From Candidatus Doudnabacteria bacterium (GTDB lineage: Bacteria > Patescibacteriota > Doudnabacteria > UBA920): DNA of 64,000 nt. The position numbers and the translations under genes were made by a program. Each line of letters starts with the position of its first letter. Position 1 is the stretch's first letter. Shown here piece after piece: positions 1-64,000 of the stretch. Below the pieces are notes generated by a model, which did no database searches, was not told the DNA's origin, and saw only the letters and a program-made list of their open reading frames with translations. Where the stretch lies: positions 3,348 to 67,347 of the forward strand of contig JAHFJJ010000002.1 in the NCBI GenBank assembly GCA_023245895.1. Reading direction: 5' to 3'.

Positions 1-77
1 AGTCGTGGCCGCTTTTGTCGTCTTTGAAGCGTTGTTTAAGTATTGCTGCCAGCTGGATTTTATAATCTTTCATGAAG

Positions 78-824
78 TTATTTTTTTGCCGCTTCCGGGC
101 TAGGGAGTTTTCTTAACAGGAACGCATAAGAAATTCTGACGTTGCCGTCTTTATCAGTCGTAACTTCGGTATCAAAAGACTCAAGGTTTAAATTATATTT
201 TTTTGCCAAGGCCAAAATTAACCGGGACTCTATAAGTAACACCCCAAAGCCTGCCTGGGTGCCTTTTTTTGTTGGGGATTCAAAAGAGCTTTTTGGGGAT
301 TGGGGTGACGGCGCCAGTTCGTTTCCAAACCTTAGCAAAACAGCTCCTTTTACTTTTGAGACCCTGCTGATTTCAGAAATAGCCTGCTCAACCCCTGCCT
401 GGTCGGGCATGAAGTTTAAAGTGTAATCGGAAACTATTAAATCCTGGCTTTCGCTTTGTACGCCCGCTTTGCCCATATCTCTAATGTCGCCGCGCGCGAA
501 ACCCACTTTTTCTGAATCTTCGCCCTGGTTTTCCGCCTTAGCGGCTTCTAAAGGCTGTTGGTTTATATCCAGTAGTAAGATTTTATCGGATGCTTTTTTA
601 CCCCTTTGCCTCAGGTGGGAATAGAGCCCCTTAAAGGCATTTAGGTTTTTGCCTGTTGCCGACCCTAATGCCAACATACTGACTGATTCTCTATTGCTAA
701 AGGCACGGACCATGGCTGGAGTAATCATATTTTTTGCCCTGGCAAATAAGCCTTCATATTGCCTTAAAGGGTTGACCTGCTCTTGAATTTGGTAATAATC
801 CCGGGGGCTGCCTTTTTCTGCCAT
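78..824 (-). CDS. class I SAM-dependent methyltransferase
   Basis: 248 aa. Motif I-like LALGSATG, then ILLLDIN, an acidic GDIRDM and DLIVSDYTLNFM, consistent with a Rossmann-fold MTase. Confidence 0.65.
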   Translation of the reverse strand: MAEKGSPRDYYQIQEQVNPLRQYEGLFARAKNMITPAMVRAFSNRESVSMLALGSATGKNLNAFKGLYSHLRQRGKKASDKILLLDINQQPLEAAKAENQGEDSEKVGFARGDIRDMGKAGVQSESQDLIVSDYTLNFMPDQAGVEQAISEISRVSKVKGAVLLRFGNELAPSPQSPKSSFESPTKKGTQAGFGVLLIESRLILALAKKYNLNLESFDTEVTTDKDGNVRISYAFLLRKLPSPEAAKK

Positions 825-918
825 AAGATTATGTGAAATAATATTTTGCTTTATTATACACTATTTTAGCTAAACTCCCATTGGCACAAAAAAACTCCTG
901 CAATAACAGGAGTTCTTT

Positions 919-992
919 TGGCGGGGAGTGCAGGAATCGAACCCGCGCAGCTCGTTTTGGAGACGAGCGTACTACCACTATACGAACTCCCC
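919..992 (-). tRNA. tRNA-Trp (anticodon CCA)
   Basis: Reverse complement reads GGGGAGTTCGTATAGTGGTAGTACGCTCGTCTCCAAAACGAGCTGCGCGGGTTCGATTCCTGCACTCCCCGCCA. It has a 7-bp acceptor stem, a D-loop, the anticodon loop CTCCAAA, a GTTCGATTC T-arm and an encoded CCA. Confidence 0.85.
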
Positions 993-1243
993 GTGGGAGA
1001 ACTGATAATGGTTAATTAATAACCCATAACAAAAGTTGCTTGTTATCAAATATAAATTATCAGTTTTGCCAACTATTTCGTTTCCTTATGTAAAGTTTTC
1101 TTTTTACAAAATTTGCAGAATTTTTGGAGTTCCAAACGTTTTTGGGTGTTCTTTTTATTCTTCTTGGTTTGGTAATTCAAGTTGTGGCAAACCGTGCACT
1201 CTAAGTTTATAAGATGGTCTTGGGACATGGGAGAAATAACTTT

Positions 1244-1312
1244 TGACAATTAACAATTAACAATTGACAGCGATCAAAGTTAAAGGTTAATTGTAAATTG
1301 TTAATAGTTAAT
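1244..1312. repeat. AT-rich heptamer or palindromic repeat region (caattRa units, then the inverted ttaattgtaaattgttaatagttaatag)
   Basis: The sequence ttgacaattaacaattaacaattgacagc is followed by its partial inverse. The same 29-nt motif recurs inside a CDS at 54742..54770. Confidence 0.6.
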
Positions 1313-1345
1313 AGTTTTACTAAATGGAGCCGGCTGTCGGACTTG

Positions 1346-1376
1346 TCCGCCGGAGGCGGATCCGCCTTTGGCGGAA
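1346..1376. repeat. GC-clamp double hairpin (tccgccggaggcggatccgcctttggcggaa)
   Basis: Near-perfect palindrome centred on GATC. An almost identical copy lies at 24356..24387. Both are adjacent to tRNA-Thr genes. Confidence 0.6.
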
Positions 1377-1419
1377 ACCGTGGCCCAACCACCTACGGTT
1401 TACCCGCCTGCCGATTGCC

Positions 1420-1495
1420 TGGAGCCGAAAGTCGGGTTCGAACCGACGACCTGCTGTTTACAAAACAGCTGCTCTACCAGCTGAGCTATTTCGGC
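1420..1495 (-). tRNA. tRNA-Thr (anticodon UGU)
   Basis: Reverse complement reads GCCGAAATAGCTCAGCTGGTAGAGCAGCTGTTTTGTAAACAGCAGGTCGTCGGTTCGAACCCGACTTTCGGCTCCA. Anticodon loop is TTTGTAA, the T-arm is canonical and CCA is encoded. Confidence 0.85.
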
Positions 1496-1665
1496 ACTCG
1501 GCGACTGGCGGGCAGGCAAAACCGTTGCTCTACCAGATGATCCGCCATAGGCGGACGGCGTGATACCGGATAATCCCGCTCAGCGGGACGGCCGACAACT
1601 TTTGATATTTTAACATAAACACTTAAAAAAAGCCAGCCCCTAAATACCTGCTATAATATTAAAGT

Positions 1666-1887
1666 ATGATTAGGAACAATCACAAATCCGGCTTTGCCTT
1701 AATTGCCTTAGTAATTGTCCTTGCCGTTGCCGCTGTAGTTTTTGCTATGTACTATGGCGATTCAGGCAGCGGGAAATCCATGCAAAAGGCCGGGCAGGAT
1801 GCCATTGAGAAGACAAAGGAAAATAATGCTTTGGAAATCCAAAACCATATGGAAATCCAAAATGAGTTAAATGGCATGAACAGGTAG
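1666..1887 (+). CDS. small membrane-anchored protein with a prepilin-like N-terminus (KSG-FALIALVIV)
   Basis: 73 aa. A basic N-terminus precedes a G|F-x-L-I hydrophobic helix resembling a type IV pilin or pseudopilin leader, but without the Glu at position 5. Confidence 0.4.
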   Translation: MIRNNHKSGFALIALVIVLAVAAVVFAMYYGDSGSGKSMQKAGQDAIEKTKENNALEIQNHMEIQNELNGMNR

Positions 1888-1890
1888 TTT

Positions 1891-2048
1891 GTCATTGCGA
1901 GTAGCATATAAGGCGCAGTAATTCTTTTTTGTGTCATCCCGACCGAACTCTAAGCCATTAATAAGTGTGAGCGGAGGGATCGCTTAACGTTGATGTAATT
2001 CGAACGTAAGGGATTCCTAGGCTCAGATGCATTCGCTCGGAATGACAT
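1891..2048. mobile_element. MITE-like element, composite: a gtcattgcgag head plus a ~118-bp copy homologous in reverse orientation to the 44245..44365 element
   Basis: Positions 1931..2048 reverse-complement to ATGTCATTCCGAGCG...GGGATGACAC and align along their length with the element at 44245..44365. Terminal inverted repeats are gtgtcatcccgaccg and cgctcggaatgacat. Confidence 0.6.
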
Positions 2049-2114
2049 GCCAGGGATGTCAGCTTGTAGTTTTTTGCTATAATAATCCGGATTAAATCAA
2101 TTAATATCTTAAAA

Positions 2115-3368
2115 ATGCCCCACAAAGTTAAAGATATAAAACTTGCAAAACAGGGAAAAATAAATATAGAGTTGGCTCAGCGTGAAATGCCGGTTATGGC
2201 TATCATCGCCAAAGATTTTAAAAAGAAACAGCCATTAAAAAATATTACCGTGGCCTGTTGCCTGCACGTTACCAAAGAAACCGCGGTGCTGGCCAGGGCT
2301 TTGGCCGCGGGCGGAGCCAAGGTTGCCATTTGCGGCAGTAATCCCCTTTCCACCCAGGACGACGTAGCCGCGGCTTTGGCCCAGGAGGGCGTAAATGTTT
2401 TTGCCTGGAAAGGCATTTCCAACAAAGACTATTACCGGACTTTAAATAAAATTTTAGATTTTAAACCGCAAATTATAATTGATGACGGGGCGGACGTAAT
2501 TTCGCTTATCCATTCACACAGGGCAGAACTTTTAAAAACACTTTGGGCCGGGCAGGAAGAAACCACTACAGGGGTTATTCGCCTAAAGGCTATGGCCAAA
2601 GACGGCGCGCTAAAATTTCCGGTGGTAGCTATAAATGATACGCCCACCAAGCACATGTTTGACAACTACTACGGCACCGGCCAGTCTACAATGGACGGCT
2701 TGCTCCGCGCCACGAACATTTTGCTTTCCGGAAAAGTTGTCGTGGTCGCCGGCTACGGATACTGCGGCAAAGGCATAGCGCTAAGGGCTAAAGGCTTAGG
2801 CGCTAGGGTCGTGGTGACAGAGGTAGATCCCCTGCCTGCATTGCAAGCGTCCATGGACGGCTTTGAAGTTATGCCAATGGCCCGCGCGGCCGGAATTGGC
2901 GATGTATTTTTAACAGCCACGGGCGATAAAGACGTAATTGTCGGCAGGCACGTGAAGCTCATGAAAGACGGCGCCATTTTGGGCAACAGCGGGCACTTTA
3001 ATGTGGAAATAAACTCTTCCGATCTTCATCGGCTTTCCAAAAACCATCGTAAAGTCCGTGGGCAAGTGGAAGAATTTACTTTAAAAAATGGGCGGCATAT
3101 TTATTTGATTGCCCAAGGTAGGCTTATGAATTTAGCTGCGGCTGAAGGCCATCCATCGGCCGTAATGGACATGTCCTTTGCGGACCAGGCCTTAATTTGC
3201 GAATGGCTGGTAAAAAACCATCAGCGTTTACAGAAAAGAGTTTATAACGTACCTGACGAAATAGACAAAAAAGTTTCCCGCCTTAAGTTGGCCGGTATGG
3301 GCGTAAAAATAGATGTTTTAACGCCGGCGCAAAAAAACTATTTGGCAAGTTGGGAAGAAGGAACGTAG
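2115..3368 (+). CDS. ahcY: adenosylhomocysteinase
   Basis: 417 aa. Shows the SAHH NAD-binding core GYGYCGKG and the conserved blocks TKETAVLARAL and HFNVEI. Confidence 0.9.
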   Translation: MPHKVKDIKLAKQGKINIELAQREMPVMAIIAKDFKKKQPLKNITVACCLHVTKETAVLARALAAGGAKVAICGSNPLSTQDDVAAALAQEGVNVFAWKGISNKDYYRTLNKILDFKPQIIIDDGADVISLIHSHRAELLKTLWAGQEETTTGVIRLKAMAKDGALKFPVVAINDTPTKHMFDNYYGTGQSTMDGLLRATNILLSGKVVVVAGYGYCGKGIALRAKGLGARVVVTEVDPLPALQASMDGFEVMPMARAAGIGDVFLTATGDKDVIVGRHVKLMKDGAILGNSGHFNVEINSSDLHRLSKNHRKVRGQVEEFTLKNGRHIYLIAQGRLMNLAAAEGHPSAVMDMSFADQALICEWLVKNHQRLQKRVYNVPDEIDKKVSRLKLAGMGVKIDVLTPAQKNYLASWEEGT

Positions 3369-3476
3369 GGGAAGTGATTAGTGATTAGGGATTAGGAAAA
3401 TACAAAACAAATAACCACCCTTCGAATCCTTCTTCAGGCTCGTCGGGTGGCTTTTTGGTTCGATTACAATCAGGGC

Positions 3477-3692
3477 TTACCTTTCTTCACTGGAGCTAAA
3501 TTCGAAATTCACTTCAGGGTAACGCTCTTTGAGGGCTAGCTCCGTTCTGTAAACGGAGTTTCTGTCGGCGCCTTCGACGACTTTCGCATGAAGGTGTACG
3601 ACTACAGAGGCTCTGACTTGTGTTACTACAGGATTTTCTTTAAGCTCGTTTGCAACAGCCAACAATATTTCTTGAAGTTCGATCGTCGACAT
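3477..3692 (-). CDS. hypothetical small protein
   Basis: The likely true start is MSTIELQEILL (ATG at 3690-3692), preceded by GGAGGAACC. The ORF track extends it to 3740. Confidence 0.5.
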   Translation of the reverse strand: MSTIELQEILLAVANELKENPVVTQVRASVVVHLHAKVVEGADRNSVYRTELALKERYPEVNFEFSSSEER

Positions 3693-3740
3693 TTGGTTCC
3701 TCCTTTTGGCTAGCGTGGTTGATTGTTTAGACTTTAACAA

Positions 3741-4434
3741 ATTTTACAGACGAGGTCAATTAAAAGAAAATAAAAAAAACAAAAAGACCGTCGGCGCATT
3801 TTTTGGAAGTCACTCCTGAACCTTCCTAAAACGCGCCAACGGCCGCGGGCTTAGCTTTGCGCCTTGCCCTACAAAAGCCAATGGCAATTAAACACGGGAA
3901 CCACCGGCTTTGGTTCCTTAATTGCGCTCTCTCTAAAAGGTTTAATCTTATTTCCCGCCCTTAGACAAAACGCAAACAGGCAGTTACTACATTACATACC
4001 CAGTCTGGTTGGAGTTCGCTCCGGCGGCTTGCACTCGGACATTCTCTACCTTCTTTGTAGGGTCGCACCTCAGGTGGTAGATTTTGCCCTCGATTTCCAC
4101 CCTTTCTTCGGATAATGCGAGTTTTGTTTCGCATCCTTGGCACTTTGGTCTTTCCAACGGGTCGCGGGAGGCAGAGCCTGTGTGGGTTGGTTTTGGCCGC
4201 ATTTTCTATTTCCTCAGTTCAGATTTCAGATTCAGTTATTTGTAGTGGACGTGAATGAGCATGTGTTAAGTTCCTCCGTTAGGCTACCTAACTTGAGCTG
4301 ATTATATAATTAAAAAGCTTTAAAGTCAAAATTGCCTCTACTACTAAAAGAGAAAAAGAGGTATAATCATAATATTAGGAAACTTATGAATCCTTAAAAA
4401 AGTAGGGAATTATTAACTAATTCATAATCATAAT
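3741..4434. other. unusually long (~690 bp) divergent non-coding region with nested GC hairpins and a TATAAT-type promoter near its 3' end
   Basis: Only short ORFs on conflicting frames cross it. A nested hairpin gcaattaa...ggaacc-accggcttt-ggttcc...ttaattgc sits at 3884..3925. ggtataat lies near 4359, and taatcataatat is repeated twice upstream of the 4435 start. Confidence 0.4.
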
Positions 4435-5430
4435 ATGGGAGAAATTTTTTTAGCCGAAACAGATCCCCGGCCCAAACCCATTGAGCTTAACGTTGAGCCG
4501 AGATTTAAAGAAAAATGGGAAGTTTTTTTACAGCACTGCGGCCGGAACGCCATAGCTTTGGATGGCAGAGTTATAGGCGCAACGAAGCGCGACTTTAATT
4601 TGCCCGCGGCAAACTTTAACCACCACGAAGAAGTAGACCGCACGTCAACCGCCGCGACCAGCCAGCAGACTTTAACTGAAATTAGGCTTGGATTATTTGA
4701 AACTTTTCAGAAAGACGGAAAACCTTTTGCCCGCCTTTTTGTAGAAGACTGCGATGAGGACGTCAGCACATCAGTAGCTTTGTTTGAAATGTATTGCGAA
4801 GACCCAGGCCTGTTGGATAACTGGAGAGTCAACCAATTGGTGGAAATAGAAAATCGTTTGGATATGTCGGCAGGCATGTACCCGATGAAGCACGATTTGG
4901 ATACATTCGCGCAGCTTCGCTGGGTTTATGAACCATACAGGTCCGCGCGCAGACAGGGCAAAGTATCCACCATGGACGCAAGCGGCATGGCCGAAATTAT
5001 TAAAGAAATTGGCAGCCGTATAAGAAAGTTTGTTGAAGAAAAAGCGGAACAAATTCCCTTGGACGGCAGATATGAAGTTTTGGGAGGCGGCAAAAGTTGG
5101 TCAATGGTCAAAGAAATTGGCAGTGATGCCAGAGTTAAAATGATTGCTGACGGCATTAAGGCCATACTTTCCGTGGCCGAAGTGCCAACGCAAGAAGGGC
5201 AGGAACAGCATTGGAAATATACTCTTGCAAGAATGTCGCCTTGGATAAAATTTCCATTGCCTGAATTTTACAGCTACCTTAACGAACAGGAAGGCATACT
5301 AGCAGGGAGCCCGGATAGTTGGGGCGGCAGTGATTTGTCAGGCGGCTCCCCAAAAACTGCCCACAGTAAAATTCCACCGCAAAGAATGGAGCAACTGCTA
5401 AATGAATTTTTAGAAAGGCAGCAAGAATAA
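4435..5430 (+). CDS. hypothetical protein (331 aa, acidic, no recognisable domain)
   Basis: Long uninterrupted ORF with a TATAAT-like promoter upstream and tandem terminator hairpins downstream. Confidence 0.6.
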   Translation: MGEIFLAETDPRPKPIELNVEPRFKEKWEVFLQHCGRNAIALDGRVIGATKRDFNLPAANFNHHEEVDRTSTAATSQQTLTEIRLGLFETFQKDGKPFARLFVEDCDEDVSTSVALFEMYCEDPGLLDNWRVNQLVEIENRLDMSAGMYPMKHDLDTFAQLRWVYEPYRSARRQGKVSTMDASGMAEIIKEIGSRIRKFVEEKAEQIPLDGRYEVLGGGKSWSMVKEIGSDARVKMIADGIKAILSVAEVPTQEGQEQHWKYTLARMSPWIKFPLPEFYSYLNEQEGILAGSPDSWGGSDLSGGSPKTAHSKIPPQRMEQLLNEFLERQQE

Positions 5431-5492
5431 AAAAACGGCATTGAGTTTTTGGTATAATGCCACTTTTAACTGGATAGTGTACGACCTTAACA

Positions 5493-5527
5493 CAAAAACA
5501 CCTTGCAAGTTTGCAAGGTGTTTTTGT
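5493..5527 (+). terminator. rho-independent terminator hairpin (acaaaaacaccttgcaagtttgcaaggtgtttttgt)
   Basis: Perfect 12-bp stem flanked by an A-run and a T-run, so it can act in both directions. It follows the 4435..5430 CDS. Confidence 0.7.
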
Positions 5528-5547
5528 GCCCCTCGACTTCGCTCGAG

Positions 5548-5586
5548 ACACAAAAAGACTCTGCAAGGTTGCAGAGTCTTTTTGTG
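5548..5586 (-). terminator. terminator hairpin paralogous to 5493..5527 (caaaaagactctgcaaggttgcagagtctttttg), immediately 3' of tRNA-Tyr
   Basis: Same architecture as the neighbouring hairpin and abuts the tRNA CCA end. Confidence 0.65.
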
Positions 5587-5670
5587 GTGGGCAGGATAGG
5601 ATTCGAACCTATGTAGCCGAAAGGCGCCTGATTTACAGTCAGGTGTAATTGACCGCTCTACCACCTGCCC
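5585..5670 (-). tRNA. tRNA-Tyr (anticodon GUA), type II with a long variable arm
   Basis: Reverse complement reads GGGCAGGTGGTAGAGCGGTCAATTACACCTGACTGTAAATCAGGCGCCTTTCGGCTACATAGGTTCGAATCCTATCCTGCCCACCA. Confidence 0.85.
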
Positions 5671-5730
5671 TAGTTTTTAAATTACTTTGAGTATTTTAGC
5701 AGGTTTGCGCGGGTTTATCAAGGTTTTAGT

Positions 5731-6219
5731 TTAAGCCGAGCCAATAAAATAGCCGGACAGGAAAACCAGGATGCCTCCCACCACGACTTGCAGGCAGGAA
5801 AGCCAAAATTTCATCTTTAAAAAATGATAGCGAATGAAGGCAATGGCAATGAGTTCAATGCCTACAATAATGTAGGCAAGGTATAAAGCGGTGGTAAGGT
5901 CCTTGAGCAAAAAAGGCAGGGTGTGGAATACGCCGCCCACGAATGTCATGCCGCCGGTAATTAGGCCTCGCGCTACGGGGTGTCCGCGGCCGGTGAGTTC
6001 GCCGGTGTCGGAAAGGCCCTCGGCAAAAGCCATGCTAATGCCCGCGCCGGTGGCGGCCGACATGCCGACTAAAAAAGCAATGTGCGCGCTGCCGGTGGCG
6101 TAAGCCGTGGCAAACAGCGGCGCCAGCGTGGAAACCGAGCCGTCCATAAGCCCCAGCAGTCCCGGCTGGATTATCCTGCGCAAAAAGTTGGAATCGTGAT
6201 GGTGTTGTGGGTCTATCAT
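5731..6219 (-). CDS. VIT1/CCC1-family (DUF125) membrane protein
   Basis: Contains GMSAATGAGISMAFAEGLS plus several TM helices. The annotated N-terminus (MIDPQHH) lies inside the left inverted repeat of the GIY-YIG element, so the true start is probably the downstream Met (MDGSVST, about 6147). Confidence 0.7.
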   Translation of the reverse strand: MIDPQHHHDSNFLRRIIQPGLLGLMDGSVSTLAPLFATAYATGSAHIAFLVGMSAATGAGISMAFAEGLSDTGELTGRGHPVARGLITGGMTFVGGVFHTLPFLLKDLTTALYLAYIIVGIELIAIAFIRYHFLKMKFWLSCLQVVVGGILVFLSGYFIGSA

Positions 6220-6499
6220 CCCGTTAGAGACAGGGAACGCTTCAATCTGTTTTTCAGACAGCGTTTTCCCATGCCAGATTTTAAATATCTTTCTCTTGCC
6301 ATTGCGTCAAACTTATCAGTTGATGCTTCATAATAAATAAGTTCAAATGGCCCGCGACCTTTAGTGTAAGTTGATAAATTACTATTGTGCTGATTGAAGC
6401 GTTTCCGTAAGTCTTTAGTAAAGCCTGTGTAGAGATTGCCAGTCTTTTTACTTTTTAAAACGTATACATAATACATAAGCCGTCTCTAACGGGATCATA
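6214..6499. mobile_element. small GIY-YIG-carrying element bounded by 16-bp inverted repeats (atcccgttagagacag / cgtctctaacgggat)
   Basis: The inverted repeats at 6218..6233 and 6481..6497 bracket an 86-aa GIY-YIG ORF. The whole element sits at the 5' end of the VIT gene. Confidence 0.6.
6216..6476 (-). CDS. GIY-YIG nuclease domain protein (small URI-domain endonuclease)
   Basis: Has MYYVYVLKS...GNLYTGFTKDLRKRFNQHN...ELIYYE...ARERYLK, the hallmark residues of the GIY-YIG superfamily. Confidence 0.8.
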   Translation of the reverse strand: MYYVYVLKSKKTGNLYTGFTKDLRKRFNQHNSNLSTYTKGRGPFELIYYEASTDKFDAMARERYLKSGMGKRCLKNRLKRSLSLTG

Positions 6500-6556
6500 T
6501 ACAAAAATTATAGCACAATTTTAAAAAGACGGCTTTTTTTAGTGGCCGTCTAAAGT

Positions 6557-7204
6557 TTATGACGCCCCTTCCAAAAGCTCAAAATCTTTTTTAAACAGCC
6601 TTAGCGAAATATGAAAAACCCCGTAAGCAATAAAAAAAGCGGAAAATACGTCTATGGAGTAATGCAAATGGCCAAGCAAAACTACGGCGCCAAAAAACAG
6701 CGACGCAAAAAAGAACAGCCGCCGGAGCAGTTTGTCTTGCCAAAAAATTAACATCATTAAAAAAGGAAAGCCGGTGTGGCCGGAAAAGAACAGCCCGGCG
6801 TCGGCCCCGGCAACAAGCGTTTCCAAAAAGTTGGTTGTATGGATGACCCACTCGTTGGCCGGCGGCGCCAAGTGCGTCATCATAATAAATACCGCCCGCA
6901 CGCCAATAAAAAGCCCGCAGGTTTTTAACACAAAAGGAATCCTGGCCGGCCTGTGCAGGCAAAGGAAGCTTACAAAAGCAATAAGCGCTATCATCCCCTC
7001 TACAAAAAGGATTTCAATGTTGAGGGTGGGCAAATGGTCCAAGATAATGTCCGTAACCGAAGAAGTTGTGGAGTGCGCGACTGTGTATTTGTTGGCGAAG
7101 TTGTTGAAAAGCAGGGCCAAGCCCATAACCAAAAAACCGCTTAAAACTTCCAGGTAAAAAGCTTTGCTTGATATTGAACGGTAACGGTGGACTAGTTTAC
7201 GCAT
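6557..7204 (-). CDS. PAP2-superfamily membrane phosphatase or sphingomyelin-synthase-like protein
   Basis: 215 aa and multi-TM, with the SGH motif (FFSGHTG) and the HY..DV motif (GHLHYSIDV) characteristic of PAP2_C. Confidence 0.65.
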   Translation of the reverse strand: MRKLVHRYRSISSKAFYLEVLSGFLVMGLALLFNNFANKYTVAHSTTSSVTDIILDHLPTLNIEILFVEGMIALIAFVSFLCLHRPARIPFVLKTCGLFIGVRAVFIMMTHLAPPANEWVIHTTNFLETLVAGADAGLFFSGHTGFPFLMMLIFWQDKLLRRLFFFASLFFGAVVLLGHLHYSIDVFSAFFIAYGVFHISLRLFKKDFELLEGAS

Positions 7205-7221
7205 ACAAGTAATTTAGGCGG

Positions 7222-7989
7222 CTAAATTTTTTTCAATTCCAAGCACATAAACAGCGGGATTTCCTTGCGGGCTTTGTCTTCGGCCGTTTTGCGCGGGCCT
7301 TTGTCCGAAGTTTTATGCGACACCCACTCTTCCAAGCGCGTTACGCTAAGCCCGGCTTTGGCAAAAGTTTTAAAGTAAACTTGCAAAGGATGGTGGAAAG
7401 ACAAAGTGTATTTTTTATTTTTGGGGTCTTTAATGCCCTGCGTCATATCCACAGCCTGGGAAATTTCCGACATATAGCTGTCTATACGGCGGTATTGCGC
7501 GTTTGCTTTCTCATCGAATCCCCAAGATGAAGCGCTCGGCACACGGAAAGCTGGGTGATTCAGAACTAAAACCGCTCTGCCTTTTGGTTTAAGCACCCTG
7601 GATATTTCCAAAATTGCCGTGCCTAAATTTTTTATATTTTGCAAAGCCAGGATGCATATTGCGGCATCAAATTTTTCATCACGTATATTACTTAGCTTTT
7701 CGGCTGATTCCACTAAGTATGTCTCGTTATCTGATGCTTGGGATTTTGCAATTTTTACCAACTCATCTCCCACATCAACTCCCACTACTGTGGCCCCGCT
7801 TTGCGCCATCACGCGCCCAAAATAACCCTGCCCACAGCCTACGTCCAAAATTGTCTCGCCTTTTTGCGGGTTAAGTATCCTCATCAAGTTAGGCTTAATC
7901 AATTTTTCCTGGTAAGTATCCTCTCCTTCTTCCAAAAGGCTGTTGTACCATTTAGCCACTTTGCCCCAGGAGGTGTCTTTTTTATTCAT
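7222..7989 (-). CDS. class I SAM-dependent methyltransferase (MTase type 11-like)
   Basis: Shows ILDVGCGQGYF...VVGVDV...ICILAL motifs I-III. Confidence 0.75.
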   Translation of the reverse strand: MNKKDTSWGKVAKWYNSLLEEGEDTYQEKLIKPNLMRILNPQKGETILDVGCGQGYFGRVMAQSGATVVGVDVGDELVKIAKSQASDNETYLVESAEKLSNIRDEKFDAAICILALQNIKNLGTAILEISRVLKPKGRAVLVLNHPAFRVPSASSWGFDEKANAQYRRIDSYMSEISQAVDMTQGIKDPKNKKYTLSFHHPLQVYFKTFAKAGLSVTRLEEWVSHKTSDKGPRKTAEDKARKEIPLFMCLELKKI

Positions 7990-8110
7990 AGTCTTTATAT
8001 AACGTGCTTGTGGATAACTCTTGACAAAATTTAATAATTAGGATATAGTACGGGTACATTTGGCAGTAGTGCCATATGACATCAACTGCAGGACCTAGCG
8101 CCGAAAGGTG

Positions 8111-8722
8111 CTAGGTTCTTTGCTTTCTTGGATTAACTTTCAAAATTTCCTCTCTAAAATCCGCAATATCAAAATAGTGCGTGCAGGCCGGCGGCAGTTC
8201 TTTTGCCACATGGCCGGACCTGGAAAACGCAATAACAATTTTTCCCTGGCCTCTTAAAAATTTTGCCAGATATTCAAAATCACAATCGCCGGAAAATAAA
8301 ATAAAGGTATCAAAATTATCCAAGCTAAAAGTTGCGTCTACTGCTATCTCAACATCAAAATTTGCTTTGCGATGGGGCAGTTCAGGCGTATGGTCTTGGT
8401 ATTCTTTAAGTGGTTTGGTTTCTAGCTTAAATTTTAAACTTTTTTTGAGAAAATATAAAAATTTCGTGTGGGATTCGGTATTAAACGCGGCTGAATAAAA
8501 GCTAACTTTTTGGCAATCTCCGGAACTTTTAAAGAAAGTGTTGAATTTTTGATAATCTACATTCCATCGGAGCAGTCCTGACTCCATATGCTTTAGGCTG
8601 TCCGGAATATCTTTTGGATTTACCCACATATCCTGAACCGACCTTTCTAAGTTCGCGGCATCTATATAAACAACAACCCGGCCTTTAAGCACCTGTTTTA
8701 ATTTTTCTACGTAGGTGTTCAT
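8111..8722 (-). CDS. NYN-domain (LabA-like) protein
   Basis: Has VVVYIDAANL...FDVEIAVDA...FILFSGDCDF, the conserved Asp triad pattern of PIN-like NYN domains. Confidence 0.7.
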   Translation of the reverse strand: MNTYVEKLKQVLKGRVVVYIDAANLERSVQDMWVNPKDIPDSLKHMESGLLRWNVDYQKFNTFFKSSGDCQKVSFYSAAFNTESHTKFLYFLKKSLKFKLETKPLKEYQDHTPELPHRKANFDVEIAVDATFSLDNFDTFILFSGDCDFEYLAKFLRGQGKIVIAFSRSGHVAKELPPACTHYFDIADFREEILKVNPRKQRT

Positions 8723-8879
8723 AGTTTATTGCTTTTTTTGATGTTTCTTTGCTTGTTAATAAGCATTTTCGTGATGTAACGAAAATGCTTATTAGTAGAT
8801 GTCGCAAAGTTTATCAGCCATTTTAAGCACTTCTTTATAGTTTATTTTACTACTTTTTCTCCTTTTCTTCAATCAAAAT

Positions 8880-8907
8880 AAAAGACCCCAAACCGTTGGA
8901 GTCTTTT
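8880..8907 (-). terminator. terminator hairpin after the vWA gene (aaaagactccaacggtttggggtctttt then a T-rich run on the minus strand)
   Basis: Stem-loop with a downstream T-run on the minus strand. A second perfect palindrome (taataagcattttcgt...acgaaaatgcttatta) lies at 8767..8806. Confidence 0.55.
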
Positions 8908-8957
8908 ATCTGGGATGCCTATACAACCAAGTCCGCGCCTGTCTGATGGGCAATATT

Positions 8958-11075
8958 CTAAATTTGCCTTCGCTTATCAATCTCCTTTCGCAAAAAACCT
9001 AACGCGTAGGGCAGGGCAGTAGCCGGTTTATCTGTGGAAAATGCAAAAATATTCTTGTTTTTATCTTTCAAAGGTTCAATATAGGAAGCGGTTACGGCCT
9101 CGGCTTCTTCCTGGTCATCGCCGTATCCGATTATTAAAAAAATAACCTGGCCGTCTTCCTCAATTTGCTGCATAACCGGGGCTATGCCCTCGCGGTTGCC
9201 TTGGCCGTCCGTAAACATAATAATTATTTTGATGACGTTATCTTTATTCAAGGCTAAAGCTTCGTGGACTTGCTTAACCGCGGCCACTTCGTCAGTACCG
9301 CCGCCGACTTGCGATAAGCGGTCTACAATCTTAATTTCTTTTTCGTCGCTCAAACGCTCTTCCAGCTTACTGACGCGCTCCGCCGCGGTTGAGTATTTAG
9401 TTACGCCGACCTGGAAAGGCTGCTCTTCGTCCGGGATAAGCAGGTTTTCCGCTTCCAGGTCTTTTAAAACCAGTTTGAAACTCTCCACAATAATAACGCC
9501 CATATCGGTGGACTTTTCAATCTTTTCGCCAAACATGGACTCCGAGGTGTCGTAGAGCAGTTCAAGCTGGGTTTGCAAAAATTGCGGATTGCGCACGAGC
9601 CTCATTTTGGTATCGGGGTCAAGCTCGCCGGTTAAAATTGCGGCTACGTGCTCATATTCCAAGCCCGGCACAATTTCGCCTTCGCGCTTGAGGTATTCAA
9701 TTTTTTTGCGTCTGTCGTCTAAAAATATTTCTGCCAAAACCGCGGCAGTAGACATAATTTCCGAAGGGTATTTTTCTTTGGTCCGCTCCCAGCTTTCTAT
9801 AGATTCCTGGCGGACTTGCATGCCTTCGGCCAGGCCTCTTTGGCGGCGCGCGCGGTCTAAGTCCCGCAAGGCTTCTGCCCGCGCCGCAAGCGCGTCCGCG
9901 CCGCGGTCGTCCTTAGGCGGGGCTACTGGAACTTTAGGCCCCTCTTTGCCCAGTATGCCCTCCAGTTCTTTCATTGCCTCGCCAAACTTTTCCCCATCCT
10001 CTTTGGAAGGCGCCTGGCTGGCATATTCTTTAGCTGCTTCTTCCAGTTCTTTGAGCAACTGGTTTTTTAGTTCTTCAATTTCTGCTTTGGTCAAAGGCAC
10101 GTCCGAAGTATCCCTGCCGGGCTTACCCGGCTTGCCGCCTTTGCCTTTTTGCCCTTCGCCTTTTTGTTTTTGCCGCTCTTCTTTTCGCTTCTCCAGCTCG
10201 GCAGTCATCAGCTTAAGGTACTCCGGCAGCCAGACTTGCTCGTAAGCCTGCATTTTACGCTCTAGACTGCGTTTTTGTTCGCCCTCTTTGGCAAAATAGG
10301 TGTAAGCCTGCCAATCCATGGTTGTGGACAGGGCTCGGCTGTCAATAATCCTGCGGAACGATTTATACACATCATCATCCAATTTTTTTCCAACCTCGGG
10401 GTCTTCATTAAAACGGTGCCTTAAAATAGACTGCAAAAGCTGTTGGGGTTTGGAATAATTTTTATATGTCTCCGGCGGCTTGTCCTCGGTATTAAGCGCG
10501 CGCACCGCGTTGCGGATTATAGTATAAGGCCGCCTGCCGGCAAAGGACTCCAGCCAAACATCAGCCACGGCATTATTGACATTGCCGTGAACCGCCCCTA
10601 AAAAGCGCTGTTCAGCGTTTGCGTCCCCTCTATATGCCTCGGGTATGGGCACATGTTTTAGGTTGCCAAGTAGCCTGTCCTGCAGTTCAGTAACTTCCGG
10701 AGCGTGGTGGAAAGCTTCGTGGTAAAAAAATCCTTTAGCCTCTGCTGGCTGCCAGGGCTCTACTCCAAATTCAGGCGCGCCGGTCGCGTGGATGGGATTA
10801 TAATAAATGGTTTTAGTGTTCAAGTTCGTATAACCGGACTTTAACACGCCTGTCTGGCGGAATTCCTGTTCAAGCGCCGGGTCCGGCCGGAACGAAAACC
10901 CGCCCGAAGCGCTGGAAAGCATTTTTAAATGCTCCGGGCTAATGACCTTTTCCATTTCCAAAGGCGGCCGTCCCGGTTTTTTTTCGCCCTTCCCATCCGG
11001 CGCGTCTGGAGGAAGCGGCGGTTGGTTTTGGCCCATTTCGTATTGTGCTGATTGCTTTTCGGATTTTTCGCTCAT
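8958..11075 (-). CDS. vWA-domain protein with an N-terminal HExxH (putative metallopeptidase) region, the MoxR-partner type
   Basis: 705 aa. N-terminal FFYHEAFHH holds the HExxH motif. The C-terminal vWA has the MIDAS motifs DTSES (DxSxS), GGGTD and FTDGQGN. A central Lys/Glu-rich low-complexity linker contains GKPGKPG. Confidence 0.8.
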   Translation of the reverse strand: MSEKSEKQSAQYEMGQNQPPLPPDAPDGKGEKKPGRPPLEMEKVISPEHLKMLSSASGGFSFRPDPALEQEFRQTGVLKSGYTNLNTKTIYYNPIHATGAPEFGVEPWQPAEAKGFFYHEAFHHAPEVTELQDRLLGNLKHVPIPEAYRGDANAEQRFLGAVHGNVNNAVADVWLESFAGRRPYTIIRNAVRALNTEDKPPETYKNYSKPQQLLQSILRHRFNEDPEVGKKLDDDVYKSFRRIIDSRALSTTMDWQAYTYFAKEGEQKRSLERKMQAYEQVWLPEYLKLMTAELEKRKEERQKQKGEGQKGKGGKPGKPGRDTSDVPLTKAEIEELKNQLLKELEEAAKEYASQAPSKEDGEKFGEAMKELEGILGKEGPKVPVAPPKDDRGADALAARAEALRDLDRARRQRGLAEGMQVRQESIESWERTKEKYPSEIMSTAAVLAEIFLDDRRKKIEYLKREGEIVPGLEYEHVAAILTGELDPDTKMRLVRNPQFLQTQLELLYDTSESMFGEKIEKSTDMGVIIVESFKLVLKDLEAENLLIPDEEQPFQVGVTKYSTAAERVSKLEERLSDEKEIKIVDRLSQVGGGTDEVAAVKQVHEALALNKDNVIKIIIMFTDGQGNREGIAPVMQQIEEDGQVIFLIIGYGDDQEEAEAVTASYIEPLKDKNKNIFAFSTDKPATALPYALGFLRKEIDKRRQI

Positions 11076-11140
11076 ATGCTATTATACTTAAATTTTTTAA
11101 TTTTCGGTACTTCGTTAAGTTTACTATGTATATCTCATTT

Positions 11141-11947
11141 TTAAAACTTTTTTGATTCAGGGATTTTAGAAGCGGCAATGCCTTGGTCTCGTTCTGGCAT
11201 TACCAATTCCAAACCCTCATCACCTATTTTAATTTCTTGAGCGGCTAAAATTTTCAAGCTCCTTGCAAGTTTAATAAAATTAAACCAATCATCAGCGTCT
11301 CTATATTCCCCAAGTTTCCTCTTCATTTTTTTCCAGGTTTTTTGGTCCGGTTGACAGTCAATTGGTACGCTTAAAAGTTTAATACGCGCCGCGAATTCAA
11401 CATACTCTTCCAGGTTCGAGGTTCGCTTTTCTTCCAATTCCATTTTCATGCCTTCAATCACCCGCTTATCTATACCCAGTTCCGCATCGGGTTTGAACAA
11501 CTTTAAACTCCCCGCCTCATAAGCAAAGTTCCAAAATTTATTGGCTGAACGAAGCGCCTGATTTTTGGACCTTTTTATGCTTCTTACTCCTGCGGCTACG
11601 GCTTTTTTTATAATCTCCTGGTCTGCGCTTATTTTAAGCACCCTTAAACAAGCTAAAAAACCTACATTTTCATAGGAACCGAAATCGGTGGTGGATTTTT
11701 GTTTTAACATTGCTTCTAATCCCCGGCGCCAGCTGTCGGTTAATTGGAATTTAATATTGGGATCCAGAATTTTTAAACTTAGCATATGATCTACGCTACC
11801 TGAGCTTTGGGAAAATGATTGCATTGCCCGCCAGTCTTCCTGCGTGACTTCAGTAGCGGTGTCAAAAGTTCCCGCAGGCCTTTCCTGCTCAACGCTGAAA
11901 TTTTTTATATTCAGTTCTTCCGCCGGAATTCGCGTTTCAATAGCCAT
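11141..11947 (-). CDS. tandem-array paralog 13 (most distal) of the 'M-A/S-I-E-x-R-I ... K-x-F' family
   Basis: 268 aa. Starts MAIETRIPAEELNIKNF and ends KIPESKKF. Confidence 0.8.
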   Translation of the reverse strand: MAIETRIPAEELNIKNFSVEQERPAGTFDTATEVTQEDWRAMQSFSQSSGSVDHMLSLKILDPNIKFQLTDSWRRGLEAMLKQKSTTDFGSYENVGFLACLRVLKISADQEIIKKAVAAGVRSIKRSKNQALRSANKFWNFAYEAGSLKLFKPDAELGIDKRVIEGMKMELEEKRTSNLEEYVEFAARIKLLSVPIDCQPDQKTWKKMKRKLGEYRDADDWFNFIKLARSLKILAAQEIKIGDEGLELVMPERDQGIAASKIPESKKF

Positions 11948-11951
11948 AAAA

Positions 11952-12815
11952 TTAAAACTTTTTTACTTCGGGCAGATCTTGGGTTTTAGCCCCAACTTTA
12001 GGCTCAGGCATTTTTATTTTTAAACCCGCTTCCGTAACCCTAACCTCCTCGGCCGCAAGAATACCTGCATCGGCAATAAGCACAACAGCCTCTCTTATAT
12101 TCCCGTCGCGCAGGTAATCGCTGATTGTCGTTCTAATCCCATCCCAGGCTTTGGCCGTTACCCTTATTTCTTTTAGTACATCGGGCGCGCCGACTTTTAA
12201 CAGCATTGCGTAATTAGTAAAATTAGCCCACTCCTCCGCCTGGCCGTAATCTTTTACAGACTGCACCATTTCCAAATCCGGGTCAAGGACTTCTTCCCGC
12301 AGGTCCAAAGGCATTTTATTTGGGTACAGTACTTTTAGCGCAATTTGTGTTTCAATTTGGTTCGCCGATGTGTCGAGGCTATTTTCTTTAGCCATTTCCC
12401 ATAAACCTTCGCCGTCTATGCCGTATTGGGAAAATTTGTCAGGCGCAAAAATTTTCAGGACAGCCGCATCCTGAACCGCATAGCCCAGTACGTCGACGTC
12501 GCATAATTCCCCATCGTCCACAAATCTAGCATAATTCTTCCAAAATTGTTTTTCCACAATTTCCTGGCATTTTTCGGCTACTTCTTTAATTTTTTCCGGG
12601 TTCATTTGCAGTAAAACGGTTAAAGCCCAGGCGGGGTAGTCTTCTGTTTCAGCATATTTTGAAGAATTATATTTTTCCAAATAATCTTTAATTTGCTTCC
12701 ACTCCTCTTCTTTGACATCGCGGATCGGATCAAATTCAACAGCCATCTCCAGCCTGTCAATGCTAAAATCCCTAATATTGAGTTCTTGGGTATTGATTCT
12801 TTCTCCGATGGCCAT
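11952..12815 (-). CDS. tandem-array paralog 12
   Basis: True start MAIGERINTQELNIRDF (ATG at 12813-12815); the ORF track extends it to 12944. Ends PEVKKF. Confidence 0.8.
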   Translation of the reverse strand: MAIGERINTQELNIRDFSIDRLEMAVEFDPIRDVKEEEWKQIKDYLEKYNSSKYAETEDYPAWALTVLLQMNPEKIKEVAEKCQEIVEKQFWKNYARFVDDGELCDVDVLGYAVQDAAVLKIFAPDKFSQYGIDGEGLWEMAKENSLDTSANQIETQIALKVLYPNKMPLDLREEVLDPDLEMVQSVKDYGQAEEWANFTNYAMLLKVGAPDVLKEIRVTAKAWDGIRTTISDYLRDGNIREAVVLIADAGILAAEEVRVTEAGLKIKMPEPKVGAKTQDLPEVKKF

Positions 12816-12816
12816 A

Positions 12817-13659
12817 TTAAAAATTTTTAGTTTTAGGAACCGGGGGCGTTTCCAGGATTTTTGGTTTTGGCTTGCTTTGCAGGTGGAGTCCCGATTGGTT
12901 AATTTCAATTTGGTCTGCTGAAATAATCGCAAGTTCACACGCAAAATCCAACTGGTCTTCAGGCGGCATGCTATGAAACTTTGTTTTTATTTCTATCCAC
13001 TCGGTTTCGTCCACAGCCTGTAAGTCAAACTTGCCAGGCAAAATAACGCGCAGGACGGCCAGTTGGCTTACCAAACTCCGCCAGGACTTTTTAGAGCGGC
13101 TTAATTTAATTGAACCTTGCAACTCCGGCAAAAAGTCTTTGGCTAATTTTAGCTTGTTGTTAGGCGTTAGGATTTTTAGGTTTTTATAGACTTCCTGGGT
13201 CAGACTGCCTGAGCCGACGCCTGCACAAAATTCAATTGCTTTATTTCTCGCGGCTAGTGGCAGTAAAAAATCCGGCATAATTTTTTTAATGGAGTATGCC
13301 GCGCGGATGAGCGTATCGGTGGTAGCGGCAGTCTCCCCGTTGGAATTTTTTTCAACCAGATATTCCCAGGTTTTTTCCAGCCCTTCTCTTAATTTCGTCA
13401 TTTGACCAGAGGACAGCCTTTTTAAAGTTTCCGCCTTCAAGAAACATAAATTGCCTAAGTTTTTTAGACGGTGGGGAACAACACTGCCTGAGGCAAGCCA
13501 GGGTAAATCTTCGGCAGCTAAATTTTCAAAAACTTTCCACTCCCGCTCGTAAATATCTTTTTTCGGGTCAAAGCCCGCGGTGTTGCCGGCTTGCTCTCTC
13601 TCGATGCTCAAACCTTTAATATTTAATTCTTCCCTAGGAATTCTATATTCAATAGGCAT
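12817..13659 (-). CDS. tandem-array paralog 11
   Basis: Starts MPIEYRIPREELNIKGL and ends PVPKTKNF. Confidence 0.8.
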   Translation of the reverse strand: MPIEYRIPREELNIKGLSIEREQAGNTAGFDPKKDIYEREWKVFENLAAEDLPWLASGSVVPHRLKNLGNLCFLKAETLKRLSSGQMTKLREGLEKTWEYLVEKNSNGETAATTDTLIRAAYSIKKIMPDFLLPLAARNKAIEFCAGVGSGSLTQEVYKNLKILTPNNKLKLAKDFLPELQGSIKLSRSKKSWRSLVSQLAVLRVILPGKFDLQAVDETEWIEIKTKFHSMPPEDQLDFACELAIISADQIEINQSGLHLQSKPKPKILETPPVPKTKNF

Positions 13660-13661
13660 AT

Positions 13662-14447
13662 TTAAAAGTTTTTAGTTTGCGGGACAGGTTGCGTGCTGGT
13701 GAGCGGCACTTGTTCTTCCGCCATAACCAATTCCAGCCCCTTGTCTGTAATTTTTACTTCTTTGGCGGCTAAAATTGACATGCTATAGGCAAGCATAAGG
13801 CTGTCAAGGTCCGTTTGGACTGTTTTTTGGAGGGTTGTTTTCATTGCTTTCCAGTCAGCTTTGCTTATTGCAGTCTTGGCAAATTCTTCCGGAAACAAAA
13901 TTTTTTCCCTGGCCGAGTAGGAAGCAAATAACCTGGGGGCGTGTAATTGTTTATCGGGCTCAAATTTCATATGCTGGAGCCACATACCGGCCTTTTCCGG
14001 AAACAGGATTTTCATATTTTTTGCCATTTCCCTGTAAGTTTGGTCCTTTTTAGCCAATCTTGTGTCGTGAAGCTTTTGAATAATCTTGCCTAAATAATTG
14101 TCCAGGTTTTTTGATTTAACCACTTCCGGCCATAATTGTTTAATGGTAGCGCCCAGTGAGGCAACGTCATACCATTGGTTTCGTCTTATGGCCTCGGAAA
14201 GGTCGCGGTCAGCCGCGTTTTTTTCTTGTTCCTGCGCGGGCAAAGCGCCGGGCTGCATGGTCCTAAGTCGGGCCAAGTAAGTATAGCCGCCTCTAGAAAG
14301 ACCATTAATAGCCAATTTAATTTTCCGCCATTGTTGCGGACTCAAATCCCGCGCGGGGTTAAACACCGCCCGGGTTTCCGCCCTATGCTCGGTGTGGAAG
14401 CTTTTAATATTCAAGTCTTGTTGTGGAATTCGTTGTTCTAAGGACAT
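13662..14447 (-). CDS. tandem-array paralog 10
   Basis: True start MSLEQRIPQQDLNIKSF; ends PVPQTKNF. Confidence 0.8.
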   Translation of the reverse strand: MSLEQRIPQQDLNIKSFHTEHRAETRAVFNPARDLSPQQWRKIKLAINGLSRGGYTYLARLRTMQPGALPAQEQEKNAADRDLSEAIRRNQWYDVASLGATIKQLWPEVVKSKNLDNYLGKIIQKLHDTRLAKKDQTYREMAKNMKILFPEKAGMWLQHMKFEPDKQLHAPRLFASYSAREKILFPEEFAKTAISKADWKAMKTTLQKTVQTDLDSLMLAYSMSILAAKEVKITDKGLELVMAEEQVPLTSTQPVPQTKNF

Positions 14448-14448
14448 A

Positions 14449-15279
14449 TTAGAAGTTTTTAATTTGGGGGATTTCTGGAGCTTTTTGCATAGTATTTTTT
14501 TCAGGCATAACAATTTCCAGGCCGTTGTCGCCAATTTTTGCTTCTTTGGCGCCAAGAATGGTCATTTCTTTTAATTTATAGCACGTGTAATAAAAGTCCC
14601 CATGAATAAGGCTGGATTCAACTGACTGCTTAAAATTTTTTTTCATCTCTTTCCAGTCGCCTGGGCCTATAACCAAGGCGTCCGGATAGCTCATTTTTAA
14701 GCTGGCGGCATCATTCCTAATAAGCTCCCAATATTTTTCCCGCTTTGCCTTTTGTGTTTTAAAATCAGCTAATATAATGTCTTTTGGTACCATATATTCT
14801 GGAGTAACTTCATCCGGAAATAGGATTTTCAAATAACAGTAAGTACGGGGAGAAAAGTTGTTTCTGATAGGGTTTAATTTTATTTTTTGCCATAAAGGGG
14901 CTAGTTTGGCTGTTAGGTTTTCAGCAGCAAAAGTTTCGGGGTCCAGCCTCTTGAGTTCAGCGGCGTCGACAAAAGGGTCGGTAATACTTTGCCCGGGCTC
15001 TTCTGCCTTTAGCAAGTCTTTTGTAAATTTTGATATTATCCTTTGCCTGCAAACTTCAGCCATATCCGGGAACAGTTCAGGATTAATCCCTTTTAAGAAT
15101 GTTAAAGTTCCTATTGGCAGTGCTTGGCTGTCGGCTGTTAAAATAAACTCTCTTAACGCCTTCCATTGCTCGGGAGTAACCTCTTCCATGGGATTAAACT
15201 CGATATTTACTCCCCGCTGTTCCAGGCTGAACTCCCTGATATTCAGTTGTTCGGTATTTATCCGTTGGTCTAAGGACAT
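14449..15279 (-). CDS. tandem-array paralog 9
   Basis: True start MSLDQRINTEQLNIREF; ends PEIPQIKNF. Confidence 0.8.
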   Translation of the reverse strand: MSLDQRINTEQLNIREFSLEQRGVNIEFNPMEEVTPEQWKALREFILTADSQALPIGTLTFLKGINPELFPDMAEVCRQRIISKFTKDLLKAEEPGQSITDPFVDAAELKRLDPETFAAENLTAKLAPLWQKIKLNPIRNNFSPRTYCYLKILFPDEVTPEYMVPKDIILADFKTQKAKREKYWELIRNDAASLKMSYPDALVIGPGDWKEMKKNFKQSVESSLIHGDFYYTCYKLKEMTILGAKEAKIGDNGLEIVMPEKNTMQKAPEIPQIKNF

Positions 15280-15280
15280 A

Positions 15281-16093
15281 TTAAAAATTTTTAATTTTTG
15301 GCAGGGTTGATTTAGTTTCGGCTTCAAAAGCCGCGGGTCGGGTTATTTCCAAACCATTTTCGGTAATCTCTATTGCAGGGGCTGTGGCAATAAGCAAGTT
15401 AAAGGCATCTCCCACAAGTTCAGAAGGATGAGTTTTGTTTTTCTTTAGGTGTTTTTTCATTGCTTGGACAAATTCTGGCCCAAGCTCGGGCTTAAACCAA
15501 GGGTCAATAGTTCTAATACAGGCGCCATATTTAAAAATATCTGAAACCGAGGAGCCTGGCCTGGCTTTTAGAGCATCAAAGTCTTCCTTAAAAATTACAT
15601 CCGGCCCCGCATCTAAGTTGGGCAGGAAAATATAATCGTTTAATTGCAAACCGGTTATTTTCATATCGGCAAAAACTTGCATACTGTAGAAAGGGGCGTC
15701 GCTTTTCAGAAATTTATCTATTGAGTTAACTTCTTTCGCCGTAAAATTAAATTCATAGTTTATTGGCTTTAAAATTTTTAGTGCCGCTAGCGTATCGAAA
15801 AATTGATCCCAATGCTCTAACATCCTGCTTTCTCTCACTACCGCCATAGTTCTCTCTTCCCATTCAGGGTCGAAGTTAATTGCGATTGCCGGATTTAAGA
15901 GCTTTATTTTAGAAGCAATCCGGGCGGAGTCATCGGGCTTAAATTCTTTATTTTCCTCCATTACCTGCAAAAGATCGTCCCACTGCTCAGCACTAATATC
16001 CCGCTCTGGGTCAAAGCTCTCGTTATTCCACTCCTGAAAATTAAAGTCTTTAATATTTAGTTGTTCGGTATTTATTCGTTTGTCTAAGGACAT
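15281..16093 (-). CDS. tandem-array paralog 8
   Basis: Starts MSLDKRINTEQLNIKDF and ends LPKIKNF. Confidence 0.8.
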   Translation of the reverse strand: MSLDKRINTEQLNIKDFNFQEWNNESFDPERDISAEQWDDLLQVMEENKEFKPDDSARIASKIKLLNPAIAINFDPEWEERTMAVVRESRMLEHWDQFFDTLAALKILKPINYEFNFTAKEVNSIDKFLKSDAPFYSMQVFADMKITGLQLNDYIFLPNLDAGPDVIFKEDFDALKARPGSSVSDIFKYGACIRTIDPWFKPELGPEFVQAMKKHLKKNKTHPSELVGDAFNLLIATAPAIEITENGLEITRPAAFEAETKSTLPKIKNF

Positions 16094-16094
16094 A

Positions 16095-16886
16095 TTAAAA
16101 AGTTTTAAATTGCGGGAGAGCGCCGGCAGGCTCAGCCAGCTCGCCCGAGGAAATGGTTAATTCCAGGCCATTGTCTGTTATTTTTATTTCCTCGGCCGAA
16201 ATTATGCCCATATAGTAGGCCAGTTTAATGGCCCTTAAATAATCACGGCTGTTTTGGCGCTTTTCAAAAAGAATTTGGAATTCGTATTTCATTTTTTTCC
16301 AGTTTTCTTTGGACACAGGGGCTTTTTTAAATTTTTCCGGCGCGACAATTTTTTGGCTGGCCTTAAAGCCGGCGTAGGTTTCGGCAAATTGGTATTCAGG
16401 TTCGGTATTAAGCTCTGGAATTTTAAATTTTTCTGCTTTGTCCGGAAACAGTATGGTTAATTCCCTGGCCATTTGTATCCTATTGACTTCGCCAAACTTT
16501 CCTTCCAAAGCCAGCGCCAGTTGGTCCAAATCACCTTCAAGGCCTATGGCTTTAAACTCTTTTGGATAAAGCTGCTTCATCGCAAGCGCTATTTTTGGCA
16601 CTGCCCGCCAGTTGTCTTTGGCCATCAAAGCCTCTAGTTCGTCGCTAACAACCGACTTGGTGGAAGGCTTGTCTACTATTTTGTATAAACAGCCCGGCCT
16701 TATAGTCCTTAGTTCCGCCAAAGCCGTCCAGGACAAATGGGTATTCATAAAACTTTCAATAATTTTCCATTGCTCGGGCGTAATATCCCTGTTTAAATTA
16801 AACTCCTGGGGTGCCTCCTGGACGCCAAGGTTTAGGTCCTTTATATTTAAATCTTCTGAATCTAATACGCGGTTTTCAATAGCCAT
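16095..16886 (-). CDS. tandem-array paralog 7
   Basis: Starts MAIENRVLDSEDLNIKDL and ends ALPQFKTF. Internal repeats include AMKQLYPKEF and LTILFPDKAEKF. Confidence 0.8.
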   Translation of the reverse strand: MAIENRVLDSEDLNIKDLNLGVQEAPQEFNLNRDITPEQWKIIESFMNTHLSWTALAELRTIRPGCLYKIVDKPSTKSVVSDELEALMAKDNWRAVPKIALAMKQLYPKEFKAIGLEGDLDQLALALEGKFGEVNRIQMARELTILFPDKAEKFKIPELNTEPEYQFAETYAGFKASQKIVAPEKFKKAPVSKENWKKMKYEFQILFEKRQNSRDYLRAIKLAYYMGIISAEEIKITDNGLELTISSGELAEPAGALPQFKTF

Positions 16887-16888
16887 AG

Positions 16889-17731
16889 TTAGAAATTTTT
16901 AATTTTCGGAATTGCCGGCGTTGCCTGGCTTATTTGGGCGTTGTTTGACAGCTCCATGCCGTGGTTTGTAAATTTCACCTCTTTGGCCGCCATAGTAGCC
17001 AGCCATTCGGCTAAGTTTATATACTGTAAACAGTCATGGCCGCTTTGGCAATTGTCTAATTTTTCAAAAAGTTGGGTTTTCATAGCTTCCCAGTTTTTTG
17101 CGGTAATTTTTACTTTCGCGAATTCTTCCGGAAACAAAATTTTCAACAGGGCCGCGCTTTTGCAAAACATATACCAATTGCCGCCTTTATTTTGCGCCAT
17201 ATCTTGTTTCAATAGCGAAACGTCGTTGTCCTTCAACAGGTCTTTTTCTTGGCCAGGGAAAAGAATTTTAAAATAAAGAACGTTGTCTAAATCTACTGTA
17301 CCCCGGCCTGTTATTTTAGGCTTCCTTAAGGCTTCGGCCATTCGTTCGCGATATTGCTCGGCCAATGCTTGCGAAAACCTTTCCGGAAATAAGGTTTTCA
17401 TTTCGGCAAAATTACCAAGCAAATTATCATAGCCCATTTCTCCCCGCTCGCAATGGCGTAAAATGGTTTTGGCGAATTTATCCATCTTCTGCCATTTTTT
17501 ATTGTCAGATTTTTCAAATAGTCTTTTTGGTTCAATCACCTGCAAACTTGCCAAATAAAGGTCAACATTTTCTTTTCGCGCAGACCGTTCCATTTTATCC
17601 CATTGCGCTTTGCTCAAATCCCTTACCGGATCAAAAGGTACATCCTTAGAAGACTCCGCCGAGGGCAACTGCTCCAGGTTTAACGAGCTAATATTCAATT
17701 CTGCCGGGTTAACCCGCTGTTCTATGGACAT
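16889..17731 (-). CDS. tandem-array paralog 6
   Basis: True start MSIEQRVNPAELNISSL; ends PAIPKIKNF. Confidence 0.8.
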   Translation of the reverse strand: MSIEQRVNPAELNISSLNLEQLPSAESSKDVPFDPVRDLSKAQWDKMERSARKENVDLYLASLQVIEPKRLFEKSDNKKWQKMDKFAKTILRHCERGEMGYDNLLGNFAEMKTLFPERFSQALAEQYRERMAEALRKPKITGRGTVDLDNVLYFKILFPGQEKDLLKDNDVSLLKQDMAQNKGGNWYMFCKSAALLKILFPEEFAKVKITAKNWEAMKTQLFEKLDNCQSGHDCLQYINLAEWLATMAAKEVKFTNHGMELSNNAQISQATPAIPKIKNF

Positions 17732-17732
17732 A

Positions 17733-18530
17733 TTAAAATTTTTTAATTTCAGGAATACGCGAACCAAGTTCCGGTAATTTTTGTACTGCCGGCGACAGTT
17801 CCAGTCCCCTATTCGTAAATTTCAGCTCGCTCGCGGAAATAATAGCCATGTCCCTGGCCAAAGTTATGGCTTTGTCTAAATTCGTGCCTTTTAATTCCGC
17901 GCGCAAGTCTTGTTGCATTCCTTTCCAGGCATTGTCGCCGATGTTTTGAATATTAAAACGTCCAGGAAATAAAATCCGTAATGTGGCCATATCTACAGCT
18001 AAGCTTGGCCAATTTTTGAGTTTTTTTGAAAGACCAATGTTTAGGGTAATAGCAGTAAAATCTTCTTCGTTTACTTCCACTCTTTCAGGCAGCAACCTTT
18101 TCATTCGAGTAGCAAGGTCAAAATAAAGAGCGTCATTCCAATGCCTTAACGCAATGTTTTCCAAGTCCTCGCGGGCAATAAATTTTTCCCACTGGTCAGG
18201 CCATAACTGCCTAATTGACGCGGCGACATCCAAAAAAACCAGCTGGGCTTGAACGTGATTTACTTCCTTTACTCTCCTGGAAATCTGCTCGCTTAGTTCC
18301 GGGTTGGTTGCCGGATTGGGGAGGTTGGGAAAGCTTTCAGGCCTTATTAAGCGCAAATCCGCAATTCTTTCCCAGACATGGTAAGTTTGCTCTACTTCCT
18401 TCGCGTCTGCTTCCATGCGCCGCCAGTCGTCGGGTTTAATATCAAATTCCAGCAAGCCTTTTTCCGGAGTCTGGATATTAAAGTTCTTTATATTCAATTC
18501 TGCCGGGTTAACCAGCTGTTCTATGGACAT
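17733..18530 (-). CDS. tandem-array paralog 5
   Basis: Starts MSIEQLVNPAELNIKNF and ends RIPEIKKF. Confidence 0.8.
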   Translation of the reverse strand: MSIEQLVNPAELNIKNFNIQTPEKGLLEFDIKPDDWRRMEADAKEVEQTYHVWERIADLRLIRPESFPNLPNPATNPELSEQISRRVKEVNHVQAQLVFLDVAASIRQLWPDQWEKFIAREDLENIALRHWNDALYFDLATRMKRLLPERVEVNEEDFTAITLNIGLSKKLKNWPSLAVDMATLRILFPGRFNIQNIGDNAWKGMQQDLRAELKGTNLDKAITLARDMAIISASELKFTNRGLELSPAVQKLPELGSRIPEIKKF

Positions 18531-18531
18531 A

Positions 18532-19365
18532 TTAAAAATTTTTAATTTCGGGCGTCGGTGGAGTCGCGGTTTCTGATTGTTTTTTTGGCATCACCAACTC
18601 CAAGCCCTGCTCTGTAATTTTAATTTCCTGGGCGGCTATCATTGCAAGGTCGCGGATCATGCCGGCTTGGTCCACGCTTTTAGTCTTTCCCTGGGCCAAT
18701 AAAAACTTTAAATGACTTCGCCAAATTTCCCAGGTTTGGCAATCAACTTTTAACTTTTTGGCGTCATCCGGAAGCAAAGCCTTAAAGGCCGCAAAATACG
18801 CGAGTTTTAAGCTAAAATCATCAGCCATAACCTGTTGCAAGGGTTCATTTATAGGTTCTCCTTTTGCCAGAGTTTCCAACCAGGGATCTGTGGGTATTTT
18901 ATCTAAACTGAGTTCACCCGCCCGGTCGGGAAACAGAACCCTCATATCAATTAAAAATCCCGGACCTACGTCGCCTGATGCCAGCTGCTCATTTCCTTTA
19001 CGCCACAGTTTCGGGGCGGTTCTAAAAGTTAGCGGTTCAAATTTATCCGGAAAAAGTTGCTTAAACCCCGCGTATTCCGTAACCACGGAATACCAAAGGT
19101 TTTCGTCAATTAACCCTTGAATCCTCCTTTTAAAAATATCACCCTCCGGCACCGGAATATGGGTAAACTTATCCGGCCGTACTTGCCGAAGCACAGCCAG
19201 CATGCCATAAAAGGCGGGATTGTCAGATATGGTTTGGCTTAAAAGTTCCCAATCCCTTTCGCTCACGTCCCGCTTAGGATCAAATTCAACGCCGGCCTGC
19301 GGCTGTTCCAGGTTCAGTTCTTTTATATTCAATTCTTGCCGATCAATCCGTTTTTCTATGGACAT
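18532..19365 (-). CDS. tandem-array paralog 4
   Basis: True start MSIEKRIDRQELNIKEL; ends PTPEIKNF. Confidence 0.8.
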   Translation of the reverse strand: MSIEKRIDRQELNIKELNLEQPQAGVEFDPKRDVSERDWELLSQTISDNPAFYGMLAVLRQVRPDKFTHIPVPEGDIFKRRIQGLIDENLWYSVVTEYAGFKQLFPDKFEPLTFRTAPKLWRKGNEQLASGDVGPGFLIDMRVLFPDRAGELSLDKIPTDPWLETLAKGEPINEPLQQVMADDFSLKLAYFAAFKALLPDDAKKLKVDCQTWEIWRSHLKFLLAQGKTKSVDQAGMIRDLAMIAAQEIKITEQGLELVMPKKQSETATPPTPEIKNF

Positions 19366-19366
19366 A

Positions 19367-20203
19367 TTAAAAATGTTTAGCTTCCGGCAGCGGCGAGTCC
19401 GCTGTGAAATTTGTTTCCGGTAAAATAATAACTCCGCGTTCATCAATATGTGCGTCCGGGCAGGATAAAATTTTTAAATAACTTCCGACCCTCATCAGTT
19501 CGTAGGGAGCCCCCTGTTCTAGCCAAAATTTTTTAATGCCGCTCCAGTCTCGCGCTTTAATTAGGGGTTTTACATCCGGAGCCATTAACTTTAACGCTAC
19601 TGCTTTGGCTAAATCCGCACTTAAATGGAATTTTGAGTTGGGTGTTATAGCGAAAGATGTTTTTTTCATCTCCTCTATGGCTTTTTCCATAACTTGAGTC
19701 CATCGCATGCCTTTTAAATGCTGGGGAAAAACTTGCACCGCTTCCAAATGCTCATAGGGAAACGCAAGCGAACTTTCAATGCGGTCGTCAACCAGCTTCC
19801 AGTTCTCTTCCGAATTCCACTTTTTCCAAACATCGGTCCGCTCAGGAAACAGCCTTTTATATGCAGACGCGATACCTAAAAATTGCTGTACAGAAGGGCG
19901 GCTGCCTGTAGTCAGAGGCATTTCATTTGCCGCGGCTTCAAGAGCGCTGGCTAATTTTTCTGAAACTTGCGCATCGGGAAACAAAAATTTATAATTCGCC
20001 AAATAATCGGGCTTTTGCCCGAAAGCCGGCCTGCCTTCTTCCCAGTCACCGCTTATCCTAAGAAAGTTTTGCAGGCAGACCTCTCTGGTATTTTTTGGAA
20101 TTTCAACCTCGGGGTTAAATTTAAACCCGTCCACAGGCTCCTGTTCAAAGCTCAGCTCCTGGACTTTTAATTCGTTCGGGTCAATGCGTTTTTCAATGGC
20201 CAT
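19367..20203 (-). CDS. tandem-array paralog 3
   Basis: Starts MAIEKRIDPNELKVQEL and ends PLPEAKHF. Confidence 0.8.
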   Translation of the reverse strand: MAIEKRIDPNELKVQELSFEQEPVDGFKFNPEVEIPKNTREVCLQNFLRISGDWEEGRPAFGQKPDYLANYKFLFPDAQVSEKLASALEAAANEMPLTTGSRPSVQQFLGIASAYKRLFPERTDVWKKWNSEENWKLVDDRIESSLAFPYEHLEAVQVFPQHLKGMRWTQVMEKAIEEMKKTSFAITPNSKFHLSADLAKAVALKLMAPDVKPLIKARDWSGIKKFWLEQGAPYELMRVGSYLKILSCPDAHIDERGVIILPETNFTADSPLPEAKHF

Positions 20204-20204
20204 A

Positions 20205-21011
20205 TTAAAAATGTTTAGTTTCCGGAGGGCCGGTTTTGTTGTCAGTCTGCATTTCTGTTAAATTGCCCAACTCCAGGCCATTGTTTGTAACTTTTACTGT
20301 AGAAGCCGAGGCAATAACTGCGTTTACCGCATTTTCTGAAACCGGGAAAAGATCTGTTAATTCTGTCCCTGCCTTTAGTACTCCTTTTATAGCTTGGAAG
20401 TGTTTGGGTGTTAATTCAGGGTCAAAATTAGGTTTAACAATTCTCATACTGGCGGCGAAGCGGAATAGTTTTTCAATGGGCGCCTTCTCTTTCATTTCAG
20501 CCATGGTGGCTTCCAAAACACCCCAAAACTCCGGCGTAAGATATTTGTCCATAGGCAGGCCAATAATTTTTATTTCCGCTAAATGCAGCAATTGATAATA
20601 AGGTTCCATATTCGGGTCTGTCAGGAACACTTCTATAGACTCCGCTTCTTCCTGGCTGAATACAAATTTTTTTGAAGGCTGTAGAATCTTGATTGCTAAA
20701 GCTAGCGGTAAAAAGTCGCCCCACTCTTCGTCTTTTTTGTCAGTTTGTAATTCGTTTTCAATTTTAGTAAATTCTTCAGTCTCGATTTTTGGAGCTTCGT
20801 TTGGATACAAGATTTTGAGGTTTGCAGACATTAACGCGACATAATATCTACTACTTCCAGCCCTATAAGATTCTAAATCTCTAAACAAGCCCTGTTTTTG
20901 GCTTTGACTGAAGTCTCTTTTTGGATTAAAAAGGAAAGGCTGTTGCTTTTCGTTGAGGCTCAGTTCTTTGATATTCAGCCCTTCTTGGCTTATTCGTTTT
21001 CCAATAGGCAT
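20205..21011 (-). CDS. tandem-array paralog 2
   Basis: True start MPIGKRISQEGLNIKEL; ends GPPETKHF. Confidence 0.8.
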   Translation of the reverse strand: MPIGKRISQEGLNIKELSLNEKQQPFLFNPKRDFSQSQKQGLFRDLESYRAGSSRYYVALMSANLKILYPNEAPKIETEEFTKIENELQTDKKDEEWGDFLPLALAIKILQPSKKFVFSQEEAESIEVFLTDPNMEPYYQLLHLAEIKIIGLPMDKYLTPEFWGVLEATMAEMKEKAPIEKLFRFAASMRIVKPNFDPELTPKHFQAIKGVLKAGTELTDLFPVSENAVNAVIASASTVKVTNNGLELGNLTEMQTDNKTGPPETKHF

Positions 21012-21012
21012 A

Positions 21013-21876
21013 TTAAAAATGTTTAATTTGTGGGGCGTCAAATTTTGGCTTTCCGATGGGTGTAACCGGCATAACAAATTTAATCCTATTGTCTTCAACC
21101 ACAATGCGTTCCGCGGCCAAAGCTTGCAAAGTTGCCGCAACATTTAAAAATGTAGTCCAATTGCCCCTCTTCCGCCATCCTTCAAGGATGTCCCTTAGTT
21201 TTTTTACAGGCGGCAATTTCCCCTGCCAATGTGCGGCAAGTTCCGGGAAAGCGTACTTAATAGCGGCGGTTCTATTGATAAGCACGGAAGTTTCGTTTAA
21301 GTGTTTTTTGTTGTCACTATATTGTTTGTAAGCCCATTCCCAGGCAGTGGCACAAAACTGTTTTGCTTCTTCCGGCAGAGGTTCGGTCGGATAACAAATT
21401 GCGAAATTTTTAATTAACTTTACACCCTCATCAATCCAGTTGGTTGTCGTGTAATACAAAACGCTTTCTTTTAAAAGCTTAAATATTTCCGGGTTTTTTA
21501 AAATTTGCGCGCAATTCTGCGGGAACAAAATTTTCATCATCATTAGAGCCTCTGCTAGTTTTCCCGGTTTGCTTTCAGTTAAGTGTTGTTCTATTATAGT
21601 TTTTAAATTTTCTTCCTTAACAAAAGTTTTATTCTCATATGGAAAGTGCAAAAGCTGCGCGGGCGCCAAATAGTAGATGCTGGCGTACAAGTCATTTTCC
21701 GCTCTGGGCGCGCCGGAAGCTTTTTTAAAACTTACCAAAGACTCCAATATCCTGGTTTTGTCTGAATCTGTTATGTCGCGATTGGCATCAAATAAAATTT
21801 CAGTACTTTGGGAGCTTTCCAAAGATAAATCCTGAATTTTTATTTCTTGCGGATCAATCCGTGTTTCTATGGCCAT
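21013..21876 (-). CDS. tandem-array paralog 1 (first after the ATPase)
   Basis: True start MAIETRIDPQEIKIQDL (ATG at 21874-21876); ends DAPQIKHF. Confidence 0.8.
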   Translation of the reverse strand: MAIETRIDPQEIKIQDLSLESSQSTEILFDANRDITDSDKTRILESLVSFKKASGAPRAENDLYASIYYLAPAQLLHFPYENKTFVKEENLKTIIEQHLTESKPGKLAEALMMMKILFPQNCAQILKNPEIFKLLKESVLYYTTTNWIDEGVKLIKNFAICYPTEPLPEEAKQFCATAWEWAYKQYSDNKKHLNETSVLINRTAAIKYAFPELAAHWQGKLPPVKKLRDILEGWRKRGNWTTFLNVAATLQALAAERIVVEDNRIKFVMPVTPIGKPKFDAPQIKHF

Positions 21877-21919
21877 AGTCTTAAAAAACAAGCCGGAGTT
21901 TCCGCTCCGGCTCGTTAGG

Positions 21920-24043
21920 TTAAAATTGCTTTGCCGCGGGCACGAATTCGGTGGTGGCAAAACCCTGCAAACCGCGGATTTGCTTTATTATTTCTTCAAA
22001 ATCTTTTTTAGTGTCTTCCGAAGCCTTTTTGCGCTCATCATAAGCTTCCTGGCCAATATAGCCCATGATTTTGTCTTTTAATTTTTCGTCATCCATAAGA
22101 ATGCCTACGCTGGTAAGCATATCCACAACCGCTTTGGGGTTTTCACTGCCTTCAAATTGCTTGTAGCTTTCCACCATCACCTGGTAAACCGCTTCGTCAA
22201 AGGACATTTTGCTTGCCTGATAGAGCGGTTTTTTGTTTTTTGCGTCGCGGTAGAGAACAAGTTTTTCCCCAAGGTCCCGGATGGTACGGTAAGAAAGCGG
22301 AATCGTCTGCCTTTTGCCTTCCAAAAAAGAGCGTATTTTAGGAAAGGCTTCGTTAATTAAGGTGTAAAGTTTTCCTAAGTCTTCTTTAGAGCGCAAGAAT
22401 GTGCCGTCGGGGTTAGCCAGCGCGGAAAGCGACACCAACATTTCCTCTTTGCGTGGCGGGTAGGGAATTTCCATAACTTTGCCTTCGGCGCGCGAAGCCA
22501 AAGCTTCCGGGACTTCAAAGACACCATGCTTGCGTTCAATGTTGGCGGTAAAATACATCCTCCAATTATCGGGAATCGGAATACGCTCATCGTTATCCGC
22601 AAAATACCAATCCTCCCCGGGTTTGGCAGTTAAAAGCCCGTAAATTAAGCTCCAGTTTTTGTTTTTGTTAAATTCGTCCATTAGCACGCTGTCCCCCCGC
22701 CTTAGGGCCGCTGTAATAACCCCGTCGCGCCAGCCGTTCTTTTTGACAATATGCGCGAACTTTTTGGCCAACTCCCCGCGGAAAGCCGCCTCGGCCATGT
22801 TTACAACTTTGGTTTGTAAGTCGCGCAATTGCGGTACATCTGCTGCCTTGGTTTTTTCAGCTGCCTGCAAAGATTCCTGTATTTGGGCTATTGCTGTAAC
22901 AGCCGCCTCGTCCGGATTGAGATGCAAAGTTTCCCCAAGGAGCTTGCTGTGTTCGGAAACAAAATCCCTAAATTTTTCAGGATCCAGTCCTCGAAGGTCA
23001 TCGCTCAGCTTATTATAGTACTCAGTTGGGTCTTTAAATTCCAAAGATTTTGAACCGTAGAGCATGTAGCGGGTTACATCTTCGGACAAATCAAGATAAA
23101 CATAATTCCTGCCTTTTTCTTCCAGGTAATGGCGGACAAGCGTGGTCTTGCCCACGCCCGGAGGCCCAACTAAAACGCCGCCGACTGTGGTGCGCTGGTG
23201 CTGGGTTTCCCATTCATGGAGCATGTTTAAAGAATGGATGACGCTTTGCGTTTCCACTACATCTTCGCCTTCTGAAAATTGTTTTAAAACAGTTTCTATT
23301 TCTTCTTTGCCGGAAAAATACCTGACCATGGGGTCTTCCCACAGTTCCTCTATTTTAGCCCTGGCCGCGGCGAGTTCTTCTTGCAGCTGCTTTTTTGAAC
23401 GCGGAAGTTTGCGCTCTTTTTGAGTTTTAAATTCTTTTAAGGCGTTTACATACTCCTCTGATTCCTCATCAAAAATAGTTTTTAGCGCCTGTTCAATATT
23501 GTTGACATCGTCAGTTTGGACTTCGTCTGAAACCGACTGGCGCTGGCTTACGGCCTCGGCGCGGGCGTAAGAAATATCATCCAGGCCTTCGGCGCTGGCA
23601 AAGCTTGCCTGCTCAAGCAAGCCTGAAAGTTGGGTCGCGGTTTTAAGGCTATTTTTAAACTCTAAATAGTCAAGCTTCGAGCGGATGTATTCCCTATAGG
23701 CTTTTTCAAAAGACAGCTTTTCTTCGTCGCCCAGCCAGCCTTCAATTTCCGTTTTTTTGGCCTTATAATGTTGGGCGGCTAAAAATCTGTCATCGGCGCT
23801 TTTTGCAGACTTAACAATGCTCCTCAAATCCTGGGCTTGTTTTATCAAGAGCTGGAATTGTTCAATAGCTTTAAGGCGCAAATCACGTTCAAGTTCCGGG
23901 ACATTTTCCAAAGCTTGCTCGCGGGCTTCCCTTAAAACCCTATTTGCTTCAGGCTGTGTTTTTGTCTTTCTGCTTTCCTTTGCGGCGGCTTTTACTTCGG
24001 GCACTTCCCCACCCAAATGACGCGGCAATAGACGTTCGGGCAT
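21920..24043 (-). CDS. AAA+ ATPase (MoxR/AAA_5-like core with a long coiled-coil N-terminal region), first gene of the operon
   Basis: 707 aa. Walker A is GPPGVGKT and Walker B is DSVLMDEFNK, the DE-x-N-R/K signature of the MoxR/dynein-related clade. About 160 aa are inserted between the two Walker motifs. The C-terminus ends ...VPAAKQF, a K-x-F tail like that of the downstream paralogs. Confidence 0.8.
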   Translation of the reverse strand: MPERLLPRHLGGEVPEVKAAAKESRKTKTQPEANRVLREAREQALENVPELERDLRLKAIEQFQLLIKQAQDLRSIVKSAKSADDRFLAAQHYKAKKTEIEGWLGDEEKLSFEKAYREYIRSKLDYLEFKNSLKTATQLSGLLEQASFASAEGLDDISYARAEAVSQRQSVSDEVQTDDVNNIEQALKTIFDEESEEYVNALKEFKTQKERKLPRSKKQLQEELAAARAKIEELWEDPMVRYFSGKEEIETVLKQFSEGEDVVETQSVIHSLNMLHEWETQHQRTTVGGVLVGPPGVGKTTLVRHYLEEKGRNYVYLDLSEDVTRYMLYGSKSLEFKDPTEYYNKLSDDLRGLDPEKFRDFVSEHSKLLGETLHLNPDEAAVTAIAQIQESLQAAEKTKAADVPQLRDLQTKVVNMAEAAFRGELAKKFAHIVKKNGWRDGVITAALRRGDSVLMDEFNKNKNWSLIYGLLTAKPGEDWYFADNDERIPIPDNWRMYFTANIERKHGVFEVPEALASRAEGKVMEIPYPPRKEEMLVSLSALANPDGTFLRSKEDLGKLYTLINEAFPKIRSFLEGKRQTIPLSYRTIRDLGEKLVLYRDAKNKKPLYQASKMSFDEAVYQVMVESYKQFEGSENPKAVVDMLTSVGILMDDEKLKDKIMGYIGQEAYDERKKASEDTKKDFEEIIKQIRGLQGFATTEFVPAAKQF

Positions 24044-24261
24044 ATATTTTGGTTAATTTAAAGTTGGTTTCTTTTGTTGATTTTAGGCTAAAACACCCTT
24101 TAATTATAATATAAATTTTGTTATTTTGCAAAAAGGCTTTTATTATAGGCAATCCGAGCTTATTCCCTTAAAGTAAAAAATTGATTTCAGCCCACAAACA
24201 CAATGGGCTGCGCTAAGCGCAGCCCGAATTCAAGCCTTAAAATCTTCTTCTTGTAGTATTA

Positions 24262-24337
24262 TGGAGCCCAAGTGCGGAATTGAACCGCAGACCTTCTCCT
24301 TACCATGGAGATGCTCTACCAACTGAGCTACTTGGGC
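24262..24337 (-). tRNA. tRNA-Thr (anticodon GGU)
   Basis: Reverse complement reads GCCCAAGTAGCTCAGTTGGTAGAGCATCTCCATGGTAAGGAGAAGGTCTGCGGTTCAATTCCGCACTTGGGCTCCA. A TATAAT sits 7 nt upstream. Confidence 0.85.
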
Positions 24338-24355
24338 GTGTATTATAGAAACAAT

Positions 24356-24387
24356 TTCCGCCAAAGGCGGATCCGCCTTTGGCGGAA
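24356..24387. repeat. perfect 32-bp GC-clamp palindrome ttccgccaaaggcggatccgcctttggcggaa (double hairpin); a likely terminator between the TPR gene and tRNA-Thr
   Basis: Perfect inverted repeat centred on GATC. A near copy lies at 1346..1376. Confidence 0.65.
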
Positions 24388-24397
24388 ACAGGCAGAA

Positions 24398-25156
24398 TCA
24401 ATCCCGCACTTTTAACTTAGGCTGTTTCATTTTTGCCATTGCCTGCAAAAATTTAGGATTATGCGGCTCCAGCTCCAAAGCTTTCTTTAGGGCGTCTTCG
24501 GATTCCTCATGTTTGCCGCAGGCCTGGAGGCTTAAACTTAGGTTATAATAACGGTTCGGCTGGGTTGAATCAAGAGCCAGGGATTTTTTGTAGCCTTCGG
24601 CGGCCTGCTGGTAATATTTGGTTTGGTACAGGCAGTAAGCCAGGCGCGCCTGGTAATCGGGGTTTGACGGCTGGTGGTTTACCAAGTATTGGTAAATATC
24701 CCTTGCGTCGTTCAGGCTTTCTTTCTCCAAATAAAATTTACCTAACGCGTCGTAGTTGGAAAGGTTTTTAGGCTGAACTTTTATGGTATCAAGATAGTAC
24801 TGTTCGTTTTTTACCTCATGCAAAGTCTGGGGTTGGGGGCTGGCCGGCTTGTTGAATAAAGGCAGCCTGCCGCCAAAAATTTTTTTCATTTTGTAGCCGG
24901 CCGCGGCATGCGGCTTTAAGTCCTTGGCTTCCAAAATAAAATTCCAGCTTCTCATTACCGTAGTGGCCAAAACCACTTTTATTTTGGATATTGCTTGCGC
25001 AGGCAGGCCTTTTTCTATTAGCTTTTTTTCCGCCGCCGCGGCCAGGGGCTGGTTTTTTTGCAAACTGGCCGCCTCCGGCAAATGTCTAAGGATTATAAGC
25101 AGTATCCCCAGGACGGAAAAGATAAAAATAATATTGGGCAGGATTTGGTAAGGCAA
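24398..25156 (-). CDS. membrane-anchored tetratricopeptide-repeat protein
   Basis: An N-terminal TM helix is followed by TPR-like repeats such as AEGYKKSLALDSTQPNRYYNLSLSL and ALKKALELEPHNPKF. Confidence 0.65.
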   Translation of the reverse strand: MPYQILPNIIFIFSVLGILLIILRHLPEAASLQKNQPLAAAAEKKLIEKGLPAQAISKIKVVLATTVMRSWNFILEAKDLKPHAAAGYKMKKIFGGRLPLFNKPASPQPQTLHEVKNEQYYLDTIKVQPKNLSNYDALGKFYLEKESLNDARDIYQYLVNHQPSNPDYQARLAYCLYQTKYYQQAAEGYKKSLALDSTQPNRYYNLSLSLQACGKHEESEDALKKALELEPHNPKFLQAMAKMKQPKLKVRD

Positions 25157-25249
25157 GGAAGTTAACAGGTAACTTATAATTTATAACTAGTAACATAATA
25201 ACATATTTTGTGTTACTTGTTATAACTTTATTGTTATTTGTTTTCCTCG

Positions 25250-25831
25250 CTAGTTCCCTAGTACAAACCTCGCGAATCTTTTAACCACCACATTCTCCCC
25301 CATTTTGGAAACCGCCTGGGCGACCAAATCTTTGACCTTTAAGTCGGGATTTTTGGCAAAAGGCTGTTCCATTAAGCAGACCTCTTCGTAGTATTTGGAA
25401 ATTTTGCCTTCAAGTATCTTGTTTACAATTTCTTCAGGCTTGCCTTTTACCTCTTCCTTGTAGATTTCCTTTTCTTTCTCCACAACTTCGGCTGGAACAT
25501 CTGCCACGCTTACGTACAAAGGGTTAGCCGCGGCAATGTGCAGGGCTAGGTCTTTGGCCAGCTGTTTAAAGTCGTCGGTGCGGGCCACAAAGTCAGTCTC
25601 GCAGTTGACTTCCACCAGGACCCCTACGCGGGAACCCGGGTGAATATAGGCTTCAACAATGCCTTCATTGGCAACGCGGTCGGCCTTTTTGCCGGCTTTA
25701 AGGGCGCCTTTTTTGCGCAAAAATTCTACCACTTTGTCTTTGTCATGGCCAATTTCGGCCAGCGCGTTCTTAATTTCTAAAATTCCGGCGCCGGTAATTT
25801 CCCGGAGCTCTTTTATTAAATCGTTAGACAT
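25250..25831 (-). CDS. tsf: elongation factor Ts (short form)
   Basis: Has the N-terminal UBA-like ELREITGAGILEIKNALAE and the core VLVEVNCETDFVART. Confidence 0.9.
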   Translation of the reverse strand: MSNDLIKELREITGAGILEIKNALAEIGHDKDKVVEFLRKKGALKAGKKADRVANEGIVEAYIHPGSRVGVLVEVNCETDFVARTDDFKQLAKDLALHIAAANPLYVSVADVPAEVVEKEKEIYKEEVKGKPEEIVNKILEGKISKYYEEVCLMEQPFAKNPDLKVKDLVAQAVSKMGENVVVKRFARFVLGN

Positions 25832-25927
25832 AAATACATTTATTTAATTTCTATTTATTTCAACTTTATTTCCATTTATTTCGCTTTGAAATACGGTAGA
25901 AATACGCTTCGCGAAATAGATTGAAAT

Positions 25928-26644
25928 TTATTGTTTGGGCTCCTCTTTCACCACCGTCTGCGAGCTCCTGCCATGCGCTACGGCTTCCGCAATCACCGTT
26001 GTCATAAGCTCAATGACTTTAGTGGCGTCATCGTTGCAGGGAATGGGGTGGTCAATATTCTCCGGACTACAGTTAGTGTCTACCAGGCCGATTATTTTAA
26101 CTTTGCTCTTTTGGGCTTCTTTGACGGCAATGGCGTCGTGCTTTACGTCTGTAACAAAAATTGCTTCCGGCAATTTTTTCATGTTTTGGATGCCTTCAAA
26201 CAGTTTTTTTAGCTTTTCTATTTCGCGTTCCACCATCAGTCTTTCTTTTTTGGTATAATTTTTTTCCAGCTCGCCCGAGGCTTTCATGCTTTCCAATTTT
26301 TCCATTTTACGGATGGTTTTTTGGATAGTCTTAAAGTTGGTGAAAGTGCCGCCCAGCCAGCGGACGTTCACGTAGGGCATATTGGCGGCAATGGCGGCAT
26401 TTTTTACTATTTCCTTGCTTTGGCGTTTGGTGCCGACGAACAAAAGCGTCCCGCCGCGCGCGGCGAGTTCAGAGGCGAATTTAGCCGCTTTTTCCAAAGC
26501 CTTTTTGGTTTGTTCCAGGTCCAGAATGTGGATGTTGTTCCTGGTGGTAAAAATGAACGGCTTCATTTTGGGGTTCCACCTGGAGGTGGTGTGGCCAAAG
26601 TGCGCGCCGCTTTTGAGCAAATCTAAAAGAGTTATATCTTTCAT
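25928..26644 (-). CDS. rpsB: 30S ribosomal protein S2
   Basis: Has GAHFGHTTSRWNPKM...IHILDL...LFVGTKRQ...VNVRWLGGTFTNF. Confidence 0.92.
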   Translation of the reverse strand: MKDITLLDLLKSGAHFGHTTSRWNPKMKPFIFTTRNNIHILDLEQTKKALEKAAKFASELAARGGTLLFVGTKRQSKEIVKNAAIAANMPYVNVRWLGGTFTNFKTIQKTIRKMEKLESMKASGELEKNYTKKERLMVEREIEKLKKLFEGIQNMKKLPEAIFVTDVKHDAIAVKEAQKSKVKIIGLVDTNCSPENIDHPIPCNDDATKVIELMTTVIAEAVAHGRSSQTVVKEEPKQ

Positions 26645-26902
26645 GATTTATCCTTTTTCTCCCATCCCCTCTTATCGTTTAGAGGCCCTCAAGCCTTTAA
26701 AGGACAGGATAAATATGCGGGGATGTGATAGATTAGTTTATTAACTTGGATATTATATCAGGGGTTGACTTTTTTGGCAAGATTAGCTAAAGTATTAAAG
26801 TTACAATTTATATAAATTTGTTTCTACTGTATTTCAAGATATTTCATTTTTATAAAGAAATAAGTGGAAATACATAGAAATACAGTAGAAATTTACAGAA
26901 TT

Positions 26903-27163
26903 ATGAAGCCTAACATCCATCCCCAATTTAACATGACAGCTACCGTAACCTGCGCCTGCGGGGTCAGTTTTGTTACTGGCTCAACCGCCACAGAATTACA
27001 TACTGAAATTTGCAGCGCTTGCCACCCATTTTATACAGGCAAGCAAAAATTGCTCGACGCCGCCGGCAATGTAGACAAATTCAAAAAGCGCACAGCTACC
27101 GCCACCAGCATTAAGTCCGTGGTTAAGGTTAAAAAAGAACGAAAAGCCAGGACGAAAAAGTAA
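26903..27163 (+). CDS. rpmE: 50S ribosomal protein L31
   Basis: True start MKPNIHPQ, then CACG...[19 protein letters not shown]. The ORF track extends the N-terminus to 26864. Confidence 0.85.
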
Positions 27164-27184
27164 CTATAATAATAACTATAACTT

Positions 27185-27215
27185 AAGCCATCCGTTTAGA
27201 TTATGGGTGGCTTTT
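27185..27215 (+). terminator. rpmE terminator hairpin (aagccatccgtttagattatgggtggctttt)
   Basis: Stem plus T-run immediately after the rpmE stop codon. Confidence 0.55.
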
Positions 27216-27315
27216 GTGTTATCATTAGCGAATAGAGAATAGTGCTTAGTGAATAGGAAAAGGCACGAAACCTTTTATCCTATTCACTATTCTCTAGGCA
27301 CTAAGCACTAATTCA

Positions 27316-28380
27316 ATGGACAAATCTTTTCAAAAACTTATAGACGAATATAACCAGCTGACGGAAGCAATGTCTTCCGGCGGGTCTGTGGATATGGCCA
27401 AGTTGGGGAAGAGGCAGGCGGAACTTCAGCCTATAATATCCAATATCCAATATCTAATATCCAAACAGCAGGAACTGGAAGATAACAAGAAATTGCTGGA
27501 TGACGGTGATGCTGAGATTAAATCTATGGCGCTTGATGAAGGTCGTCGCCTTGAGTCTGAAATCTTAAATCTTAAATCTGAAATCGAGGACGCTCTATTG
27601 CCCAAAGACCCCAATGATGACAAGAACGTTATAGTAGAAATAAGGGCCGGCGCCGGCGGCGACGAAGCCACGCTTTTTGTCGCCGAGATGTTCCGCGCAT
27701 ACGGTAAGTTCGCTGATGAAAACAAATGGAAAGTACATATACTTTCTTCCTCCAAGTCAGATGCCGGCGGCTTTAAGGAAATAATATTTGAAATTTATTC
27801 ATCCAAACTCCCCGGCCCTTACAGCAAGTTTAAATACGAATCCGGCGTGCACCGTGTACAGCGCGTGCCGGAAACGGAAAAAAGCGGCCGCGTGCATACA
27901 TCTACCATTACGGTCGCGGTCTTGCCCGAACTGGGAGAAAAAGATTATGTTATTGCGGACAAGGACTTGAAGATTGAAGCAACTACATCCAGCGGCCACG
28001 GCGGACAGTCGGTTAATACGACTTACTCTGCGATTAGAATCACGCACATTCCTACAGGCATAACTGCCCAATGCCAGGACGAAAGAAGCCAGGCGCAAAA
28101 CCGTGAAAAGGCTTTGGCGGTCATTCGCGCGCGCGTTTTTGCCCACTATGAAGAAATAGAAAATAAAAAAGTGCGCGACCTGACCAAAGGCCAAATTGGC
28201 ACCGGCGACAGGAGCGAAAAAATCCGCACCTACAACTTCCCCCAAGACCGCGTAACCGACCACCGAATAAACGAAAACTTCAACCAAATAAACTTAATTA
28301 TGGAAGGCAAACTGGAAGACATTACTGAAGCCCTGCAAAAAGCAGATTTGCAGGCTAAAAAAGAGGCCTTAAAGAAATAA
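27316..28380 (+). CDS. prfA: peptide chain release factor 1
   Basis: Has the GGQ motif ([11 protein letters not shown]), [18 protein letters not shown] with a PxT-type tripeptide, and GGDEATLF. In-frame short tandem repeats lie near the 5' end. Confidence 0.9.
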
Positions 28381-28420
28381 AACAAATACTATCATACTAC
28401 TGTGTATGATAGTATTTGTT
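28381..28420 (+). terminator. prfA terminator, perfect 17-bp inverted repeat (aacaaatactatcatac / gtatgatagtatttgtt)
   Basis: Lies directly after the prfA stop codon. Confidence 0.7.
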
Positions 28421-28504
28421 GAGTCTAGTGGTAATCAAAGGGTGTTAAAAAAAATAATACCGCACTTGGCCTTGCAACCAAGTGCGGTAAAAGAAACAGC
28501 AGGG

Positions 28505-28792
28505 CTATTTCTTTTTTTGCTTGAAGAGCTTGATGGAAGTAGCGAAGCCATCGGGGGTTGTGTTAGTGACACTGTACTTTACCTGGTAAAACTCTACAGT
28601 CCCCCACCCCTGCTTTTGGTATACATCCCTTAGCCAATTTTCTGCCCAAGGTTGGATGTCTCGACCGAGGCAAATATCTGCTTCCCCCTTTTCCACATCC
28701 GCTTTTAGGATTAGCTCTTCGTCGATGTGCATGCCAATCTGTTCCAATATTTCTTTGCGCTTTGTCTCAATGTCATTGATTGAATGCGGCAT
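28505..28792 (-). CDS. hypothetical protein (95 aa)
   Basis: Clean ORF with no recognisable motif. Confidence 0.45.
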   Translation of the reverse strand: MPHSINDIETKRKEILEQIGMHIDEELILKADVEKGEADICLGRDIQPWAENWLRDVYQKQGWGTVEFYQVKYSVTNTTPDGFATSIKLFKQKKK

Positions 28793-28895
28793 TTAATTCC
28801 TCCAATTTGTGTGTAAGTATGCTGACCGGTAAGTATCGCGTATTTATTAAAAAATGTCAATAATACTAACTCTAAAAGGAGCTTAGAAAATAAAG

Positions 28896-29366
28896 ATGCT
28901 TACAATTAAGGACGCCCGTATTCTTGCTGAACAAATAAAAGAAAAAAGCCCAAAAGTTAATAGCGTTGAGCTTTTTGGAAGTGTGCTAAGAAACGGACAA
29001 GGCCATGATGTTGATTTTATTTTAGTTGTTGATGACGAGCTGTCCCGCCAATTCTGGCTGGATATGCCTAATTTTCGGGTAACCGGCGGCCGGCGCTGGC
29101 TAATGTTCCGGCGGGTAATTAAAAAATTATTGCCTTGGCTCATGGAAGCTTTTGACCACAAAAGCAAGCAAGCGCGGCAGTTGAGAGCGTCAAGATTAGT
29201 CGGTATTAATCTGGCGGAGTTGAGTAAGCAATACAAGCCTGACGCGTCGATTGATGTTTTGCTTATGCCGCATCATTGGCAGTCCCAGATACATAAAATT
29301 ACATCTGACCGTAATATTGCCATGTTTTTCCAGCGCATAGCCGATTCGTCCGTAAAACTTTTGTAG
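28896..29366 (+). CDS. nucleotidyltransferase-domain protein (Pol-beta superfamily NTase)
   Basis: ELFGSVLRNGQGHDVDFILVVDD matches the GS-x(n)-D-x-D minimal NTase motif. Confidence 0.65.
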   Translation: MLTIKDARILAEQIKEKSPKVNSVELFGSVLRNGQGHDVDFILVVDDELSRQFWLDMPNFRVTGGRRWLMFRRVIKKLLPWLMEAFDHKSKQARQLRASRLVGINLAELSKQYKPDASIDVLLMPHHWQSQIHKITSDRNIAMFFQRIADSSVKLL

Positions 29367-29454
29367 TAATAAAGTTAAATAAGATTTAAAAAAAAAGAGA
29401 ACGGGGCATAAGTGTCCCGCTCTCAAAGTGGAATCTAAAGCATTGGCGCTGTGC

Positions 29455-29799
29455 TTACGATAACCGGACGAGTAAGTTTGTAACTTCTCGTATTTGGTCT
29501 TCGGTGAGCCTTATTGAGCCAATTACGCCCTCGCCCTGGATTTGCATAACGGTCTCACTTTCTTCCCAGGGCTGAGTTAGGGGCTTTGCCTTTCTGAGTC
29601 TCTCAGAAACCAGAGGCCCGGCAACATCGTGTACTGAAAATGCGTTGGTCATATCTACCAGCACGCGGCCTAGGCGAGCGTTTGGTATGGTTAAATGCTC
29701 CATTACTCCAAAGTTGTCGCATGAAATTGTCCAGAACGAGCCGCATTTTCGGATTTCCAGCCTGGGCTTAACCATCACGATTTCGTATTCAGTCTTCAT
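29455..29799 (-). CDS. hypothetical protein (114 aa)
   Basis: ORF with no recognisable motif. Confidence 0.45.
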   Translation of the reverse strand: MKTEYEIVMVKPRLEIRKCGSFWTISCDNFGVMEHLTIPNARLGRVLVDMTNAFSVHDVAGPLVSERLRKAKPLTQPWEESETVMQIQGEGVIGSIRLTEDQIREVTNLLVRLS

Positions 29800-29842
29800 G
29801 AACCCTCCAATAGAATGCTTTTAAGCTATAGTTATTTATATA

Positions 29843-30721
29843 TTGTGTCAAGTTCTTGATGTGGAATCAACAATGACCATAGAACAAATCTTAAAAAAAT
29901 ACCGCACGATTGAAATTGAGCTGCTTTTATTGCATGCCCTTGGAAAGCCCAAGGAGTTTTTATATATACATCCGGAAACAAAATTAACCATACTGCAATA
30001 CAAGAAAGTATTGCAGTATGTAAAAAGAAGGCAAAAGGGCGAGCCGATGGCTTATATTTTGGGGTATAAGGATTTTTATGGGTTGAGGTTTAAGGTGAAT
30101 AATCATGTATTAATCCCCCGGCCGGAGACGGAGATGATAGTTGATGCCGTAGTGCAGGCCCTAGGCCTGCTTCATAAGCCAGAAAAGCAGGCCACGGGCC
30201 CGCACTACAATCGTAAAATCAGGATTCTTGATGTTGGTACCGGTAGCGGTTGCATAGCAATCAGTTTGGCGAAAAATTTGAAAGCTGATTTATATGCATC
30301 TGATGTTTCAAAAAAGGCGTTATCAATTGCCAAGCAAAATGCCAGCCAGCATCACGTTAAAATTAAGTTTATAAAGAGTGATTTGCTGAAAAATATCAAT
30401 GGTGACTTCGACATAATAACTGCTAATCTTCCCTATGGCTGGCATGGGGTGAAAAACAGGTTTTCTTCGGTAAAAGATGGGTTAAAATTTGAACCGCAAA
30501 GTGCTTTATACACACAAGAAAAGGGCTTGATGGAAATAAGGCGTTTGCTGGAGCAAATTTCCTCCAGGGAATACCAGCCAAAATTTGTATATTTGGAATT
30601 TGACCCTAGGCAAAAGAAAGATTTGCAAAAGTTGATAAAAAAATATTTGCCATCCTCGAATATTGGATTCCATCGCGATTTAAACAATTTTTGGCGCTGT
30701 GCGGAAGTCGAAATCGTATAA
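29843..30721 (+). CDS. prmC: release-factor glutamine N5-methyltransferase (HemK/PrmC family)
   Basis: Has VLIPRPETE, ILDVGTGSGCIAI and an NLPY variant of NPPY. It lies near prfA, as is common. Confidence 0.8.
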   Translation: MCQVLDVESTMTIEQILKKYRTIEIELLLLHALGKPKEFLYIHPETKLTILQYKKVLQYVKRRQKGEPMAYILGYKDFYGLRFKVNNHVLIPRPETEMIVDAVVQALGLLHKPEKQATGPHYNRKIRILDVGTGSGCIAISLAKNLKADLYASDVSKKALSIAKQNASQHHVKIKFIKSDLLKNINGDFDIITANLPYGWHGVKNRFSSVKDGLKFEPQSALYTQEKGLMEIRRLLEQISSREYQPKFVYLEFDPRQKKDLQKLIKKYLPSSNIGFHRDLNNFWRCAEVEIV

Positions 30722-30733
30722 ATTAATAAAAAA

Positions 30734-30762
30734 GTGAACGCGGTAGCTCCTGCCGCGTTCAC
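30734..30762. terminator. convergent terminator hairpin (gtgaacgcggtagctcctgccgcgttcac)
   Basis: 9-bp GC-rich stem between the ends of prmC (+) and the TonB-like gene (-). Confidence 0.6.
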
Positions 30763-30778
30763 CTTATTCAATTTGCGG

Positions 30779-31219
30779 CTAGTCTTTGGCCGCGGAACTG
30801 CTTGGTACTGCCAATGGCCGCTGAGAAGTAATTGTAAGCGTCCCATTTTTGGGCGTGAACTTTTGCTTTTCTTTTGGCCGGTTTGTCGAAGCATTGGCGA
30901 CGCCTTCAATGCTAAAAATGAATATGGCGGCGTATTCCCCTGTTTGTTTTTTGGGGAATTTCCACAAGCTCGCGTGTTCTTCTGCTGCTGAGAGCAGCAT
31001 TGGCGGCCCAGATTTAGGAACAACTCCGGTAACCTTGCCGTCTTCAACAGTTAGCGAGAGGGTCACGCTCCCTTCAATCCCCGCGGCTTGCGCAAGCCTT
31101 GGGTAGGCCAAGGCCGGCATTGATTTGGCGAGCGGCGAGAGCAGTTGGTTTCTGTTGCTGGCGGCGCAGGACGCAAGGACTAAAAGCAGCAACAGTGAAA
31201 TTGATGCGGTACTCTTCAT
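30779..31219 (-). CDS. lipoprotein with a TonB C-terminal-like domain
   Basis: Signal peptide with lipobox LASC, then PAYPRLAQAAGIEGSVTLSLTVEDGKVTGV resembling the TonB_C fold. The local GC content is elevated. Confidence 0.55.
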   Translation of the reverse strand: MKSTASISLLLLLVLASCAASNRNQLLSPLAKSMPALAYPRLAQAAGIEGSVTLSLTVEDGKVTGVVPKSGPPMLLSAAEEHASLWKFPKKQTGEYAAIFIFSIEGVANASTNRPKEKQKFTPKNGTLTITSQRPLAVPSSSAAKD

Positions 31220-31301
31220 GGTTTCCTCCTGCCTTTAGCATAGCATTAAAACTATGCAACAAAAAAGCCCCCGTTTTTGGAGGGGGCTTTTAGAATTTAA
31301 A

Positions 31302-31997
31302 CTACTTCTTTTCTTCTCCGCCTTTGGCGGGTTTTTCACTTTTATCATCAGCGCCAGTTTCGGCTTCAGGCTTATCTTCGGCCGCGCCTTCTACCTTGCT
31401 TACGTCTTCAACAACCGGAGTAGCAAGTTCAGCTTCAACGTCGCGGGGGGGCTGGACTTTGGCTATCATTTCATCCGCAGGGGTTAAAATTTTAACCTTA
31501 GCCGGTAGATTCAGGTCCTTAACGTGGATTGAATCCTGCAAAGTCTTTAAGCCTTCCAGGCTAACAACAATGTTGTGCGGCAAGTCTGCTGGTAAACATT
31601 CAACTTCAACTTCATTTAAGACTTTGACCAAAACTCCGCCCATAGTTTTAACGGCAGAAGATTCACCTGTGAATTCCAAAGCCACTTTGGCTTTGAGCTT
31701 CTCGGTCATGCTGACTACATAAAAGTCTACGTGGGTCGGCGCGCTGGTTAAGTAATGGATTTGTACATCATGGATTAAAACAGGATGGGTTTTGCCGTCG
31801 CCTGTTACTAATTCAACAATTGTGCTTTCACCCGCTTTTTTTAAAATTTTATCAAACTCCCTGGCGTTAACGGTTAACGCGGTATTTTGGATTTTATGGC
31901 CGTACAAAACCGCCGGCAGCAAGCCTGCCTTGCGCAGTTTTTGCGGTGTGGTTGCCTTTAAATCCCTAACTTCAGCTTTGAGCTGTAATTTTTCCAT
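31302..31997 (-). CDS. rplY: 50S ribosomal protein L25 / general stress protein Ctc
   Basis: Has LPAVLYG...VNAREF...PVLIHDVQIH and an acidic or Lys-rich C-terminal extension. Confidence 0.85.
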   Translation of the reverse strand: MEKLQLKAEVRDLKATTPQKLRKAGLLPAVLYGHKIQNTALTVNAREFDKILKKAGESTIVELVTGDGKTHPVLIHDVQIHYLTSAPTHVDFYVVSMTEKLKAKVALEFTGESSAVKTMGGVLVKVLNEVEVECLPADLPHNIVVSLEGLKTLQDSIHVKDLNLPAKVKILTPADEMIAKVQPPRDVEAELATPVVEDVSKVEGAAEDKPEAETGADDKSEKPAKGGEEKK

Positions 31998-32231
31998 TCT
32001 TTTCCTTTATGATGATCGCGCCCATTCCCTTCGACTACGCTCAAGGTACTCACGCGGTCTTAAAAATTTGTCTTGATGATTATATCAAAAGGCCCGGACT
32101 TTGTCCAGGCTTTTGTCGTAGTCATTCAGCAATCAGCCTCAGATATCAACCGCCTGTAGCCGTGGCTTGACTTTTTAGGTGAGGTGTGTTATCGTTTTTA
32201 GTTCAAATGGACAAAATATTGAGGAGGGTAA

Positions 32232-32627
32232 ATGGAATTTAATGCGAAGATGGCAATTCAGAACTACGAGGCCTACTTAAAGGCCTTGGGCGAAAAAAGG
32301 GCAGATATTGACCGAAGGGTTGGTATGCTTGCCAACTTTTTGAGCCCCGATGACATCAAAGAAGCACGAGAGTTCATGTCAGACTCCCGGTGCGGCTGGG
32401 AAATTTACGTCAACAACACCGGCCAGCCATATGTGGTGGGCGTGACTTTCAAGGTAAGAGGAGCGAGCGAAACCGGGTACGTCTATGATTCCTCAATGGG
32501 ATCGGCTGAAAGCATGGAGAACCGGTTTGTGGCCGAAGTCCACAAGCGTCTTGAATTCCTCATCCAGTCAGCAGTTAAAGTTTGGCCCTTTCTGCCAAAA
32601 AAGTGGAAAGAATTTATGGAGGCATAA
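32232..32627 (+). CDS. hypothetical protein (131 aa)
   Basis: ORF preceded by TTGACT-17-TATCGT and GAGGAGGG. Confidence 0.5.
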   Translation: MEFNAKMAIQNYEAYLKALGEKRADIDRRVGMLANFLSPDDIKEAREFMSDSRCGWEIYVNNTGQPYVVGVTFKVRGASETGYVYDSSMGSAESMENRFVAEVHKRLEFLIQSAVKVWPFLPKKWKEFMEA

Positions 32628-32730
32628 CGGCCAGCCACAGGCGCCGGCCCCAACGAACCATAAAAAACAACCCCGCACTTCAGGCATTTGCTTGGACGCG
32701 GGGTTTATTTTATTGTGTATAAGATAATAA

Positions 32731-33099
32731 TTATTTTTTAGTAAAACTAGACACAAAATCGCCTTGAAACTCTTTTAACGCTTCGTGGATGCCTAAAATG
32801 TCATTGGCTTTAATGGGGCCCAGCTGGTTGAATTTTTGGCTGTCTACGCCGGTGAGGTCGGTTACCATGCCCACGCTAAAGACTTCCGGGCCTTTAATTT
32901 CAACGTTGAACATTACCGAGCTTTTGCATTTTGTGCAGTCGGAGTGGATAAGCACCCAGGCTTCGTTATAGGCCTCATCCTGTTCGCTGTCTACTATTCT
33001 GGTCTTTTCCAGATTGTACTTATGCCCGCAGACCGGACATTTTAAAATAAACCCCAGCCATTCAATAACTTTTTTAATATCAAAATTTTTCATAAACAA
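32731..33099 (-). CDS. hypothetical zinc-ribbon protein (CPVCG ... C-x2-C)
   Basis: 122 aa with four Cys arranged as two CxxC pairs. Confidence 0.5.
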   Translation of the reverse strand: MFMKNFDIKKVIEWLGFILKCPVCGHKYNLEKTRIVDSEQDEAYNEAWVLIHSDCTKCKSSVMFNVEIKGPEVFSVGMVTDLTGVDSQKFNQLGPIKANDILGIHEALKEFQGDFVSSFTKK

Positions 33100-33224
33100 A
33101 TGAGTAGATACTAATATACTAATTTATGCGAATGATACCAATAATACTAATGCGCGATTATAGAATTCGTATTATTGGTATCATTAGTATCCAGATTAGT
33201 ATATTCGTATCATAACACGTCTGT

Positions 33225-34325
33225 TTAAAACCGCAAAGCTTTGGATTGGGTGGCTACGTTTTGGACTATGCCTAAGACAATAAGGCTGACAACCAGGGAA
33301 CTGCCGCCGGCCGAAGCAAAAGGCAAAGGTATGCCTGTAACCGGCAGAAGGCCAACATTCATGGCTATATTAATCAAAACGTGGAAGAAGAAAAAAAATA
33401 GCGCACCGCCGGCTATGTACATGCCTAAGTCGTCTTTAGCCGCGCGCATAATTTTGGAAATCCTGAACATTAAAAAGAAATAAAGCGCCAGCAGGCCAAA
33501 GGAGCCTAAAAACCCCACTTCTTCACTGCCGGCGGCGAAAATAAAATCTGTCTGCCTTTCAGGCAGGAATTTTCTCTGGCTTTGCACGCCTTTGCCCAAA
33601 CCCATGCCGGCAAACTGCCCACTGCCCACGGCAATGGTTGCCTGCCTTACGTTGTATCCCCTGCCCTTGGGGTCCAGGCCCGGGTTTAAAAAGACCAGCA
33701 CCCGGTCTTTTTGGAAATCTTTTAGCACAAATTTCCAGGTCACACCCGCCCCGGCAAGGAAAATTAAAAATAGAATGATGAGGAATTTTTTCTTTATCGG
33801 GCTTAAAAGTATTACTCCCAGCCAAATGCTTAAAATAATAATCGCCGACCCCAAGTCCGGCTCAATAACAATAAGTCCGGCAGGCAGGGCAGTATAAACA
33901 AAAGACCAAATAATAGTCGGCCAGGAATTTATTTGCCCCCTTTTAATATAGAGCAGGCGCGCCAGGCCTAAAATGACCACAACTTTGGCAAATTCCGCGG
34001 GCTGGAAGCGGAAGATTGAAAAATCTATCCAGCGGCTGCTGCCCCGAATTAGCGATCCGAAAAACGGAAGGTATAAAAGCAGTACTATAAAAATTGGGTA
34101 AATAACCCGGTTGAGTTTAGCCAGGCTGTGGTAATTAAAGACGCTAAAAAAAAAGAAAGCACTTAAGCCAATAAGCAAAAAAAACACTTGCCGGAAAAAA
34201 ACGCCGGAACTTCCGTCAGAAAGCGTTGTGGCGTATAAAATAGCCAGACCTCCGGCGGCCAAAAGCAGTGTGGCGGCCAAAAGCGGCTGGTCAGAATATT
34301 TAAAGCGGGAAAGGAAAGAGAGCAT
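33225..34325 (-). CDS. SEDS-family peptidoglycan glycosyltransferase (RodA/FtsW)
   Basis: About 10 TM helices with PDLGSAIIIL, FIFAAGSEEVGFLGS and GIPLPFASAGGSS. Confidence 0.85.
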   Translation of the reverse strand: MLSFLSRFKYSDQPLLAATLLLAAGGLAILYATTLSDGSSGVFFRQVFFLLIGLSAFFFFSVFNYHSLAKLNRVIYPIFIVLLLYLPFFGSLIRGSSRWIDFSIFRFQPAEFAKVVVILGLARLLYIKRGQINSWPTIIWSFVYTALPAGLIVIEPDLGSAIIILSIWLGVILLSPIKKKFLIILFLIFLAGAGVTWKFVLKDFQKDRVLVFLNPGLDPKGRGYNVRQATIAVGSGQFAGMGLGKGVQSQRKFLPERQTDFIFAAGSEEVGFLGSFGLLALYFFLMFRISKIMRAAKDDLGMYIAGGALFFFFFHVLINIAMNVGLLPVTGIPLPFASAGGSSLVVSLIVLGIVQNVATQSKALRF

Positions 34326-34336
34326 GGTAGTAATCG

Positions 34337-34413
34337 CAAATATACAAATTTTAACAAATATACAAATCTTCGGAACTTCAGTATTTGTATATTTGTGTTG
34401 ATTTGTATATTTG
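34337..34413. repeat. palindromic repeat array: two direct caaatatacaaat copies, then two inverted atttgtatatttg copies
   Basis: The same architecture recurs at 35365..35467. The two arrays bracket the CDS at 34420..35280. Confidence 0.65.
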
Positions 34414-34419
34414 GGAGCA

Positions 34420-35280
34420 CTACCTTCCCAAGTCTCCCGCGTTTCCCGAAGGGGCCGACGCGGCTGACAGGTTAAGAGGGTCTAAAACATTAGTGTCCGC
34501 GCGGACTTCAAGGCGGTCGAAATCGGTCGGCTCAAAACCCGGCCAGAGCTGTTTGTAGGCCCTGCGTTCAGAAGGGGCAAGGGAAAACTCTTCCCGCTGG
34601 CTGGAGCCGATAATATGGTTTTGCGAGTCAAAAAGCACAAAGGTTATGCGGGCCTGCTTTATGGCGTAAGGGCTTTGGTTGGTAATACTGCCTTCCGCAA
34701 TTAATGCCTGCGGCGAGGCTTGCTGGTATATTGTTGGCGCCAGCGCCAGAAGCTGGACTTTGGGCAGGCTTAGCCGTTTTTGCCAGGTTGGGCCGTCCGG
34801 CAGCTGGAAGTCGCTGTAAATAATCGGCACGGCCGACGAAAAGCGCGGCGCAATAACATATTTGCTTTGGTCTGGGAGAAGGAATAGCTTTTCGGAATAG
34901 CTGTAAACCAGTTCTTTTTGTGAATTGTAAAAATTAAATTTGTAAGGGGCATTTTTAAAAGAAAGGTCTAAGTTTGGGTTGGTAACCAGTACCACCGCGG
35001 AATACGCCCCTGTCCCCTGCTGGGTCAGATATACATCGGAAATTTTTAAAGGCTGGGGGTTGGTAAAACTGGTTTTGGCCGTTATGCCCGCCTGTTTTTT
35101 GTAGGTGTTAAAGTAAATGGCTTGGGCAGAGTATTTGGCAATAAAGTAAGCAGGTACAACCGCGATTAAAATAACAAGCGTCACTATTTTATATCCGCGG
35201 GGAAAACTGTTAAAAGCCCGCTGGGTTTCAAGCTCGGTTTCTTCAATTTTAATTTCTATTTTATCTTTTAAAAATGACAT
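34420..35280 (-). CDS. hypothetical membrane-anchored protein (286 aa)
   Basis: One N-terminal TM helix (IVTLVILIAVVPAYFIA). It is flanked on both sides by the caaatatacaaat palindromic arrays. Confidence 0.55.
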   Translation of the reverse strand: MSFLKDKIEIKIEETELETQRAFNSFPRGYKIVTLVILIAVVPAYFIAKYSAQAIYFNTYKKQAGITAKTSFTNPQPLKISDVYLTQQGTGAYSAVVLVTNPNLDLSFKNAPYKFNFYNSQKELVYSYSEKLFLLPDQSKYVIAPRFSSAVPIIYSDFQLPDGPTWQKRLSLPKVQLLALAPTIYQQASPQALIAEGSITNQSPYAIKQARITFVLFDSQNHIIGSSQREEFSLAPSERRAYKQLWPGFEPTDFDRLEVRADTNVLDPLNLSAASAPSGNAGDLGR

Positions 35281-35364
35281 AGCCGGATGGAATTTTGTTT
35301 ATATATTGGCTATTTTTAGTATAGCAAAATATGGAGGTTTTTGGTACTATGAGAGTAGGGTTCC

Positions 35365-35467
35365 CAAATATACAAATCCAAACAAATATACAAATTCTTA
35401 TCCGGACTCTTTGTTGTTATTTCAGGACTTGATAGGATTTGTATATTTGTGTTTATTGGTATATTTG
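35365..35467. repeat. second caaatatacaaat / atttgtatatttg palindromic array, immediately upstream of dnaE
   Basis: Reads cccaaatatacaaatccaaacaaatatacaaat ... atttgtatatttgtgtttattggtatatttg. Confidence 0.65.
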
Positions 35468-35479
35468 CGATTACTACTT

Positions 35480-38400
35480 ATGCAATTCACCCACCTCCAT
35501 TGCCATTCGCATTTTTCGCTCCTGGACGGCCTTTCCAAAATTGAGCCGCTGGTTGAGCGCGCCAAGGAGCTGGGTATGGATAGTCTGGCCTTAACCGACC
35601 ACGGCGTAATGTACGGGGCGGTGGAATTTTACAACAAATGCAAAGAGAGCGGCATTAAGCCCATAATTGGGCTGGAAGCATACATAGCTCCCCGCTCCAT
35701 GAGCGATAAGAGCGGAAAAGTGGATGCCGACTACTATCATTTAACCCTGCTTGCGCAAAACGACGAAGGCTATAAAAATTTAATCCAACTTACCACGCTC
35801 GCCCACCTGGAAGGTTTTTATTATAAGCCCAGGATAGATTTGGAAATTTTAAAAAAACATTCCAATGGTTTAGTTTGCCTTTCCGGCTGCCAACGCGGCG
35901 AAATCGCGCGAGCGGCGGTAAATAAAACTGTTGACGAAGCGCAAAAAGTTTTGGAAAAATACCTGGATATTTTTACAGCAGACAGGCTGTTCATTGAGCT
36001 GCAAAGAAACAGCAAGAATCAGGCGGACAAAGAAAAAGAACAACAGCTTAACGAAAAACTAATCGCCCTGGCCAAGGCCAATAATCTTCCCATGGTTGCA
36101 ACTGCCGACTGCCACTATATATATCCCGAAGACGCCGAAGCCCAGGACGTTATGGTGTGCATTGGCACGGGCAGGACTGTGCAGGATACCGACAGATTGG
36201 ATATGCGCGGCTATGACCTGTCTTTAAAATCGCCGGAAAAAATGGCCGAACTTTTTTACGATTTGCCGGAAGCCGTGGAGAACACGCAAAAAGTCGCGGA
36301 TTTGTGCAATTTGGAAATTTTAATTGACCAGCGTTATTTTCCGCAGGTAGAAATTCCGGAAGGCATGACTTCGGCTGAATATTTGCAAAAAGTAGTTTAT
36401 GAGAAGGCTTTGCCGCTTTATGGAAAAGATCAATCCCCTGTAGTGCAGGCCCCTGGCCTGCCTAATGAGCAGGGCACGGCCCTGCACTACGGCCAAGGTA
36501 AAATAGTTCCTGATGAAATTAAACAGCGCATAGACTACGAACTTAACATAATCTGCAAAAAAGGTTTTGATACTTATTTTTTAATGGTAGCTGATGTTGT
36601 AAATGGAGCCCATAAAATTGGGGCTATCACCAACACTAGGGGGTCAGCCGCAGGTTCCATAGTCGGCCGCATTTTGGGCATTACCAACGTTGACCCTCTA
36701 TACTATGAATTGCCATTTGAAAGGTTCTTAACAATGCACCGCCCGACTCCGCCGGATATAGACCTGGACATTGCCGACAACCGTCGCGATGAGGCCATTC
36801 ATTACATAACCGAGAAATACGGCAAAGATAAAGTCGCGCAAATCATTACTTTTGGGACCATGGCCGCGCGCGCCGCGGTGCGGGACGTGGGCCGCGCCAT
36901 GGCTGTGCCCTATTCCAAGTGCGACCAAATTGCCAAAATGATCCCCATTGGCAAACAGGGTTTCCAAATGACTTTGGACAAGGCCTTGGAAAAGTCCCCG
37001 GAGCTGAAAGAAATTTACGAACGCGACCCGGAAACGCGCCAAATTTTGGAAATTGCAAAAAAATTAGAGGGCTGCGCGCGCCACGCCTCTGTCCACGCCG
37101 CGGGCATTGTCATTACCCCCACGGCGCTCACCGACTATATGCCGCTGCAAAAAGAACCGGACGGCGAACGCATTATTAGCCAGTACGATATGTACACTTT
37201 GGATGTTAACGCCAATGGAAAAGCCTTGGGCGTAGTCAAGCTTGATCTTTTGGGTATCCGCAACCTTTCCATTTTGGAAGACGCGGTCAGGCTGGTGGAA
37301 GAACGCCATCAAACCAAAATAGACATTTACAACCTGCCCCACCCCGACGCTAAAACTTTTAAGTTGCTTTCCGACGGTTTAACTTTCGGTGTTTTCCAAA
37401 TGGGCTCTTCGGGCATGACCCGCTATTTAAAAGAACTAAAACCGTCATCAATCTTTGATATTATGGCCATGATAGCGCTCTACCGTCCTGGGCCTATGCA
37501 GTTTATTCCGGACTACATTGTGCGCAAACACAATAAAAGTTTAATAAAATATTTTGACCCGGCATTGGAAAAAATCCTCCATAGAACATACGGAATTTTG
37601 GTGTATCAGGATGACCTTTTGACCATTGCCCACGACTTGGCCGGTTACAGTTGGGAAGAAGTCGACAAGTTCAGGAAAGCGGTCGGCAAAAAAATTCCGG
37701 AAGAAATGGCCAAACAAAAAATTAAGTTCGTGCAGGGCTGCCAGGAAACTTCCAAATGGAGTTTTGCCAAGTCCGAACAAATTTGGACCTGGATAGAACC
37801 ATTCGCGGCTTACGGTTTTAACAAAGCGCACTCGGCTTCTTACTCGGTAGTATCTTATCAAACCGCTTACATGAAGGCTAACTATCCTGTGGAATTTATG
37901 GCCGCATTAATGACGGCTGAAAGCGGTGATGAAGATAAAATTTATGAAGCCGTGGAAGAGTGCGAGGCGCTGGGAATCCAAGTTTTACCGCCGGACGTTA
38001 ACGAGTCTCTCGGCGATTTTACGGTGGTTGATGAAAAGACAATTAGATTTGGCTTGAATGCTATTAAGAATTTGGGGAACGATGTGATTAGTAAAATTAT
38101 CCAATCCCGCGATGTAGTTGCCCCATTTATGGGGCCTCAAGCGCCTGATAAATCAGGCAACTACACTTCCCTTGAAGACTTCCTTATCCGAGGCTACACC
38201 AAAAATTTTAACAAACGCTCCTGGGAGGCTTTGGCCAAAGTTGGGGCTTTGGGCGCTTTTGGCGAACGCGCACAGCTTTTGCATAACACCGAAGAAATTT
38301 TAGATTTCGTGCGCCAGCATTTTAAAGACGCAAACAGCGGCCAAAATTCCCTCTTCGGCGGGGCTTTAAAGGCAGGCAAACTAAAATTAAAAGATTCACC

Positions 38401-39049
38401 TCCGGCGACCAAAGAGGAAATGCTCTTGTGGGAAAAAGAACATTTGGGCATGTATGTTTCGGCGCATCCTTTGGACGTGCATAAAAAAGTCTTGGACAAC
38501 ATGAGGAGCGTAAAGAGTTTGTCGCTGGACGAGCTCGGCGGCAATGTGGTAATGGGAGGAATTATTTCGCGCCTTAAAAAAACCTTAACCCGCAAAAATG
38601 ACCCCATGGCATTTTTTACTTTGGAAGACATGACCGGCAATATTGAAGTTTTGGTTTTTCCCAAAGTTATGGAAAAGGCTTTGCCGTTTTTGGCGGACGA
38701 CAAAATAGTCCAGGTCAGCGGCCGGCTTAGCGACAAAGACGAAGAATTCAAGCTCATTGCCGAAGATATAAAAGAATTGCCCAACGATGACTTATACGCC
38801 ATGGCCATGAATGAAATGCAAAAAAGCAAGCAGTTAGTTTTGCATATGGCCGGCCTACATAATATGGAAGCTTTAAATAAAATTAAAGATATTTTACAGG
38901 CTCACAAAGGCAACGCCCAGGTTTACCTTTCCGTAGGCAGCGGCCCGGCAGCCAAACAAATAAAAACCCAAAGCATGGTGGAAATTACCAATGAACTGAT
39001 GGACCAACTCCGCCAACTGCCGGAAATTTTGATGGTGGATGTGAACTAA
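35480..39049 (+). CDS. dnaE: DNA polymerase III alpha subunit
   Basis: PHP domain at MQFTHLHCHSHFSLLDG. Shows the polymerase core (GSAAGS, DIDLDI) and the OB-fold near the C-terminus. The ORF track start at 35306 runs through the upstream repeat array, so the true start is taken as the Met at 35480. Confidence 0.9.
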   Translation: MQFTHLHCHSHFSLLDGLSKIEPLVERAKELGMDSLALTDHGVMYGAVEFYNKCKESGIKPIIGLEAYIAPRSMSDKSGKVDADYYHLTLLAQNDEGYKNLIQLTTLAHLEGFYYKPRIDLEILKKHSNGLVCLSGCQRGEIARAAVNKTVDEAQKVLEKYLDIFTADRLFIELQRNSKNQADKEKEQQLNEKLIALAKANNLPMVATADCHYIYPEDAEAQDVMVCIGTGRTVQDTDRLDMRGYDLSLKSPEKMAELFYDLPEAVENTQKVADLCNLEILIDQRYFPQVEIPEGMTSAEYLQKVVYEKALPLYGKDQSPVVQAPGLPNEQGTALHYGQGKIVPDEIKQRIDYELNIICKKGFDTYFLMVADVVNGAHKIGAITNTRGSAAGSIVGRILGITNVDPLYYELPFERFLTMHRPTPPDIDLDIADNRRDEAIHYITEKYGKDKVAQIITFGTMAARAAVRDVGRAMAVPYSKCDQIAKMIPIGKQGFQMTLDKALEKSPELKEIYERDPETRQILEIAKKLEGCARHASVHAAGIVITPTALTDYMPLQKEPDGERIISQYDMYTLDVNANGKALGVVKLDLLGIRNLSILEDAVRLVEERHQTKIDIYNLPHPDAKTFKLLSDGLTFGVFQMGSSGMTRYLKELKPSSIFDIMAMIALYRPGPMQFIPDYIVRKHNKSLIKYFDPALEKILHRTYGILVYQDDLLTIAHDLAGYSWEEVDKFRKAVGKKIPEEMAKQKIKFVQGCQETSKWSFAKSEQIWTWIEPFAAYGFNKAHSASYSVVSYQTAYMKANYPVEFMAALMTAESGDEDKIYEAVEECEALGIQVLPPDVNESLGDFTVVDEKTIRFGLNAIKNLGNDVISKIIQSRDVVAPFMGPQAPDKSGNYTSLEDFLIRGYTKNFNKRSWEALAKVGALGAFGERAQLLHNTEEILDFVRQHFKDANSGQNSLFGGALKAGKLKLKDSPPATKEEMLLWEKEHLGMYVSAHPLDVHKKVLDNMRSVKSLSLDELGGNVVMGGIISRLKKTLTRKNDPMAFFTLEDMTGNIEVLVFPKVMEKALPFLADDKIVQVSGRLSDKDEEFKLIAEDIKELPNDDLYAMAMNEMQKSKQLVLHMAGLHNMEALNKIKDILQAHKGNAQVYLSVGSGPAAKQIKTQSMVEITNELMDQLRQLPEILMVDVN

Positions 39050-39076
39050 TCACAGATAACGCAGATTGGAGCAGGT

Positions 39077-39114
39077 CCCCTCTCCCCATGGGAGAGGGTC
39101 AGGGTGAGGGTTCT
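39077..39114. repeat. REP-like element (cccctctcc-ccat-gggagagggtcagggtgagggttct)
   Basis: Member of the ccctctccc / gggagaggg / gggtgaggg family also seen at 42300, 42695, 42830 and 50808. Confidence 0.7.
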
Positions 39115-39174
39115 GTAGTTAAAATAAAAAAGCCAGATATATAGATTACCGCTGTTATATGTTATAAAAAATTT

Positions 39175-39206
39175 CAGCCCGCAACTCTTGTTAGAGCTGC
39201 GGGCTG
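39175..39206 (+). terminator. dnaE terminator hairpin (cagcccgcaactcttgttagagctgcgggctg)
   Basis: 11-bp stem followed by a partly T-rich segment. Confidence 0.55.
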
Positions 39207-39209
39207 TTG

Positions 39210-39760
39210 GGTTTAGGCTGGTTTCTGCACTTGGCATATTGCCAGCCGCCGCCTCCCCCGGAGGACGGCTTGGTGCGCCGGCGTCGCGCCTGTGTCGGCG
39301 GCGGTGTGCGCCGCGGACGCGGACGGAGGCATTCGTCGGCTCGCCTCCTGGTGTCGAATTGTAAGACGGTGTGGCCGCCATACAATCCTACGTTATAGGA
39401 AAGCGGGGGCCGTTTGTTGCATGCCGCGCAGCGTGAGCCTGCGGCACCGAGAATCAAAGTGCCAGGTCGTGGTTAGTTGCGCCGATTAGCGGTCAGCGCG
39501 GCCGCGTCCTTGGCACCGCTAAAGAAATCCGGTGCTATATCCGACGGTCTCGTTTTTCATCGTCGTTCTCCTTTCTTTTTCTACACGGTCGTCGTTTGCC
39601 GGCGTGTGGGCCGGCGTCACATCAAAAAAAAGGGATCGTGGGTTTGGTAGCTTTTACGCTCCGCCGCATAAGCGAAAGCCGGTGGCGTAAAACAAAGGCA
39701 GAAGCGAATTGAAATGCTTGCGATGGTTCACTGGGGGTTTCCTCCTTTCTCTAGTATTGA
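39210..39760. other. GC-rich non-coding island, a possible structured RNA or foreign remnant
   Basis: GC content is far above the window average. ORFs overlap in every frame, which is typical of GC-rich non-coding DNA. Many GC hairpins are present. One short stretch (taggaaagcgggggcc ... agtgccaggtcgtgg) weakly resembles RNase P RNA P4/P5 sequences. Confidence 0.35.
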
Positions 39761-40136
39761 GAGTAATTATACACCTTTTTGTTGCCTTTGTCAAGGCCTT
39801 TATTTAAAAATTGTCTTAAATAAGGGCTAATTTACCTGTGGAAATCTTCCCTTGCTTAAGCTATCTTCTTCTGTTATAATTTTTTTAGTTCTTCAAGCGA
39901 ATCCCCGCACCAGTCATTACCTAACGGTAATTCCGGTACGGGGCGCAGCCGGACAACCAATTCGGGGAGCTTGGAACAAAGTGAATAAATAAATCTGATG
40001 TGTTCTAGAGCCACATTGGATGAAAAGTCTTTCGGTCAAACGAAAGAATTCTGGGACGGAAACGTCTCCAAGTAGAGACCCCAGGATTTGCTTATCAGTT
40101 TGTTGATGAGTAAATCTTGGGGTTTTTATATTTTTT

Positions 40137-40521
40137 GTGTCTGTCATTGCGAGTGCACCCGAAGCAATCTTTTTATGCAAGACAGAAATTATTACATTTA
40201 TATTTTAACTAACTTTACAAACACAGTACTTTATATAGGTGTTACCAATGACCTTATTAGGCGAGCTTCTGAGCATAGGAATCATTTAGTAAAAGGTTTT
40301 ACCCAAAGATACAATGTTACCAAATTAGTTTATTTTGAAAATACAGAAAGCATCGAAAGCGCAATTGTAAGGGAAAAACAACTAAAAGCAGGCTCCAGAC
40401 AAAAGAAAATAGATTTAATTAATTCCAAAAATCCTAGGTGGGAAGATTTATATAATCAAATAATTTAAGTTGCCCGGAAAGATTGCTTCGTCGTCCGCCT
40501 TAGGCGGACTCGCAATGACAT
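40137..40521 (+). mobile_element. GIY-YIG-carrying mini-element with gtcattgcgag...gaagcaatc / gattgcttc...ctcgcaatgac termini
   Basis: Left end is gtctgtcattgcgagtgcacccgaagcaatc (40137..40169). Right end is gattgcttcgtcgtccgccttaggcggactcgcaatgacat (40481..40521). The ORF lies between. An 87-bp empty version sits at 43377..43463. Confidence 0.7.
40178..40468 (+). CDS. GIY-YIG nuclease domain protein
   Basis: True start MQDRNYYIYILTN, then VLYIGVTNDLIRRASEHR...LVYFE...AIVREKQLK. The ORF track start at 40088 runs across the left terminal repeat. Confidence 0.8.
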   Translation, partial: QDRNYYIYILTNFTNTVLYIGVTNDLIRRASEHRNHLVKGFTQRYNVTKLVYFENTESIESAIVREKQLKAGSRQKKIDLINSKNPRWEDLYNQII

Positions 40522-40533
40522 ATAAGGACACAT

Positions 40534-42288
40534 ATGGACAACCCAAACCAATTAAGTAAAATCCGCCACACGCTGGCACATTTAACCGCGGCCGCTGTCA
40601 GACAGCTTTGGCCCGGCTCCCAAAATTCCATTGGGCCGGCTATAGAAAACGGCTTTTACCAGGATTTTGAAATTGCCGGCGCTATTACGGAAAAAGACCT
40701 GCCGAAAATTGAAAAGAAAATCCGGCAGTTAATCCCCCAATGGACGCATTTTGAAAAAAAAGAGGTGAGCAAAGAGGAAGCCTTAAAAGAATTCGCCTGG
40801 AATAAATATAAAACCGAGCTTATACAAGAATTCGCGCAGGAAGGCAAAAAGCTGACTTTCCATAATTCGCCCGGGTTTATAGATTTGTGCAAAGGCGGCC
40901 ATGTAGAACATCCAAACAAAGAAATAAAGCCGGACGCCTTTAAGCTTACGCACATTGCCGGCGCCTACTGGCGTGGCAACGAGAAAAACAAAATGCTCAC
41001 GCGCATTTACGGCGTGGCTTTTGAGAATAAAGAGGAACTCGAGAAACATCTTGCGATGTTGGCAGAGGCGGAAAAACGCGACCACAAAATTTTGGGACCA
41101 AAATTGGATTTGTTTACTTTTTCCGAAAAAGTCGGGGCCGGCTTGCCGCTTTGGACGCCGAAAGGCACATTGATAAGGGATTTGCTGGACGGCTACGTTT
41201 GGGAACTGCGGAAAAAAATCGGTTACCAAAAAGTGGAAATTCCCCACATTACGAAAAAAGATTTGTATGAAACCAGCGGGCATTGGGATAAATTTAAAGA
41301 CGACTTATTCAAAATCAACACCCGGGACGGTCATCTCTTCGCCATGAAGCCAATGAATTGTCCGCACCACACCCAAATTTACGCGCGGAAAATGTGGAGC
41401 TACCGTGAGTTGCCGCAGCGCTATTCCAGCACTACAATGGTCTACCGCGACGAACAAACCGGCGAACTTTCCGGCCTGGCGCGCGTGTTGAGCATTACAC
41501 AAGATGACGCTCATGTTTTTTGCCGCTTTGACCAGGTTAAAGAAGAGCTGGCGGCCATTTGGGACAAGGTAGTGGAGCCATTTTATAAATCGGTGGGCTT
41601 TAAACTCAAGCTGCGCCTTTCGTTGCGCGACCCAATGCATCCGGAAAGATATTTGGGAGATGCTTCCAGGTGGCTTCAGGCGGAGGAAATTTTGCGCGAC
41701 TTGGCAAAGGAGCGTAAAGTTGAATTCTTTGAAGGCTTGGGCGAGGCTGCCTTTTATGGCCCTAAATTGGATTTTTTGGCTACGGATTCTTTGGGCAGGC
41801 AGTGGCAGGTGGCGACTATCCAACTTGATATGGTTATGCCAGAAAGGTTTGATTTGTACTGCGTTGACGAAAAAGGCCAGCACGAACGGGTGGTTATGCT
41901 GCACGCGGCCATAATGGGTTCTATTGAAAGGTTTATGTCAATTTTAATAGAACACACGGCCGGGGCTTTCCCGCTCTGGCTTTCCCCCGCCCAGGCCATA
42001 GTATTGCCGATATCCAAAAAGCAAAATGTTTACGCTAGAAAGGTTTTGAAAGAATTAACATCGGCGATTCCTGATTTACGCATTGAAATTGATGACAGGG
42101 ATGAATCAGTTGGCAAAAAAATCCGCGAAGCCAGCATGCAGAAAATCCCGTACCAGGTAATACTTGGCGAAAAGGAAATGAAATCTAAGAAGATTACTAT
42201 CCGCACGCGCGAAGGCAAGGACTTGGGCTCAATGCTTTTAAAAAAATTTGCAGGAAAAATTCAGACAGAAATAGAAAAGAAAAAATAA
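40534..42288 (+). CDS. thrS: threonine--tRNA ligase
   Basis: Class II aaRS motifs with the MNCPHH zinc site, FRDE-like motif 2 (VYRDEQTGELSGLARV) and a C-terminal anticodon-binding domain. Confidence 0.92.
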   Translation: MDNPNQLSKIRHTLAHLTAAAVRQLWPGSQNSIGPAIENGFYQDFEIAGAITEKDLPKIEKKIRQLIPQWTHFEKKEVSKEEALKEFAWNKYKTELIQEFAQEGKKLTFHNSPGFIDLCKGGHVEHPNKEIKPDAFKLTHIAGAYWRGNEKNKMLTRIYGVAFENKEELEKHLAMLAEAEKRDHKILGPKLDLFTFSEKVGAGLPLWTPKGTLIRDLLDGYVWELRKKIGYQKVEIPHITKKDLYETSGHWDKFKDDLFKINTRDGHLFAMKPMNCPHHTQIYARKMWSYRELPQRYSSTTMVYRDEQTGELSGLARVLSITQDDAHVFCRFDQVKEELAAIWDKVVEPFYKSVGFKLKLRLSLRDPMHPERYLGDASRWLQAEEILRDLAKERKVEFFEGLGEAAFYGPKLDFLATDSLGRQWQVATIQLDMVMPERFDLYCVDEKGQHERVVMLHAAIMGSIERFMSILIEHTAGAFPLWLSPAQAIVLPISKKQNVYARKVLKELTSAIPDLRIEIDDRDESVGKKIREASMQKIPYQVILGEKEMKSKKITIRTREGKDLGSMLLKKFAGKIQTEIEKKK

Positions 42289-42299
42289 GCAATTTTGTT

Positions 42300-42336
42300 C
42301 CCTCCCCCTTTGGGGGAGGGCTAGGGTGAGGGTTCT
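42300..42336. repeat. REP-like element (ccctccccctttgggggagggctagggtgagggttct)
   Basis: Same family as 39077, placed immediately 5' of the DUF559 gene. Confidence 0.7.
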
Positions 42337-42708
42337 ATGGTAAAAATTAAAAGCTACAATCAACAACTCATAATAAACGCCAGAAATCTAAGAAAAAACT
42401 CCACACCTCAAGAGAGAAAATTGTGGAGTTTTTTGAAGTCTTCAAAATTTTATAGCTTTAAGTTTCGCAGGCAGTTTCCAATTGGAAATTATATTGCCGA
42501 TCTTTGTTGTGTAAAAGTAAAATTAATAATTGAATTGGATGGCGGACAGCATTCAGAGGCTATAAATAAGAAATCCGATGCGAACCGAGACGCTTTTTTT
42601 GACAAGCAAGGCTATAGGATTTTAAGAATTTGGAATAATGAGTTAGATAGTAATTTGGAGGGAGTCGGAGAGAGGCTTTATGAAATGCTCATGAACCCTC
42701 ACCCTTAA
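42337..42708 (+). CDS. DUF559 (Vsr-like endonuclease fold) protein
   Basis: Has FRRQ.PIG.YI.D..C.....IIELDGGQH...D..RD..L...GY.ILRIWNNEL. The C-terminus (MNPHP) is encoded by the flanking REP-like repeat. Confidence 0.8.
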   Translation: MVKIKSYNQQLIINARNLRKNSTPQERKLWSFLKSSKFYSFKFRRQFPIGNYIADLCCVKVKLIIELDGGQHSEAINKKSDANRDAFFDKQGYRILRIWNNELDSNLEGVGERLYEMLMNPHP

Positions 42709-42945
42709 TCCCTCTCCCAGAGGGAGAGGGAAAACTGCAGCTACAACCCTCATCTCTAACCCTTCTCCTCTTCGAGCCTGGGCCTCAGAGCCGAAGGCCA
42801 GGGGGAGAAGGGAATCACCTAGGTTTTAACCCCCTCTCCCCCTGGGAGAGGGACGGGGTGAGGGTTCTATCGTTGTTTTATAACCCTCATCTGTCGCTCG
42901 GCTGCACTCGCGACATCTTCTCCCAGAGGGAGAAGAACTCCGTAG
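42695..42945. repeat. cluster of about four REP-like copies (aaccctcacccttaatccctctcccagagggagaggg; ccccctctccccctgggagagggacggggtgagggttct; degenerate copies)
   Basis: Tandem or degenerate members of the same family lie 3' of DUF559. Confidence 0.65.
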
Positions 42946-42957
42946 TTGTTCCTTTTT

Positions 42958-43383
42958 TTAATTAAATTCAATAACCTCAAACGGCGCTGTAGAAATATCT
43001 ATCCCCTTAGCCGCTTTTTTGTAATGCTCGCGGGCTTTTTTTAGGAACTCTTTTTTGTCTGGTCTGCTGGGGAGGATGAATTTTACTTCTTCTTTTTCCA
43101 CAACCTGTTCAATCCCTAAGTGAATGCGAACGTCCTTAACCGGTTTTTCTAAGGCTACTTCGTCCCCTGCTTTCTGTTCTTCGCCAGTTTGCAGCTGGAA
43201 AATAATAATGTCGCCCGGGCTAATCCGGGTTTGACTGTCTTTTTTTAGCCGCATTTCCATGGTTTTTGTCCCGGCTTCAATTTGGCCAAAGGCCGTAGCC
43301 CCGACATTCAAAATTATTTTTTTGGGATGCTGTTCCCTGTGTTCGTTTGCAAAGGCCATAAGTTTATGGTTTTTATCTGTCAT
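42958..43383 (-). CDS. ASCH-domain protein
   Basis: Has ILNVGATAFGQIEAGTKTMEMRL...ISPGDIIIF. The annotated start lies inside the MITE-like element, so the true start is probably MAFANEH (about 43359). Confidence 0.6.
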   Translation of the reverse strand: MTDKNHKLMAFANEHREQHPKKIILNVGATAFGQIEAGTKTMEMRLKKDSQTRISPGDIIIFQLQTGEEQKAGDEVALEKPVKDVRIHLGIEQVVEKEEVKFILPSRPDKKEFLKKAREHYKKAAKGIDISTAPFEVIEFN

Positions 43384-43463
43384 TGCGAGTCCGCCTAAGG
43401 CGGACGACGAAGCAATCTTATCATCGATTCAAGAGATTGCTTCGGCTGCACTCGCAATGACAG
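43377..43463. mobile_element. MITE-like 87-bp element, an empty derivative of the GIY-YIG element (ctgtcattgcgag-tccgcctaaggcggacgacgaagcaatc...gattgcttcggctgcactcgcaatgacag)
   Basis: Near-perfect inverted termini identical in type to those at 40137..40521, plus an internal tccgcc-taa-ggcgga hairpin. Confidence 0.7.
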
Positions 43464-43470
43464 AAACAGA

Positions 43471-44235
43471 TTAAGTTAAAATCCTCGCCCCATTTTTTGT
43501 TACCGCAATTGTATGTTCAAAATGCGCGCTAAGGCCGCCGTCGGCTGTCCTAATTGTCCAACCGTCCTGGTCAAAATTCACAAAGTATTCGTGCTCACAG
43601 AGCATTGGTTCAATTGCAAGTACCATGCCCTCTTGCAAAGTTTCACCCGTGCCTTTTTTGCCAAAGCACGGCACCGCAGGGTCTTCGTGGACTTCGTAAC
43701 CCACGCCGTGGCCTACTAAGTCCCTAACCGGACTAAAGCCGTTTTTTTCGGCCAGGGTTTGAATAACATATCCTATGTCCCCTATTTTTGCTCCCGGCCG
43801 GACTTCTTTTATCGCTAAGTCCAGGGATTTTTTTGTTACTTCAATAAGTTTTTTTGCGGTTTCGGATATTTGCCCGACCCCAACCGTAATGGCGGTATCG
43901 GTATACAATCCTTTATACTCCATGCCAATATCCAGTCCAATAATATCGCCTGATTTTAAAATAACATCGCGCGATGGTATTCCGTGCACGACCTCGTCGT
44001 TTACCGATGTGCAAAGCCCGGCCGGAAAAGGATTTTTCTTGGGCCCGTAACCCTTAAAGCTTGGCCTCCCGCCGACATCCGCAATCATTTTCTCAGCAAA
44101 CTCATTAAGTTCCAAGGTTGAAATACCGGGCTTCACCAGCCCGGCGGTTTTGTAAAGTATGTCGTGGAGGATTTTTCCGCCCTCGGCAATAATCTCTATT
44201 TCTTCGGAGGTTTTTGTATATCCCTTTTTAGGCAT
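43471..44235 (-). CDS. map: type I methionine aminopeptidase
   Basis: Metal ligand blocks GDIIGLDIG, HGVGYEVHE and LAIEPM. Confidence 0.9.
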   Translation of the reverse strand: MPKKGYTKTSEEIEIIAEGGKILHDILYKTAGLVKPGISTLELNEFAEKMIADVGGRPSFKGYGPKKNPFPAGLCTSVNDEVVHGIPSRDVILKSGDIIGLDIGMEYKGLYTDTAITVGVGQISETAKKLIEVTKKSLDLAIKEVRPGAKIGDIGYVIQTLAEKNGFSPVRDLVGHGVGYEVHEDPAVPCFGKKGTGETLQEGMVLAIEPMLCEHEYFVNFDQDGWTIRTADGGLSAHFEHTIAVTKNGARILT

Positions 44236-44244
44236 AAAATTAGT

Positions 44245-44365
44245 GTGTCATTCCGAGCGATCCGCCTTAGGCGGACGAGCCGAGGAATCCCTTACGTCCG
44301 ATAGTACATCAGCGTTAAGGGATCCCTCCGCTCCCTCAGATGCATTCGGTCGGTCGGGATGACAC
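44245..44365. mobile_element. MITE-like 121-bp element (gtgtcattccgagcg...cggtcgggatgacac)
   Basis: Homologous, in inverse orientation, to 1931..2048. Contains an atccgcc-tta-ggcggac hairpin and imperfect 15-bp terminal inverted repeats. Confidence 0.65.
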
Positions 44366-44371
44366 CAAAGG

Positions 44372-44980
44372 TTACTCGTATCTTTGCAAAGATTTTAATA
44401 ATCTTTTTTTTGCAACCGGGATGCTGCCCAAAGTGGAAATTTTTACAAATGGGTAAAGGTTTTTAAAATAATTAACCACCTGGCTAATGTTGGTTTTGTA
44501 ATAAGCCACGCGGTTTTTTAAGGCTTTGTTATTGTCGTCGGGGCGTTTGGAGAACTTGCCTTTAAAATAAGTTTTTCGGCTGGTCATGCGCCGCATGGTT
44601 TCCGAAAGCGGGATGGATAAATAGGCAAATAAAATTTTGCTTCGCTTTTCCCGGCCTAGCCATTTGGAAACCAGCTTGGCCTCCCCAAGCATTTTAGGGG
44701 TGCCGTTAAAAAGAATCCCCTGCCTGGGCGGGGTTAGGTGAATTTTGTCGCGCAATAAATTCCTTACTAACTCTGTAGGTGTAAGCTTGCCGCTGTCCAG
44801 GGTTTTATCCAGTTTATATTTTTTCCTTAAAGCTTTGTTGTGCTCCAGGGCACGTAGCTCCTGCCCCATATCAAGATTATACAGTTTATATTTGTCAGCC
44901 AAAAATTTTCCATGCGTGGCCTTGCCGGCCGCCGGGTCCCCAAGAAGGATTATATTTAAGGGTTGGTGCTTGTCGGTCAT
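44372..44980 (-). CDS. adenylate-kinase-like NMP kinase (divergent paralog)
   Basis: P-loop GDPAAGKAT, ILFNGTPKM (compare DGFPRT) and a lid with RPDDN and YY. Confidence 0.65.
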   Translation of the reverse strand: MTDKHQPLNIILLGDPAAGKATHGKFLADKYKLYNLDMGQELRALEHNKALRKKYKLDKTLDSGKLTPTELVRNLLRDKIHLTPPRQGILFNGTPKMLGEAKLVSKWLGREKRSKILFAYLSIPLSETMRRMTSRKTYFKGKFSKRPDDNNKALKNRVAYYKTNISQVVNYFKNLYPFVKISTLGSIPVAKKRLLKSLQRYE

Positions 44981-45055
44981 TTAAAAATATCTTAATATCA
45001 ATCAATACCTATAAATATCAAAAGGCATATTGGGATATTTATAGGTATTAGGATA

Positions 45056-45658
45056 TTACATCGGCAATCCTAATGCCTCATTAATCTTTTTAGTAACATC
45101 AGCAACGGGCGGCGTGCCGTTAATTTCAAAAAACATAGTGCTCTTGTTCAAAAATTCCAGTACAGGAACCGTTTCTTCCTGGTACTGCTGGAGGCGGAAT
45201 TCAATTTTTTCCAAAGTATCGTCCGCGCGGTTTTCGAGCTTTGCCCGTTTAGTCAGCCGGTTTATAGATTCCTCTTTGGGCAGGCTGACATACAGGGTGG
45301 TAAAATCCCTGCGGCCCTGCTTTTTTAAAAAATCCAAAATAAATTCAGCCTGGCCAAGGCGGCGCGGGATGCCGTCAAAAATAACCCCTTTGTCTTTTGG
45401 GATTTGGTTAAGGCGTAATTTCACGACCTCGTACAAGTCTTCGTCCGTAAGCAGGACGCCCGATTCAATAAGCCGTTTGACTTTTTTCCCCAAGGGAGTT
45501 TCGGTTGCGGCGACTTCCCTTAGAATCCCGCCCATTTCCCAATAAAAAAATTTCATTTTTTCAGCCAGCAGTTTTGCCTGCGTGCCTTTGCCCGACCCTT
45601 GTGGGCCAATAAAGAAAATAGTATTAAGTTTCACCCGTATATCAATTTTCCATTCCAA
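45056..45658 (-). CDS. adk: adenylate kinase
   Basis: Has IFFIGPQGSGKGTQ, VIFDGIPRRLGQAE and a lid region R..R.DD..E....RL..Y. Confidence 0.88.
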   Translation of the reverse strand: MEWKIDIRVKLNTIFFIGPQGSGKGTQAKLLAEKMKFFYWEMGGILREVAATETPLGKKVKRLIESGVLLTDEDLYEVVKLRLNQIPKDKGVIFDGIPRRLGQAEFILDFLKKQGRRDFTTLYVSLPKEESINRLTKRAKLENRADDTLEKIEFRLQQYQEETVPVLEFLNKSTMFFEINGTPPVADVTKKINEALGLPM

Positions 45659-45757
45659 ACGCCTTAGTAGGGTATTTGGATGGGATTAATAGTAAATTTA
45701 AATTTAGTATCTATCATTTATTTATGGCAAGTTGTATTACGAGGTTCATAGATGATT

Positions 45758-45985
45758 TTATGCCTTTATTCTAGCATATTTTTGGCAAAAAGAAAATGGC
45801 CGCACAATATAGGCGACCATTAAAATGTGTCCGGCCGGGCTGTCAGGGTCAAATGTTGCCGTCTTTGATTCCCAATCAGGGTCGGTATGAAGGTCTACGT
45901 AGCCCAGGAGCGTGCCCAGGCAAATGGTGTCATCTTCTATAAGCCTGACCTCAAGCCGCGTGCCTTGGACTGGCTTTTGTTCCAT
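45758..45985 (-). CDS. hypothetical protein (75 aa)
   Basis: Short ORF with no motif. Confidence 0.3.
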   Translation of the reverse strand: MEQKPVQGTRLEVRLIEDDTICLGTLLGYVDLHTDPDWESKTATFDPDSPAGHILMVAYIVRPFSFCQKYARIKA

Positions 45986-46037
45986 ATCTTCCTCCTACTG
46001 GATAGCATATTAGCATTTTTTTAAAAAATATGCTATA

Positions 46038-47783
46038 GTGAAAAAAATATTTTTAGTAGAAACCAAAATAAATTTGAACCAGATCTTTATAGAATTCGCT
46101 GTAATTTTAATTTTCGCCGGAGCGATGTCTTTTTTGGTGTCCCTGCTTAAACAGCCCAGCATCATTGCCTACATAATTACCGGCCTTATTGTCGGCCCGC
46201 TGGGTTATTACCATTTGCAGAATTCCGAAGTTTTTTCCGCGCTGGCGCAAATTGGCATTACTCTCTTGCTGTTTATGGTAGGCATGCAGTTGGATATTGG
46301 ACAGCTAAAAAAGCTCGGCCGTAATACAGTACTGGCAGGCATTGGCCAGGTGGTTTTTACTACCATGGCCGGTTATGGGATTTTAAGGCTGCTTAACTTT
46401 AGGCAAATTCCCTCTTTGTATTTGGCTTTCGCGCTGACTCTTTCTTCCACTATTATTGTAGTTAAACTTTTGGGCGAGAAGAAAGATTTGCAAAGCCTTT
46501 ACGGCAAGCTGGCTGTGGGAATTTTTTTGACCCAGGACTTGGTGGTCATTCTCTCTTTAATTTGCTTGTCTTCTTTAAGCCACGGCGGCGGTAACTTTTA
46601 TTCCGGTTTGCCTCTCTGGCAAAGCCTGGGCATGGCTTTTGTCCGCGCGCTGATTTTAATTTTGGCGGTCTGGTGGGTAAGCATAAAAATCCTGCCCAAG
46701 ATTGTCCGCGTTATTGGCCACAACGAGGAATTAATGCTTATTTTTTCCCTGGCCTGGGCCCTGGGCCTGGCGACTTTTGTGTCTTTGCCGCTGGTGGGTT
46801 TTTCTTTGGAAATTGGCGGCTTTTTAGCCGGCCTGGCTTTGGCCAGGAGCGGCGTGCATTATGAAATTGGCGGCAAGGTTAAACCCATCCGTGATTTTTT
46901 TGTAATGATATTTTTTATAATTTTAGGCTCGGGATTGGTTTTTAATAATTTATCGGCGCTTACCTGGCCGGCCATTATTCTTTCCTTATTTGTTCTTATT
47001 GGCAACCCGCTCATAGTAATAATTTTGCTGGGGCTTTTAGGCTATAAGCCCAGGACCGGATTTTTAACCGGAGTAACCGTAGCCCAGGTTTCCGAATTCA
47101 GTTTAATTTTGGTTGCCTCGGGCTATGCGCTTGGGCACCTGAAGTCCTCAGACGTTTCTTTGGTAACTTTGGTGGCTATTATTACCATCGCCCTGTCTTC
47201 TTATTTAATTATGTATTCGGCTAGGCTTTATGAATACTTAAAACCGTTTTTGCAGGTTTTTGACTTTAGGAAAGGGTCGGCCGAAAAGCACTTGAATACT
47301 GCCGCGCTTAAGAACCACATTATTTTGGTGGGCGCCCACCGGCTTGGCCACCATTTGGTAGATTCCTTAAAAAAACAAAAGACGCCTTTTGTGATTGTGG
47401 ATTTTGACCCGGAAGTGGCCGAAAAATATTCGGCCGAAAACTTGCTGGCAATTTGCGGCGACATTACCGACGACTTTGTGCAGGAGCAGGTTAACTTGCC
47501 TTTGGCCAAAATGATAATTTCCACCGTACCGGACTTTAACGATAACCTGCATCTTTTGCATACGCTCCATCATCAAACTTCCCGCCTGCGCAGGAAGCCA
47601 AAACTTATTTTTATGGCACAAGATGAAACAGAAACCGAAACCCTATATAAAGGCGGCGTGGATTATGTAATTTCCCCGCACTTTATGGGCGGGATGCATT
47701 TGGCAAAAATTTTGGGCGGCAAAGACTCCAGCTTCGGCTTAAAAAAATTGCGCCAGAGCCATTTGGAAATTTTGAAAGGCTGA
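46038..47783 (+). CDS. Kef-type monovalent cation:proton antiporter (CPA2) with a C-terminal RCK/TrkA-N domain
   Basis: About 12 TM helices, then a Rossmann-type HIILVGAHRLGHHL...VIVDFDPE. GTG start. Confidence 0.8.
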   Translation: MKKIFLVETKINLNQIFIEFAVILIFAGAMSFLVSLLKQPSIIAYIITGLIVGPLGYYHLQNSEVFSALAQIGITLLLFMVGMQLDIGQLKKLGRNTVLAGIGQVVFTTMAGYGILRLLNFRQIPSLYLAFALTLSSTIIVVKLLGEKKDLQSLYGKLAVGIFLTQDLVVILSLICLSSLSHGGGNFYSGLPLWQSLGMAFVRALILILAVWWVSIKILPKIVRVIGHNEELMLIFSLAWALGLATFVSLPLVGFSLEIGGFLAGLALARSGVHYEIGGKVKPIRDFFVMIFFIILGSGLVFNNLSALTWPAIILSLFVLIGNPLIVIILLGLLGYKPRTGFLTGVTVAQVSEFSLILVASGYALGHLKSSDVSLVTLVAIITIALSSYLIMYSARLYEYLKPFLQVFDFRKGSAEKHLNTAALKNHIILVGAHRLGHHLVDSLKKQKTPFVIVDFDPEVAEKYSAENLLAICGDITDDFVQEQVNLPLAKMIISTVPDFNDNLHLLHTLHHQTSRLRRKPKLIFMAQDETETETLYKGGVDYVISPHFMGGMHLAKILGGKDSSFGLKKLRQSHLEILKG

Positions 47784-47793
47784 TTAAATTCAC

Positions 47794-47827
47794 TCATCAC
47801 TTTAGTGCGGCCGCACTAAAGTGATGA
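47794..47827. terminator. perfect 34-bp palindrome tcatcactttagtgcggccgcactaaagtgatga, a bidirectional terminator
   Basis: Perfect inverted repeat located after the kef stop codon. Confidence 0.7.
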
Positions 47828-47910
47828 GAAGGATATTTTGTTTGAAAATAAAATGATAAAAGCCCGCGGTGTTGTTGCGGGCTCTTGGCTTTCTTTGTGG
47901 TATGGCATTG

Positions 47911-48045
47911 TTACGGCTTTGCGGTTTTTGGGCTTGGTCTTGGCCCAAGCAACTTCCATGCCAAGATAAAACCCCACCAAAACAAGACAATGCCGATTGT
48001 TACCGCCACATCCACGGCGTTGTGGGCGATTTGCGGTCCTTTCAT
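47911..48045 (-). CDS. small hydrophobic peptide (44 aa, MKGPQIAHNAVDVAVTIGIVLFWWGFILAWKLLGPRPSPKTAKP)
   Basis: Not in the ORF track because it is under 60 aa. Its ATG directly follows the stop of the upstream small ORF (TAGATG) and GGGGGATAG precedes it. Confidence 0.45.
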   Translation of the reverse strand: MKGPQIAHNAVDVAVTIGIVLFWWGFILAWKLLGPRPSPKTAKP

Positions 48046-48258
48046 CTATCCCCCTTCTTTTTTGAGCAGGTACCAGAAACTTACTCCGCGTTCCCGGGCT
48101 TCTTTTCGCGTTGCGATGCAACTTGCCACCAGGCTTATGAATCCGAGCACTCCTATGCAGGACAGTATCCATTCCGGAGCAATAGACAATACTCGGATTA
48201 TGCCCCAGACAACGAATGTGAGTAACCCGGCGTTTAGCAAGACAATCACGCCCTTCAT
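48046..48258 (-). CDS. small two-TM membrane protein (70 aa from MKGVIVLLNAG)
   Basis: Strong RBS GGAGGTGGATATG. Two hydrophobic helices. Confidence 0.55.
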   Translation of the reverse strand: MKGVIVLLNAGLLTFVVWGIIRVLSIAPEWILSCIGVLGFISLVASCIATRKEARERGVSFWYLLKKEGG

Positions 48259-48313
48259 ATCCACCTCCAGCAGGATTATACCAAAACGCAGGGTTTTTTG
48301 ATATACTACAAAC

Positions 48314-49714
48314 ATGCTGAAACTTTACAATACCCTTACAAAAAAGATTGAGGAGCTTAAACTAATAAAAGATAAAGAAGTGGGCTTGTATACTTGCGGG
48401 CCGACGGTTTATAATTTTGCCCATATTGGCAATTTGCGGACTTATATTTTTGAAGATTTGCTTAAGCGGGTTTTGGAATATAATGGTTTAAAAGTTAATC
48501 ATGCCATGAACATTACGGACGTGGGGCATTTGGTCGGCGACGGCGACGAGGGCGAGGATAAACTGGAAGTCGGCGCTAAGCGCGAAGGCAAAAATCCTTT
48601 GGATATTGCCAAATTTTATGCAGAAAAATTTTTAAGTGACTTGCGCGATCTAAACATCGAGCTTCCCGACCCCAAGATGATTCTTCCCGCGACCCAGGCA
48701 ATACCTGAGCAAATTGAAATTATTAAACAGCTGGAAGCCAAGGGGTTTGCCTATAAAGGTGAAGCCGCGATTTATTTTAACACTTCTAAACTGCCGGACT
48801 ATGGCAAGCTTTCCGGCCAAAAACTTTCGGAAAAAAAATCCGGCGCGCGGGACGAAGTCGTTCAAGACCCGGATAAAAAAACTCCGGCAGATTTTGCCCT
48901 GTGGTTTTTTCTAAAAGGTAAATACGAAAATCATATTCTCCATTGGCCATCTCCCTGGGGCGAAGGCTTCCCAGGCTGGCACATTGAATGCAGCGCCATC
49001 TCCCGAAAGCTGTTAGGCCAGCCCTTTGACATCCACACCGGCGGCGTTGACCACATTGGCACCCATCACACCAACGAAATAGCCCAAAGCGAAGCGGCTT
49101 TTGGCGTCCCTCTTGCCAACGTCTGGATGCACGGAGAATTTTTATTGGTCAATGAAGGCCGCATGGGCAAAAGTGAAGGCAATTTTATTACGCTGGATAC
49201 TTTGAAAAAAGAAAAGTTCTTACCTATTGATTATAGGTATATGTGCCTGCAAGCGCACTATCGCTCGCAGTTAAATTTTACTTGGCAGTCCTTAGGGTCA
49301 GCACATACAGCTTTAAATAGACTATTTGATTTTTTTGATTTTGTTTCTGACGTGGTGCCGGGCCAAATTGATAAAAATTTCGAAAAGGATTTTATTGCAG
49401 CAATTGAGGATGATTTAAATGTACCTAAAGCCTTGGCAATTGCTCATCAGTTACTAAATGAAAACATTATTCCTTTAGAGGTCAAAAAGGCGTCTTTAAT
49501 ACAATTTGATAAAATTTTTGGGTTAAATTTAACTCAACGCACAATAGCAAGCATTCCTCCAGAGGTAGATAAATTGGCAATCGAACGTAAAACTGCAAAA
49601 GACCAAAAAGACTTCGCCAAATCCGACGAGCTAAGAAAGCAAATAGAGGCTTTGGGCTACGAGGTTATGGACACGCCCGAGGGGCAAAAGGTTAAGAAGA
49701 AAATTGGTATTTAG
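48314..49714 (+). CDS. cysS: cysteine--tRNA ligase
   Basis: HIGH-type motif [13 protein letters not shown], the zinc ligands, and RMGKSEGN (KMSKS). Confidence 0.92.
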
Positions 49715-49718
49715 AAAA

Positions 49719-49757
49719 GCCGCTTTGACTTGTGGTCAAAGCGGCCTCTGGTTTTTT
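49719..49757 (+). terminator. cysS terminator (gccgctttgac-ttgtg-gtcaaagcggc plus T-run)
   Basis: Perfect 11-bp stem followed by ctctggtttttt. Confidence 0.75.
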
Positions 49758-49791
49758 AAAGTAAACCAGGAAACTTACTTACTTATCTCCG

Positions 49792-50211
49792 TTAGTATTT
49801 GCTTTTCAAAAACCAGTGGAAAACTTCTCCCTTAGGAGGGCGAAGAATTTTTACGTGGGTTTTGCTTTCCCGCTCAGATAAAAGCGCAACATGTTGCAGA
49901 AACTCGCGGGCATGCCAGTCGTTGGCCGTATGAAGAACCTCCGAGCCTAGAGCGCGAATGACGCGCGTGCCTAAACAGACAAGCTGGTCTTGGGGTAACT
50001 GTCGTGGAACTTTCTGGAGGTAGGATACGCCTCTATCCTCTACAAACCCATGGATCCATGATGGTCCCGGGGAGAGTACTTCATCAAAGATTGCAAAGGT
50101 CGCAACGCTGATTTCCAAAGTATTCTGGTTGTGTCCCCAGCTCTTTTCGATCCCCCACAGCCAGGGAAATTCACGTAGACACTTATCAAATTGCCTTTTA
50201 CTCATGGACAT
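49792..50211 (-). CDS. hypothetical protein (139 aa)
   Basis: ORF with locally higher GC and no motif. Confidence 0.45.
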   Translation of the reverse strand: MSMSKRQFDKCLREFPWLWGIEKSWGHNQNTLEISVATFAIFDEVLSPGPSWIHGFVEDRGVSYLQKVPRQLPQDQLVCLGTRVIRALGSEVLHTANDWHAREFLQHVALLSERESKTHVKILRPPKGEVFHWFLKSKY

Positions 50212-50366
50212 ACCTGAATCCTCCGATTCTTTGAGGCCATCCGGCCATCTGGTAGTTGTGATGTGCCCTGTCGAATTACAGGACAGACTACTATATCATA
50301 ATTTTTTATTTCCGTCAATTTTCTAGGGGTATATGCCCTAGCTAAAAAAGTCTAATAAAAAAATTT

Positions 50367-50397
50367 AGGCCGCAGGTAAATTCCTGCGGCCTTTTTA
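50367..50397. terminator. bidirectional terminator (aggccgcaggtaaattcctgcggcct flanked by A- and T-runs)
   Basis: 10-bp stem with aaaaaaattt on the 5' side and ttttt on the 3' side. Confidence 0.7.
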
Positions 50398-50411
50398 GGC
50401 TGGCGGCCAAG

Positions 50412-50636
50412 TTAGGCTGCCTTGAGTTCACTTGATTTGTAAACGCCTGTGGTCATATCCGCGTGCCGGACAATCCATAAGTTTTTTTGGCCCATGACCA
50501 GTTCTTTTACAACGCCAATATCATTAGGCCTTCTCTTGTCGACCATGTCTTTGTCCAGCACGAGCCCGGACACGTCTTCAAGTGTGGTAATTGTCCTAAC
50601 AGCCATGTGAGCTTGTATTTTGCCCGAAGCTGCCAT
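50412..50636 (-). CDS. hypothetical protein (74 aa)
   Basis: Short ORF followed by the terminator. Confidence 0.4.
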   Translation of the reverse strand: MAASGKIQAHMAVRTITTLEDVSGLVLDKDMVDKRRPNDIGVVKELVMGQKNLWIVRHADMTTGVYKSSELKAA

Positions 50637-50807
50637 TAAATAGCCCTCCTTAAGCCTAGTTCATTTTAACACTTTTTTACTATAAAACGTTTCTGCAAAA
50701 GCCTATCCCCTGTCTTTCCCCTTAAATTCCCCAAAAGTCCTTGTGTAAGGGCTTTTTTAGGGCTTGGAAGAGATTGCGGAAATGGGTATAATGACATCAC
50801 CTTAATG

Positions 50808-50843
50808 ACCCTCACCCCAACCCTCTCCCAGAGGGAGAGGGAG
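50808..50843. repeat. REP-like element (accctcaccccaaccctctcccagagggagagggag) just upstream of dnaB
   Basis: Same family as 39077, 42300 and 42695. Confidence 0.7.
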
Positions 50844-50853
50844 AAAACACAAC

Positions 50854-52242
50854 ATGGATAATTCAAATATACAACGCGTCCCGCCGCAGAATATGGAAGC
50901 TGAAATGTCGGTTTTGGGATGTATAATGTTAGACAAAGACGCGCTTATAAAAATCGGCGACGTAATTAGCGCTGACGATTTTTACGATGACCGACATAAA
51001 CAAATTTATGAGGCAATTTTGGCTTTGTATGGGGCTAATACATCCATAGATATTTTGACTGTAACTAACTGGCTGGAAGAACATAAGTTACTTGATAGAG
51101 TTGGCGGGTCTTCTTATCTTACTCAGTTAGTTAACGCGGTCCCCTCCTCCGCGCATATTACGCATTACGCCTTCATTGTCCGCAAAAAAGGCACGCTCAG
51201 AAAGTTGATTAACGCGGCTGGGGAAATTACTAATTTGGGTTTTGGCGAGCAGGGCGAGATGGAAGATATTTTAGACCAGGCCGAGCAGAAACTTTACAAT
51301 ATTTCCCAAAAGCATTTAAAGCAGAATTTTATTAGCATCGGTAATATTTTACATGCCACCTTTGAAAGGATAGATGAGCTTCACCGCGAAAAAGGCAAGC
51401 TTAGGGGCCTGGCAACAGGCTATGTGGACTTGGATGGATTATTGGGCGGTTTGCAAAAATCGGATTTGGTGGTTTTGGCCGCGCGGCCTTCCATGGGCAA
51501 AACTTCTTTGGCTTTGGACATAATGCGCCATGTAGCCGTAGATTTAAAAGTTCCGGTTGGAATTTTTTCTTTGGAAATGAGTAAGGACCAATTAGTGGAC
51601 AGATTATTATCTTCTCAAAGCGACGTCAACCTTTGGAAAATTCGCACCGGGCATTTGAACGACGACGATTTTGAAAAAATTGGACAGGCTATGGGCGAGC
51701 TTTCGGAATCGCCGATATTTATAGACGACGCCGCCGGCAGTAATATTATGGAAATTCGCACTAAAGCACGCCGCTTGCAGGCAGAACACGGCGTGGGGTT
51801 AATTGTCGTGGATTATTTGCAGTTAATGGAAGGCCGCAACCAAGAAAACCGCGTACAGGAAGTTAGCGAAATATCCCGTGCCTTAAAACTGTTGGCCCGT
51901 GAATTAAACGTCCCAGTGCTCGCTCTTTCACAGCTCTCCCGCGGCGTGGAAAGCCGCCCGGATAAAGTTCCCCAGCTGGCCGACCTTCGTGAATCCGGTT
52001 CCATTGAGCAGGACGCGGACGTAGTTATGTTTATTTACAGGGAAGAAATGTACAAAGGCAAAGATTCCAAGCGCCCGCACATTGCCGAAATCCACATTAA
52101 GAAACACCGCAACGGCCCCACCGGCCAGATTGATTTGTTCTTTGACGCGGACAAAACTAGTTTTAAGAATTTGGATAAGACTTTTGATGTATCGCCCCAG
52201 ACGGTAATGGACAGCATGGGCGCGGGGGAAGAGCCTGTATAA
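50854..52242 (+). CDS. dnaB: replicative DNA helicase
   Basis: N-terminal DnaB domain. RecA-like core with Walker A ARPSMGKTS, Walker B IVVDYLQL and the arginine finger region. Confidence 0.92.
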   Translation: MDNSNIQRVPPQNMEAEMSVLGCIMLDKDALIKIGDVISADDFYDDRHKQIYEAILALYGANTSIDILTVTNWLEEHKLLDRVGGSSYLTQLVNAVPSSAHITHYAFIVRKKGTLRKLINAAGEITNLGFGEQGEMEDILDQAEQKLYNISQKHLKQNFISIGNILHATFERIDELHREKGKLRGLATGYVDLDGLLGGLQKSDLVVLAARPSMGKTSLALDIMRHVAVDLKVPVGIFSLEMSKDQLVDRLLSSQSDVNLWKIRTGHLNDDDFEKIGQAMGELSESPIFIDDAAGSNIMEIRTKARRLQAEHGVGLIVVDYLQLMEGRNQENRVQEVSEISRALKLLARELNVPVLALSQLSRGVESRPDKVPQLADLRESGSIEQDADVVMFIYREEMYKGKDSKRPHIAEIHIKKHRNGPTGQIDLFFDADKTSFKNLDKTFDVSPQTVMDSMGAGEEPV

Positions 52243-52340
52243 AAAGAACCAAGACACAAGAAACCAAGAACCAACAAATTCCAAGTTTAAAATTTTAAAT
52301 TTAAAAATTGATTCTTTTTTGGTTCTTGCAATCTTGATTC

Positions 52341-52967
52341 TTGGATCTTAACAATATGACTAAACTCCCAACATCTTTACAACGTTTAATAAATGAACTA
52401 AGTAAGCTCCCCGGCATCGGCCCCAAGTCCGCGCAGAGGCTGGCTTTTTATTTGCTGAAGCAGGATAATATTGATATTGGCAACTTATCGCAATCTATCG
52501 CGCAAATAAAACAAGGGATTGTTTTTTGTTCCACTTGCCACAACATGGGAGAGTCGGACCCATGTATTACCTGCTTAGACCCACGGCGCGACCAATCCAT
52601 CATCTGTGTTGTGGAAGAGCCGCTGGACGCGCAGGCTTTGGACAAGAGCGGCCAGTTTAACGGCGTGTTCCATATTTTAGGCGGCGTGTTAAACCCGCTG
52701 GAGGGAATTGGCCCGGAGAATTTGCAGATAGATTCCTTGGTGGAAAGAATTAGGAATTATGAATTAGGAATTAGGGAAATCATCATTGCGACAAATCCCT
52801 CCCTTGAGGGCGAAACAACATCTATGCACCTGCAAAAAGTCATTAAGCAAAGCCATCCCCAAATAAAAATTACCCGCATTGCCCGCGGCCTGCCCATGGG
52901 CGGCGACTTGGAGTACGCGGATGATATAACTTTAATGCGCGCGCTGGAAGGTAGGAGGGAGTATTAG
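52341..52967 (+). CDS. recR: recombination protein RecR
   Basis: HhH motif (LPGIGPKSAQRLAFYLL), zinc finger C-x2-C...C-x2-C and a Toprim domain. Confidence 0.9.
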   Translation: MDLNNMTKLPTSLQRLINELSKLPGIGPKSAQRLAFYLLKQDNIDIGNLSQSIAQIKQGIVFCSTCHNMGESDPCITCLDPRRDQSIICVVEEPLDAQALDKSGQFNGVFHILGGVLNPLEGIGPENLQIDSLVERIRNYELGIREIIIATNPSLEGETTSMHLQKVIKQSHPQIKITRIARGLPMGGDLEYADDITLMRALEGRREY

Positions 52968-53004
52968 ATAGCAGATAAGCAGGTGCGTAACAGATAACAC
53001 AGAT

Positions 53005-53030
53005 AAAAAACCACCCTTGCGGGTGGTTTT
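53005..53030. terminator. convergent terminator (aaaaaaccacccttgcgggtggtttt)
   Basis: Stem ccaccc/gggtgg with an A-run and a T-run; lies between recR (+) and the 53029..53706 ORF (-). Confidence 0.75.
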
Positions 53031-53706
53031 ACTTTCCGTATATCTCTAAAAATTTTTCTTTTGGTAGCTTTGCTTCGTCTGTCGGCTCTCCTGCGGCATC
53101 CATTGTTACAGAAAATCCTAGTTCGCTTATTTGCCGGTGGTTGTGTTTTACCAAATCTGAGTAGCCAACAATTTCGGTAATCTCTTCATATTTTTCTTGG
53201 GTTTTTATTTTTTCGGCCAAAACGCGGAGCCCTTCTGTAATTGACTCAATAGCTTCGGAGGAGTTACTGAAAAAGACCAAAGGAACGTGGAGTATGATTT
53301 TATTATTTTCCACCTCACAAGAGAGTCCACGGCTTAAGTTTTCTTGATGAGTTTCTGTCGGCCTGTTTTTAAGCCGTTTTTCCAATTCGTCCAAAGACAA
53401 ATTTTCTGCTAACACCAAGACCAGCTCCTCGGTTACTTGTTTTAGAAAATTCTTATCATTTTCGTCTAAAGCTTCTATTTTATTGCAAAAAGCTTTTACT
53501 TGTTCCGGTGCTTCAGGCATAAGCCCGCCTATAATGCGGCCAAGTTCTTCAACTATATGCTTTTTTGCATTCCCGGCCTTTTCACCTTTAGACTGCATTT
53601 TACTTATGAGCTCAAGAAAAATATTGTCCGCGCGGCGGTGGATTTGGTATGCTTTATTTTCCGTGGAGTCGGCAGGCGACTCCCTGTCAAATCTAAATCT
53701 ACGCAT
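53029..53706 (-). CDS. hypothetical protein (225 aa)
   Basis: ORF downstream of rplU on the same strand. It is not L27. Confidence 0.5.
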   Translation of the reverse strand: MRRFRFDRESPADSTENKAYQIHRRADNIFLELISKMQSKGEKAGNAKKHIVEELGRIIGGLMPEAPEQVKAFCNKIEALDENDKNFLKQVTEELVLVLAENLSLDELEKRLKNRPTETHQENLSRGLSCEVENNKIILHVPLVFFSNSSEAIESITEGLRVLAEKIKTQEKYEEITEIVGYSDLVKHNHRQISELGFSVTMDAAGEPTDEAKLPKEKFLEIYGK

Positions 53707-53753
53707 GCTTAAATTATATCAAAAACCCCTCCTTAATTAAAGGAGGGATTTGT

Positions 53754-54059
53754 TTATACTTTTGTAATTTCCACTTCAGTATATGCCTGTCTGTGGCCGA
53801 TTTTCCTGCGGTATTTGCTCTTGGGTTTGTACTTTAAGACGTGGATTTTTTCTCCCCTGCCTTGCTTTAGGACTTTTCCCTGGACTGAAGCGCCGGAAAC
53901 GTAGGGTTTGCCCACGGTGGCATCAGAGCCTGTGGAAGTAAAGAGGACTTTGTCAAAAGTTACGCTTTTGCCGGCTTCGGCATCTAGTTTTTCTACCTGG
54001 ATTTTATCTCCCTTGGAAACTAGGTACTGTTTTCCGCCGGATTCAAAGATAGCTATCAT
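53754..54059 (-). CDS. rplU: 50S ribosomal protein L21
   Basis: Has [15 protein letters not shown]...VEKL and VLKYKPK.KYRRK.GHRQ. Confidence 0.9.
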
Positions 54060-54133
54060 AAGTATAAAGTATTATGTATTAAGTATAATGTATAAAACAA
54101 CTCTGATAATTCTACCAAACTTAAGGCTTTTCG

Positions 54134-55210
54134 TCAATCCGGTATTGGGGGGTGTTTGCGTTTGTAAACAACAACGGTTGTAAGGCCAAAAATAAGCATG
54201 ACTCCTGAAAGAATCAGCAGGGCAATAAGTTTGCCTTTAGACTGTAAAAAAACCGCGGTGCCGCCAAAAACAGCGGAAATGCCGTACAAAACCAGCACGG
54301 TCTGGCGGTGGGAAAGGCCTATATCCAGAAGCCTAAAATGCAGGTGCTGGCGGTCGCCTTTAAAGGGGCTGCGGCGATACCAGAGCCGCCTGGTTATAAC
54401 CCAGGCAACATCTAAAATTGGAATGCCCATAACCAGCAAAGCTGTGGCGATTTTGGCGCCCAAAATAATTGAGAGAACTCCCAGCATGAAGCCTAAAAAA
54501 GTGCTGCCGCTTTCGCCTAAAAATATGGACGCGGGATAAAAAGCATAAATTAAATAACCTAACAGCGCGCCGGAAAAAATTATGGCCAGGCTGGCGGTAA
54601 TGGGCTGGTTGACTTTTGGCCCGAGCGAAATTACAAACATGGTCAGCCCGCCTATTAGCGCTATGCCGGAGCACAGCCCGTCAAGGCCGTCCAGAAATTT
54701 AGTGGTAAAAATCATGCCCATCATCCAGAGCCAAACTAAAACAACTGACAATTGACAATTGACAATTGACAGCTTGAATGTGTAATCAATGCTAATAGGT
54801 GGTCCGCCGAAGGGGTTGGTAATGGATTTTATGCCCACGCCAATGCCCGACCAGACTACCATTAAAGAAGCCAGGGCCGGAAACAGCCATAAAATTTTTG
54901 GCGGCAGGTTAAATTTGTCGTCCAAAGCCCCGCCCACTACTAAAACCAGGCCTCCAAAAATAAGCCCCAGGAAAAATTTTAGCGGTACAATGTTAAAATC
55001 CGGCAAGCCGAATTTTAAATAAATTAAAACCGCTATTAAAAAACTCACATACACGGCCAGCCCGCCCAAAAGCGGCGTGGATTTTTGGTGGGTTTTTAGC
55101 GGCCGAACCGGAACGTCGATAATTTTAAGTACACCCGCGATTTTTTTAATTAGCGGGGTTATGGCAAGCGATAAAAAGGCGGCCAGTAAAAAATATAAAA
55201 GGTAAATCAT
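54134..55210 (-). CDS. GT4-family polyprenyl-phosphate N-acetylhexosamine-1-phosphate transferase (MraY/WecA family)
   Basis: Has DDKFNLPP, DGLDGL and multiple TM helices. The true start MIYLLYF overlaps the upstream stop as ATGA. An in-frame heptamer repeat lies at 54742..54769. Confidence 0.8.
   Translation of the reverse strand: MIYLLYFLLAAFLSLAITPLIKKIAGVLKIIDVPVRPLKTHQKSTPLLGGLAVYVSFLIAVLIYLKFGLPDFNIVPLKFFLGLIFGGLVLVVGGALDDKFNLPPKILWLFPALASLMVVWSGIGVGIKSITNPFGGPPISIDYTFKLSIVNCQLSVVLVWLWMMGMIFTTKFLDGLDGLCSGIALIGGLTMFVISLGPKVNQPITASLAIIFSGALLGYLIYAFYPASIFLGESGSTFLGFMLGVLSIILGAKIATALLVMGIPILDVAWVITRRLWYRRSPFKGDRQHLHFRLLDIGLSHRQTVLVLYGISAVFGGTAVFLQSKGKLIALLILSGVMLIFGLTTVVVYKRKHPPIPD
54742..54769. 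repeat. heptanucleotide tandem repeat (aactgac aattgac aattgac aattgac) inside the GT4 CDS
   Basis: Four units of 7 nt encode SIVNCQLS. The 29-nt tgacaattgacaattgacaattgacagc is nearly identical to the intergenic 1244..1270. Confidence 0.65.
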
Positions 55211-57483
55211 ATAATAGAACCGATTTTTTTTCTTTTTGAAAAGATGAACATCAGTAGCCACAGTACCAGAGCCGCAAGCGAGATTTTTAAGCCCAAATAA
55301 AAACTTTTTGGATAATAGGAGACTTCCACTGTCCCCTGCCCCTGTTTGATTGGGAAAACCCTTAAGCCCAAACTATTTTGGGCCGGAACTTTTGAGCCGC
55401 CTTGAAAAGCGGCAAGCCAGCCCGGGTAGTAGTTGTCCGTAGTAATTAAATAGTTATCTGTTTTGCTGTTGTAAGATATTTTTTGTGAGCCATCTTCGCC
55501 AATTTCCAAGATTTGGCCCGTAAAAGCCGCGGGTGACGGATTTTGCATTAAATTATACAGCTGTCTGTCTACATCATCCAAAGTATCCGCCTTAATTGTA
55601 TAGGCCCTGGGCAAGCTTTGGTTTAAGCTTAACACACTATAATTTGAGTCGGCAAAAGCCAGCGTTAAATCTTGCGGATGTTTTTCCAGCATAAGCCTTC
55701 CTTCTTTGGGCGGGTATAAAAGGTATTTGACGCTTAAAAACCTTAACGCGTTTAAGTTGGGCTCGCCAAAAGTATATTCGGGCGAATAGTTGTAATTGGC
55801 CACGGCGCTTTTGAGTTTCTTGTTGCTTTTTAAATAGATGGTATCGTGGTCGTTTAGCTGGTTTATATGGTACCAGGTGCCGATGTTGGGTAACAGGTTG
55901 TCCCCGTATGTAAAAACCCGCGGGTAGCCGTTTGAGTATTGATTTGCCAAATAAGTTAAAGCCGGCTCGCTCGGGTAAAAATTTTGCGGCAGGGAGGTTT
56001 TGGTAAATACCATGCCATGGATTGTGGTTTCCGCAGCGATTAAAATAAACAAAGCTATTACGGCCCCTTTGGTTGGCAAGCCTTTTATTATAAAATAAGC
56101 GGCCGTCAAATTCATTATAAAAGCCGCAATCATTACCCACTGCCACAAGCTTACCGTGTGCCAGTCCAGACCGTGCGCGAAGGTCCAGGATTGTGTTGCT
56201 AACCTATTTACAATTATTACTACTCCGGCAAAAGCGCCCAAGATTAAGAATGCGCGATTATGGCGTTTTGGGCTTACGTCATTTTTTAATAGTCGTTCCA
56301 AGCCAAAAGCCCCTAGTATGCTTAGGCAAAAAGCCCATATGTACAGCAATCTATTGTTGTAGTTTAGGTTAAACCCGGGTAGTTTGTTTATAAGCTGGTA
56401 AATAAGCGGCGCGTGGTAAACCAGGGCCGCGGACATAAGCGCGCCGCCCAAAAAAAACCAGGTTTGTTTGGCAACTTTTTTCCCAAAAGCAAGCAAGCTT
56501 AAAATAAATCCGGACAGGCCAATGTAGCCTAAGGCGAGTTCGCCGTAGTTGGGCACCAGCAAATAGCTGAAATTTTTTACGCCGGTATTGCCGTAGAAGT
56601 CCGGAATCAGGTTTGCTAAAAATAAAAGCGGCGGGAGGAAGAAGGGGTTTTCCGTAAAGCCGGAGCGGTAATCCAGGTTGGCGCTTAGTTTTAAGTACTC
56701 CAAAAACGGCAGGACGGCTATTGCTGAAATAATTACGCCAAGAAAAAGTATTAAGGATATGAGTATGAGGGTTTTAATCCCCTGCTTCCAATTGGCCGTG
56801 ACCGTAAAAGATTTAAAAATCACATAGGCGTAAATGGCGCAGAATATATAAAAAAAAGTTTGGGGGTGGCCGGCAAACAGCCCGAGCGTGGTAACCGGCG
56901 CCAGCCACAGAGCAATCTTTGTACTCCTTGTGTTAAAGTAGCGTTCAATCAGCAGGAATGACAAAGGCAGGATTAGGATGACCGAGGTCAACGGCCACAA
57001 AAACCAAATCACATTGGCGTTGCAAAAGGCAAAAAGTATTGCTCCGGCAATGCCGGCGTAAAAAGAAAGTTTTAATTCGCGCAGGTACAAGTAAGTAAAC
57101 ATGCCCATTAGCCACAATTTTAAAAAGCTGTAAGCAACCAGGGCTAAGCGGAAGTTAAAAATATAAAACAGCCAGGTCAGCGGGAAAAATACGGCTGACT
57201 GCATATTGGCCATGAGCGGCAACCCCTGGCCGGAAAAAGTATTCCAAAAAGGAAAATGTCCGGAGCCTAAAATTTTCCCGGAAAGTTTATACCAGGGCAG
57301 TATTTGGGTGGTAATGTCCAAATAAGGCGCGACATAGCGGGTTGTGTCCACAGGCGCCATGTAGCGTCCTTGAAAAAAAGCCGGGGAAATAAAAATTAGG
57401 GCCAGCATGCTTAAAATAAGCGCCGCAGACCGGTTAGGATTTTTTATTATTTGAGTTTTCGCGTCCCCAAGGATTCTATTCAT
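55207..57483 (-). CDS. YfhO-like polytopic membrane protein (putative glycosyltransferase or glycan flippase-associated)
   Basis: 758 aa with more than 12 TM helices in the N-terminal half and a large C-terminal extracytoplasmic domain, the overall YfhO-family architecture. Confidence 0.5.
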   Translation of the reverse strand: MNRILGDAKTQIIKNPNRSAALILSMLALIFISPAFFQGRYMAPVDTTRYVAPYLDITTQILPWYKLSGKILGSGHFPFWNTFSGQGLPLMANMQSAVFFPLTWLFYIFNFRLALVAYSFLKLWLMGMFTYLYLRELKLSFYAGIAGAILFAFCNANVIWFLWPLTSVILILPLSFLLIERYFNTRSTKIALWLAPVTTLGLFAGHPQTFFYIFCAIYAYVIFKSFTVTANWKQGIKTLILISLILFLGVIISAIAVLPFLEYLKLSANLDYRSGFTENPFFLPPLLFLANLIPDFYGNTGVKNFSYLLVPNYGELALGYIGLSGFILSLLAFGKKVAKQTWFFLGGALMSAALVYHAPLIYQLINKLPGFNLNYNNRLLYIWAFCLSILGAFGLERLLKNDVSPKRHNRAFLILGAFAGVVIIVNRLATQSWTFAHGLDWHTVSLWQWVMIAAFIMNLTAAYFIIKGLPTKGAVIALFILIAAETTIHGMVFTKTSLPQNFYPSEPALTYLANQYSNGYPRVFTYGDNLLPNIGTWYHINQLNDHDTIYLKSNKKLKSAVANYNYSPEYTFGEPNLNALRFLSVKYLLYPPKEGRLMLEKHPQDLTLAFADSNYSVLSLNQSLPRAYTIKADTLDDVDRQLYNLMQNPSPAAFTGQILEIGEDGSQKISYNSKTDNYLITTDNYYPGWLAAFQGGSKVPAQNSLGLRVFPIKQGQGTVEVSYYPKSFYLGLKISLAALVLWLLMFIFSKRKKIGSII

Positions 57484-57489
57484 TGGTTA

Positions 57490-58896
57490 TTATTGGATTA
57501 AGTATAGACTTGACCCGGTAGTTAAAAGTAAACTTGATGTGTTAGGGAAATTTGGCTTCACTTCCGAAATAAGCAGGAATTTATCGACAGGTTTTGGGTC
57601 TGAATAACGCAAATAGTAAACCACCTGGTTGGCATAAAAAATAACCGCGGGCTTAGTCCCAAAAGTAGAATAGGCGTAAACCGGCAAAGACGGACTGGTA
57701 TTTTTTAAATAGAGTCCAATAGCCTTGCTGTTGGCGAGGTAAGGATCCTGGATTTTTGCGTGCCTGTAATTATTGTACATTAAGCCTGAAAATAAAAATA
57801 ATCCGCAGGCTGTCCATAACCATGATTTGGCAATAAGGCTGCTTTTATTTTCAAAAAAACCAAACAAATGGCTCAAAGTTACTGAAACAAGAATAATAAG
57901 AAAAGGATAAATTACCAGAATGTAAGCAGAGAGCTTGGTTTGGGCAAAACTAAAAAATAAAAATATAAACAAAACAGAAGTCGCTACTAATAAGTAAGGC
58001 TTGCTTTTTTTATATATTTTGTAAAGGAAGTATGCAAGCGAGGGTAGGCTTAAAAATAATAATGCTTTTTGCGCCAGCAGGGTTCGCCAATAAAACCAAA
58101 AGCCCCCTTGGTTGCCTTCCAGGCCCGTTGTGTAGCGCTTAATTAGATGGTATGAGAAGTACTGGTCCCAAAAAGTTTTGCCAAAGCGAACAGTTTCAAT
58201 AACATGCCAAGGAAGGGTGATAACCAAAAAGAGGATAAAACCTATCCAAAAATTTTTTTCTTTTAGGTAATGCCAGTCATGGGCTGTAAGTGAGCATATC
58301 CCTATTATAGGAAGCGGCAGTAATCCAATAACGCTCTTAGCCATAACTCCTAAGCCCAGAGCCGCCCAAAAAAAGTAAAAATAGTAATAATTTTTTTTGC
58401 TTTGCCAAAAACAAAATAAGGCCGCTAAAATAAAAAAGCTTACTGGTGTATCAAATTGCAAAATACCCGCGTTGTTAACAAACTGAAAAGCAATGAAATA
58501 ACAGGCCAGGCTTAATAGCGCCGCCGCGCGCGACTGAAAAATTTTTAAAACAAAATAAAAAGTCAGGGCTACTGTTGCCAGGGCAAATACGGCTATCCAT
58601 ATTCTGGCGGCAAATTCGTTTATGCCAAAGGTTTCGTAGGCTAGCATGGTTAGCCAAACCATGAGCGGCGGTTTTTCAAACCACATTTGGGACCTGTAAA
58701 GGCCAAGGTTGCCCATCCAGGTTAGATTAAGCGGGTGGTGTTGCAATAGCGATTCTTGGGCCACTTGCGCGTAAATGCTTTCGTCGTAATCGCTAAGCGG
58801 CCTTTGTCCGAGTTTAAAGAAAAATATAAACGCTAAAATAGCCAGTAAACAGGCTGAAACAATAACAAATTTTTTGTTGTCTAAAAAGTTTTCCAC
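57490..58896 (-). CDS. GT39/GT83-like (ArnT/PMT_2 family) polyprenyl-phosphate-sugar dependent glycosyltransferase
   Basis: Has DYDESIYAQVAQE (DE-x-x-Y-like), FEKPPLMVWL and many TM helices. Confidence 0.7.
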   Translation of the reverse strand: MENFLDNKKFVIVSACLLAILAFIFFFKLGQRPLSDYDESIYAQVAQESLLQHHPLNLTWMGNLGLYRSQMWFEKPPLMVWLTMLAYETFGINEFAARIWIAVFALATVALTFYFVLKIFQSRAAALLSLACYFIAFQFVNNAGILQFDTPVSFFILAALFCFWQSKKNYYYFYFFWAALGLGVMAKSVIGLLPLPIIGICSLTAHDWHYLKEKNFWIGFILFLVITLPWHVIETVRFGKTFWDQYFSYHLIKRYTTGLEGNQGGFWFYWRTLLAQKALLFLSLPSLAYFLYKIYKKSKPYLLVATSVLFIFLFFSFAQTKLSAYILVIYPFLIILVSVTLSHLFGFFENKSSLIAKSWLWTACGLFLFSGLMYNNYRHAKIQDPYLANSKAIGLYLKNTSPSLPVYAYSTFGTKPAVIFYANQVVYYLRYSDPKPVDKFLLISEVKPNFPNTSSLLLTTGSSLYLIQ

Positions 58897-60774
58897 TTAA
58901 TAAGCTGTCTCCCCTGTTATGTCCGAGCCGCCAAGCTTTTGCCTGAAGTATGCCCTAATTTCGTTGGTGCCCAGTAAGTTTTTGATTTTTTGTTTTAATT
59001 TCCCCAAGGTTGTTAGTGGTTGGGCCGCGCTTTGGGGCGAAGTTTGTACTAGAGGCTGAATTTGAAACAAGTCTTGTCGGTTAGGATAAAATCCTAGAAA
59101 TATGTCGCTTAAATTTTGGAGTTCGGACGCGGTTAAGTTACGCGTCTTTTTTAAAATTTTTACCATCACTCCGCCATCCAGGGTAAATTGCTTAGGCAAA
59201 ATTTGGTAAGCCGAGCCAATGGAATTTTTGTCCAGTAATTTTTCCTGCAATACCCACACCACCCTTTGGTCATTTGGGAGCAAGTGCGTTTGGGGCGGAT
59301 CGGCAACCAAAACAAAATCTGTCTGTAAAAATTGCCTGGGGAAGCCGTCGCGCAGGTCCACATTATTCGCCGGGATGATATTATCGCAAATTCTTACGTA
59401 ATCTAGCTTAAAGTATCGGCAGGAGTTGCGCACAACGTCGTCATTTAAAACAACCGAGCTGGCATCCACATACAACTTAGCGCCTTGCGGCATAGTTTTA
59501 TCAAGGTAACTTAATAGTGCGGCTATTTGAGTTTGGTCGTTGCGCTGTAAAGGGTAGTGTTGGGCGCCGGCCATTAAGTGGGCCGGCCGGACGATAAACT
59601 TAAACTCTGGAATTAGCCCCTGCAAAAAATTCAACAATGAGACACTAACAAAAAAAGAGGTTAAAAAAATTTTCCAGAAAATTTTTATTTCAGCTTGCCA
59701 AACATAAAAAATGAAAAGCGATTCAAACAGGACAGCTACAGGGATAAATTGGTAATAGAAGTGGAGGTCTATCAGCTGGACCCTGGCAAAAAGCAGCAAG
59801 GCAATCAGGCTTTGTAAAAAAATAATCTGGGTCACTCCCCTGGTTTTGGTATTTTTGAGGGCTAAGACCAAGCCGGCAGCGCTAAAAAGCAAGGTAATCC
59901 AGCCAAAATGGTAAGCCGCGGCCAAGATTACCTGCCAGGTGGAATTGCCGGCTTTAAAGGCCTGGAACATGCTGGCATAATTGTCGGTCAGCATTTGCTT
60001 GGCAACGGGCGCGCCGAATGCCAGCAAAAAAAAGCTTGAAGCCAGGCCGCAAATAAAAATATTTTTAATATCCCAAAACGGCTTTTGTTTTTTTATTTTG
60101 GAGTAAAGCCAGGCTAAAAAAATTGCCGGAAAAAAACTAAAAGACCAGTAAGCCAGCCAGCGGCGGGTAAAAATCAGCAGGGTCAATAGTATGCCTAGCC
60201 CAATGGCTTTTTGCGCGGTTTTTTTTGTTTGGTCAGAAGAAAGTAATAGCCAAATGCCGGCAATGGCAATTAAAGCGGCTACGTCAAAAAAACCCAGGAG
60301 CAAAGGGACCCAAAATTGCGGCGCCAACAAAATTATTGCCATTGGCATGAGCGCGGCCAGCCATTTTTTTTTGCCGCTGGCCCCGGTTAGGCGCGCGAAA
60401 ACCAAGCCCAATAAAAAAGCAGCAGGCAGGGCAAAAACATTGAGGACTGAAAATAAAAAAACAGCGCGGCCGGTGCCGAACATTAAGCCGAGGGGTGCAA
60501 TAATTAAAGGGGCGAGCAGGCTGTATTGGGTAAAAGCAATGGAATAAAAAGCCGCCCCTAACGCGGGAAAAATCCCATCCCGCAGTTTGCCAACCGTAAA
60601 AATAAAATGGTTATGGTAAGCAGACCAGTCCCAAAAATAAATAAACCTTTCCTGGCGGTAAAATTGGTACAAAAATAAATTGGCGCCGCCAATAAGTAAA
60701 ACCAAGACGGCCAAAAAAATATAATTGTCCTTAATCCAATTTTTAAAATGGTGTTGGTAGGCCGATAAGTTCAT
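58897..60774 (-). CDS. polytopic membrane protein (putative glycosyltransferase, GT39-like topology)
   Basis: 625 aa. Multi-TM N-terminal half plus a soluble C-terminal domain, adjacent to the GT39-like gene. Confidence 0.5.
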   Translation of the reverse strand: MNLSAYQHHFKNWIKDNYIFLAVLVLLIGGANLFLYQFYRQERFIYFWDWSAYHNHFIFTVGKLRDGIFPALGAAFYSIAFTQYSLLAPLIIAPLGLMFGTGRAVFLFSVLNVFALPAAFLLGLVFARLTGASGKKKWLAALMPMAIILLAPQFWVPLLLGFFDVAALIAIAGIWLLLSSDQTKKTAQKAIGLGILLTLLIFTRRWLAYWSFSFFPAIFLAWLYSKIKKQKPFWDIKNIFICGLASSFFLLAFGAPVAKQMLTDNYASMFQAFKAGNSTWQVILAAAYHFGWITLLFSAAGLVLALKNTKTRGVTQIIFLQSLIALLLFARVQLIDLHFYYQFIPVAVLFESLFIFYVWQAEIKIFWKIFLTSFFVSVSLLNFLQGLIPEFKFIVRPAHLMAGAQHYPLQRNDQTQIAALLSYLDKTMPQGAKLYVDASSVVLNDDVVRNSCRYFKLDYVRICDNIIPANNVDLRDGFPRQFLQTDFVLVADPPQTHLLPNDQRVVWVLQEKLLDKNSIGSAYQILPKQFTLDGGVMVKILKKTRNLTASELQNLSDIFLGFYPNRQDLFQIQPLVQTSPQSAAQPLTTLGKLKQKIKNLLGTNEIRAYFRQKLGGSDITGETAY

Positions 60775-60803
60775 ATAAAATCATTTTAATTATAGCAGAA
60801 ATC

Positions 60804-63014
60804 ATGCCGTGGGCGTATGGGCAAAAGCTGCAAAAAATGCTAATATTTCCCTATATGCCCTACGATTTAAGCGTAATAGTCCCGGTCTACAATGAAAAAA
60901 ATACCATTCTTGAGCTGTTAGGTAAGTTGGTTTCCGCGCCCGCGCTTTTGAATTATTCCTGCCAGTTTATTATTGTTAATGACGGAAGCGCGGATGGCAC
61001 ATCCGACTTAATAAAGAATTCACCTTACTCAGAAGATAGTCGGTTTGTTATTTTATCGCATTCAAAAAATCAGGGCAAAGGAGCGGCAATCCGCACGGGC
61101 TTAGCAAGCGCTTTGGGTAAATATACCATTGTGCAAGACGCCGATTTGGAATACGATCCAAATGACATTGCTTTACTTTTGGAGCACGCCGGTAAAAATA
61201 ATTTAATTACTGTCTTTGGTTCGCGCAATATGAGAGGCCAGAACCAAAAAGGCGCTTTTGCTTTTTATTGGGGAGGCAAAGCCCTGACTTGGCTTACCAA
61301 CTTGCTGTTTTTACAAAATATTACGGATGAACCGACCTGCTATAAATTGGTGAGGACAGATGTGCTAAAAAGTTTGCCGCTGGCCTGTGAGCGGTTTGAG
61401 TTTTGTCCTGAACTTACGGCCTTGCTCGCCAAGCAGGGAGTAAAAATTACGGAACTTCCAATTTCCTATTTTCCCCGCGGGAGGCAGCAAGGCAAGAAAA
61501 TTGGCGCCATCGACTGGCTGGAAGCGGTTTGGACTTTGCTGCGTTTGAGGGTTGATGCAAAGAAAGACTGGCTCTTGGCCGGCCTGCTTTTTTTATTCGT
61601 TGGCTTTTGGTATATGGCAACCTGGAACCATAACCTACAGGGCTACGAGACGGAAACCGCACAGTCGGCTTTACTCCTGTCTTCCGGAAGCTACCAAATT
61701 TTCCGCGCTGGCGCTGGCGCCGTGCTAATGTATTTGCCGTTTATTGTTTTGGGCAAGTTGCTTTATCCGCAAAATGTAATGGCATTTTTAACTGTTGCGC
61801 CTATTTTTTACAGCGCTTTATGTTCCGCAGTTTTGTACTTTGTAATTAGAGAGCTTACTTTTAAAAAATCCATAGCTTTAATTTTAGCCCTGTTAATTTC
61901 TTTTGCCAGTTTAATGTGGCCGTACAGCAGGGTTGGCATGGAATACCAGACCATGCTTTGGCTATGTGTTTTATTTTTGTCTTTGCTCGTTTGGCGTAAA
62001 AATTTACCTTTGCCGTGGCTTGTGGGAGCGGCTTTGGCCATACTGGCATTTTCAAAATCCTACGGGGTAATTTTTGTTTTGCCTAGTTTGCTTTTTATAG
62101 CTTTGGAACTTTGGAAAAAAAATCAAATAAGACAATTATTTAAAGCCGGTTTTTTAACGGCCCTTTTTGGCCCCACAGTTTTAGCATTGGCCGCGGGTTT
62201 GGGCCTGAATTTAATTATTTTCGGCAGGACTGCGGGAGCCTATAATTTGGCCCAGGAATTCCAGGTTTGGAGCTGGTGGGAAGGCTTTTTCGGGACTTTT
62301 TTTTCAGCAGGAAAAAGTATTGTATTTTACAGCCCCCTGCTTATTGTAGCCTTATGGTACTGGAAGAAATTTTGGCAAAAAGAAATTTCTTCTTCGGTTT
62401 TTATTTTAAGCAGTTTTTTATTGTTGCTCTTTATTACCGCTCCTTTTAGTTTTTGGAGCGATGAAACTTTAAGCGTCAGGAAGTTAATGCCCGTCATTCC
62501 CCTGCTCCATCTGCCTTTGGTTTACGCGCTTGAAGAGCCGGTTTGGGGCAAGCTAAAAAAAGCCGGCTTTGCTTTGATAATTTGCGCCTCGCTGTATTTC
62601 CAGTTTATTAATACGCTGTATCCTTATTGGCTGCAGCTTGTAATGTTCCGCCCTTATAACTTAGACACTTTAACGGCCATCCGCTATAACCCGAAGCTTT
62701 CGGCTTTGGCTGTAAACAACCGGCTGCTTTTTTCCTATCTTAACAGGATAGAAACCGGGAAAAGTAAAAATTTTTATTACCAGGAACGCAGTTGGATGCG
62801 CTGCTGCACGGGAGCGCCGAGCGGCGACCCTTTTTTAAGCAGGATGAATTTTAGTTTATCAGCTTTCGATTTGCCCGATATTTATTTGGTTCAGGGAAAA
62901 AGCAAAAAATCAAAAATAATTTATTTGGGGCTAGACGCTTTGGGCCTGGTAGTAGTCGGCAGTTTTTTGGGTATAAATATAATAAACAGGCGCAAAGAAG
63001 AACATGCCGGGTAA
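60804..63014 (+). CDS. GT2 (DPM1-like polyprenyl-phosphate glycosyltransferase) fused to a large polytopic membrane domain
   Basis: N-terminal LSVIVPVYNE...IIVNDGSADGT...QGKGAAIRTG...QDADLEYDP, then about 400 aa of TM helices. Confidence 0.75.
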   Translation: MPWAYGQKLQKMLIFPYMPYDLSVIVPVYNEKNTILELLGKLVSAPALLNYSCQFIIVNDGSADGTSDLIKNSPYSEDSRFVILSHSKNQGKGAAIRTGLASALGKYTIVQDADLEYDPNDIALLLEHAGKNNLITVFGSRNMRGQNQKGAFAFYWGGKALTWLTNLLFLQNITDEPTCYKLVRTDVLKSLPLACERFEFCPELTALLAKQGVKITELPISYFPRGRQQGKKIGAIDWLEAVWTLLRLRVDAKKDWLLAGLLFLFVGFWYMATWNHNLQGYETETAQSALLLSSGSYQIFRAGAGAVLMYLPFIVLGKLLYPQNVMAFLTVAPIFYSALCSAVLYFVIRELTFKKSIALILALLISFASLMWPYSRVGMEYQTMLWLCVLFLSLLVWRKNLPLPWLVGAALAILAFSKSYGVIFVLPSLLFIALELWKKNQIRQLFKAGFLTALFGPTVLALAAGLGLNLIIFGRTAGAYNLAQEFQVWSWWEGFFGTFFSAGKSIVFYSPLLIVALWYWKKFWQKEISSSVFILSSFLLLLFITAPFSFWSDETLSVRKLMPVIPLLHLPLVYALEEPVWGKLKKAGFALIICASLYFQFINTLYPYWLQLVMFRPYNLDTLTAIRYNPKLSALAVNNRLLFSYLNRIETGKSKNFYYQERSWMRCCTGAPSGDPFLSRMNFSLSAFDLPDIYLVQGKSKKSKIIYLGLDALGLVVVGSFLGINIINRRKEEHAG

Positions 63015-64000
63015 TTTCCTAAAAAAATTTGAGAATATTTACGGCTATTTATTTTTCGCGCTTTTGGCAGCATCCCTGGTTTTTTTAAGAAAACCGGAAA
63101 CTCTTTTACACGCCCAGCTGTGGGCCGAGGACGGGAAGATTTGGTTTGCCCAGGCTTATAATATTGGCGCGTTTAAAAGTTTGCTAATATCGGACGGCGG
63201 GTATTTCCAAACTTTTTCCCGGCTTGCCGCTGCGTTGGGTTTGCTTGTGCCTTTAAGCAAAGTGCCTTTGCTTTTGAATTCTATAGAATTTTTACTTCAG
63301 CTCTCGCCAGCCTTGCTGTTGCTCACGCCCAGGTTGAAAAATATCGGGCCCAAAATCCAAAGCCGTTTACTTTTGGCCGGACTTTACCTGTTGTTGCCTA
63401 ATACCGCGGAACTTGACGGGCACATAACCAGCTCCCAATGGTATTTGGCTGTCCTGGCATTTTTGGTATTGGTCGCCTCGCCTGCCGTAAAAAACAAATT
63501 GTGGCAATTTTTTGACGCTGTTGTCCTGCTCTTAAGCGGCCTGACCGGCACGTTCGCCATTTTTTTAATCCCCGTAGCGGCTGTACTTTATAAAACCAGG
63601 CGCGGATTCCACAGCGGCTTAAATTTATGCTTAATTTTTTTTGCCGGGGTTTTGCAGGCAGCCAGCGTATTTTTGCTGTCCCACGAAAACCGCGTGCACG
63701 TTTTGCCCGAACTAACGGCAAAATTATTTTTCGCGATTTTCAGCAGGCAAGTGGTTTGGGGCTTGCTAAGCGGGGCCAGGGGTTATTTAATAATTTTAAG
63801 CCAGGGATGGCTTATCCCTTTGGCATCGGTTTTGGCCATAGTAGTAATAATTTACGCTTTGGTTAAAGGGCCTCTTGAATTAAAATTATTTTTAGTTTTT
63901 GGCCTGGCTATATTTGCCGCCAGCTTAATTACCCCCACAAAAGCGGCGCTCTCTTACCCAATTTTAAAAGTCCTGTCCCGCTCCACAGACGGCATCCGCT
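63003..64000 (+). CDS. polytopic membrane protein (partial; it runs off the window end)
   Basis: ATG at 63003 (MPGNFLKKFENIYGYLFF) overlaps the upstream stop in a different frame. The open frame continues to position 64000 with many hydrophobic helices. Confidence 0.5.

What the first reader, a model, noticed from the sequence alone, without database searches (positions are those of the whole stretch)
8958..24043. A 15-kb operon: AAA+ (MoxR-like) ATPase, 13 tandem diversified paralogs, and a vWA/HExxH protein, a candidate novel multi-client ATPase system
All 15 genes lie on the minus strand with TAA-N-ATG junctions, so this is one transcription and translation unit. The first gene is a 707-aa AAA+ protein with Walker A GPPGVGKT and Walker B VLMDEFNK, a MoxR/AAA_5-type signature, and a long coiled-coil N-terminus. 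The last gene pairs an HExxH motif (YHEAFHH) with a vWA MIDAS domain (DTSES...GGGTD...FTDGQGN). MoxR ATPases and vWA partners are known to work as chaperone and activation pairs, for example RavA-ViaA, CbbQ-CbbO and NorQ-NorD. Between them sit 13 paralogous ORFs of 261-287 aa that I cannot assign to any known family. That arrangement suggests an ATPase-vWA machine acting on a diversified set of client, cargo or effector proteins.
Basis: partly seen in the sequence, partly recalled or inferred. Interest (0 to 1): 0.92.

Follow-up and report, generated by a model that had tools for sequence, protein, structure and literature searches.

The report
CobS/CobT-like motor with hypervariable solenoid array
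A 15-kb island in a tiny groundwater bacterium encodes an ATP-driven motor, a protease-like adaptor protein and 13 fast-diverging repeat proteins that all carry the same short tail, a three-part gene set that recurs in many ultra-small (CPR) bacteria, was not found described in the papers searched, and has an unknown role.

Summary
Window 24043-8958 (minus strand) encodes an AAA_5-class ATPase, 13 tandem paralogs of 261-287 aa, and a protein with an invariant HExxH motif and a complete MIDAS vWA domain.

The paralogs hit nothing in Pfam, NCBIfam, PHROGs or PADLOC. They still belong to a large family (1,770 cluster representatives). Members are helical repeat proteins of about 43 aa per repeat, with a flexible N-terminal peptide and a C-terminal tail P-[EQ]-x-[KR]-x-F.

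In every sufficiently long related locus read, the ATPase and the vWA protein lie together. Most of those loci also carry arrays of 1 to at least 23 paralogs. The ATPase often ends in the tail typical of its own locus.

The paralogs diverge far faster than their partners: ATPase 70% and vWA about 60% identical, paralogs about 25%.

The vWA protein has the architecture of the cobalt-chelatase adaptor CobT: M48-like domain, long linker, vWA. No CobN was found in this 91%-complete genome.

Best reading: a CobS/CobT-like motor-adaptor pair in which a diversifying repertoire of solenoid proteins takes the place of the effector. Physical binding and the biological role are not shown. The cluster is an insertion next to tRNA-Thr that 18 species of the same genus lack.

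The parts
24262..24337 (-). tRNA-Thr(GGT). It marks the upstream border of the inserted segment and is not part of the system.
   Evidence: ARAGORN. In relatives G018 and G010 the same tRNA is followed directly by the methyltransferase gene.
24103..24131 (-). Promoter-like site TTGCAA-17-TATAAT upstream of the ATPase gene.
   Evidence: Consensus scan, 10 of 12 positions. This is a consensus match only.
21920..24043 (-). AAA+ ATPase of 707 aa. It has a helical N-terminal extension of about 260 aa, an AAA_5-type core with about 155 aa between Walker A and Walker B, a C-terminal extension, and ends in PAAKQF.
   Evidence: Pfam AAA_5 4e-11. Residues 435-535 match GvpN at 7.7e-8. Invariant Walker A, Walker B, N501 and R518 in 33 homologs. 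75 homologs in metagenomes.
21880..21919 (-). Terminator- or attenuator-like hairpin plus U-run between the ATPase gene and paralog 1.
   Evidence: RNA fold -21.8 kcal/mol, z -5.2, 0 of 200 shuffles fold as well. The sequence is shown.
21013..21876 (-). Paralog 1 (287 aa).
20205..21011 (-). Paralog 2 (268 aa from the conserved MPIGKRI start; a longer upstream ATG is probably not used).
19367..20203 (-). Paralog 3 (278 aa).
18532..19365 (-). Paralog 4 (277 aa from the conserved MSIEKRI start).
17733..18530 (-). Paralog 5 (265 aa).
16889..17731 (-). Paralog 6 (280 aa). This is the one that was modelled.
   Evidence: AlphaFold2 model with pLDDT 82.5 and pTM 0.80: helical repeats plus a C-terminal beta-hairpin, with low-confidence residues 1-26 and 265-280.
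16095..16886 (-). Paralog 7 (263 aa).
15281..16093 (-). Paralog 8 (270 aa).
14449..15279 (-). Paralog 9 (276 aa).
13662..14447 (-). Paralog 10 (261 aa).
12817..13659 (-). Paralog 11 (280 aa).
11952..12815 (-). Paralog 12 (287 aa).
11141..11947 (-). Paralog 13 (268 aa). It is the only one with a clear ortholog elsewhere: 54% identity to L009:3198-4019.
11090..11110 (-). Relic of a paralog tail (reads V-P-K-I-K-K-F) in the 65-nt spacer before the vWA gene.
   Evidence: Read from the sequence. This is an inference.
8958..11075 (-). CobT-like adaptor of 705 aa. It has an M48-like zincin domain (about residues 40-300; invariant H119 E120 H123 H124 and D172 W174 E176), a low-complexity linker (about 300-420), a conserved pre-vWA segment (about 429-505), and a vWA domain with MIDAS D509 S511 S513 T594 D623.
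   Evidence: Pfam VWA. Alignment of 18 homologs. N-domain model with pLDDT 87.8. Fold matches to zincins and to phage CobT proteins.
8876..8911 (-). Terminator-like hairpin plus U-run after the vWA gene.
   Evidence: RNA fold -19.7 kcal/mol, z -3.5.

Best explanation
This is a three-component module of the motor-adaptor-effector kind, like CobS-CobT-CobN, NorQ-NorD-NorB and CbbQ-CbbO-Rubisco. The motor is an AAA_5-class AAA+ ATPase. The adaptor is a CobT-like protein made of an M48-like zincin domain, a long disordered linker and a vWA/MIDAS domain.

In place of a single effector there is a tandem, rapidly diversifying repertoire of soluble helical-repeat (solenoid or toroid) proteins. Each has a variable body framed by two conserved flexible peptides: an N-terminal peptide (ERINIK[DE]L in the family; E-L-N-I-K in this window) and the C-terminal tail P-[EQ]-x-[KR]-x-F.

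The following steps are inferred. The conserved ends, and the constant last helices and hairpin, dock each paralog on the adaptor, between the zincin-like domain and the MIDAS face, as CobN docks on CobT. The ATPase then uses ATP to remodel, load, release or proteolytically process the paralog. The ATPase's own look-alike tail uses the same docking site.

The variable bodies most likely act as a repertoire of binding surfaces used in conflict or in host interaction. What is shown: the identity of the parts, their co-conservation, the tail motif and its locus-specific match between ATPase and paralogs, the fast divergence of the paralogs, and island-like acquisition. What is inferred: all physical contacts, any proteolysis, and the biological role.
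For: The parts are identified.

Co-conservation: ATPase-11 paralogs-vWA (L010), ATPase-vWA-10 paralogs (L012), 12 paralogs opposite the ATPase with the vWA gene on the same contig (L011), at least 23 paralogs around the ATPase (L036), and further loci.

The paralog family has 1,770 cluster representatives at E<=1e-3. In 140 full-length representatives the tail shows P at -6 in 129, K/R at -3 in 134 and F at -1 in 131.

Tails are locus-specific, and in five of seven loci with arrays the ATPase ends in a tail resembling the local one. Examples are LPE[MV]RKF against IPESRKF, [MI]PEQKQF against LPDQKQI, and IPEIKKF against VPEIRKF.

Between the window and L010 the ATPase is 70% identical and the vWA protein about 60%, but the best cross-locus paralog identities are 21-28%. 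L009 and L010 have vWA proteins 82.5% identical, yet the paralog next to the vWA gene is not conserved between them.

The paralog model is a helical repeat. Its best structural matches are alpha/alpha toroids at Z 8-9, which is no more than a common helical arrangement at that level. The [KR]-x-[LIVMF]-x-P motif recurs 3-5 times per protein at 40-49 aa spacing. No conserved catalytic-looking residues were found, there are no TM segments, and pI ranges from 4.5 to 9.6.

The adaptor's N-domain model resembles zincins: ZMPSTE24 Z 5.8, Ste24 5.1, jannalysin 4.8, selecase 4.6, HtpX 4.6. Searched on its own, it finds phage CobT/vWA proteins as its top viral matches, with probability 0.96-1.0 and TM 0.60-0.67.

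Published CobT has the same layout (M48C-like domain, about 90-aa linker, shaft, vWA/MIDAS). CobN docks on it through an armadillo-like solenoid domain beside the MIDAS (bioRxiv 10.64898/2026.07.21.739949).
Against: No contact between any two components has been shown. Fold similarities are modest: Z 4.6-6.1 for the zincin domain, and Foldseek E 0.01-0.06 against phage CobT, above the usual 0.001. The ATPase gave no CobS, CobS_N or AAA_3 match, and its profile's best solved-structure match is ClpB around Walker A only. Distant ATPase-vWA pairs occur without detectable paralogs nearby (L051-L054), so the pair does not strictly need them. One ATPase among the loci that carry arrays lacks the tail (L012). 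No RNA or protein evidence of expression is on record. A strong hairpin after the ATPase gene argues against a simple single transcript.
Confidence: 0.5

Rival explanations
1. The paralogs are building blocks of a heteropolymeric structure (filament, coat or cage). The conserved N-terminal strand and the C-terminal hairpin and tail join subunits head to tail, and the variable bodies are exposed, as in flagellins and pilins. The ATPase-vWA pair would be the assembly chaperone, as proposed for GvpN in gas vesicles or for the MoxR/vWA pair of the archaeal virus ATV tail.
For: Termini are conserved and the middle is variable. INIK[DE]L has a strand-like alternating pattern, and the model ends in a beta-hairpin. 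MoxR-vWA pairs are known in phage-tail assembly (PMC7159879). Part of the ATPase matches GvpN.
Against: Copy number ranges from 1 to at least 23, and the repertoire turns over almost completely between related loci. That fits poorly with fixed structural subunits. The ATPase itself carries the tail in several loci. No signal peptides or TM segments are present.
Confidence: 0.15
2. This is a two-part ATP-dependent protease, an FtsH-like arrangement split over two genes. The tail and N-peptide are degrons, the vWA domain captures them, the ATPase unfolds the protein, and the active zincin degrades or trims the paralogs. That would set the level of a pool of regulators, inhibitors or sensors.
For: HExxHH and a downstream D-x-W-L-E are invariant in 18 homologs, which suggests a retained metal site. 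The fold resembles M48 peptidases and minigluzincins. The ATPase N-terminal and Walker A region aligns best with ClpB and Lon. Terminal tags are the usual degrons of AAA+ proteases (general knowledge).
Against: In bona fide CobT the M48C-like domain is a docking module and no peptidase activity is reported for it. AAA_5-type motors are remodellers rather than known processive unfoldases. The third zinc ligand has not been verified.
Confidence: 0.15
3. The paralogs are exported effectors directed at the host cell of an episymbiotic bacterium. The C-terminal basic-aromatic tail is a secretion signal, and the ATPase-vWA pair is their export chaperone or coupling factor.
For: The repertoire is hypervariable, occurrence is patchy and island-like (7 of 401 sampled genomes of the phylum), and the C-terminal signal is conserved.
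Against: No secretion-system genes are conserved next to the loci. There are no signal peptides. The cytoplasmic ATPase carries the same tail.
Confidence: 0.1
4. This is an ordinary cobalt or magnesium chelatase CobST-type pair serving tetrapyrrole metabolism, and the paralogs are unrelated neighbours.
For: The adaptor has CobT-like architecture. 28 of 33 ATPase homologs match phrog_249, which is labelled 'porphyrin biosynthesis'.
Against: No CobN/ChlH family match was found in this 91%-complete genome, while the control genomes did match. No CobS or CobT family model is matched. The paralogs are tightly co-conserved with the pair and share the ATPase's tail.
Confidence: 0.03
5. The cluster is a prophage or phage-derived structural module.
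For: It is inserted next to a tRNA gene. The adaptor's nearest structural neighbours are phage proteins.
Against: The paralogs and the adaptor have no PHROG match. There is no tblastn match in 50,697 phage records. IMG/VR gave only Walker-A-level ATPase matches. The segment has no integrase and no att repeat of 10 nt or more, and neighbouring genes at other loci are cellular.
Confidence: 0.03

Closest known systems
CobS-CobT-CobN aerobic cobalt chelatase, and the cobST gene pair widespread in tailed phages
   Same: It has a motor of the AAA_5 class. Its adaptor has the same layout: an M48-like N-domain (three-stranded sheet followed by helices), a long disordered linker, a conserved pre-vWA segment, and a vWA domain with a full MIDAS. 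The third partner is docked through a helical solenoid (PMC8651126).
   Different: No CobN was found, and there is no sequence-level CobS or CobT family match. The ATPase is twice the size of CobS, with an N-terminal extension of about 260 aa and an insert of about 100 aa. HExxH is invariant here. One effector is replaced by 10-25 hypervariable paralogs with terminal peptide motifs.
MoxR-vWA chaperone pairs (RavA-ViaA, CbbQ-CbbO, NorQ-NorD, CoxD-CoxE)
   Same: An AAA+ and vWA/MIDAS gene couple in which the vWA protein is the adaptor to a client (PMC7159879).
   Different: No AAA_3 (MoxR-proper) match was found. The clients are encoded in cis as a large diversifying array, and the adaptor carries a zincin-like domain.
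vWA-MoxR ternary conflict systems (VMAP, iSTAND, FtsH and beta-propeller types; Kaur et al. 2020, PMC7159879)
   Same: A MoxR-like ATPase and a vWA protein are combined with a third, diversifying component and a peptidase element. Occurrence is patchy and looks horizontally acquired.
   Different: Those systems occur mainly in multicellular bacteria. Their effector domains are fused to the vWA or VMAP protein, and there is one third component rather than tandem arrays. No PADLOC model reached significance here. The solenoid family with the PExKxF tail was not found in what was read of that paper (term search only).
Midasin/Rea1
   Same: An AAA_5-type motor is coupled to a MIDAS domain that grips a short conserved element of several different client proteins and removes them using ATP (general knowledge; cited in PMC7159879).
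   Different: It is eukaryotic, a single giant polypeptide, and its clients are ribosome assembly factors with UBL domains.

Membership tests
AAA+ ATPase, Pfam AAA_5 (PF07728; the clade holding CobS, NorQ, CbbQ, GvpN, McrB and the dynein/midasin cores) | Walker A GxxGxGK[ST] and Walker B hhhhDE | tested here: met
   GPPGVGKT and VLMDEF are present. G293, P295, G296, G298, K299, T301, D456 and E457 are invariant in 33 homologs.
AAA+ ATPase, Pfam AAA_5 (PF07728) | Match to the family model above its curated cut-off, and better than to other AAA families | tested here: met
   43.5 bits against a cut-off of 22. AAA_5 matches all 33 homologs with the best E-value of any family, 2e-14. Residues 435-535 match GvpN at 7.7e-8.
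AAA+ ATPase, Pfam AAA_5 (PF07728) | Helix-2 insert and pre-sensor-1 beta-hairpin (clade 6 architecture) | not tested
The roughly 155 aa between Walker A and Walker B are compatible with an enlarged insert but prove nothing.
MoxR proper (Pfam AAA_3, PF07726) | Match to the AAA_3 model | tested here: not met
   AAA_3 is not among the 14 families listed at E<=0.1, nor among the families matched by the 33 homologs.
CobS (cobaltochelatase motor) | Match to the CobS or CobS_N family models | tested here: not met
   No CobS model appears in Pfam or NCBIfam at E<=0.1. There are only weak matches to phrog_249 'porphyrin biosynthesis' (6.9e-6 for the window protein; 28 of 33 homologs, best 4.2e-10).
CobT-like adaptor | N-terminal M48C-like domain: helix, three-stranded sheet, then about eight helices | tested here: met
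   The model (pLDDT 87.8) has H8-17, strands 22-25, 42-45 and 50-53, then helices. The best solved-structure neighbours include M48 peptidases and minigluzincins at Z 4.6-5.8. The top viral neighbours are phage CobT/vWA proteins, and Atlas gives TM 0.60-0.67. Scores are modest.
CobT-like adaptor | Long disordered linker followed by a vWA domain with MIDAS DxSxS...T...D | tested here: met
   There is a low-complexity variable stretch at about 300-420. D509, S511, S513, T594 and D623 are invariant. Pfam VWA scores 4.5e-12.
CobT-like adaptor | Sequence match to Pfam CobT (PF06213) or CobT_C (PF11775) | tested here: inconclusive
   CobT_C is matched weakly by 8 of 18 homologs, best E 2.9e-4. CobT is not among the 25 listed of 35 matched families.
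CobSTN chelatase (whole system) | Presence of the catalytic subunit CobN/ChlH | tested here: not met
   PF02514 was not found in the 91%-complete genome. Five control genomes matched.
Zincin metallopeptidase | HExxH on the active-site helix plus a third ligand on a following helix | tested here: inconclusive
   H119, E120 and H123 (plus H124) are invariant. Invariant E176, in D-x-W-L-E on the next long helix, is a candidate third ligand. Metal binding and catalysis cannot be tested here.
vWA-MoxR ternary conflict systems (VMAP/iSTAND) | A VMAP or inactive-STAND third component, with effector domains fused to the vWA protein | tested here: inconclusive
   PADLOC gave only non-significant ATPase hits, and nothing for the adaptor or the paralogs. 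No VMAP profile was available for direct comparison.
Alpha/alpha toroid or armadillo-like solenoid (paralogs) | Tandem helical hairpin repeats forming a curved or closed superhelix | tested here: inconclusive
   The [KR]-x-[LIVMF]-x-P motif recurs at 40-49 aa spacing. The model is all-helical. The best matches are transcobalamin Z 8.8, C4a TED 8.2 and squalene cyclase 7.9, below the level that separates true relatives among helical proteins. Foldseek found nothing.

The most novel reading that the evidence does not exclude
The locus is a new class of conflict system, either immune or host-interaction, in CPR bacteria. A germline-encoded, rapidly turning-over repertoire of 10-25 intracellular solenoid 'receptors' is plugged, through a universal tail and N-peptide, into one AAA+/vWA/zincin switch that activates, releases or destroys them. 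If so, the widespread phage cobST pairs may also be remodelling or protease modules rather than chelatase subunits.
Probability: 0.3. Interest if true: 0.9.

Novelty: new variant of a known kind. Interest (0 to 1): 0.72.

Why it matters
CPR/Patescibacteria have tiny genomes, yet this module takes 1.3% of this one, and over 20 kb in a Daviesbacteria genome. That implies strong selection for a function nobody has named.

It defines a large protein family that has no match in Pfam, NCBIfam, PHROGs or PADLOC (1,770 clusters at 50% identity) and carries a sharp, testable C-terminal motif.

It extends the motor-adaptor-effector logic of CobSTN, NorQD and CbbQO from one fixed client to a diversifying multi-client array.

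It also gives a cellular context that could help explain the enigmatic CobS/CobT-like genes of phages. If the repertoire turns out to be a recognition system, it would be a new way for minimal cells to encode diversity.

Tried and rejected
- **Complex prediction.** The adaptor (A3) with a paralog (A5) scored 0.02 against a mark of 0.32, so there is no verdict either way.
- **Fold and feature searches of the paralog.** Foldseek against the PDB found nothing for the paralog or for the adaptor N-domain at E<=0.001. The ESM Atlas feature search of a paralog gave no usable hit.
- **Family libraries.** PADLOC, NCBIfam, PHROGs and Pfam gave nothing for the paralogs, even across 133 members.
- **Solved structures by sequence.** For the ATPase this found only Walker-A-level matches (VCP-like, ClpB). 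For the adaptor it found only integrin I-domains and artificial repeat proteins.
- **Phage collections.** tblastn of the adaptor and a paralog against phage records gave no match. IMG/VR gave only generic P-loop matches.
- **Expression.** No RNA holder is listed. Contigs laid on the region cannot show transcripts.
- **Mobility marks.** A search for an att-like repeat of the tRNA end at the far border found nothing of 10 nt or more.
- **Literature.** Searches on CPR with AAA/vWA/tandem arrays found no description of this locus type.
- **Rejected ideas.**
  - The upstream TPR gene is not a partner, because it is conserved in all 18 congeners that lack the island.
  - The tail is not a nucleotide-level translational-coupling signal, because K/R and F/Y swaps and synonymous codons point to selection on the protein.
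  - The RimK-like gene beside L010 was seen at one locus only.

Full report
**What is there.** On the minus strand, 24043 to 8958, lie 15 ORFs. The first encodes a 707-aa protein whose only significant Pfam family is AAA_5 (43.5 bits, cut-off 22). Walker A, Walker B and further residues (N501, R518) are invariant across 33 homologs. Residues 435-535 resemble GvpN (7.7e-8).

Then come 13 ORFs of 261-287 aa. They are 19-25% identical to the first of them and share M-x-I-E-x-R-I-x3-E-L-N-I-K at the start and P-x-x-K-x-F at the very end. All 13 copies in the 1.14-Mb, 91%-complete genome sit in this one array.

The last ORF (705 aa) has YHEAFHH and a vWA domain.

Junctions are TAA plus 1-4 nt plus ATG, with two exceptions.
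- A 43-nt gap after the ATPase gene folds into a strong hairpin followed by a U-run (-21.8 kcal/mol, z -5.2).
- A 65-nt gap before the vWA gene contains what reads as the relic of a paralog tail, V-P-K-I-K-K-F.

A promoter-like site lies at 24131-24103, and a terminator-like hairpin follows the vWA gene. The conserved terminal residues use varied synonymous codons. In other loci K is replaced by R and F by Y. The conservation is therefore at the protein level.

**The paralogs.** They hit nothing in Pfam, NCBIfam, PHROGs or PADLOC, and scanning 133 family members gave no recurrent Pfam family. A profile search of 1.84 billion cluster representatives nevertheless found 1,770 members at E<=1e-3 and 1,180 at E<=1e-10, nearly all 260-300 aa long.

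In 140 full-length representatives the last residues follow [LIM]-P-[EQ]-x-[KR]-x-F. P is present in 129, K/R in 134 and F in 131. The N-terminus reads (D/E)-R-I-N-I-[KH]-[DE]-L...E-E-P...F-D-P.

An AlphaFold2 model built on 22 sequences (pLDDT 82.5, pTM 0.80) is all-helical and ends in a beta-hairpin. Residues 1-26 and the last 15 are of low confidence. A motif [KR]-x-[LIVMF]-x-P recurs 3-5 times per protein at 40-49 aa spacing.

Foldseek finds no solved relative. The exhaustive aligner ranks alpha/alpha toroids first: transcobalamin Z 8.8, C4a thioester domain 8.2, squalene cyclase 7.9. For helical proteins that shows only a common arrangement.

Nearly all conserved positions are these structural repeat residues and the termini. 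There is no catalytic-looking constellation, no TM segment, and pI spans 4.5-9.6. I read them as soluble solenoid/toroid scaffolds with variable surfaces.

**The vWA protein.** In 18 homologs, H119, E120, H123, H124 and D172-x-W174-L-E176 are invariant, as is the MIDAS (D509, S511, S513, T594, D623).

The N-terminal 280 residues model well (pLDDT 87.8) as a helix, a three-stranded sheet and a helical bundle. Among solved structures the best neighbours include zincins: ZMPSTE24 Z 5.8, Ste24p 5.1, jannalysin 4.8, selecase 4.6, HtpX 4.6, ArdC 4.5 and SPRTN 4.2.

Searched without its vWA domain against predicted viral structures, this domain finds phage 'CobT'/vWA proteins of 520-730 aa in nine of the top ten places (probability 0.92-1.0, E 0.01-0.07). 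The ESM Atlas likewise gives TM 0.60-0.67 to viral and haloarchaeal VWA+CobT_C clusters.

A 2026 preprint on cobalt chelatase shows that CobT is exactly this: an M48C-like N-domain, a disordered linker of about 90 aa, a 'shaft' that enters the CobS ring, and a vWA domain with MIDAS. CobN sits between the two CobT domains and is held mainly by an armadillo-like solenoid domain next to the MIDAS (10.64898/2026.07.21.739949). The cobST pair is widespread in tailed viruses, and cobT is often annotated there as a peptidase (PMC8651126).

At sequence level the match is weak. CobT_C is hit by 8 of 18 homologs, and no CobT or CobS model is hit. No CobN is found in this genome. So it works like a CobS/CobT pair, but I do not file it as cobalt chelatase.

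**Co-conservation.** The ATPase has 75 detected homologs, those with source names being CPR lineages. In every related locus with enough sequence it lies with the adaptor gene, and mostly with arrays:
- ATPase-11 paralogs-vWA (L010).
- ATPase-vWA-10 paralogs (L012).
- 12 paralogs divergent from the ATPase, with the vWA gene on the same 722-kb contig (L011).
- Arrays on both sides of the ATPase (L035).
- At least 23 paralogs in a Daviesbacteria genome (L036).
- Further Staskawiczbacteria and Parcubacteria loci.

More distant pairs (31-36% ATPase identity; MAGs labelled Kerfeldbacteria, Altiarchaeota, Gammaproteobacteria) show the pair without detectable paralogs in the sequence available, as does a short contig from a MAG labelled Deltaproteobacteria (42% over a partial ATPase).

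Tails are homogeneous within a locus and differ between loci, and in five of seven loci with arrays the ATPase ends in a tail resembling the local one. I take this as the best available sign that ATPase and paralogs use one common tail receptor.

**Evolution.** None of 40 relatives has the paralogs, including 18 species of the same genus. In an even sample of 401 genomes of the phylum, 7 have paralog matches and 4 have the ATPase.

In congeners the order is rpsB-tsf-TPR-tRNA-Thr(GGT)-methyltransferase. Here 16 kb lie between that tRNA and the methyltransferase gene, comprising the operon plus a NYN-domain gene. There is no integrase and no att repeat. Other loci sit in unrelated contexts. The rest of the window is housekeeping.

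Between the window and L010 the ATPase is 70% identical and the adaptor about 60%, yet the best cross-locus paralog identities are 21-28%, no better than random paralog pairs. Only paralog 13 has an ortholog, at 54% in L009. L009 and L010 have adaptors 82.5% identical but no conserved paralog beside them.

The repertoire therefore diversifies or turns over much faster than its partners. This favours a recognition, conflict or host-interaction role over fixed structural subunits.

**Mechanism and limits.** I propose a motor-adaptor-effector machine in which the solenoid paralogs occupy the place of CobN. They would be docked by their constant C-terminal helices, hairpin, tail and N-peptide between the zincin-like domain and the MIDAS, and the ATPase would remodel or process them. 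The invariant HExxH leaves open real proteolysis, in the form of trimming or degradation.

None of these contacts is shown. No expression data were found. Rival readings are given with their tests: polymer subunits, a split AAA+ protease, exported effectors, a true chelatase, and a phage module.

Literature searches found no description of this locus type. The nearest conceptual relatives are the vWA-MoxR ternary conflict systems (PMC7159879).

Noticed in passing
window 24262-24337 (-) and 7222-8722: The whole cluster, plus a NYN-domain gene (8111-8722), is inserted between tRNA-Thr(GGT) and a methyltransferase gene. These two are adjacent in relatives G018 and G010. No integrase and no att repeat was found.
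   Followed up: yes
window 21880-21919 (-): A strong hairpin (-21.8 kcal/mol) followed by a U-run lies between the ATPase stop and paralog 1. It may be a terminator or attenuator that sets the ATPase-to-array ratio. L010 and L046 have no intergenic gap at this position, so it is not conserved there.
   Followed up: partly
window 11090-11110 (-): The 65-nt spacer before the vWA gene contains a stretch that translates to V-P-K-I-K-K-F. It is probably the remnant of a deleted paralog's tail and so a trace of array turnover. A TATAAT lies just upstream of the vWA start codon.
   Followed up: no
window 18532-19443 and 20205-21143 (-): Two paralog ORFs have longer in-frame upstream ATGs that overlap the preceding gene. 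The conserved M-x-I-[EG]-K-R-I start shows that the internal ATG is the real start.
   Followed up: yes
L036 (Daviesbacteria, GCA_030650035.1 contig JAUSEZ010000027.1); genome G312: L036 has at least 23 paralogs around one 939-aa ATPase within 22.8 kb. Genome G312 gave 61 first-look paralog candidates spread over several contigs. Some lineages have expanded the family very strongly.
   Followed up: partly
proteins P0165 (575 aa), P0180 (915 aa), P0187 (523 aa): The family includes longer proteins that contain one or two paralog-like modules, so fused or tandem forms exist.
   Followed up: no
L010:2190-3389: A gene with a weak RimK/ATP-grasp match lies directly upstream of the ATPase gene in the closest related locus. 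RimK-type ligases modify protein C-termini, which is suggestive given the tail motif, but it was seen at this one locus only.
   Followed up: no
G301:C3:64373-65044: A single paralog-like ORF (E 5.6e-36, partial match) occurs in a 100%-complete genome where the ATPase query found nothing. It may be an orphan copy.
   Followed up: no
L053 (MAG labelled Altiarchaeota), L054 and L048 (labelled Gammaproteobacteria), L052 (labelled Deltaproteobacteria): ATPase-adaptor pairs of this family occur in MAGs labelled outside the CPR. No paralogs were detected in the flanks available. This is either a wider host range of the pair or binning errors.
   Followed up: partly
L047, L049 (Parcubacteria MAGs): A sub-family of paralogs ends in P-E-R-K-E-L-N instead of ...K-x-F, and the local ATPases end in R-K-L-K-A-[VA]-A. 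The tail motif has lineage-specific variants.
   Followed up: no
L024 (G012:C3:5053-5784): The ortholog of the upstream TPR gene in the closest congener is read through one in-frame TGA.
   Followed up: no

What the first reader, a model, noticed from the sequence alone, without database searches (positions are those of the whole stretch)
8958..24043. A 15-kb operon: AAA+ (MoxR-like) ATPase, 13 tandem diversified paralogs, and a vWA/HExxH protein, a candidate novel multi-client ATPase system
All 15 genes lie on the minus strand with TAA-N-ATG junctions, so this is one transcription and translation unit. The first gene is a 707-aa AAA+ protein with Walker A GPPGVGKT and Walker B VLMDEFNK, a MoxR/AAA_5-type signature, and a long coiled-coil N-terminus. 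The last gene pairs an HExxH motif (YHEAFHH) with a vWA MIDAS domain (DTSES...GGGTD...FTDGQGN). MoxR ATPases and vWA partners are known to work as chaperone and activation pairs, for example RavA-ViaA, CbbQ-CbbO and NorQ-NorD. Between them sit 13 paralogous ORFs of 261-287 aa that I cannot assign to any known family. That arrangement suggests an ATPase-vWA machine acting on a diversified set of client, cargo or effector proteins.
Basis: partly seen in the sequence, partly recalled or inferred. Interest (0 to 1): 0.92.

Follow-up and report, generated by a model that had tools for sequence, protein, structure and literature searches.

The report
ATPase-vWA operon with hypervariable paralog array
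A 15-gene island in a tiny groundwater (CPR/Patescibacteria) bacterium encodes a motor ATPase, a metal-site adaptor fused to a protease-like domain, and 13 fast-evolving sister proteins that share the same short head and tail tags; this looks like an undescribed machine for inter-organism conflict.

Summary
Window 8958-24043 (minus strand) holds an AAA_5/MoxR-type ATPase, 13 tandem paralogs and a protein with an invariant HExxH domain plus a complete MIDAS vWA domain. Twelve of the 14 junctions are TAA + 1-4 nt + ATG.

New findings:
- The trio is co-conserved in all 9 loci examined. Arrays hold 9 to at least 23 paralogs, and gene order varies.
- The paralog family is large (1768 clusters at 50% identity), matched no Pfam, NCBIfam, PADLOC, PHROG or PDB-sequence family, and was found only in Patescibacteriota.
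- Paralog cores are about 16% identical. They turn over almost completely between genomes whose ATPase and vWA proteins are 84% identical.
- Every paralog keeps an N-terminal motif ([IL]-N-I-x-x-L-x-x-E-E-P) and a C-terminal tail (P-E-x-[KR]-x-F-COOH). Most ATPases carry the same tail.
- The paralog model is an all-helical repeat, probably an alpha/alpha toroid.
- The operon lies in a 16-kb insertion after tRNA-Thr(GGT). It was not found in the 18 same-genus genomes searched.

Best reading: an ATP-driven MoxR-vWA-zincin module engages interchangeable, hypervariable binding modules through shared terminal handles, in a conflict role. The mechanism is inferred, not shown.

The parts
24103..24132 (-). 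Promoter-like site (TTGCAA-17-TATAAT) about 60 nt upstream of the ATPase start
   Evidence: Consensus scan, 10 of 12 matches. This is a pattern match only.
21920..24043 (-). AAA_5/MoxR-type AAA+ ATPase, 707 aa. It has an N-terminal extension of about 260 aa, Walker A at 293-300, Walker B D456-E457, and the C-terminal tail P-A-A-K-Q-F.
   Evidence: Pfam AAA_5 4e-11; GvpN-like 7.7e-8; 70 homolog clusters; invariant residues; motifs.
21013..21876 (-). Paralog p1 (287 aa)
   Evidence: AF2 model mean pLDDT 81.4, pTM 0.78.
20205..21011 (-). Paralog p2 (268 aa)
19367..20203 (-). Paralog p3 (278 aa)
18532..19365 (-). Paralog p4 (277 aa)
17733..18530 (-). Paralog p5 (265 aa)
   Evidence: Its first 45 nt are 91% identical to p6, but the core is only 20% identical at the amino-acid level.
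16889..17731 (-). Paralog p6 (280 aa)
16095..16886 (-). Paralog p7 (263 aa)
15281..16093 (-). Paralog p8 (270 aa)
14449..15279 (-). Paralog p9 (276 aa)
13662..14447 (-). Paralog p10 (261 aa)
12817..13659 (-). Paralog p11 (280 aa)
11952..12815 (-). Paralog p12 (287 aa)
11141..11947 (-). Paralog p13 (268 aa)
10146..10958 (-). N-terminal zincin-like domain of the vWA protein (residues about 40-310). Invariant residues are H119, E120, H123, H124, N168, D172, W174 and E176.
   Evidence: Alignments A2 and A4. AF2 pLDDT is mostly 80-95. The Atlas structure search matches the N-domain of phage and haloarchaeal VWA/CobT_C proteins at TM 0.60-0.68.
8964..9821 (-). C-terminal vWA domain with a complete MIDAS motif (D509, S511, S513, T594, D623)
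8876..8911 (-). Terminator-like hairpin (16-bp stem, U-rich 3' side), 47 nt after the vWA stop codon
   Evidence: RNA fold of 8860-8960, -28.7 kcal/mol, z -2.36.
24262..24337 (-). tRNA-Thr(GGT), which marks the upstream edge of the 16-kb insertion
   Evidence: ARAGORN. Synteny with three same-genus genomes.
8111..8722 (-). NYN-domain gene inside the inserted segment. Whether it belongs to the system is uncertain, and it is not conserved beside the system in other loci.
   Evidence: Pfam NYN 7e-24. Only 28-34% identical to same-genus NYN genes.

Best explanation
This is a self-contained, horizontally mobile, three-component system found only in Patescibacteria. It has three parts.

(1) An AAA_5/MoxR-type ATPase.

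(2) A partner protein whose C-terminal midasin/NorD-like MIDAS vWA domain is fused to an N-terminal HExxH (gluzincin-like) domain.

(3) An array of 9 to at least 23 soluble helical-repeat proteins of about 270 aa.

The paralog cores diverge extremely fast. Every paralog nevertheless keeps the same N-terminal linear motif and the same C-terminal tail, which ends in [KR]-x-F-COOH.

Proposed mechanism (inferred). The two terminal motifs are docking handles by which the ATPase/vWA-zincin module recognises every paralog. Because the ATPase carries the same tail, and no other genes accompany the trio, the vWA-zincin protein is the likeliest common receptor. ATP hydrolysis then loads, remodels or releases the paralogs, and the zincin domain may trim them or whatever they hold. 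The hypervariable cores are binding surfaces directed at a fast-evolving opponent, either phage or host cell. On this view the paralogs are interchangeable specificity modules of one ATP-driven conflict machine.

Shown: the architecture, the family assignments, co-conservation, the shared motifs, the hypervariability and the island context.

Inferred: who binds whom, proteolysis, and the conflict role.

For: Co-conservation. ATPase, paralog array and vWA-zincin protein occur together in 9 of 9 loci, in three different gene orders and with no other shared gene.

Handles. Across 211 family members the C-terminal positions are P(-6) 100%, [KR](-3) 100% and F(-1) 99%. In the N-terminal motif, N is 84%, I 89%, L 86% and E 80% conserved. 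About 45 of 70 ATPase homologs end with the same tail. In this genome the tail is essentially confined to the operon, 14 of 16 occurrences. One natural in-frame ATPase-paralog fusion exists.

Hypervariability. Core identity averages about 16% both within and between genomes. The ATPase and vWA protein of the window and L011 are 61% and 58% identical, yet the best paralog core match is 24.6%. Between L025 and L014 the ATPase and vWA protein are both 84% identical, but the best paralog matches are 22-36%, with one at 53%. The highest within-genome core identity (30-54%) exceeds the highest between-genome identity (21-26%), which indicates birth-and-death evolution. The 5' ends are homogenised: p5/p6 share 91% nucleotide identity over 45 nt while their cores are 20% identical at the amino-acid level.

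Accessory status. The operon lies in a 16-kb insertion after tRNA-Thr(GGT). The paralog family was not found in 40 relatives, including 18 same-genus genomes. The ATPase was found in 3 of 400 genomes sampled from the phylum. The census gave 18 carriers among 36,145 genera, all Patescibacteriota.

Location. No TM segment or signal peptide is present in any of the 15 proteins.
Against: No experiment or computation here shows binding, ATP-dependent remodelling or proteolysis.

The paralog cores have no recognisable ligand-binding or catalytic signature.

Translational coupling of all paralogs suggests stoichiometric co-production, which fits a multi-subunit structure at least as well as a sensor or adaptor repertoire.

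The published relatives of the MoxR + metallopeptidase-vWA dyad (jumbo phages, and ATV p618/p892) are linked to assembly of structures, not to target recognition.

No PADLOC defence model matches, and no known defence genes flank the system consistently.

The conserved Lys in each helical repeat could be structural only.

Hypervariability might partly reflect weak constraint on a repeat scaffold rather than positive selection. dN/dS could not be measured.
Confidence: 0.4

Rival explanations
1. Assembly machine. The paralogs are subunits of a cytoplasmic or exported heteropolymeric structure. They join head to tail through the conserved N-terminal strand-like motif, the C-terminal beta-hairpin and the KxF tail. 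The MoxR-vWA pair is the assembly chaperone and the zincin domain is the maturation protease, as proposed for jumbo-phage virions and shown for tail development in Acidianus two-tailed virus.
For: Iyer et al. 2021 (PMC7824862) describe the same dyad, MoxR plus an N-terminal metallopeptidase-vWA protein, in group 2.2 jumbo phages. They propose virion assembly with proteolytic processing, and they cite the ATV MoxR-vWA pair as required for tail assembly.

The Atlas structure search finds the N-domain fold in phage VWA/CobT_C proteins at TM 0.60-0.61.

The TAA-N-ATG coupling of all 13 genes fits stoichiometric subunits.

The N-terminus (residues 1-24) is unstructured in the monomer model, and a two-stranded C-terminal hairpin (E257-260, E265-268) is left free, which would allow strand exchange.

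Only the termini are conserved, as expected if they are the only interfaces.

The ATPase shares the tail and could nucleate or cap chains.
Against: A defined structure rarely tolerates near-complete turnover of its subunits between genomes whose ATPases are 84% identical, or arrays ranging from 9 to at least 23 members.

No virion, secretion or membrane gene accompanies the system in any locus.

There are no PHROG or viral fold matches for the paralogs.

The paralogs lack signal peptides, so a surface structure would need an unknown export route.
Confidence: 0.25
2. Effector arsenal. The paralogs are delivered into host or competitor cells. CPR bacteria are episymbionts. The conserved termini are export or sorting signals, and the ATPase-vWA pair is the sorting or unfolding platform.
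For: A conserved N-terminal signal combined with a hypervariable body is typical of effector families. The system is accessory and island-borne. pI ranges from 4.6 to 9.6 among the paralogs.
Against: No translocon, membrane protein or secretion ATPase is encoded in any of the 9 loci. None of the 15 proteins has a hydrophobic segment. AAA_5/MoxR ATPases are not known as secretion motors (established knowledge). No toxin or enzyme signature is conserved in the cores.
Confidence: 0.12
3. Ordinary MoxR-vWA housekeeping chaperone or chelatase (CobS-CobT, NorQ-NorD, CbbQ-CbbO type) for cofactor insertion, with the paralogs being unrelated cargo of the island.
For: Twelve of 31 vWA homologs weakly match CobT_C (best E 5.5e-5). 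A weak phrog_249 'porphyrin biosynthesis' hit was found for the ATPase. NorD is among the structural matches.
Against: PF06213 (CobT) gave no match in the genome even at E 10 or in the hmmscan. No CobN, NOR or Rubisco gene lies in the operon. The paralogs are always present with the pair, and the ATPase shares their tail. The distribution is patchy and island-borne.
Confidence: 0.03

Closest known systems
Jumbo-phage MoxR AAA+ ATPase plus (N-terminal metallopeptidase-vWA) chaperone/cochaperone dyad (Iyer et al. 2021, PMC7824862), and the ATV p618/p892 MoxR-vWA pair
   Same: The two-gene core is the same: an AAA_5/MoxR ATPase with a vWA partner that carries an N-terminal zincin-like domain. The N-domain fold is shared with phage VWA/CobT_C proteins (Atlas TM 0.60-0.61). 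A role in handling other proteins is predicted for both.
   Different: This system sits on a chromosomal island of a CPR bacterium with no virion genes. It is always accompanied by an array of 9 to at least 23 hypervariable paralogs with shared terminal motifs, which is not described for the phage dyads. tblastn found no similarity to 50,697 phage records, and there was no PHROG match. The ATPase is about twice the usual MoxR size.
Midasin/Rea1 (AAA_5 ring plus MIDAS domain that grips the UBL domains of Rsa4 and Ytm1)
   Different: ATPase and MIDAS are separate proteins here, and there is a single AAA module rather than six. The clients are not UBL proteins. A zincin domain is fused to the MIDAS protein.
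Bacterial MoxR-vWA chaperone pairs (NorQ-NorD, CbbQ-CbbO, RavA-ViaA) and CobS-CobT/BchI-BchD chelatases
   Different: Those pairs serve one conserved metalloenzyme client. Here the clients are many, hypervariable and non-enzymatic. No CobT N-domain, CobN, NOR or Rubisco is present.
vWA-MoxR-VMAP ternary conflict systems (Kaur, Burroughs, Iyer, Aravind 2020, PMC7159879)
   Same: A MoxR-vWA core is coupled to diversifying partner proteins that are recruited through shared short adaptor modules. A role in biological conflict is predicted for both, and both show a patchy, laterally transferred distribution.
   Different: Those systems are enriched in multicellular bacteria, and the paper's statistical test of association with multicellularity left CPR genomes out. 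They use VMAP proteins and EAD adaptors with enzymatic effectors. Here the third component is a tandem array of helical-repeat proteins with linear terminal motifs. No PADLOC model matches.
Substrate-receptor or adaptor superfamilies of ATP-driven machines (F-box proteins, alpha-SNAP/NSF, HbYX-tailed proteasome activators). This is a functional analogy only.
   Same: A small conserved docking element is combined with a variable repeat domain. A C-terminal aromatic tail motif is shared by different proteins that dock on one receptor.
   Different: There is no sequence or demonstrated fold relationship. The analogy rests on inference.

Membership tests
AAA_5 / MoxR-type AAA+ ATPases (Pfam PF07728) | Significant match to the family model above its curated cut-off | tested here: met
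   PF07728 scored 43.5 bits against a cut-off of 22, E 4e-11, and was the best family. PF07728 is precomputed on nearly all 70 homologs. There is a partial GvpN match at 7.7e-8.
AAA_5 / MoxR-type AAA+ ATPases (Pfam PF07728) | Intact Walker A (GxxGxGKT) and Walker B (hhhhDE) motifs with conserved downstream Arg/Asn residues | tested here: met
   GPPGVGKT lies at 293-300 and VLMDEF at 453-458. G293, P295, G296, G298, K299, T301, D456, E457, N501 and R518 are invariant in 30 sequences.
AAA_5 / MoxR-type AAA+ ATPases (Pfam PF07728) | Compact single-module protein of about 300-350 aa | tested here: not met
   The protein is 707 aa, with an N-terminal extension of about 260 aa and 157 residues between Walker A K299 and Walker B D456. 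It is therefore a divergent, enlarged member at best.
AAA_5 / MoxR-type AAA+ ATPases (Pfam PF07728) | Placement in the MoxR clade by phylogeny or by structural inserts (helix-2 insert, pre-sensor-1 hairpin) | not tested
A PDB profile search gave only weak P-loop matches (Lon and ClpB, E at least 4e-4).
MIDAS-type vWA domains that partner AAA_5 ATPases (midasin MIDAS, NorD, CbbO) | vWA (Rossmann-like) fold | tested here: met
MIDAS-type vWA domains that partner AAA_5 ATPases (midasin MIDAS, NorD, CbbO) | Complete MIDAS motif DxSxS...T...D | tested here: met
   D509, S511, S513, T594 and D623 are invariant in 31 homologs.
MIDAS-type vWA domains that partner AAA_5 ATPases (midasin MIDAS, NorD, CbbO) | Physical docking on the ATPase ring and metal-mediated grip on a client carboxylate | not testable with these tools
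   This needs biochemistry or cryo-EM.
Zincin (HExxH) metallopeptidases | HExxH motif on a helix, conserved across the family | tested here: met
   H119, E120 and H123 (plus H124) are invariant in 31 of 31 sequences. The motif lies on helix 110-122 after a small beta-sheet in the AF2 model.
Zincin (HExxH) metallopeptidases | Third zinc ligand and zincin fold | tested here: inconclusive
   Invariant N168, D172, W174 and E176 lie on the next long helix, so E176 is a candidate gluzincin ligand. Atlas TM to anthrax-lethal-factor-like peptidases is only 0.31. The N-domain has no Pfam or PDB sequence match, and it could not be folded alone.
Cobaltochelatase CobS-CobT | CobT N-terminal domain (PF06213) | tested here: not met
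   No match was found in the whole genome at E up to 10, and none in the hmmscan of 31 homologs.
Cobaltochelatase CobS-CobT | CobT_C-type vWA (PF11775) | tested here: inconclusive
   Twelve of 31 homologs match, best E 5.5e-5. The window protein itself does not.
Jumbo-phage MoxR + metallopeptidase-vWA dyad | Two-gene architecture: AAA_5 ATPase plus a vWA protein with an N-terminal metallopeptidase domain | tested here: met
   The architecture is described in PMC7824862.
Jumbo-phage MoxR + metallopeptidase-vWA dyad | Detectable homology to phage members | tested here: inconclusive
   There was no tblastn hit in 50,697 phage records and no PHROG hit for the vWA protein. The Atlas structure search does match phage VWA/CobT_C proteins over residues 40-298 at TM 0.60-0.61.
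Jumbo-phage MoxR + metallopeptidase-vWA dyad | Encoded in a virus genome among virion genes | tested here: not met
   The system is a chromosomal insertion between tRNA-Thr and a methyltransferase gene. No PHROG structural family was found among the operon proteins scanned.
Known anti-phage defence systems (PADLOC-DB v2) | Match of any component to a defence-system model | tested here: not met
   Only weak P-loop-level hits were found for the ATPase (best 8.8e-5, a 48-residue stretch). Nothing matched the vWA protein or six paralogs.
vWA-MoxR-VMAP ternary systems (Kaur et al. 2020) | Presence of a VMAP protein and EAD-type adaptor domains | not tested
   No VMAP or EAD model was available. The paralogs have no Pfam match.

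The most novel reading that the evidence does not exclude
The arrays form a germline-encoded recognition repertoire. Dozens of rapidly diversifying helical-repeat binders plug, through universal head and tail tags, into a single AAA+/MIDAS/zincin engine that remodels or destroys whatever they capture. This would be an innate-immunity-like or host-manipulation machine specific to the ultra-small CPR bacteria, with no described counterpart.
Probability: 0.3. Interest if true: 0.9.

Novelty: new variant of a known kind. Interest (0 to 1): 0.78.

Why it matters
CPR/Patescibacteria have genomes of about 1 Mb, yet this organism spends 15 kb (1.3% of its DNA) on the system, and relatives carry more than 23 paralogs. 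That implies a strong benefit.

The system joins a well-understood engine (an AAA_5 motor with a MIDAS adaptor, as in midasin, NorQD and CbbQO) to a feature not described before: a large, fast-turning-over family of client proteins marked by universal terminal tags.

If the tags are docking handles, the system offers a simple, testable model of how one ATPase serves many interchangeable partners. It may also reveal how uncultivated episymbionts fight phages or hosts.

The paralog family (at least 1768 clusters at 50% identity) has no family in any of the libraries searched here and deserves a family definition of its own.

Tried and rejected
- Complex prediction with the vWA protein (residues 40-705) and paralog p1 scored 0.00 and gave no verdict. 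This is neither support nor evidence against binding.
- The search for related loci on genome contigs used generic P-loop patterns and returned only unrelated AAA proteins, so it was useless.
- count_across_genera neighbour tests read low: fewer than 3 of 18 carriers and fewer than 3 of 6. The cause is probably divergent queries and few carriers. The contig-level evidence was used instead.
- Sequencing runs: four DNA runs from one groundwater study hold the stretch, and no RNA holder is listed. The laid contigs were identical, low-depth fragments, so they say nothing about expression or strain variation.
- No att-like direct repeat of 10 nt or more was found between the tRNA region and the far end of the island.
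- Foldseek against PDB and BFVD gave only generic helical-repeat hits for the paralog (E at least 7.5e-3, TM at most 0.37). The ESM Atlas gave no usable hit.
- A search for longer fused relatives of the paralogs found none, which is weak evidence.
- The N-domain of the vWA protein matched nothing in Pfam or PDB by sequence.
- The idea that the conserved C-terminal K-x-F merely reflects an A/T-rich initiation region for the next gene was rejected. The tail is kept in p13 and in the ATPase, where the next start is 65 and 43 nt away, and in homologs that use Arg codons.
- Literature searches found no description of this array system.

Full report
**Observation**

The region is as described. Fifteen minus-strand ORFs fill window 8958-24043:
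- an ATPase of 707 aa (21920-24043);
- 13 paralogs of 261-287 aa (11141-21876);
- a 705-aa protein (8958-11075).

All internal stops are TAA. Twelve of 14 junctions are TAA + 1-4 nt + ATG. The ATPase-to-p1 gap is 43 nt and the p13-to-vWA gap is 65 nt.

A promoter-like site lies at 24131-24103. A 16-bp terminator-like hairpin at 8911-8876 follows the last gene. A single transcript is therefore plausible, but it has not been shown.

**The ATPase**

Pfam's best family is AAA_5 (43.5 bits against a cut-off of 22). NCBIfam gives a partial GvpN-like match. Walker A, Walker B and many downstream residues are invariant in 30 homologs.

The protein is atypical for MoxR. It has about 260 extra N-terminal residues and 157 residues between the Walker A lysine and the Walker B aspartate. 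Placement within the MoxR clade was not tested.

**The vWA protein**

The N-terminal domain (residues about 40-310) carries invariant H119-E120-x-x-H123-H124 and invariant N168, D172, W174 and E176. It has no Pfam or PDB sequence match. The ESM Atlas finds the same fold at the N-terminus of phage and haloarchaeal VWA/CobT_C proteins (TM 0.60-0.68).

Iyer et al. 2021 (PMC7824862) described this same dyad, MoxR plus a vWA protein with an N-terminal metallopeptidase, in group 2.2 jumbo phages. They proposed virion assembly with processing, citing the ATV MoxR-vWA pair. Sequence-level homology to phage records was not detectable.

**The paralogs**

They match nothing in Pfam, PADLOC, NCBIfam, PHROGs or PDB sequences. 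A profile of the 13 finds 1768 cluster representatives at 50% identity, 1182 of them at E 1e-10 or better.

The AF2 model of p1 (pLDDT 81.4, pTM 0.78) shows these features:
- a disordered N-terminus (residues 1-24);
- 14 helices;
- a C-terminal two-stranded hairpin;
- a disordered tail.

Across 211 members the conserved features are as follows:
- an N-terminal motif [IL]-N-I-x-x-L-x-x-E-E-P;
- F-D-P-E-x-[DE]-I;
- five repeats of A-x-x-x-K-[IL]-L-x-P spaced 41-46 residues apart;
- the hairpin (…I-T-D-x-G-L-E…);
- the tail L-P-E-x-[KR]-x-F-COOH, with P, K/R and F at 99-100%.

None of the 15 proteins has a hydrophobic segment, and paralog pI ranges from 4.6 to 9.6.

**Co-conservation**

Nine loci were examined: the window, L011, L012, L014, L015, L025, L026, L027 and L028. 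All carry an ATPase homolog next to paralog arrays. Most arrays hold 9 to at least 23 genes; L028, where the contig ends, shows a single copy.

The vWA-zincin gene lies in the fetched locus in seven of the nine. In the other two it is inferred to lie on the same contig, from matching contig lengths.

Gene order varies: ATPase-array-vWA, ATPase-vWA-array, and divergent arrays. No other gene is shared between loci, so the trio is the system.

**Shared handles**

About 45 of 70 ATPase homologs end with the same P-x-x-[KR]-x-F tail. K versus R at position -3 agrees with the paralogs of the same locus in the six loci where both can be read. This is a small and non-independent sample.

In the whole genome the tail occurs in 16 of 2148 ORFs, 14 of them in this operon. 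One natural in-frame ATPase-paralog fusion exists.

**Hypervariability**

N-termini are 41-72% identical within a genome, but cores average about 16% both within and between genomes.

| Comparison | ATPase identity | vWA identity | Paralog identity |
|---|---|---|---|
| Window vs L011 | 61% | 58% | best core match 24.6% |
| L025 vs L014 | 84% | 84% | best matches 22-36%, one pair at 53% |

The highest within-genome core identity (30-54%) exceeds the highest between-genome identity (21-26%). This indicates local duplication followed by fast divergence.

Neighbouring genes p5/p6 and p8/p9 share 91% and 87% nucleotide identity over their first 45 nt, but only 20% and 15% core amino-acid identity. 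This suggests homogenisation of the 5' handle.

**Distribution and context**

The genome is 1.14 Mb in 41 contigs and comes from groundwater.
- The paralog family was not found in 40 relatives, including 18 same-genus genomes.
- The ATPase was found in 3 of 400 other genomes sampled from the phylum.
- A census of 36,145 genera found 18 carriers, all Patescibacteriota.
- Named homologs come from the Parcubacteria group and from Daviesbacteria.

Three same-genus genomes keep the order rpsB-tsf-TPR-tRNA-Thr(GGT). In one of them the methyltransferase ortholog follows the tRNA by about 260 bp. In the window, 16 kb (the operon plus an NYN gene) lies between the two. No att repeat was found.

**Interpretation**

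The AAA_5 + MIDAS logic is established for midasin, NorQD and CbbQO: the MIDAS site grips a client carboxylate while the ring applies force. The following steps are inference.

The universally conserved termini of otherwise unconstrained paralogs are best explained as docking handles for the two conserved partners.

The ATPase shares the tail and no other gene accompanies the trio. The vWA-zincin protein is therefore the likeliest common receptor. This is an argument by elimination, not a demonstration. The one complex prediction gave no verdict.

Fast birth-and-death evolution, island location and patchy spread point to a conflict function. I favour interchangeable binding or specificity modules serving one ATP-driven remodelling and proteolytic engine (confidence 0.4).

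The main rival (0.25) is a chaperone-protease that assembles a variable heteropolymer through exchange between the N-terminal strand and the C-terminal hairpin. The phage and ATV precedents and the translational coupling support it.

An exported effector arsenal (0.12) lacks any translocon. A housekeeping chelatase or chaperone (0.03) is contradicted by the missing CobT domain and the absence of a client enzyme.

**Novelty**

The two-gene core is a known kind and has been described in phages. Its obligate coupling to a large hypervariable, tag-bearing paralog array, and its restriction to CPR bacteria, appear undescribed (literature searches). I rate it a new variant of a known kind, with a real chance that it is something more.

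Noticed in passing
window 24262-24337 (-) and 24354-24389: tRNA-Thr(GGT) lies directly upstream of the operon. It is preceded by a perfect 16-bp GC-rich hairpin, probably the terminator of the TPR gene. The DNA after this tRNA differs in each of three same-genus genomes, so this is a variable hotspot.
   Followed up: partly
window 8111-8722 (-): An NYN-domain (predicted RNase) gene lies inside the inserted 16 kb, between the operon's terminator and the conserved methyltransferase gene. It is only 28-34% identical to NYN genes of same-genus genomes and is not found beside the system in other loci.
   Followed up: partly
P0007 (ATPase homolog, 1009 aa, 4.8-kb Logan contig): This is an in-frame fusion of the ATPase to a paralog. 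The ATPase sequence stops at the proline of its tail and runs straight into the paralog's L-N-I-K-S-L-T-L-E-E-P motif. It could be a real Rosetta-stone fusion or an assembly error.
   Followed up: partly
P0193 (915 aa), P0203 (575 aa), P0211 (523 aa): These ORFs contain two or three paralog domains in tandem. P0193 also has an unassigned N-terminal region of about 370 aa with no Pfam match.
   Followed up: no
G012:C3:5053-5784 (same-genus genome): The ortholog of the TPR gene (window 24398-25156) contains one in-frame TGA.
   Followed up: no
window 47852-48298 (+) (G000:C19:51199-51645) and G000:C9:5657-6082: These are the only two ORFs outside the operon that end in P..[KR].F. They are short (142-149 aa) and may be chance or non-coding.
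   Followed up: no
L011:2190-3389, L014:13347-15423, L026:3555-3956: Genes near the system in other loci include a RimK-like ATP-grasp gene just upstream of the ATPase (weak Pfam hit), a PemK toxin and an M10 peptidase, and a PhageMetallopep gene. None of these recurs between loci.
   Followed up: no
vWA homologs, linker between the zincin and vWA domains (A2 consensus, about residues 320-345 of the window protein): A conserved acidic motif, V-P-L-T-K-E-E-E-Q-E-L, follows a low-complexity K/Q/G-rich stretch. It is a possible internal MIDAS or ATPase-docking element.
   Followed up: no

What the first reader, a model, noticed from the sequence alone, without database searches (positions are those of the whole stretch)
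8958..24043. A 15-kb operon: AAA+ (MoxR-like) ATPase, 13 tandem diversified paralogs, and a vWA/HExxH protein, a candidate novel multi-client ATPase system
All 15 genes lie on the minus strand with TAA-N-ATG junctions, so this is one transcription and translation unit. The first gene is a 707-aa AAA+ protein with Walker A GPPGVGKT and Walker B VLMDEFNK, a MoxR/AAA_5-type signature, and a long coiled-coil N-terminus. The last gene pairs an HExxH motif (YHEAFHH) with a vWA MIDAS domain (DTSES...GGGTD...FTDGQGN). MoxR ATPases and vWA partners are known to work as chaperone and activation pairs, for example RavA-ViaA, CbbQ-CbbO and NorQ-NorD. Between them sit 13 paralogous ORFs of 261-287 aa that I cannot assign to any known family. 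That arrangement suggests an ATPase-vWA machine acting on a diversified set of client, cargo or effector proteins.
Basis: partly seen in the sequence, partly recalled or inferred. Interest (0 to 1): 0.92.

Follow-up and report, generated by a model that had tools for sequence, protein, structure and literature searches.

The report
MoxR–VWA machine with diversified paralog array
This stretch of a small bacterial genome (probably one of the Patescibacteria, also called CPR) carries a protein-remodelling motor of the MoxR family and its VWA-domain partner, and between them 13 fast-changing copies of one helical protein that share tags at both ends; related genomes carry the same arrangement, which points to one machine serving a changing set of partner proteins.

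Summary
On the minus strand, window 8958–24043 holds, in order of transcription: a 707-aa AAA+ ATPase (21920–24043), 13 tightly packed paralogs of 261–287 aa (21876 down to 11141; stop–start gaps of 1–4 nt), and a 705-aa VWA protein (8958–11075). Foldseek puts the ATPase core with MoxR clade-7 proteins (NorQ, CbbQ). The VWA domain keeps an invariant MIDAS metal site and sits behind a CobT/NorD-like N-terminal domain and linker. The paralogs are all-helical repeat proteins with no known family. Their middles are highly diverged (15–22% identity), but they share a disordered N-terminal motif and a C-terminal tail of the form PE-x-[RK][RK]F-COOH. The ATPase's own C-terminus carries a similar tail, which seems to change along with the paralog tails from lineage to lineage. 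The same ATPase + paralog array + VWA layout recurs in at least 6 independent loci from CPR metagenomes and 2 reference genomes. In each genome the array appears to have expanded on its own. The system is rare (about 1% of the phylum genomes sampled). Best reading: one MoxR–VWA remodelling machine dedicated to a diversified repertoire of client or partner proteins, probably for conflict or host interaction. This is a new variant of the known MoxR–VWA kind, not a member of the VMAP systems.

The parts
21920..24043 (-). MoxR-clade AAA+ ATPase, 707 aa: N-terminal all-helical domain (about residues 1-280), AAA+ core with Walker A 23144-23167 and Walker B 22664-22687, arginine finger R518 (22490-22492), C-terminal tail ...PAAKQF
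   Evidence: Pfam AAA_5 4e-11; NCBIfam GvpN 7.7e-8; AlphaFold model pLDDT 80; Foldseek top hits NorQ and CbbQ, TMt 0.63-0.70; 70 homologs 36-61% identical in CPR
21013..21876 (-). paralog 1 (287 aa), all-helical repeat protein with conserved N-terminal motif and C-terminal tail ...PQIKHF
   Evidence: alignment A1; hmmsearch
20205..21011 (-). paralog 2 (268 aa)
19367..20203 (-). paralog 3 (278 aa)
18532..19365 (-). paralog 4 (277 aa)
17733..18530 (-). paralog 5 (265 aa)
16889..17731 (-). paralog 6 (280 aa)
16095..16886 (-). paralog 7 (263 aa)
15281..16093 (-). paralog 8 (270 aa)
14449..15279 (-). paralog 9 (276 aa)
13662..14447 (-). paralog 10 (261 aa)
12817..13659 (-). paralog 11 (280 aa)
11952..12815 (-). 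paralog 12 (287 aa)
11141..11947 (-). paralog 13 (268 aa)
8958..11075 (-). VWA partner protein, 705 aa: N-terminal domain with conserved HExxHH (10704-10721) and conserved E176 (10548-10550), charged linker, C-terminal VWA domain (residues about 506-658) with MIDAS DxSxS 9537-9551, T 9294-9296, D 9207-9209
   Evidence: Pfam VWA 4.5e-12; MIDAS and HExxHH nearly invariant across 21 homologs; N-domain structurally resembles N-domains of CobT-like VWA proteins (atlas TM 0.60-0.67)
24103..24132 (-). sigma-70-like promoter match upstream of the ATPase (weak evidence)
   Evidence: consensus scan, 10/12 match; such matches were only slightly above the shuffled expectation

Best explanation
This is a dedicated MoxR–VWA protein-remodelling machine of CPR bacteria. 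It serves a lineage-specific, fast-diversifying repertoire of all-helical partner proteins encoded between the two genes. The inferred mechanism follows the solved MoxR–VWA pairs (NorQ–NorD, CbbQ–CbbO, CobS–CobT). The ATPase forms a hexameric ring. The VWA protein docks on it, with its N-terminal domain on the ring periphery and its VWA domain on the concave face. The metal-loaded MIDAS, kept intact here, captures a peptide segment of a partner. ATP hydrolysis then twists or stretches the partner, changing its conformation, assembling it into something, or releasing it. The most likely recognition handles are the conserved, disordered N-terminal motif and the C-terminal PE-x-[RK][RK]F-COOH tail shared by all paralogs, whose variable helical middles could each carry a different binding specificity. 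The ATPase's own C-terminus carries a tail of the same form that seems to co-vary with the paralog tails. It may compete for the same site and set a threshold. Because the repertoire is expanded per lineage, fast-diverging and patchily distributed, the system probably works at an interface of conflict or host contact (CPR cells live attached to host bacteria). That role is inference. Shown: the gene layout, the MoxR-clade fold, the intact MIDAS and ATPase motifs, the co-conservation of all three parts and the conserved termini. Inferred: that the paralogs are bound and remodelled, and the biological role.
For: Foldseek places the ATPase with clade-7 MoxR proteins NorQ and CbbQ, and Pfam's best hit is AAA_5. 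Walker A and B, the sensor-1 region and arginine finger R518 are intact and invariant across 27 homologs. The VWA MIDAS DxSxS-T-D is invariant across 21 homologs. The N-domain–linker–VWA layout matches CobT (atlas; CobST preprint 10.64898/2026.10.09.757910). The same ATPase + paralog array + VWA layout recurs in L008 (11 paralogs), L010, L011/L012, L013/L014, L036, L037, G271 and G298. Paralog termini are conserved and disordered (pLDDT under 50 to about 60) while the middles diverge. The paralog tree shows per-locus expansions and long branches. The ATPase and paralog tails resemble each other within 6 of 7 lineages. The family is rare and patchy: 4-5 of 401 phylum genomes, none of 40 close relatives. 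MoxR–VWA systems with a variable helical third protein are a known conflict-system theme (Kaur et al. 2020, PMC7159879).
Against: No binding between the paralogs and the VWA or the ATPase has been shown (the complex-prediction job gave no answer). No structure of the complex exists. The tail co-variation rests on few lineages and has an exception (L013 ATPase ends ...PQVVKT). No expression data were found. The biological role is unknown. One related genome (G256) has the MoxR–VWA pair without paralogs, so the pair may also act on other targets.
Confidence: 0.5

Rival explanations
1. A divergent member of the VMAP-type MoxR–VWA ternary conflict systems (Kaur et al. 2020). The paralogs would play the role of the VMAP third component, and the MoxR–VWA pair would be a threshold switch that re-arranges a complex when it senses something.
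For: Shared MoxR–VWA core; a third component with a variable all-helical region; per-lineage diversification and patchy spread fit a conflict system.
Against: The paralogs lack the conserved VMAP-C alpha+beta domain: they are all-helical with only a C-terminal beta-hairpin. The ATPase lacks the VMAP-system N-terminal WxhapG and PsWRxa motifs. Gene order differs (MoxR, then paralogs, then VWA here; VMAP, then MoxR, then VWA there). The VWA protein has no C-terminal effector domains. The host lineage is not multicellular.
Confidence: 0.2
2. An assembly chaperone: the MoxR–VWA pair builds a multi-paralog complex or structure (a heteromeric shell, coat or filament) from the paralogs, loosely as the MoxR-like GvpN helps assemble gas vesicles from paralogous proteins.
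For: NCBIfam's best hit for the ATPase is GvpN. Many co-encoded paralogs with shared termini could be assembly units.
Against: The paralogs are not GvpA-like small proteins, and no GvpF/L, GvpO or other gas-vesicle or shell Pfam families are present. Strong sequence diversification argues against structural units that must pack together precisely.
Confidence: 0.15
3. A metal or cofactor insertion machine (NorQD, CoxDE, CobST type) whose true client enzyme is encoded elsewhere, with the paralogs as accessory factors.
For: Closest solved structures are NorQ and CbbQ. The VWA layout matches CobT and NorD.
Against: No cofactor-dependent enzyme is encoded in or near the operon. The paralogs co-vary with the system and are tightly coupled to it.
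Confidence: 0.1
4. An ATP-dependent proteolytic system: the N-terminal domain of the VWA protein is a zincin-like metallopeptidase (HExxHH plus a downstream Glu), with the MoxR ring unfolding paralogs or other targets for cleavage.
For: HExxHH at residues 119-124 and E176 are nearly invariant across 21 homologs. Weak structural resemblance of the N-domain to ATLF and SprT zincins (TM about 0.3).
Against: The stronger structural match is to CobT-type N-domains (TM 0.6-0.67). MoxR ATPases are not known to feed proteases. No peptidase Pfam family was found.
Confidence: 0.1

Closest known systems
NorQ–NorD (MoxR AAA+ and VWA partner; nitric oxide reductase FeB insertion)
   Same: Clade-7 MoxR AAA+ fold (top Foldseek hits). 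Partner is a separate protein with an N-terminal domain, linker and C-terminal VWA carrying an intact MIDAS. Likely ring and VWA docking mechanism (PMC13036017).
   Different: No nitric oxide reductase or other cofactor enzyme nearby. The ATPase is much larger (707 vs about 270 aa), with a roughly 280-aa N-terminal helical domain and a roughly 100-aa helical insertion. Many diversified paralogous partners are co-encoded.
CobS–CobT (cobaltochelatase motor)
   Same: The VWA protein has CobT-like architecture: N-terminal domain, charged linker, C-terminal VWA (atlas structural match of the N-domain; CobST preprint).
   Different: No CobN or tetrapyrrole substrate. The ATPase is not a BchI/CobS-type chelatase ATPase by best structural match. 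Partner array present.
CbbQ–CbbO Rubisco activase; RavA–ViaA
   Same: MoxR ATPase paired with a VWA co-chaperone that remodels a client protein.
   Different: The clients here would be a co-encoded, diversified family of all-helical proteins rather than one enzyme complex.
VMAP-type MoxR–VWA ternary conflict systems (Kaur et al. 2020, eLife, PMC7159879)
   Same: MoxR–VWA core plus a third component with a variable all-helical region. Diversification and patchy spread suggest a conflict role.
   Different: No VMAP-C domain. No VMAP-specific MoxR N-terminal motifs. No VWA-fused effector domains. Different gene order. Many third-component paralogs in one locus. Found in CPR rather than multicellular bacteria.
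Esr pathways of oral Actinobacteria (PMC13622651)
   Same: MoxR–VWA signalling built around variable sensor proteins, in the context of Patescibacteria–host interaction.
   Different: That is the host's sensing system (with beta-propeller sensors, kinases and FHA proteins). Here the system is encoded by the CPR genome itself, with helical repeat paralogs and no kinase or FHA parts.

Membership tests
MoxR clade AAA+ (AAA_5 / clade 7) | Walker A GxxGxGKT and Walker B hhhhDE(F/I)N | tested here: met
   GPPGVGKT and VLMDEFNK; invariant in 27 homologs
MoxR clade AAA+ (AAA_5 / clade 7) | Fold closest to solved MoxR-clade proteins | tested here: met
   Foldseek top 16 hits NorQ and CbbQ, TMt 0.63-0.70
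MoxR clade AAA+ (AAA_5 / clade 7) | [quoted passage not shown] | tested here: inconclusive
   The model has one strand after alpha1 and a large roughly 100-aa helical insertion before Walker B. The H2i hairpin was not identified with confidence.
MoxR clade AAA+ (AAA_5 / clade 7) | arginine finger and sensor 1 present | tested here: met
   R518 and sensor-1 region FTAN invariant in alignment A2
MoxR–VWA partner (NorD/CbbO/CobT/ViaA type) | intact MIDAS DxSxS...T...D | tested here: met
   D509 S511 S513 T594 D623 invariant across 21 homologs
MoxR–VWA partner (NorD/CbbO/CobT/ViaA type) | N-terminal ATPase-binding domain plus linker plus C-terminal VWA | tested here: met
   VWA at 506-658 with a charged linker before it. 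N-domain structurally like CobT-type N-domains, TM 0.60-0.67.
MoxR–VWA partner (NorD/CbbO/CobT/ViaA type) | VWA finger that enters the ATPase pore | not testable with these tools
Classical MoxR–VWA cofactor-insertion systems | a dedicated client enzyme (NOR, Rubisco, CobN, CO dehydrogenase) encoded with the pair | tested here: not met
   Neighbours are helical paralogs, a NYN RNase, methyltransferases and a TPR protein
VMAP ternary systems | VMAP third component with conserved C-terminal alpha+beta VMAP-C domain | tested here: not met
   Paralog model is all-helical with only a C-terminal beta-hairpin
VMAP ternary systems | MoxR N-terminal region with WxhapG and PsWRxa motifs | tested here: not met
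   Motif scan of the ATPase
VMAP ternary systems | gene order VMAP, then MoxR, then VWA | tested here: not met
   MoxR, then paralogs, then VWA in the window; other orders in relatives
VMAP ternary systems | VWA protein with variable C-terminal effector domains | tested here: not met
   VWA domain ends about 45 aa before the C-terminus; no further domains
VMAP ternary systems | variable all-helical central region of the third component | tested here: met
   Paralog middles diverge widely and are all-helical
Gas vesicle (GvpN-containing) clusters | GvpA/J/M structural proteins and GvpF/L, GvpO | tested here: not met
   No gas-vesicle Pfam or NCBIfam families among operon proteins

The most novel reading that the evidence does not exclude
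This is a tag-dependent remodelling machine. The MoxR–VWA pair recognises a shared terminal tag (disordered N-motif and PE-x-[RK][RK]F-COOH C-tail) on a lineage-specific, fast-diversifying repertoire of helical proteins and acts on each in turn. The ATPase carries a co-evolving copy of the tag, as a competitor or self-regulator. The CPR episymbiont would use this repertoire at its host interface or against competitors or phages, making it a rare case of a single AAA+ chaperone serving a diversified, expanding client family.
Probability: 0.3. Interest if true: 0.8.

Novelty: new variant of a known kind. Interest (0 to 1): 0.62.

Why it matters
Known MoxR–VWA pairs each serve one dedicated client: NOR, Rubisco, CobN, respiratory complexes. 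Here one pair sits beside up to 13 rapidly diverging partner proteins that share terminal motifs. The arrays expand independently in each lineage and appear in several CPR lineages. If the paralogs are clients, this is a single AAA+ machine serving a variable repertoire, which would make client recognition by MoxR–VWA directly testable by simple swaps of the shared tails and the MIDAS. It would also add a conflict or host-interaction system to the small, episymbiotic CPR bacteria, whose hosts are now known to use MoxR–VWA pathways to sense them.

Tried and rejected
Pfam, PHROGs, NCBIfam and PADLOC found no family for the paralogs. Foldseek found no PDB match for the paralog model. The wide VIA-align search gave only weak (alpha/alpha)6-toroid-like matches, Z 9-10.7, below the level at which helical folds mean much. 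The atlas gave generic TPR-like matches. The search for homologous proteins with the paralog alignment returned only window proteins; the word index missed the divergent members, which the full HMMER scan found (1768 hits). The genome-contig scan with the ATPase alignment returned only distant AAA proteins and was uninformative. Complex prediction of the VWA domain (residues 470-705) with the paralog alignment gave no answer (score 0.02); this is neither evidence for nor against binding. The look-up of sequencing runs listed no RNA holder; reads from 4 groundwater runs of one study showed no variant array forms. A second copy of the tRNA-Thr 3' end (a possible integration att site) was absent from the genome. 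Synonymous codon identity at paralog termini (0.50-0.51) is only slightly above the middle (0.44) and the codon-usage expectation (0.42), so there is no clear sign of gene conversion. Rejected: phage structural origin (no PHROG or phage hallmarks); gas-vesicle system (no Gvp families); VMAP membership (several defining features not met).


Full report
Observation. The stretch 8958-24043 is an operon-like cluster of 15 minus-strand genes. Read in the direction of transcription: a 707-aa AAA+ ATPase (21920-24043), a 43-nt gap, 13 paralogs (21876 down to 11141), a 65-nt gap, and a 705-aa VWA protein (8958-11075). The paralogs' true starts are at a conserved M[SAP]IE codon; the longer TTG-started ORFs reported by the ORF listing extend upstream through the stop of the preceding gene. 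With these starts the paralogs are 261-287 aa, and 12 paralog–paralog junctions have gaps of only 1, 2 or 4 nt (TAA-N-ATG), with no Shine-Dalgarno motif. Flanking genes are housekeeping genes (ribosomal protein S2, EF-Ts, release factor, DnaE, ThrRS, CysRS, DnaB, RecR). The host genome (G000) is 1.14 Mb in 41 contigs, 91% complete. Its size, the names of homolog-bearing genomes (Parcubacteria, Daviesbacteria) and the groundwater-metagenome source point to a CPR/Patescibacteria genome; the exact lineage was not determined. A tRNA-Thr(GGT) gene lies just upstream of the ATPase, but no att-like repeat was found in the genome.

The ATPase. Pfam's best hit is AAA_5, the dynein/MoxR family (4e-11), covering the Walker A region. 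NCBIfam's best is the MoxR-like GvpN. An AlphaFold model built with 27 homologs (pLDDT 80) shows a roughly 280-aa N-terminal all-helical domain, then an AAA+ core. The core has a roughly 100-aa helical insertion before Walker B, a pre-sensor-1 beta-hairpin, a sensor-1 FTAN region and arginine finger R518; these are invariant across homologs. Foldseek's best solved matches are NorQ hexamers and CbbQ (TM by target 0.63-0.70), then McrB and Rea1. About 70 homologs, 36-61% identical and 685-780 aa long, come from CPR metagenomes and are labelled 'MoxR-like ATPase'. A sequence-profile search of the PDB found only weak ClpB or Lon matches. The ATPase lacks the N-terminal motifs that mark VMAP-system MoxR proteins.

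The VWA protein. The VWA domain sits at residues about 506-658. Its MIDAS (D509, S511, S513, T594, D623) is invariant across 21 homologs, which are 37-62% identical. A profile search of the PDB finds integrin I-domains as the closest solved VWA domains. Before the VWA domain is a charged linker and an N-terminal domain that carries a nearly invariant HExxHH (residues 119-124) and a conserved E176. In the atlas's predicted structures, this N-domain most resembles the N-terminal domains of VWA+CobT_C proteins from phages and archaea (TM 0.60-0.67); it resembles ATLF and SprT zincins only weakly (TM about 0.3). The layout (N-domain, linker, C-terminal VWA) is that of CobT and NorD. In CobST, the N-domain binds the periphery of the AAA+ ring and the VWA domain enters its concave face (preprint 10.64898/2026.10.09.757910). 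In NorQD, a VWA finger enters the pore and the ATP-driven motion stretches a linker (PMC13036017).

The paralogs. They are 15-22% identical to each other. No Pfam, PHROG, NCBIfam or PADLOC family matches them. An AlphaFold model built from the 13 (pLDDT 81) is an all-helical domain of about 12 helices with a C-terminal beta-hairpin. The conserved N-terminal motif (about 25 residues, MxIExRIxxxELNIKxL) and the C-terminal tail lie in low-confidence, probably disordered segments, while the helical middle varies. Foldseek found nothing significant in the PDB. The atlas gave TPR-like matches and the wide VIA-align search gave (alpha/alpha)6-toroid-like matches at Z 9-10.7, both weak for helical proteins. 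A full HMMER scan of 1.84 billion representatives with the 13-sequence profile found 1768 hits at E at most 1e-3, so the family is real and widespread in metagenomes. Across 61 paralogs from 8 loci, the C-terminus is almost always P-E-x-[RK]-[RK]-F/Y-COOH. A tree of 73 paralogs groups them mostly by locus: 8 of the 13 window paralogs form one clade (SH-aLRT 95). Branches are long (median 1.25 substitutions per site), and a few orthologs are shared between closely related loci. So arrays expand within each lineage and diverge fast. The junctions are conserved at the DNA level over about 78 nt. Synonymous identity there is only slightly raised, so there is no clear sign of gene conversion.

Co-conservation. 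The three-part layout recurs in independent loci. L008 (Logan assembly): ATPase, 11 paralogs, VWA. L010: paralogs, VWA, paralogs. L011/L012 (one genome in two samples): 12 paralogs divergent from the ATPase. L013/L014: ATPase, VWA, at least 10 paralogs. L037: ATPase, 4 paralogs, VWA, 2 paralogs. L036: ATPase, a fused 575-aa paralog and one more paralog. Two genomes of one genus (G271, G298) carry ATPase, paralogs and VWA side by side. HMMER confirmed all these array genes as members of the family. One genome (G256) has the MoxR–VWA pair without paralogs. One metagenome protein with two paralog-like domains (915 aa) lies in a glycosyltransferase context without the pair. In an even sample of 401 genomes of the phylum, paralogs were found in 5 and the ATPase in 4. 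None was found in 40 close relatives, including 18 of the same genus. The system is rare, patchy and accessory.

Tail co-variation. Within lineages, the ATPase's C-terminal tail resembles the paralog tails. In the window and L008 both have K at position -3 (ATPase ...PAAKQF and ...PLTKSF; paralogs ...PxIKxF). In L011, L036 and L037 both have R there (...PIPRSF...PVQRNF...PTQRNF; paralogs ...PEARRF...PVKRSF...PDVRKF). In the G298/G271 lineage both share RPERK and both have lost the terminal Phe (ATPase ...EERPERKLKAVA; paralogs ...RPERKELN). L013 is an exception (ATPase ...PQVVKT). Across 73 ATPase homologs, 39 end in Phe and 31 end in P..[RK].F. The DNA at these ends is not shared, so simple gene conversion does not explain it. 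This hints, on small numbers, that the ATPase tail and the client tails meet the same binding site.

Interpretation. By analogy with the solved MoxR–VWA pairs (established biology of NorQD, CbbQO, CobST, RavA–ViaA), I propose the following. The VWA protein docks on the MoxR ring, and its MIDAS captures a segment of a partner; the conserved, disordered termini of the paralogs are the candidates. ATP hydrolysis then remodels the bound paralog, while the paralogs' variable helical middles carry the specificity of each. The per-lineage expansions, the fast divergence and the patchy distribution are the marks of conflict systems, as Kaur et al. described for MoxR–VWA systems with a variable helical third protein (PMC7159879). 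The host of such CPR epibionts is now known to use MoxR–VWA pathways to sense them (PMC13622651), which makes a role at the host interface plausible, though untested. The system fails several defining VMAP features, so it works like a VMAP-type system without being one. The binding test was uninformative. Rivals (a threshold switch of VMAP type, an assembly chaperone, cofactor insertion into a distant client, proteolysis by a zincin-like VWA N-domain) remain open at lower odds.

Verdict. The finding is real and not an artefact. It is a new variant of the MoxR–VWA system kind, defined by an expanding, diversifying array of helical partner proteins with shared terminal tags. This merits experiment: a simple pull-down with tail deletions and MIDAS mutants would decide the central claim.

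Noticed in passing
window 24262-24337 (-): A tRNA-Thr(GGT) gene lies about 220 nt upstream of the ATPase start, between the upstream TPR gene's strong terminator (24389-24354) and a promoter-like site (24132-24103). No second copy of its 3' end (possible att site) was found in the genome.
   Followed up: partly
window 8111-8722 (-): A NYN-domain ribonuclease (Pfam NYN 7e-24; PADLOC LabA-like NYN) lies 235 nt downstream of the VWA gene on the same strand, with no strong terminator between them. It was not seen beside the system in the related loci checked.
   Followed up: partly
window 24398-25156 (-): A TPR-repeat protein (Pfam TPR_2 5.8e-12) is the next gene upstream, ending in a strong terminator (16-bp stem).
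   Followed up: no
VWA protein, window 10548-10721 (-): The N-terminal domain of the VWA protein has a nearly invariant HExxHH plus conserved D172/E176, a possible zincin-like metal site. Its structure resembles the N-domains of CobT-type VWA proteins.
   Followed up: partly
locus L009 (Logan ERR12350060), 5626-8373: A 915-aa protein with two paralog-family domains sits in a cluster with glycosyltransferases, an MreB/FtsA-like protein and a PEGA-domain protein, without the MoxR–VWA pair: the paralog fold is also used outside this system.
   Followed up: no
genome G256, contig C49: A more distant MoxR–VWA pair (30-35% identity) with no paralog array detected, though its ATPase still ends in a ...PVAKSF-type tail.
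   Followed up: partly
window 11141-21960, junctions between paralogs: About 78-nt junction segments (end of one gene plus start of the next) are 60-86% identical at the DNA level and lack Shine-Dalgarno motifs; the stop codons sit inside AT-rich 'AAAATTAAAAATTTTTAAT' runs.
   Followed up: partly
window 1-64000: Four tRNA genes (Trp, Thr, Tyr, Thr) and housekeeping genes (rpsB, tsf, dnaE, thrS, cysS, dnaB, recR, adk, map) show the window is chromosomal, not on a plasmid or phage.
   Followed up: no
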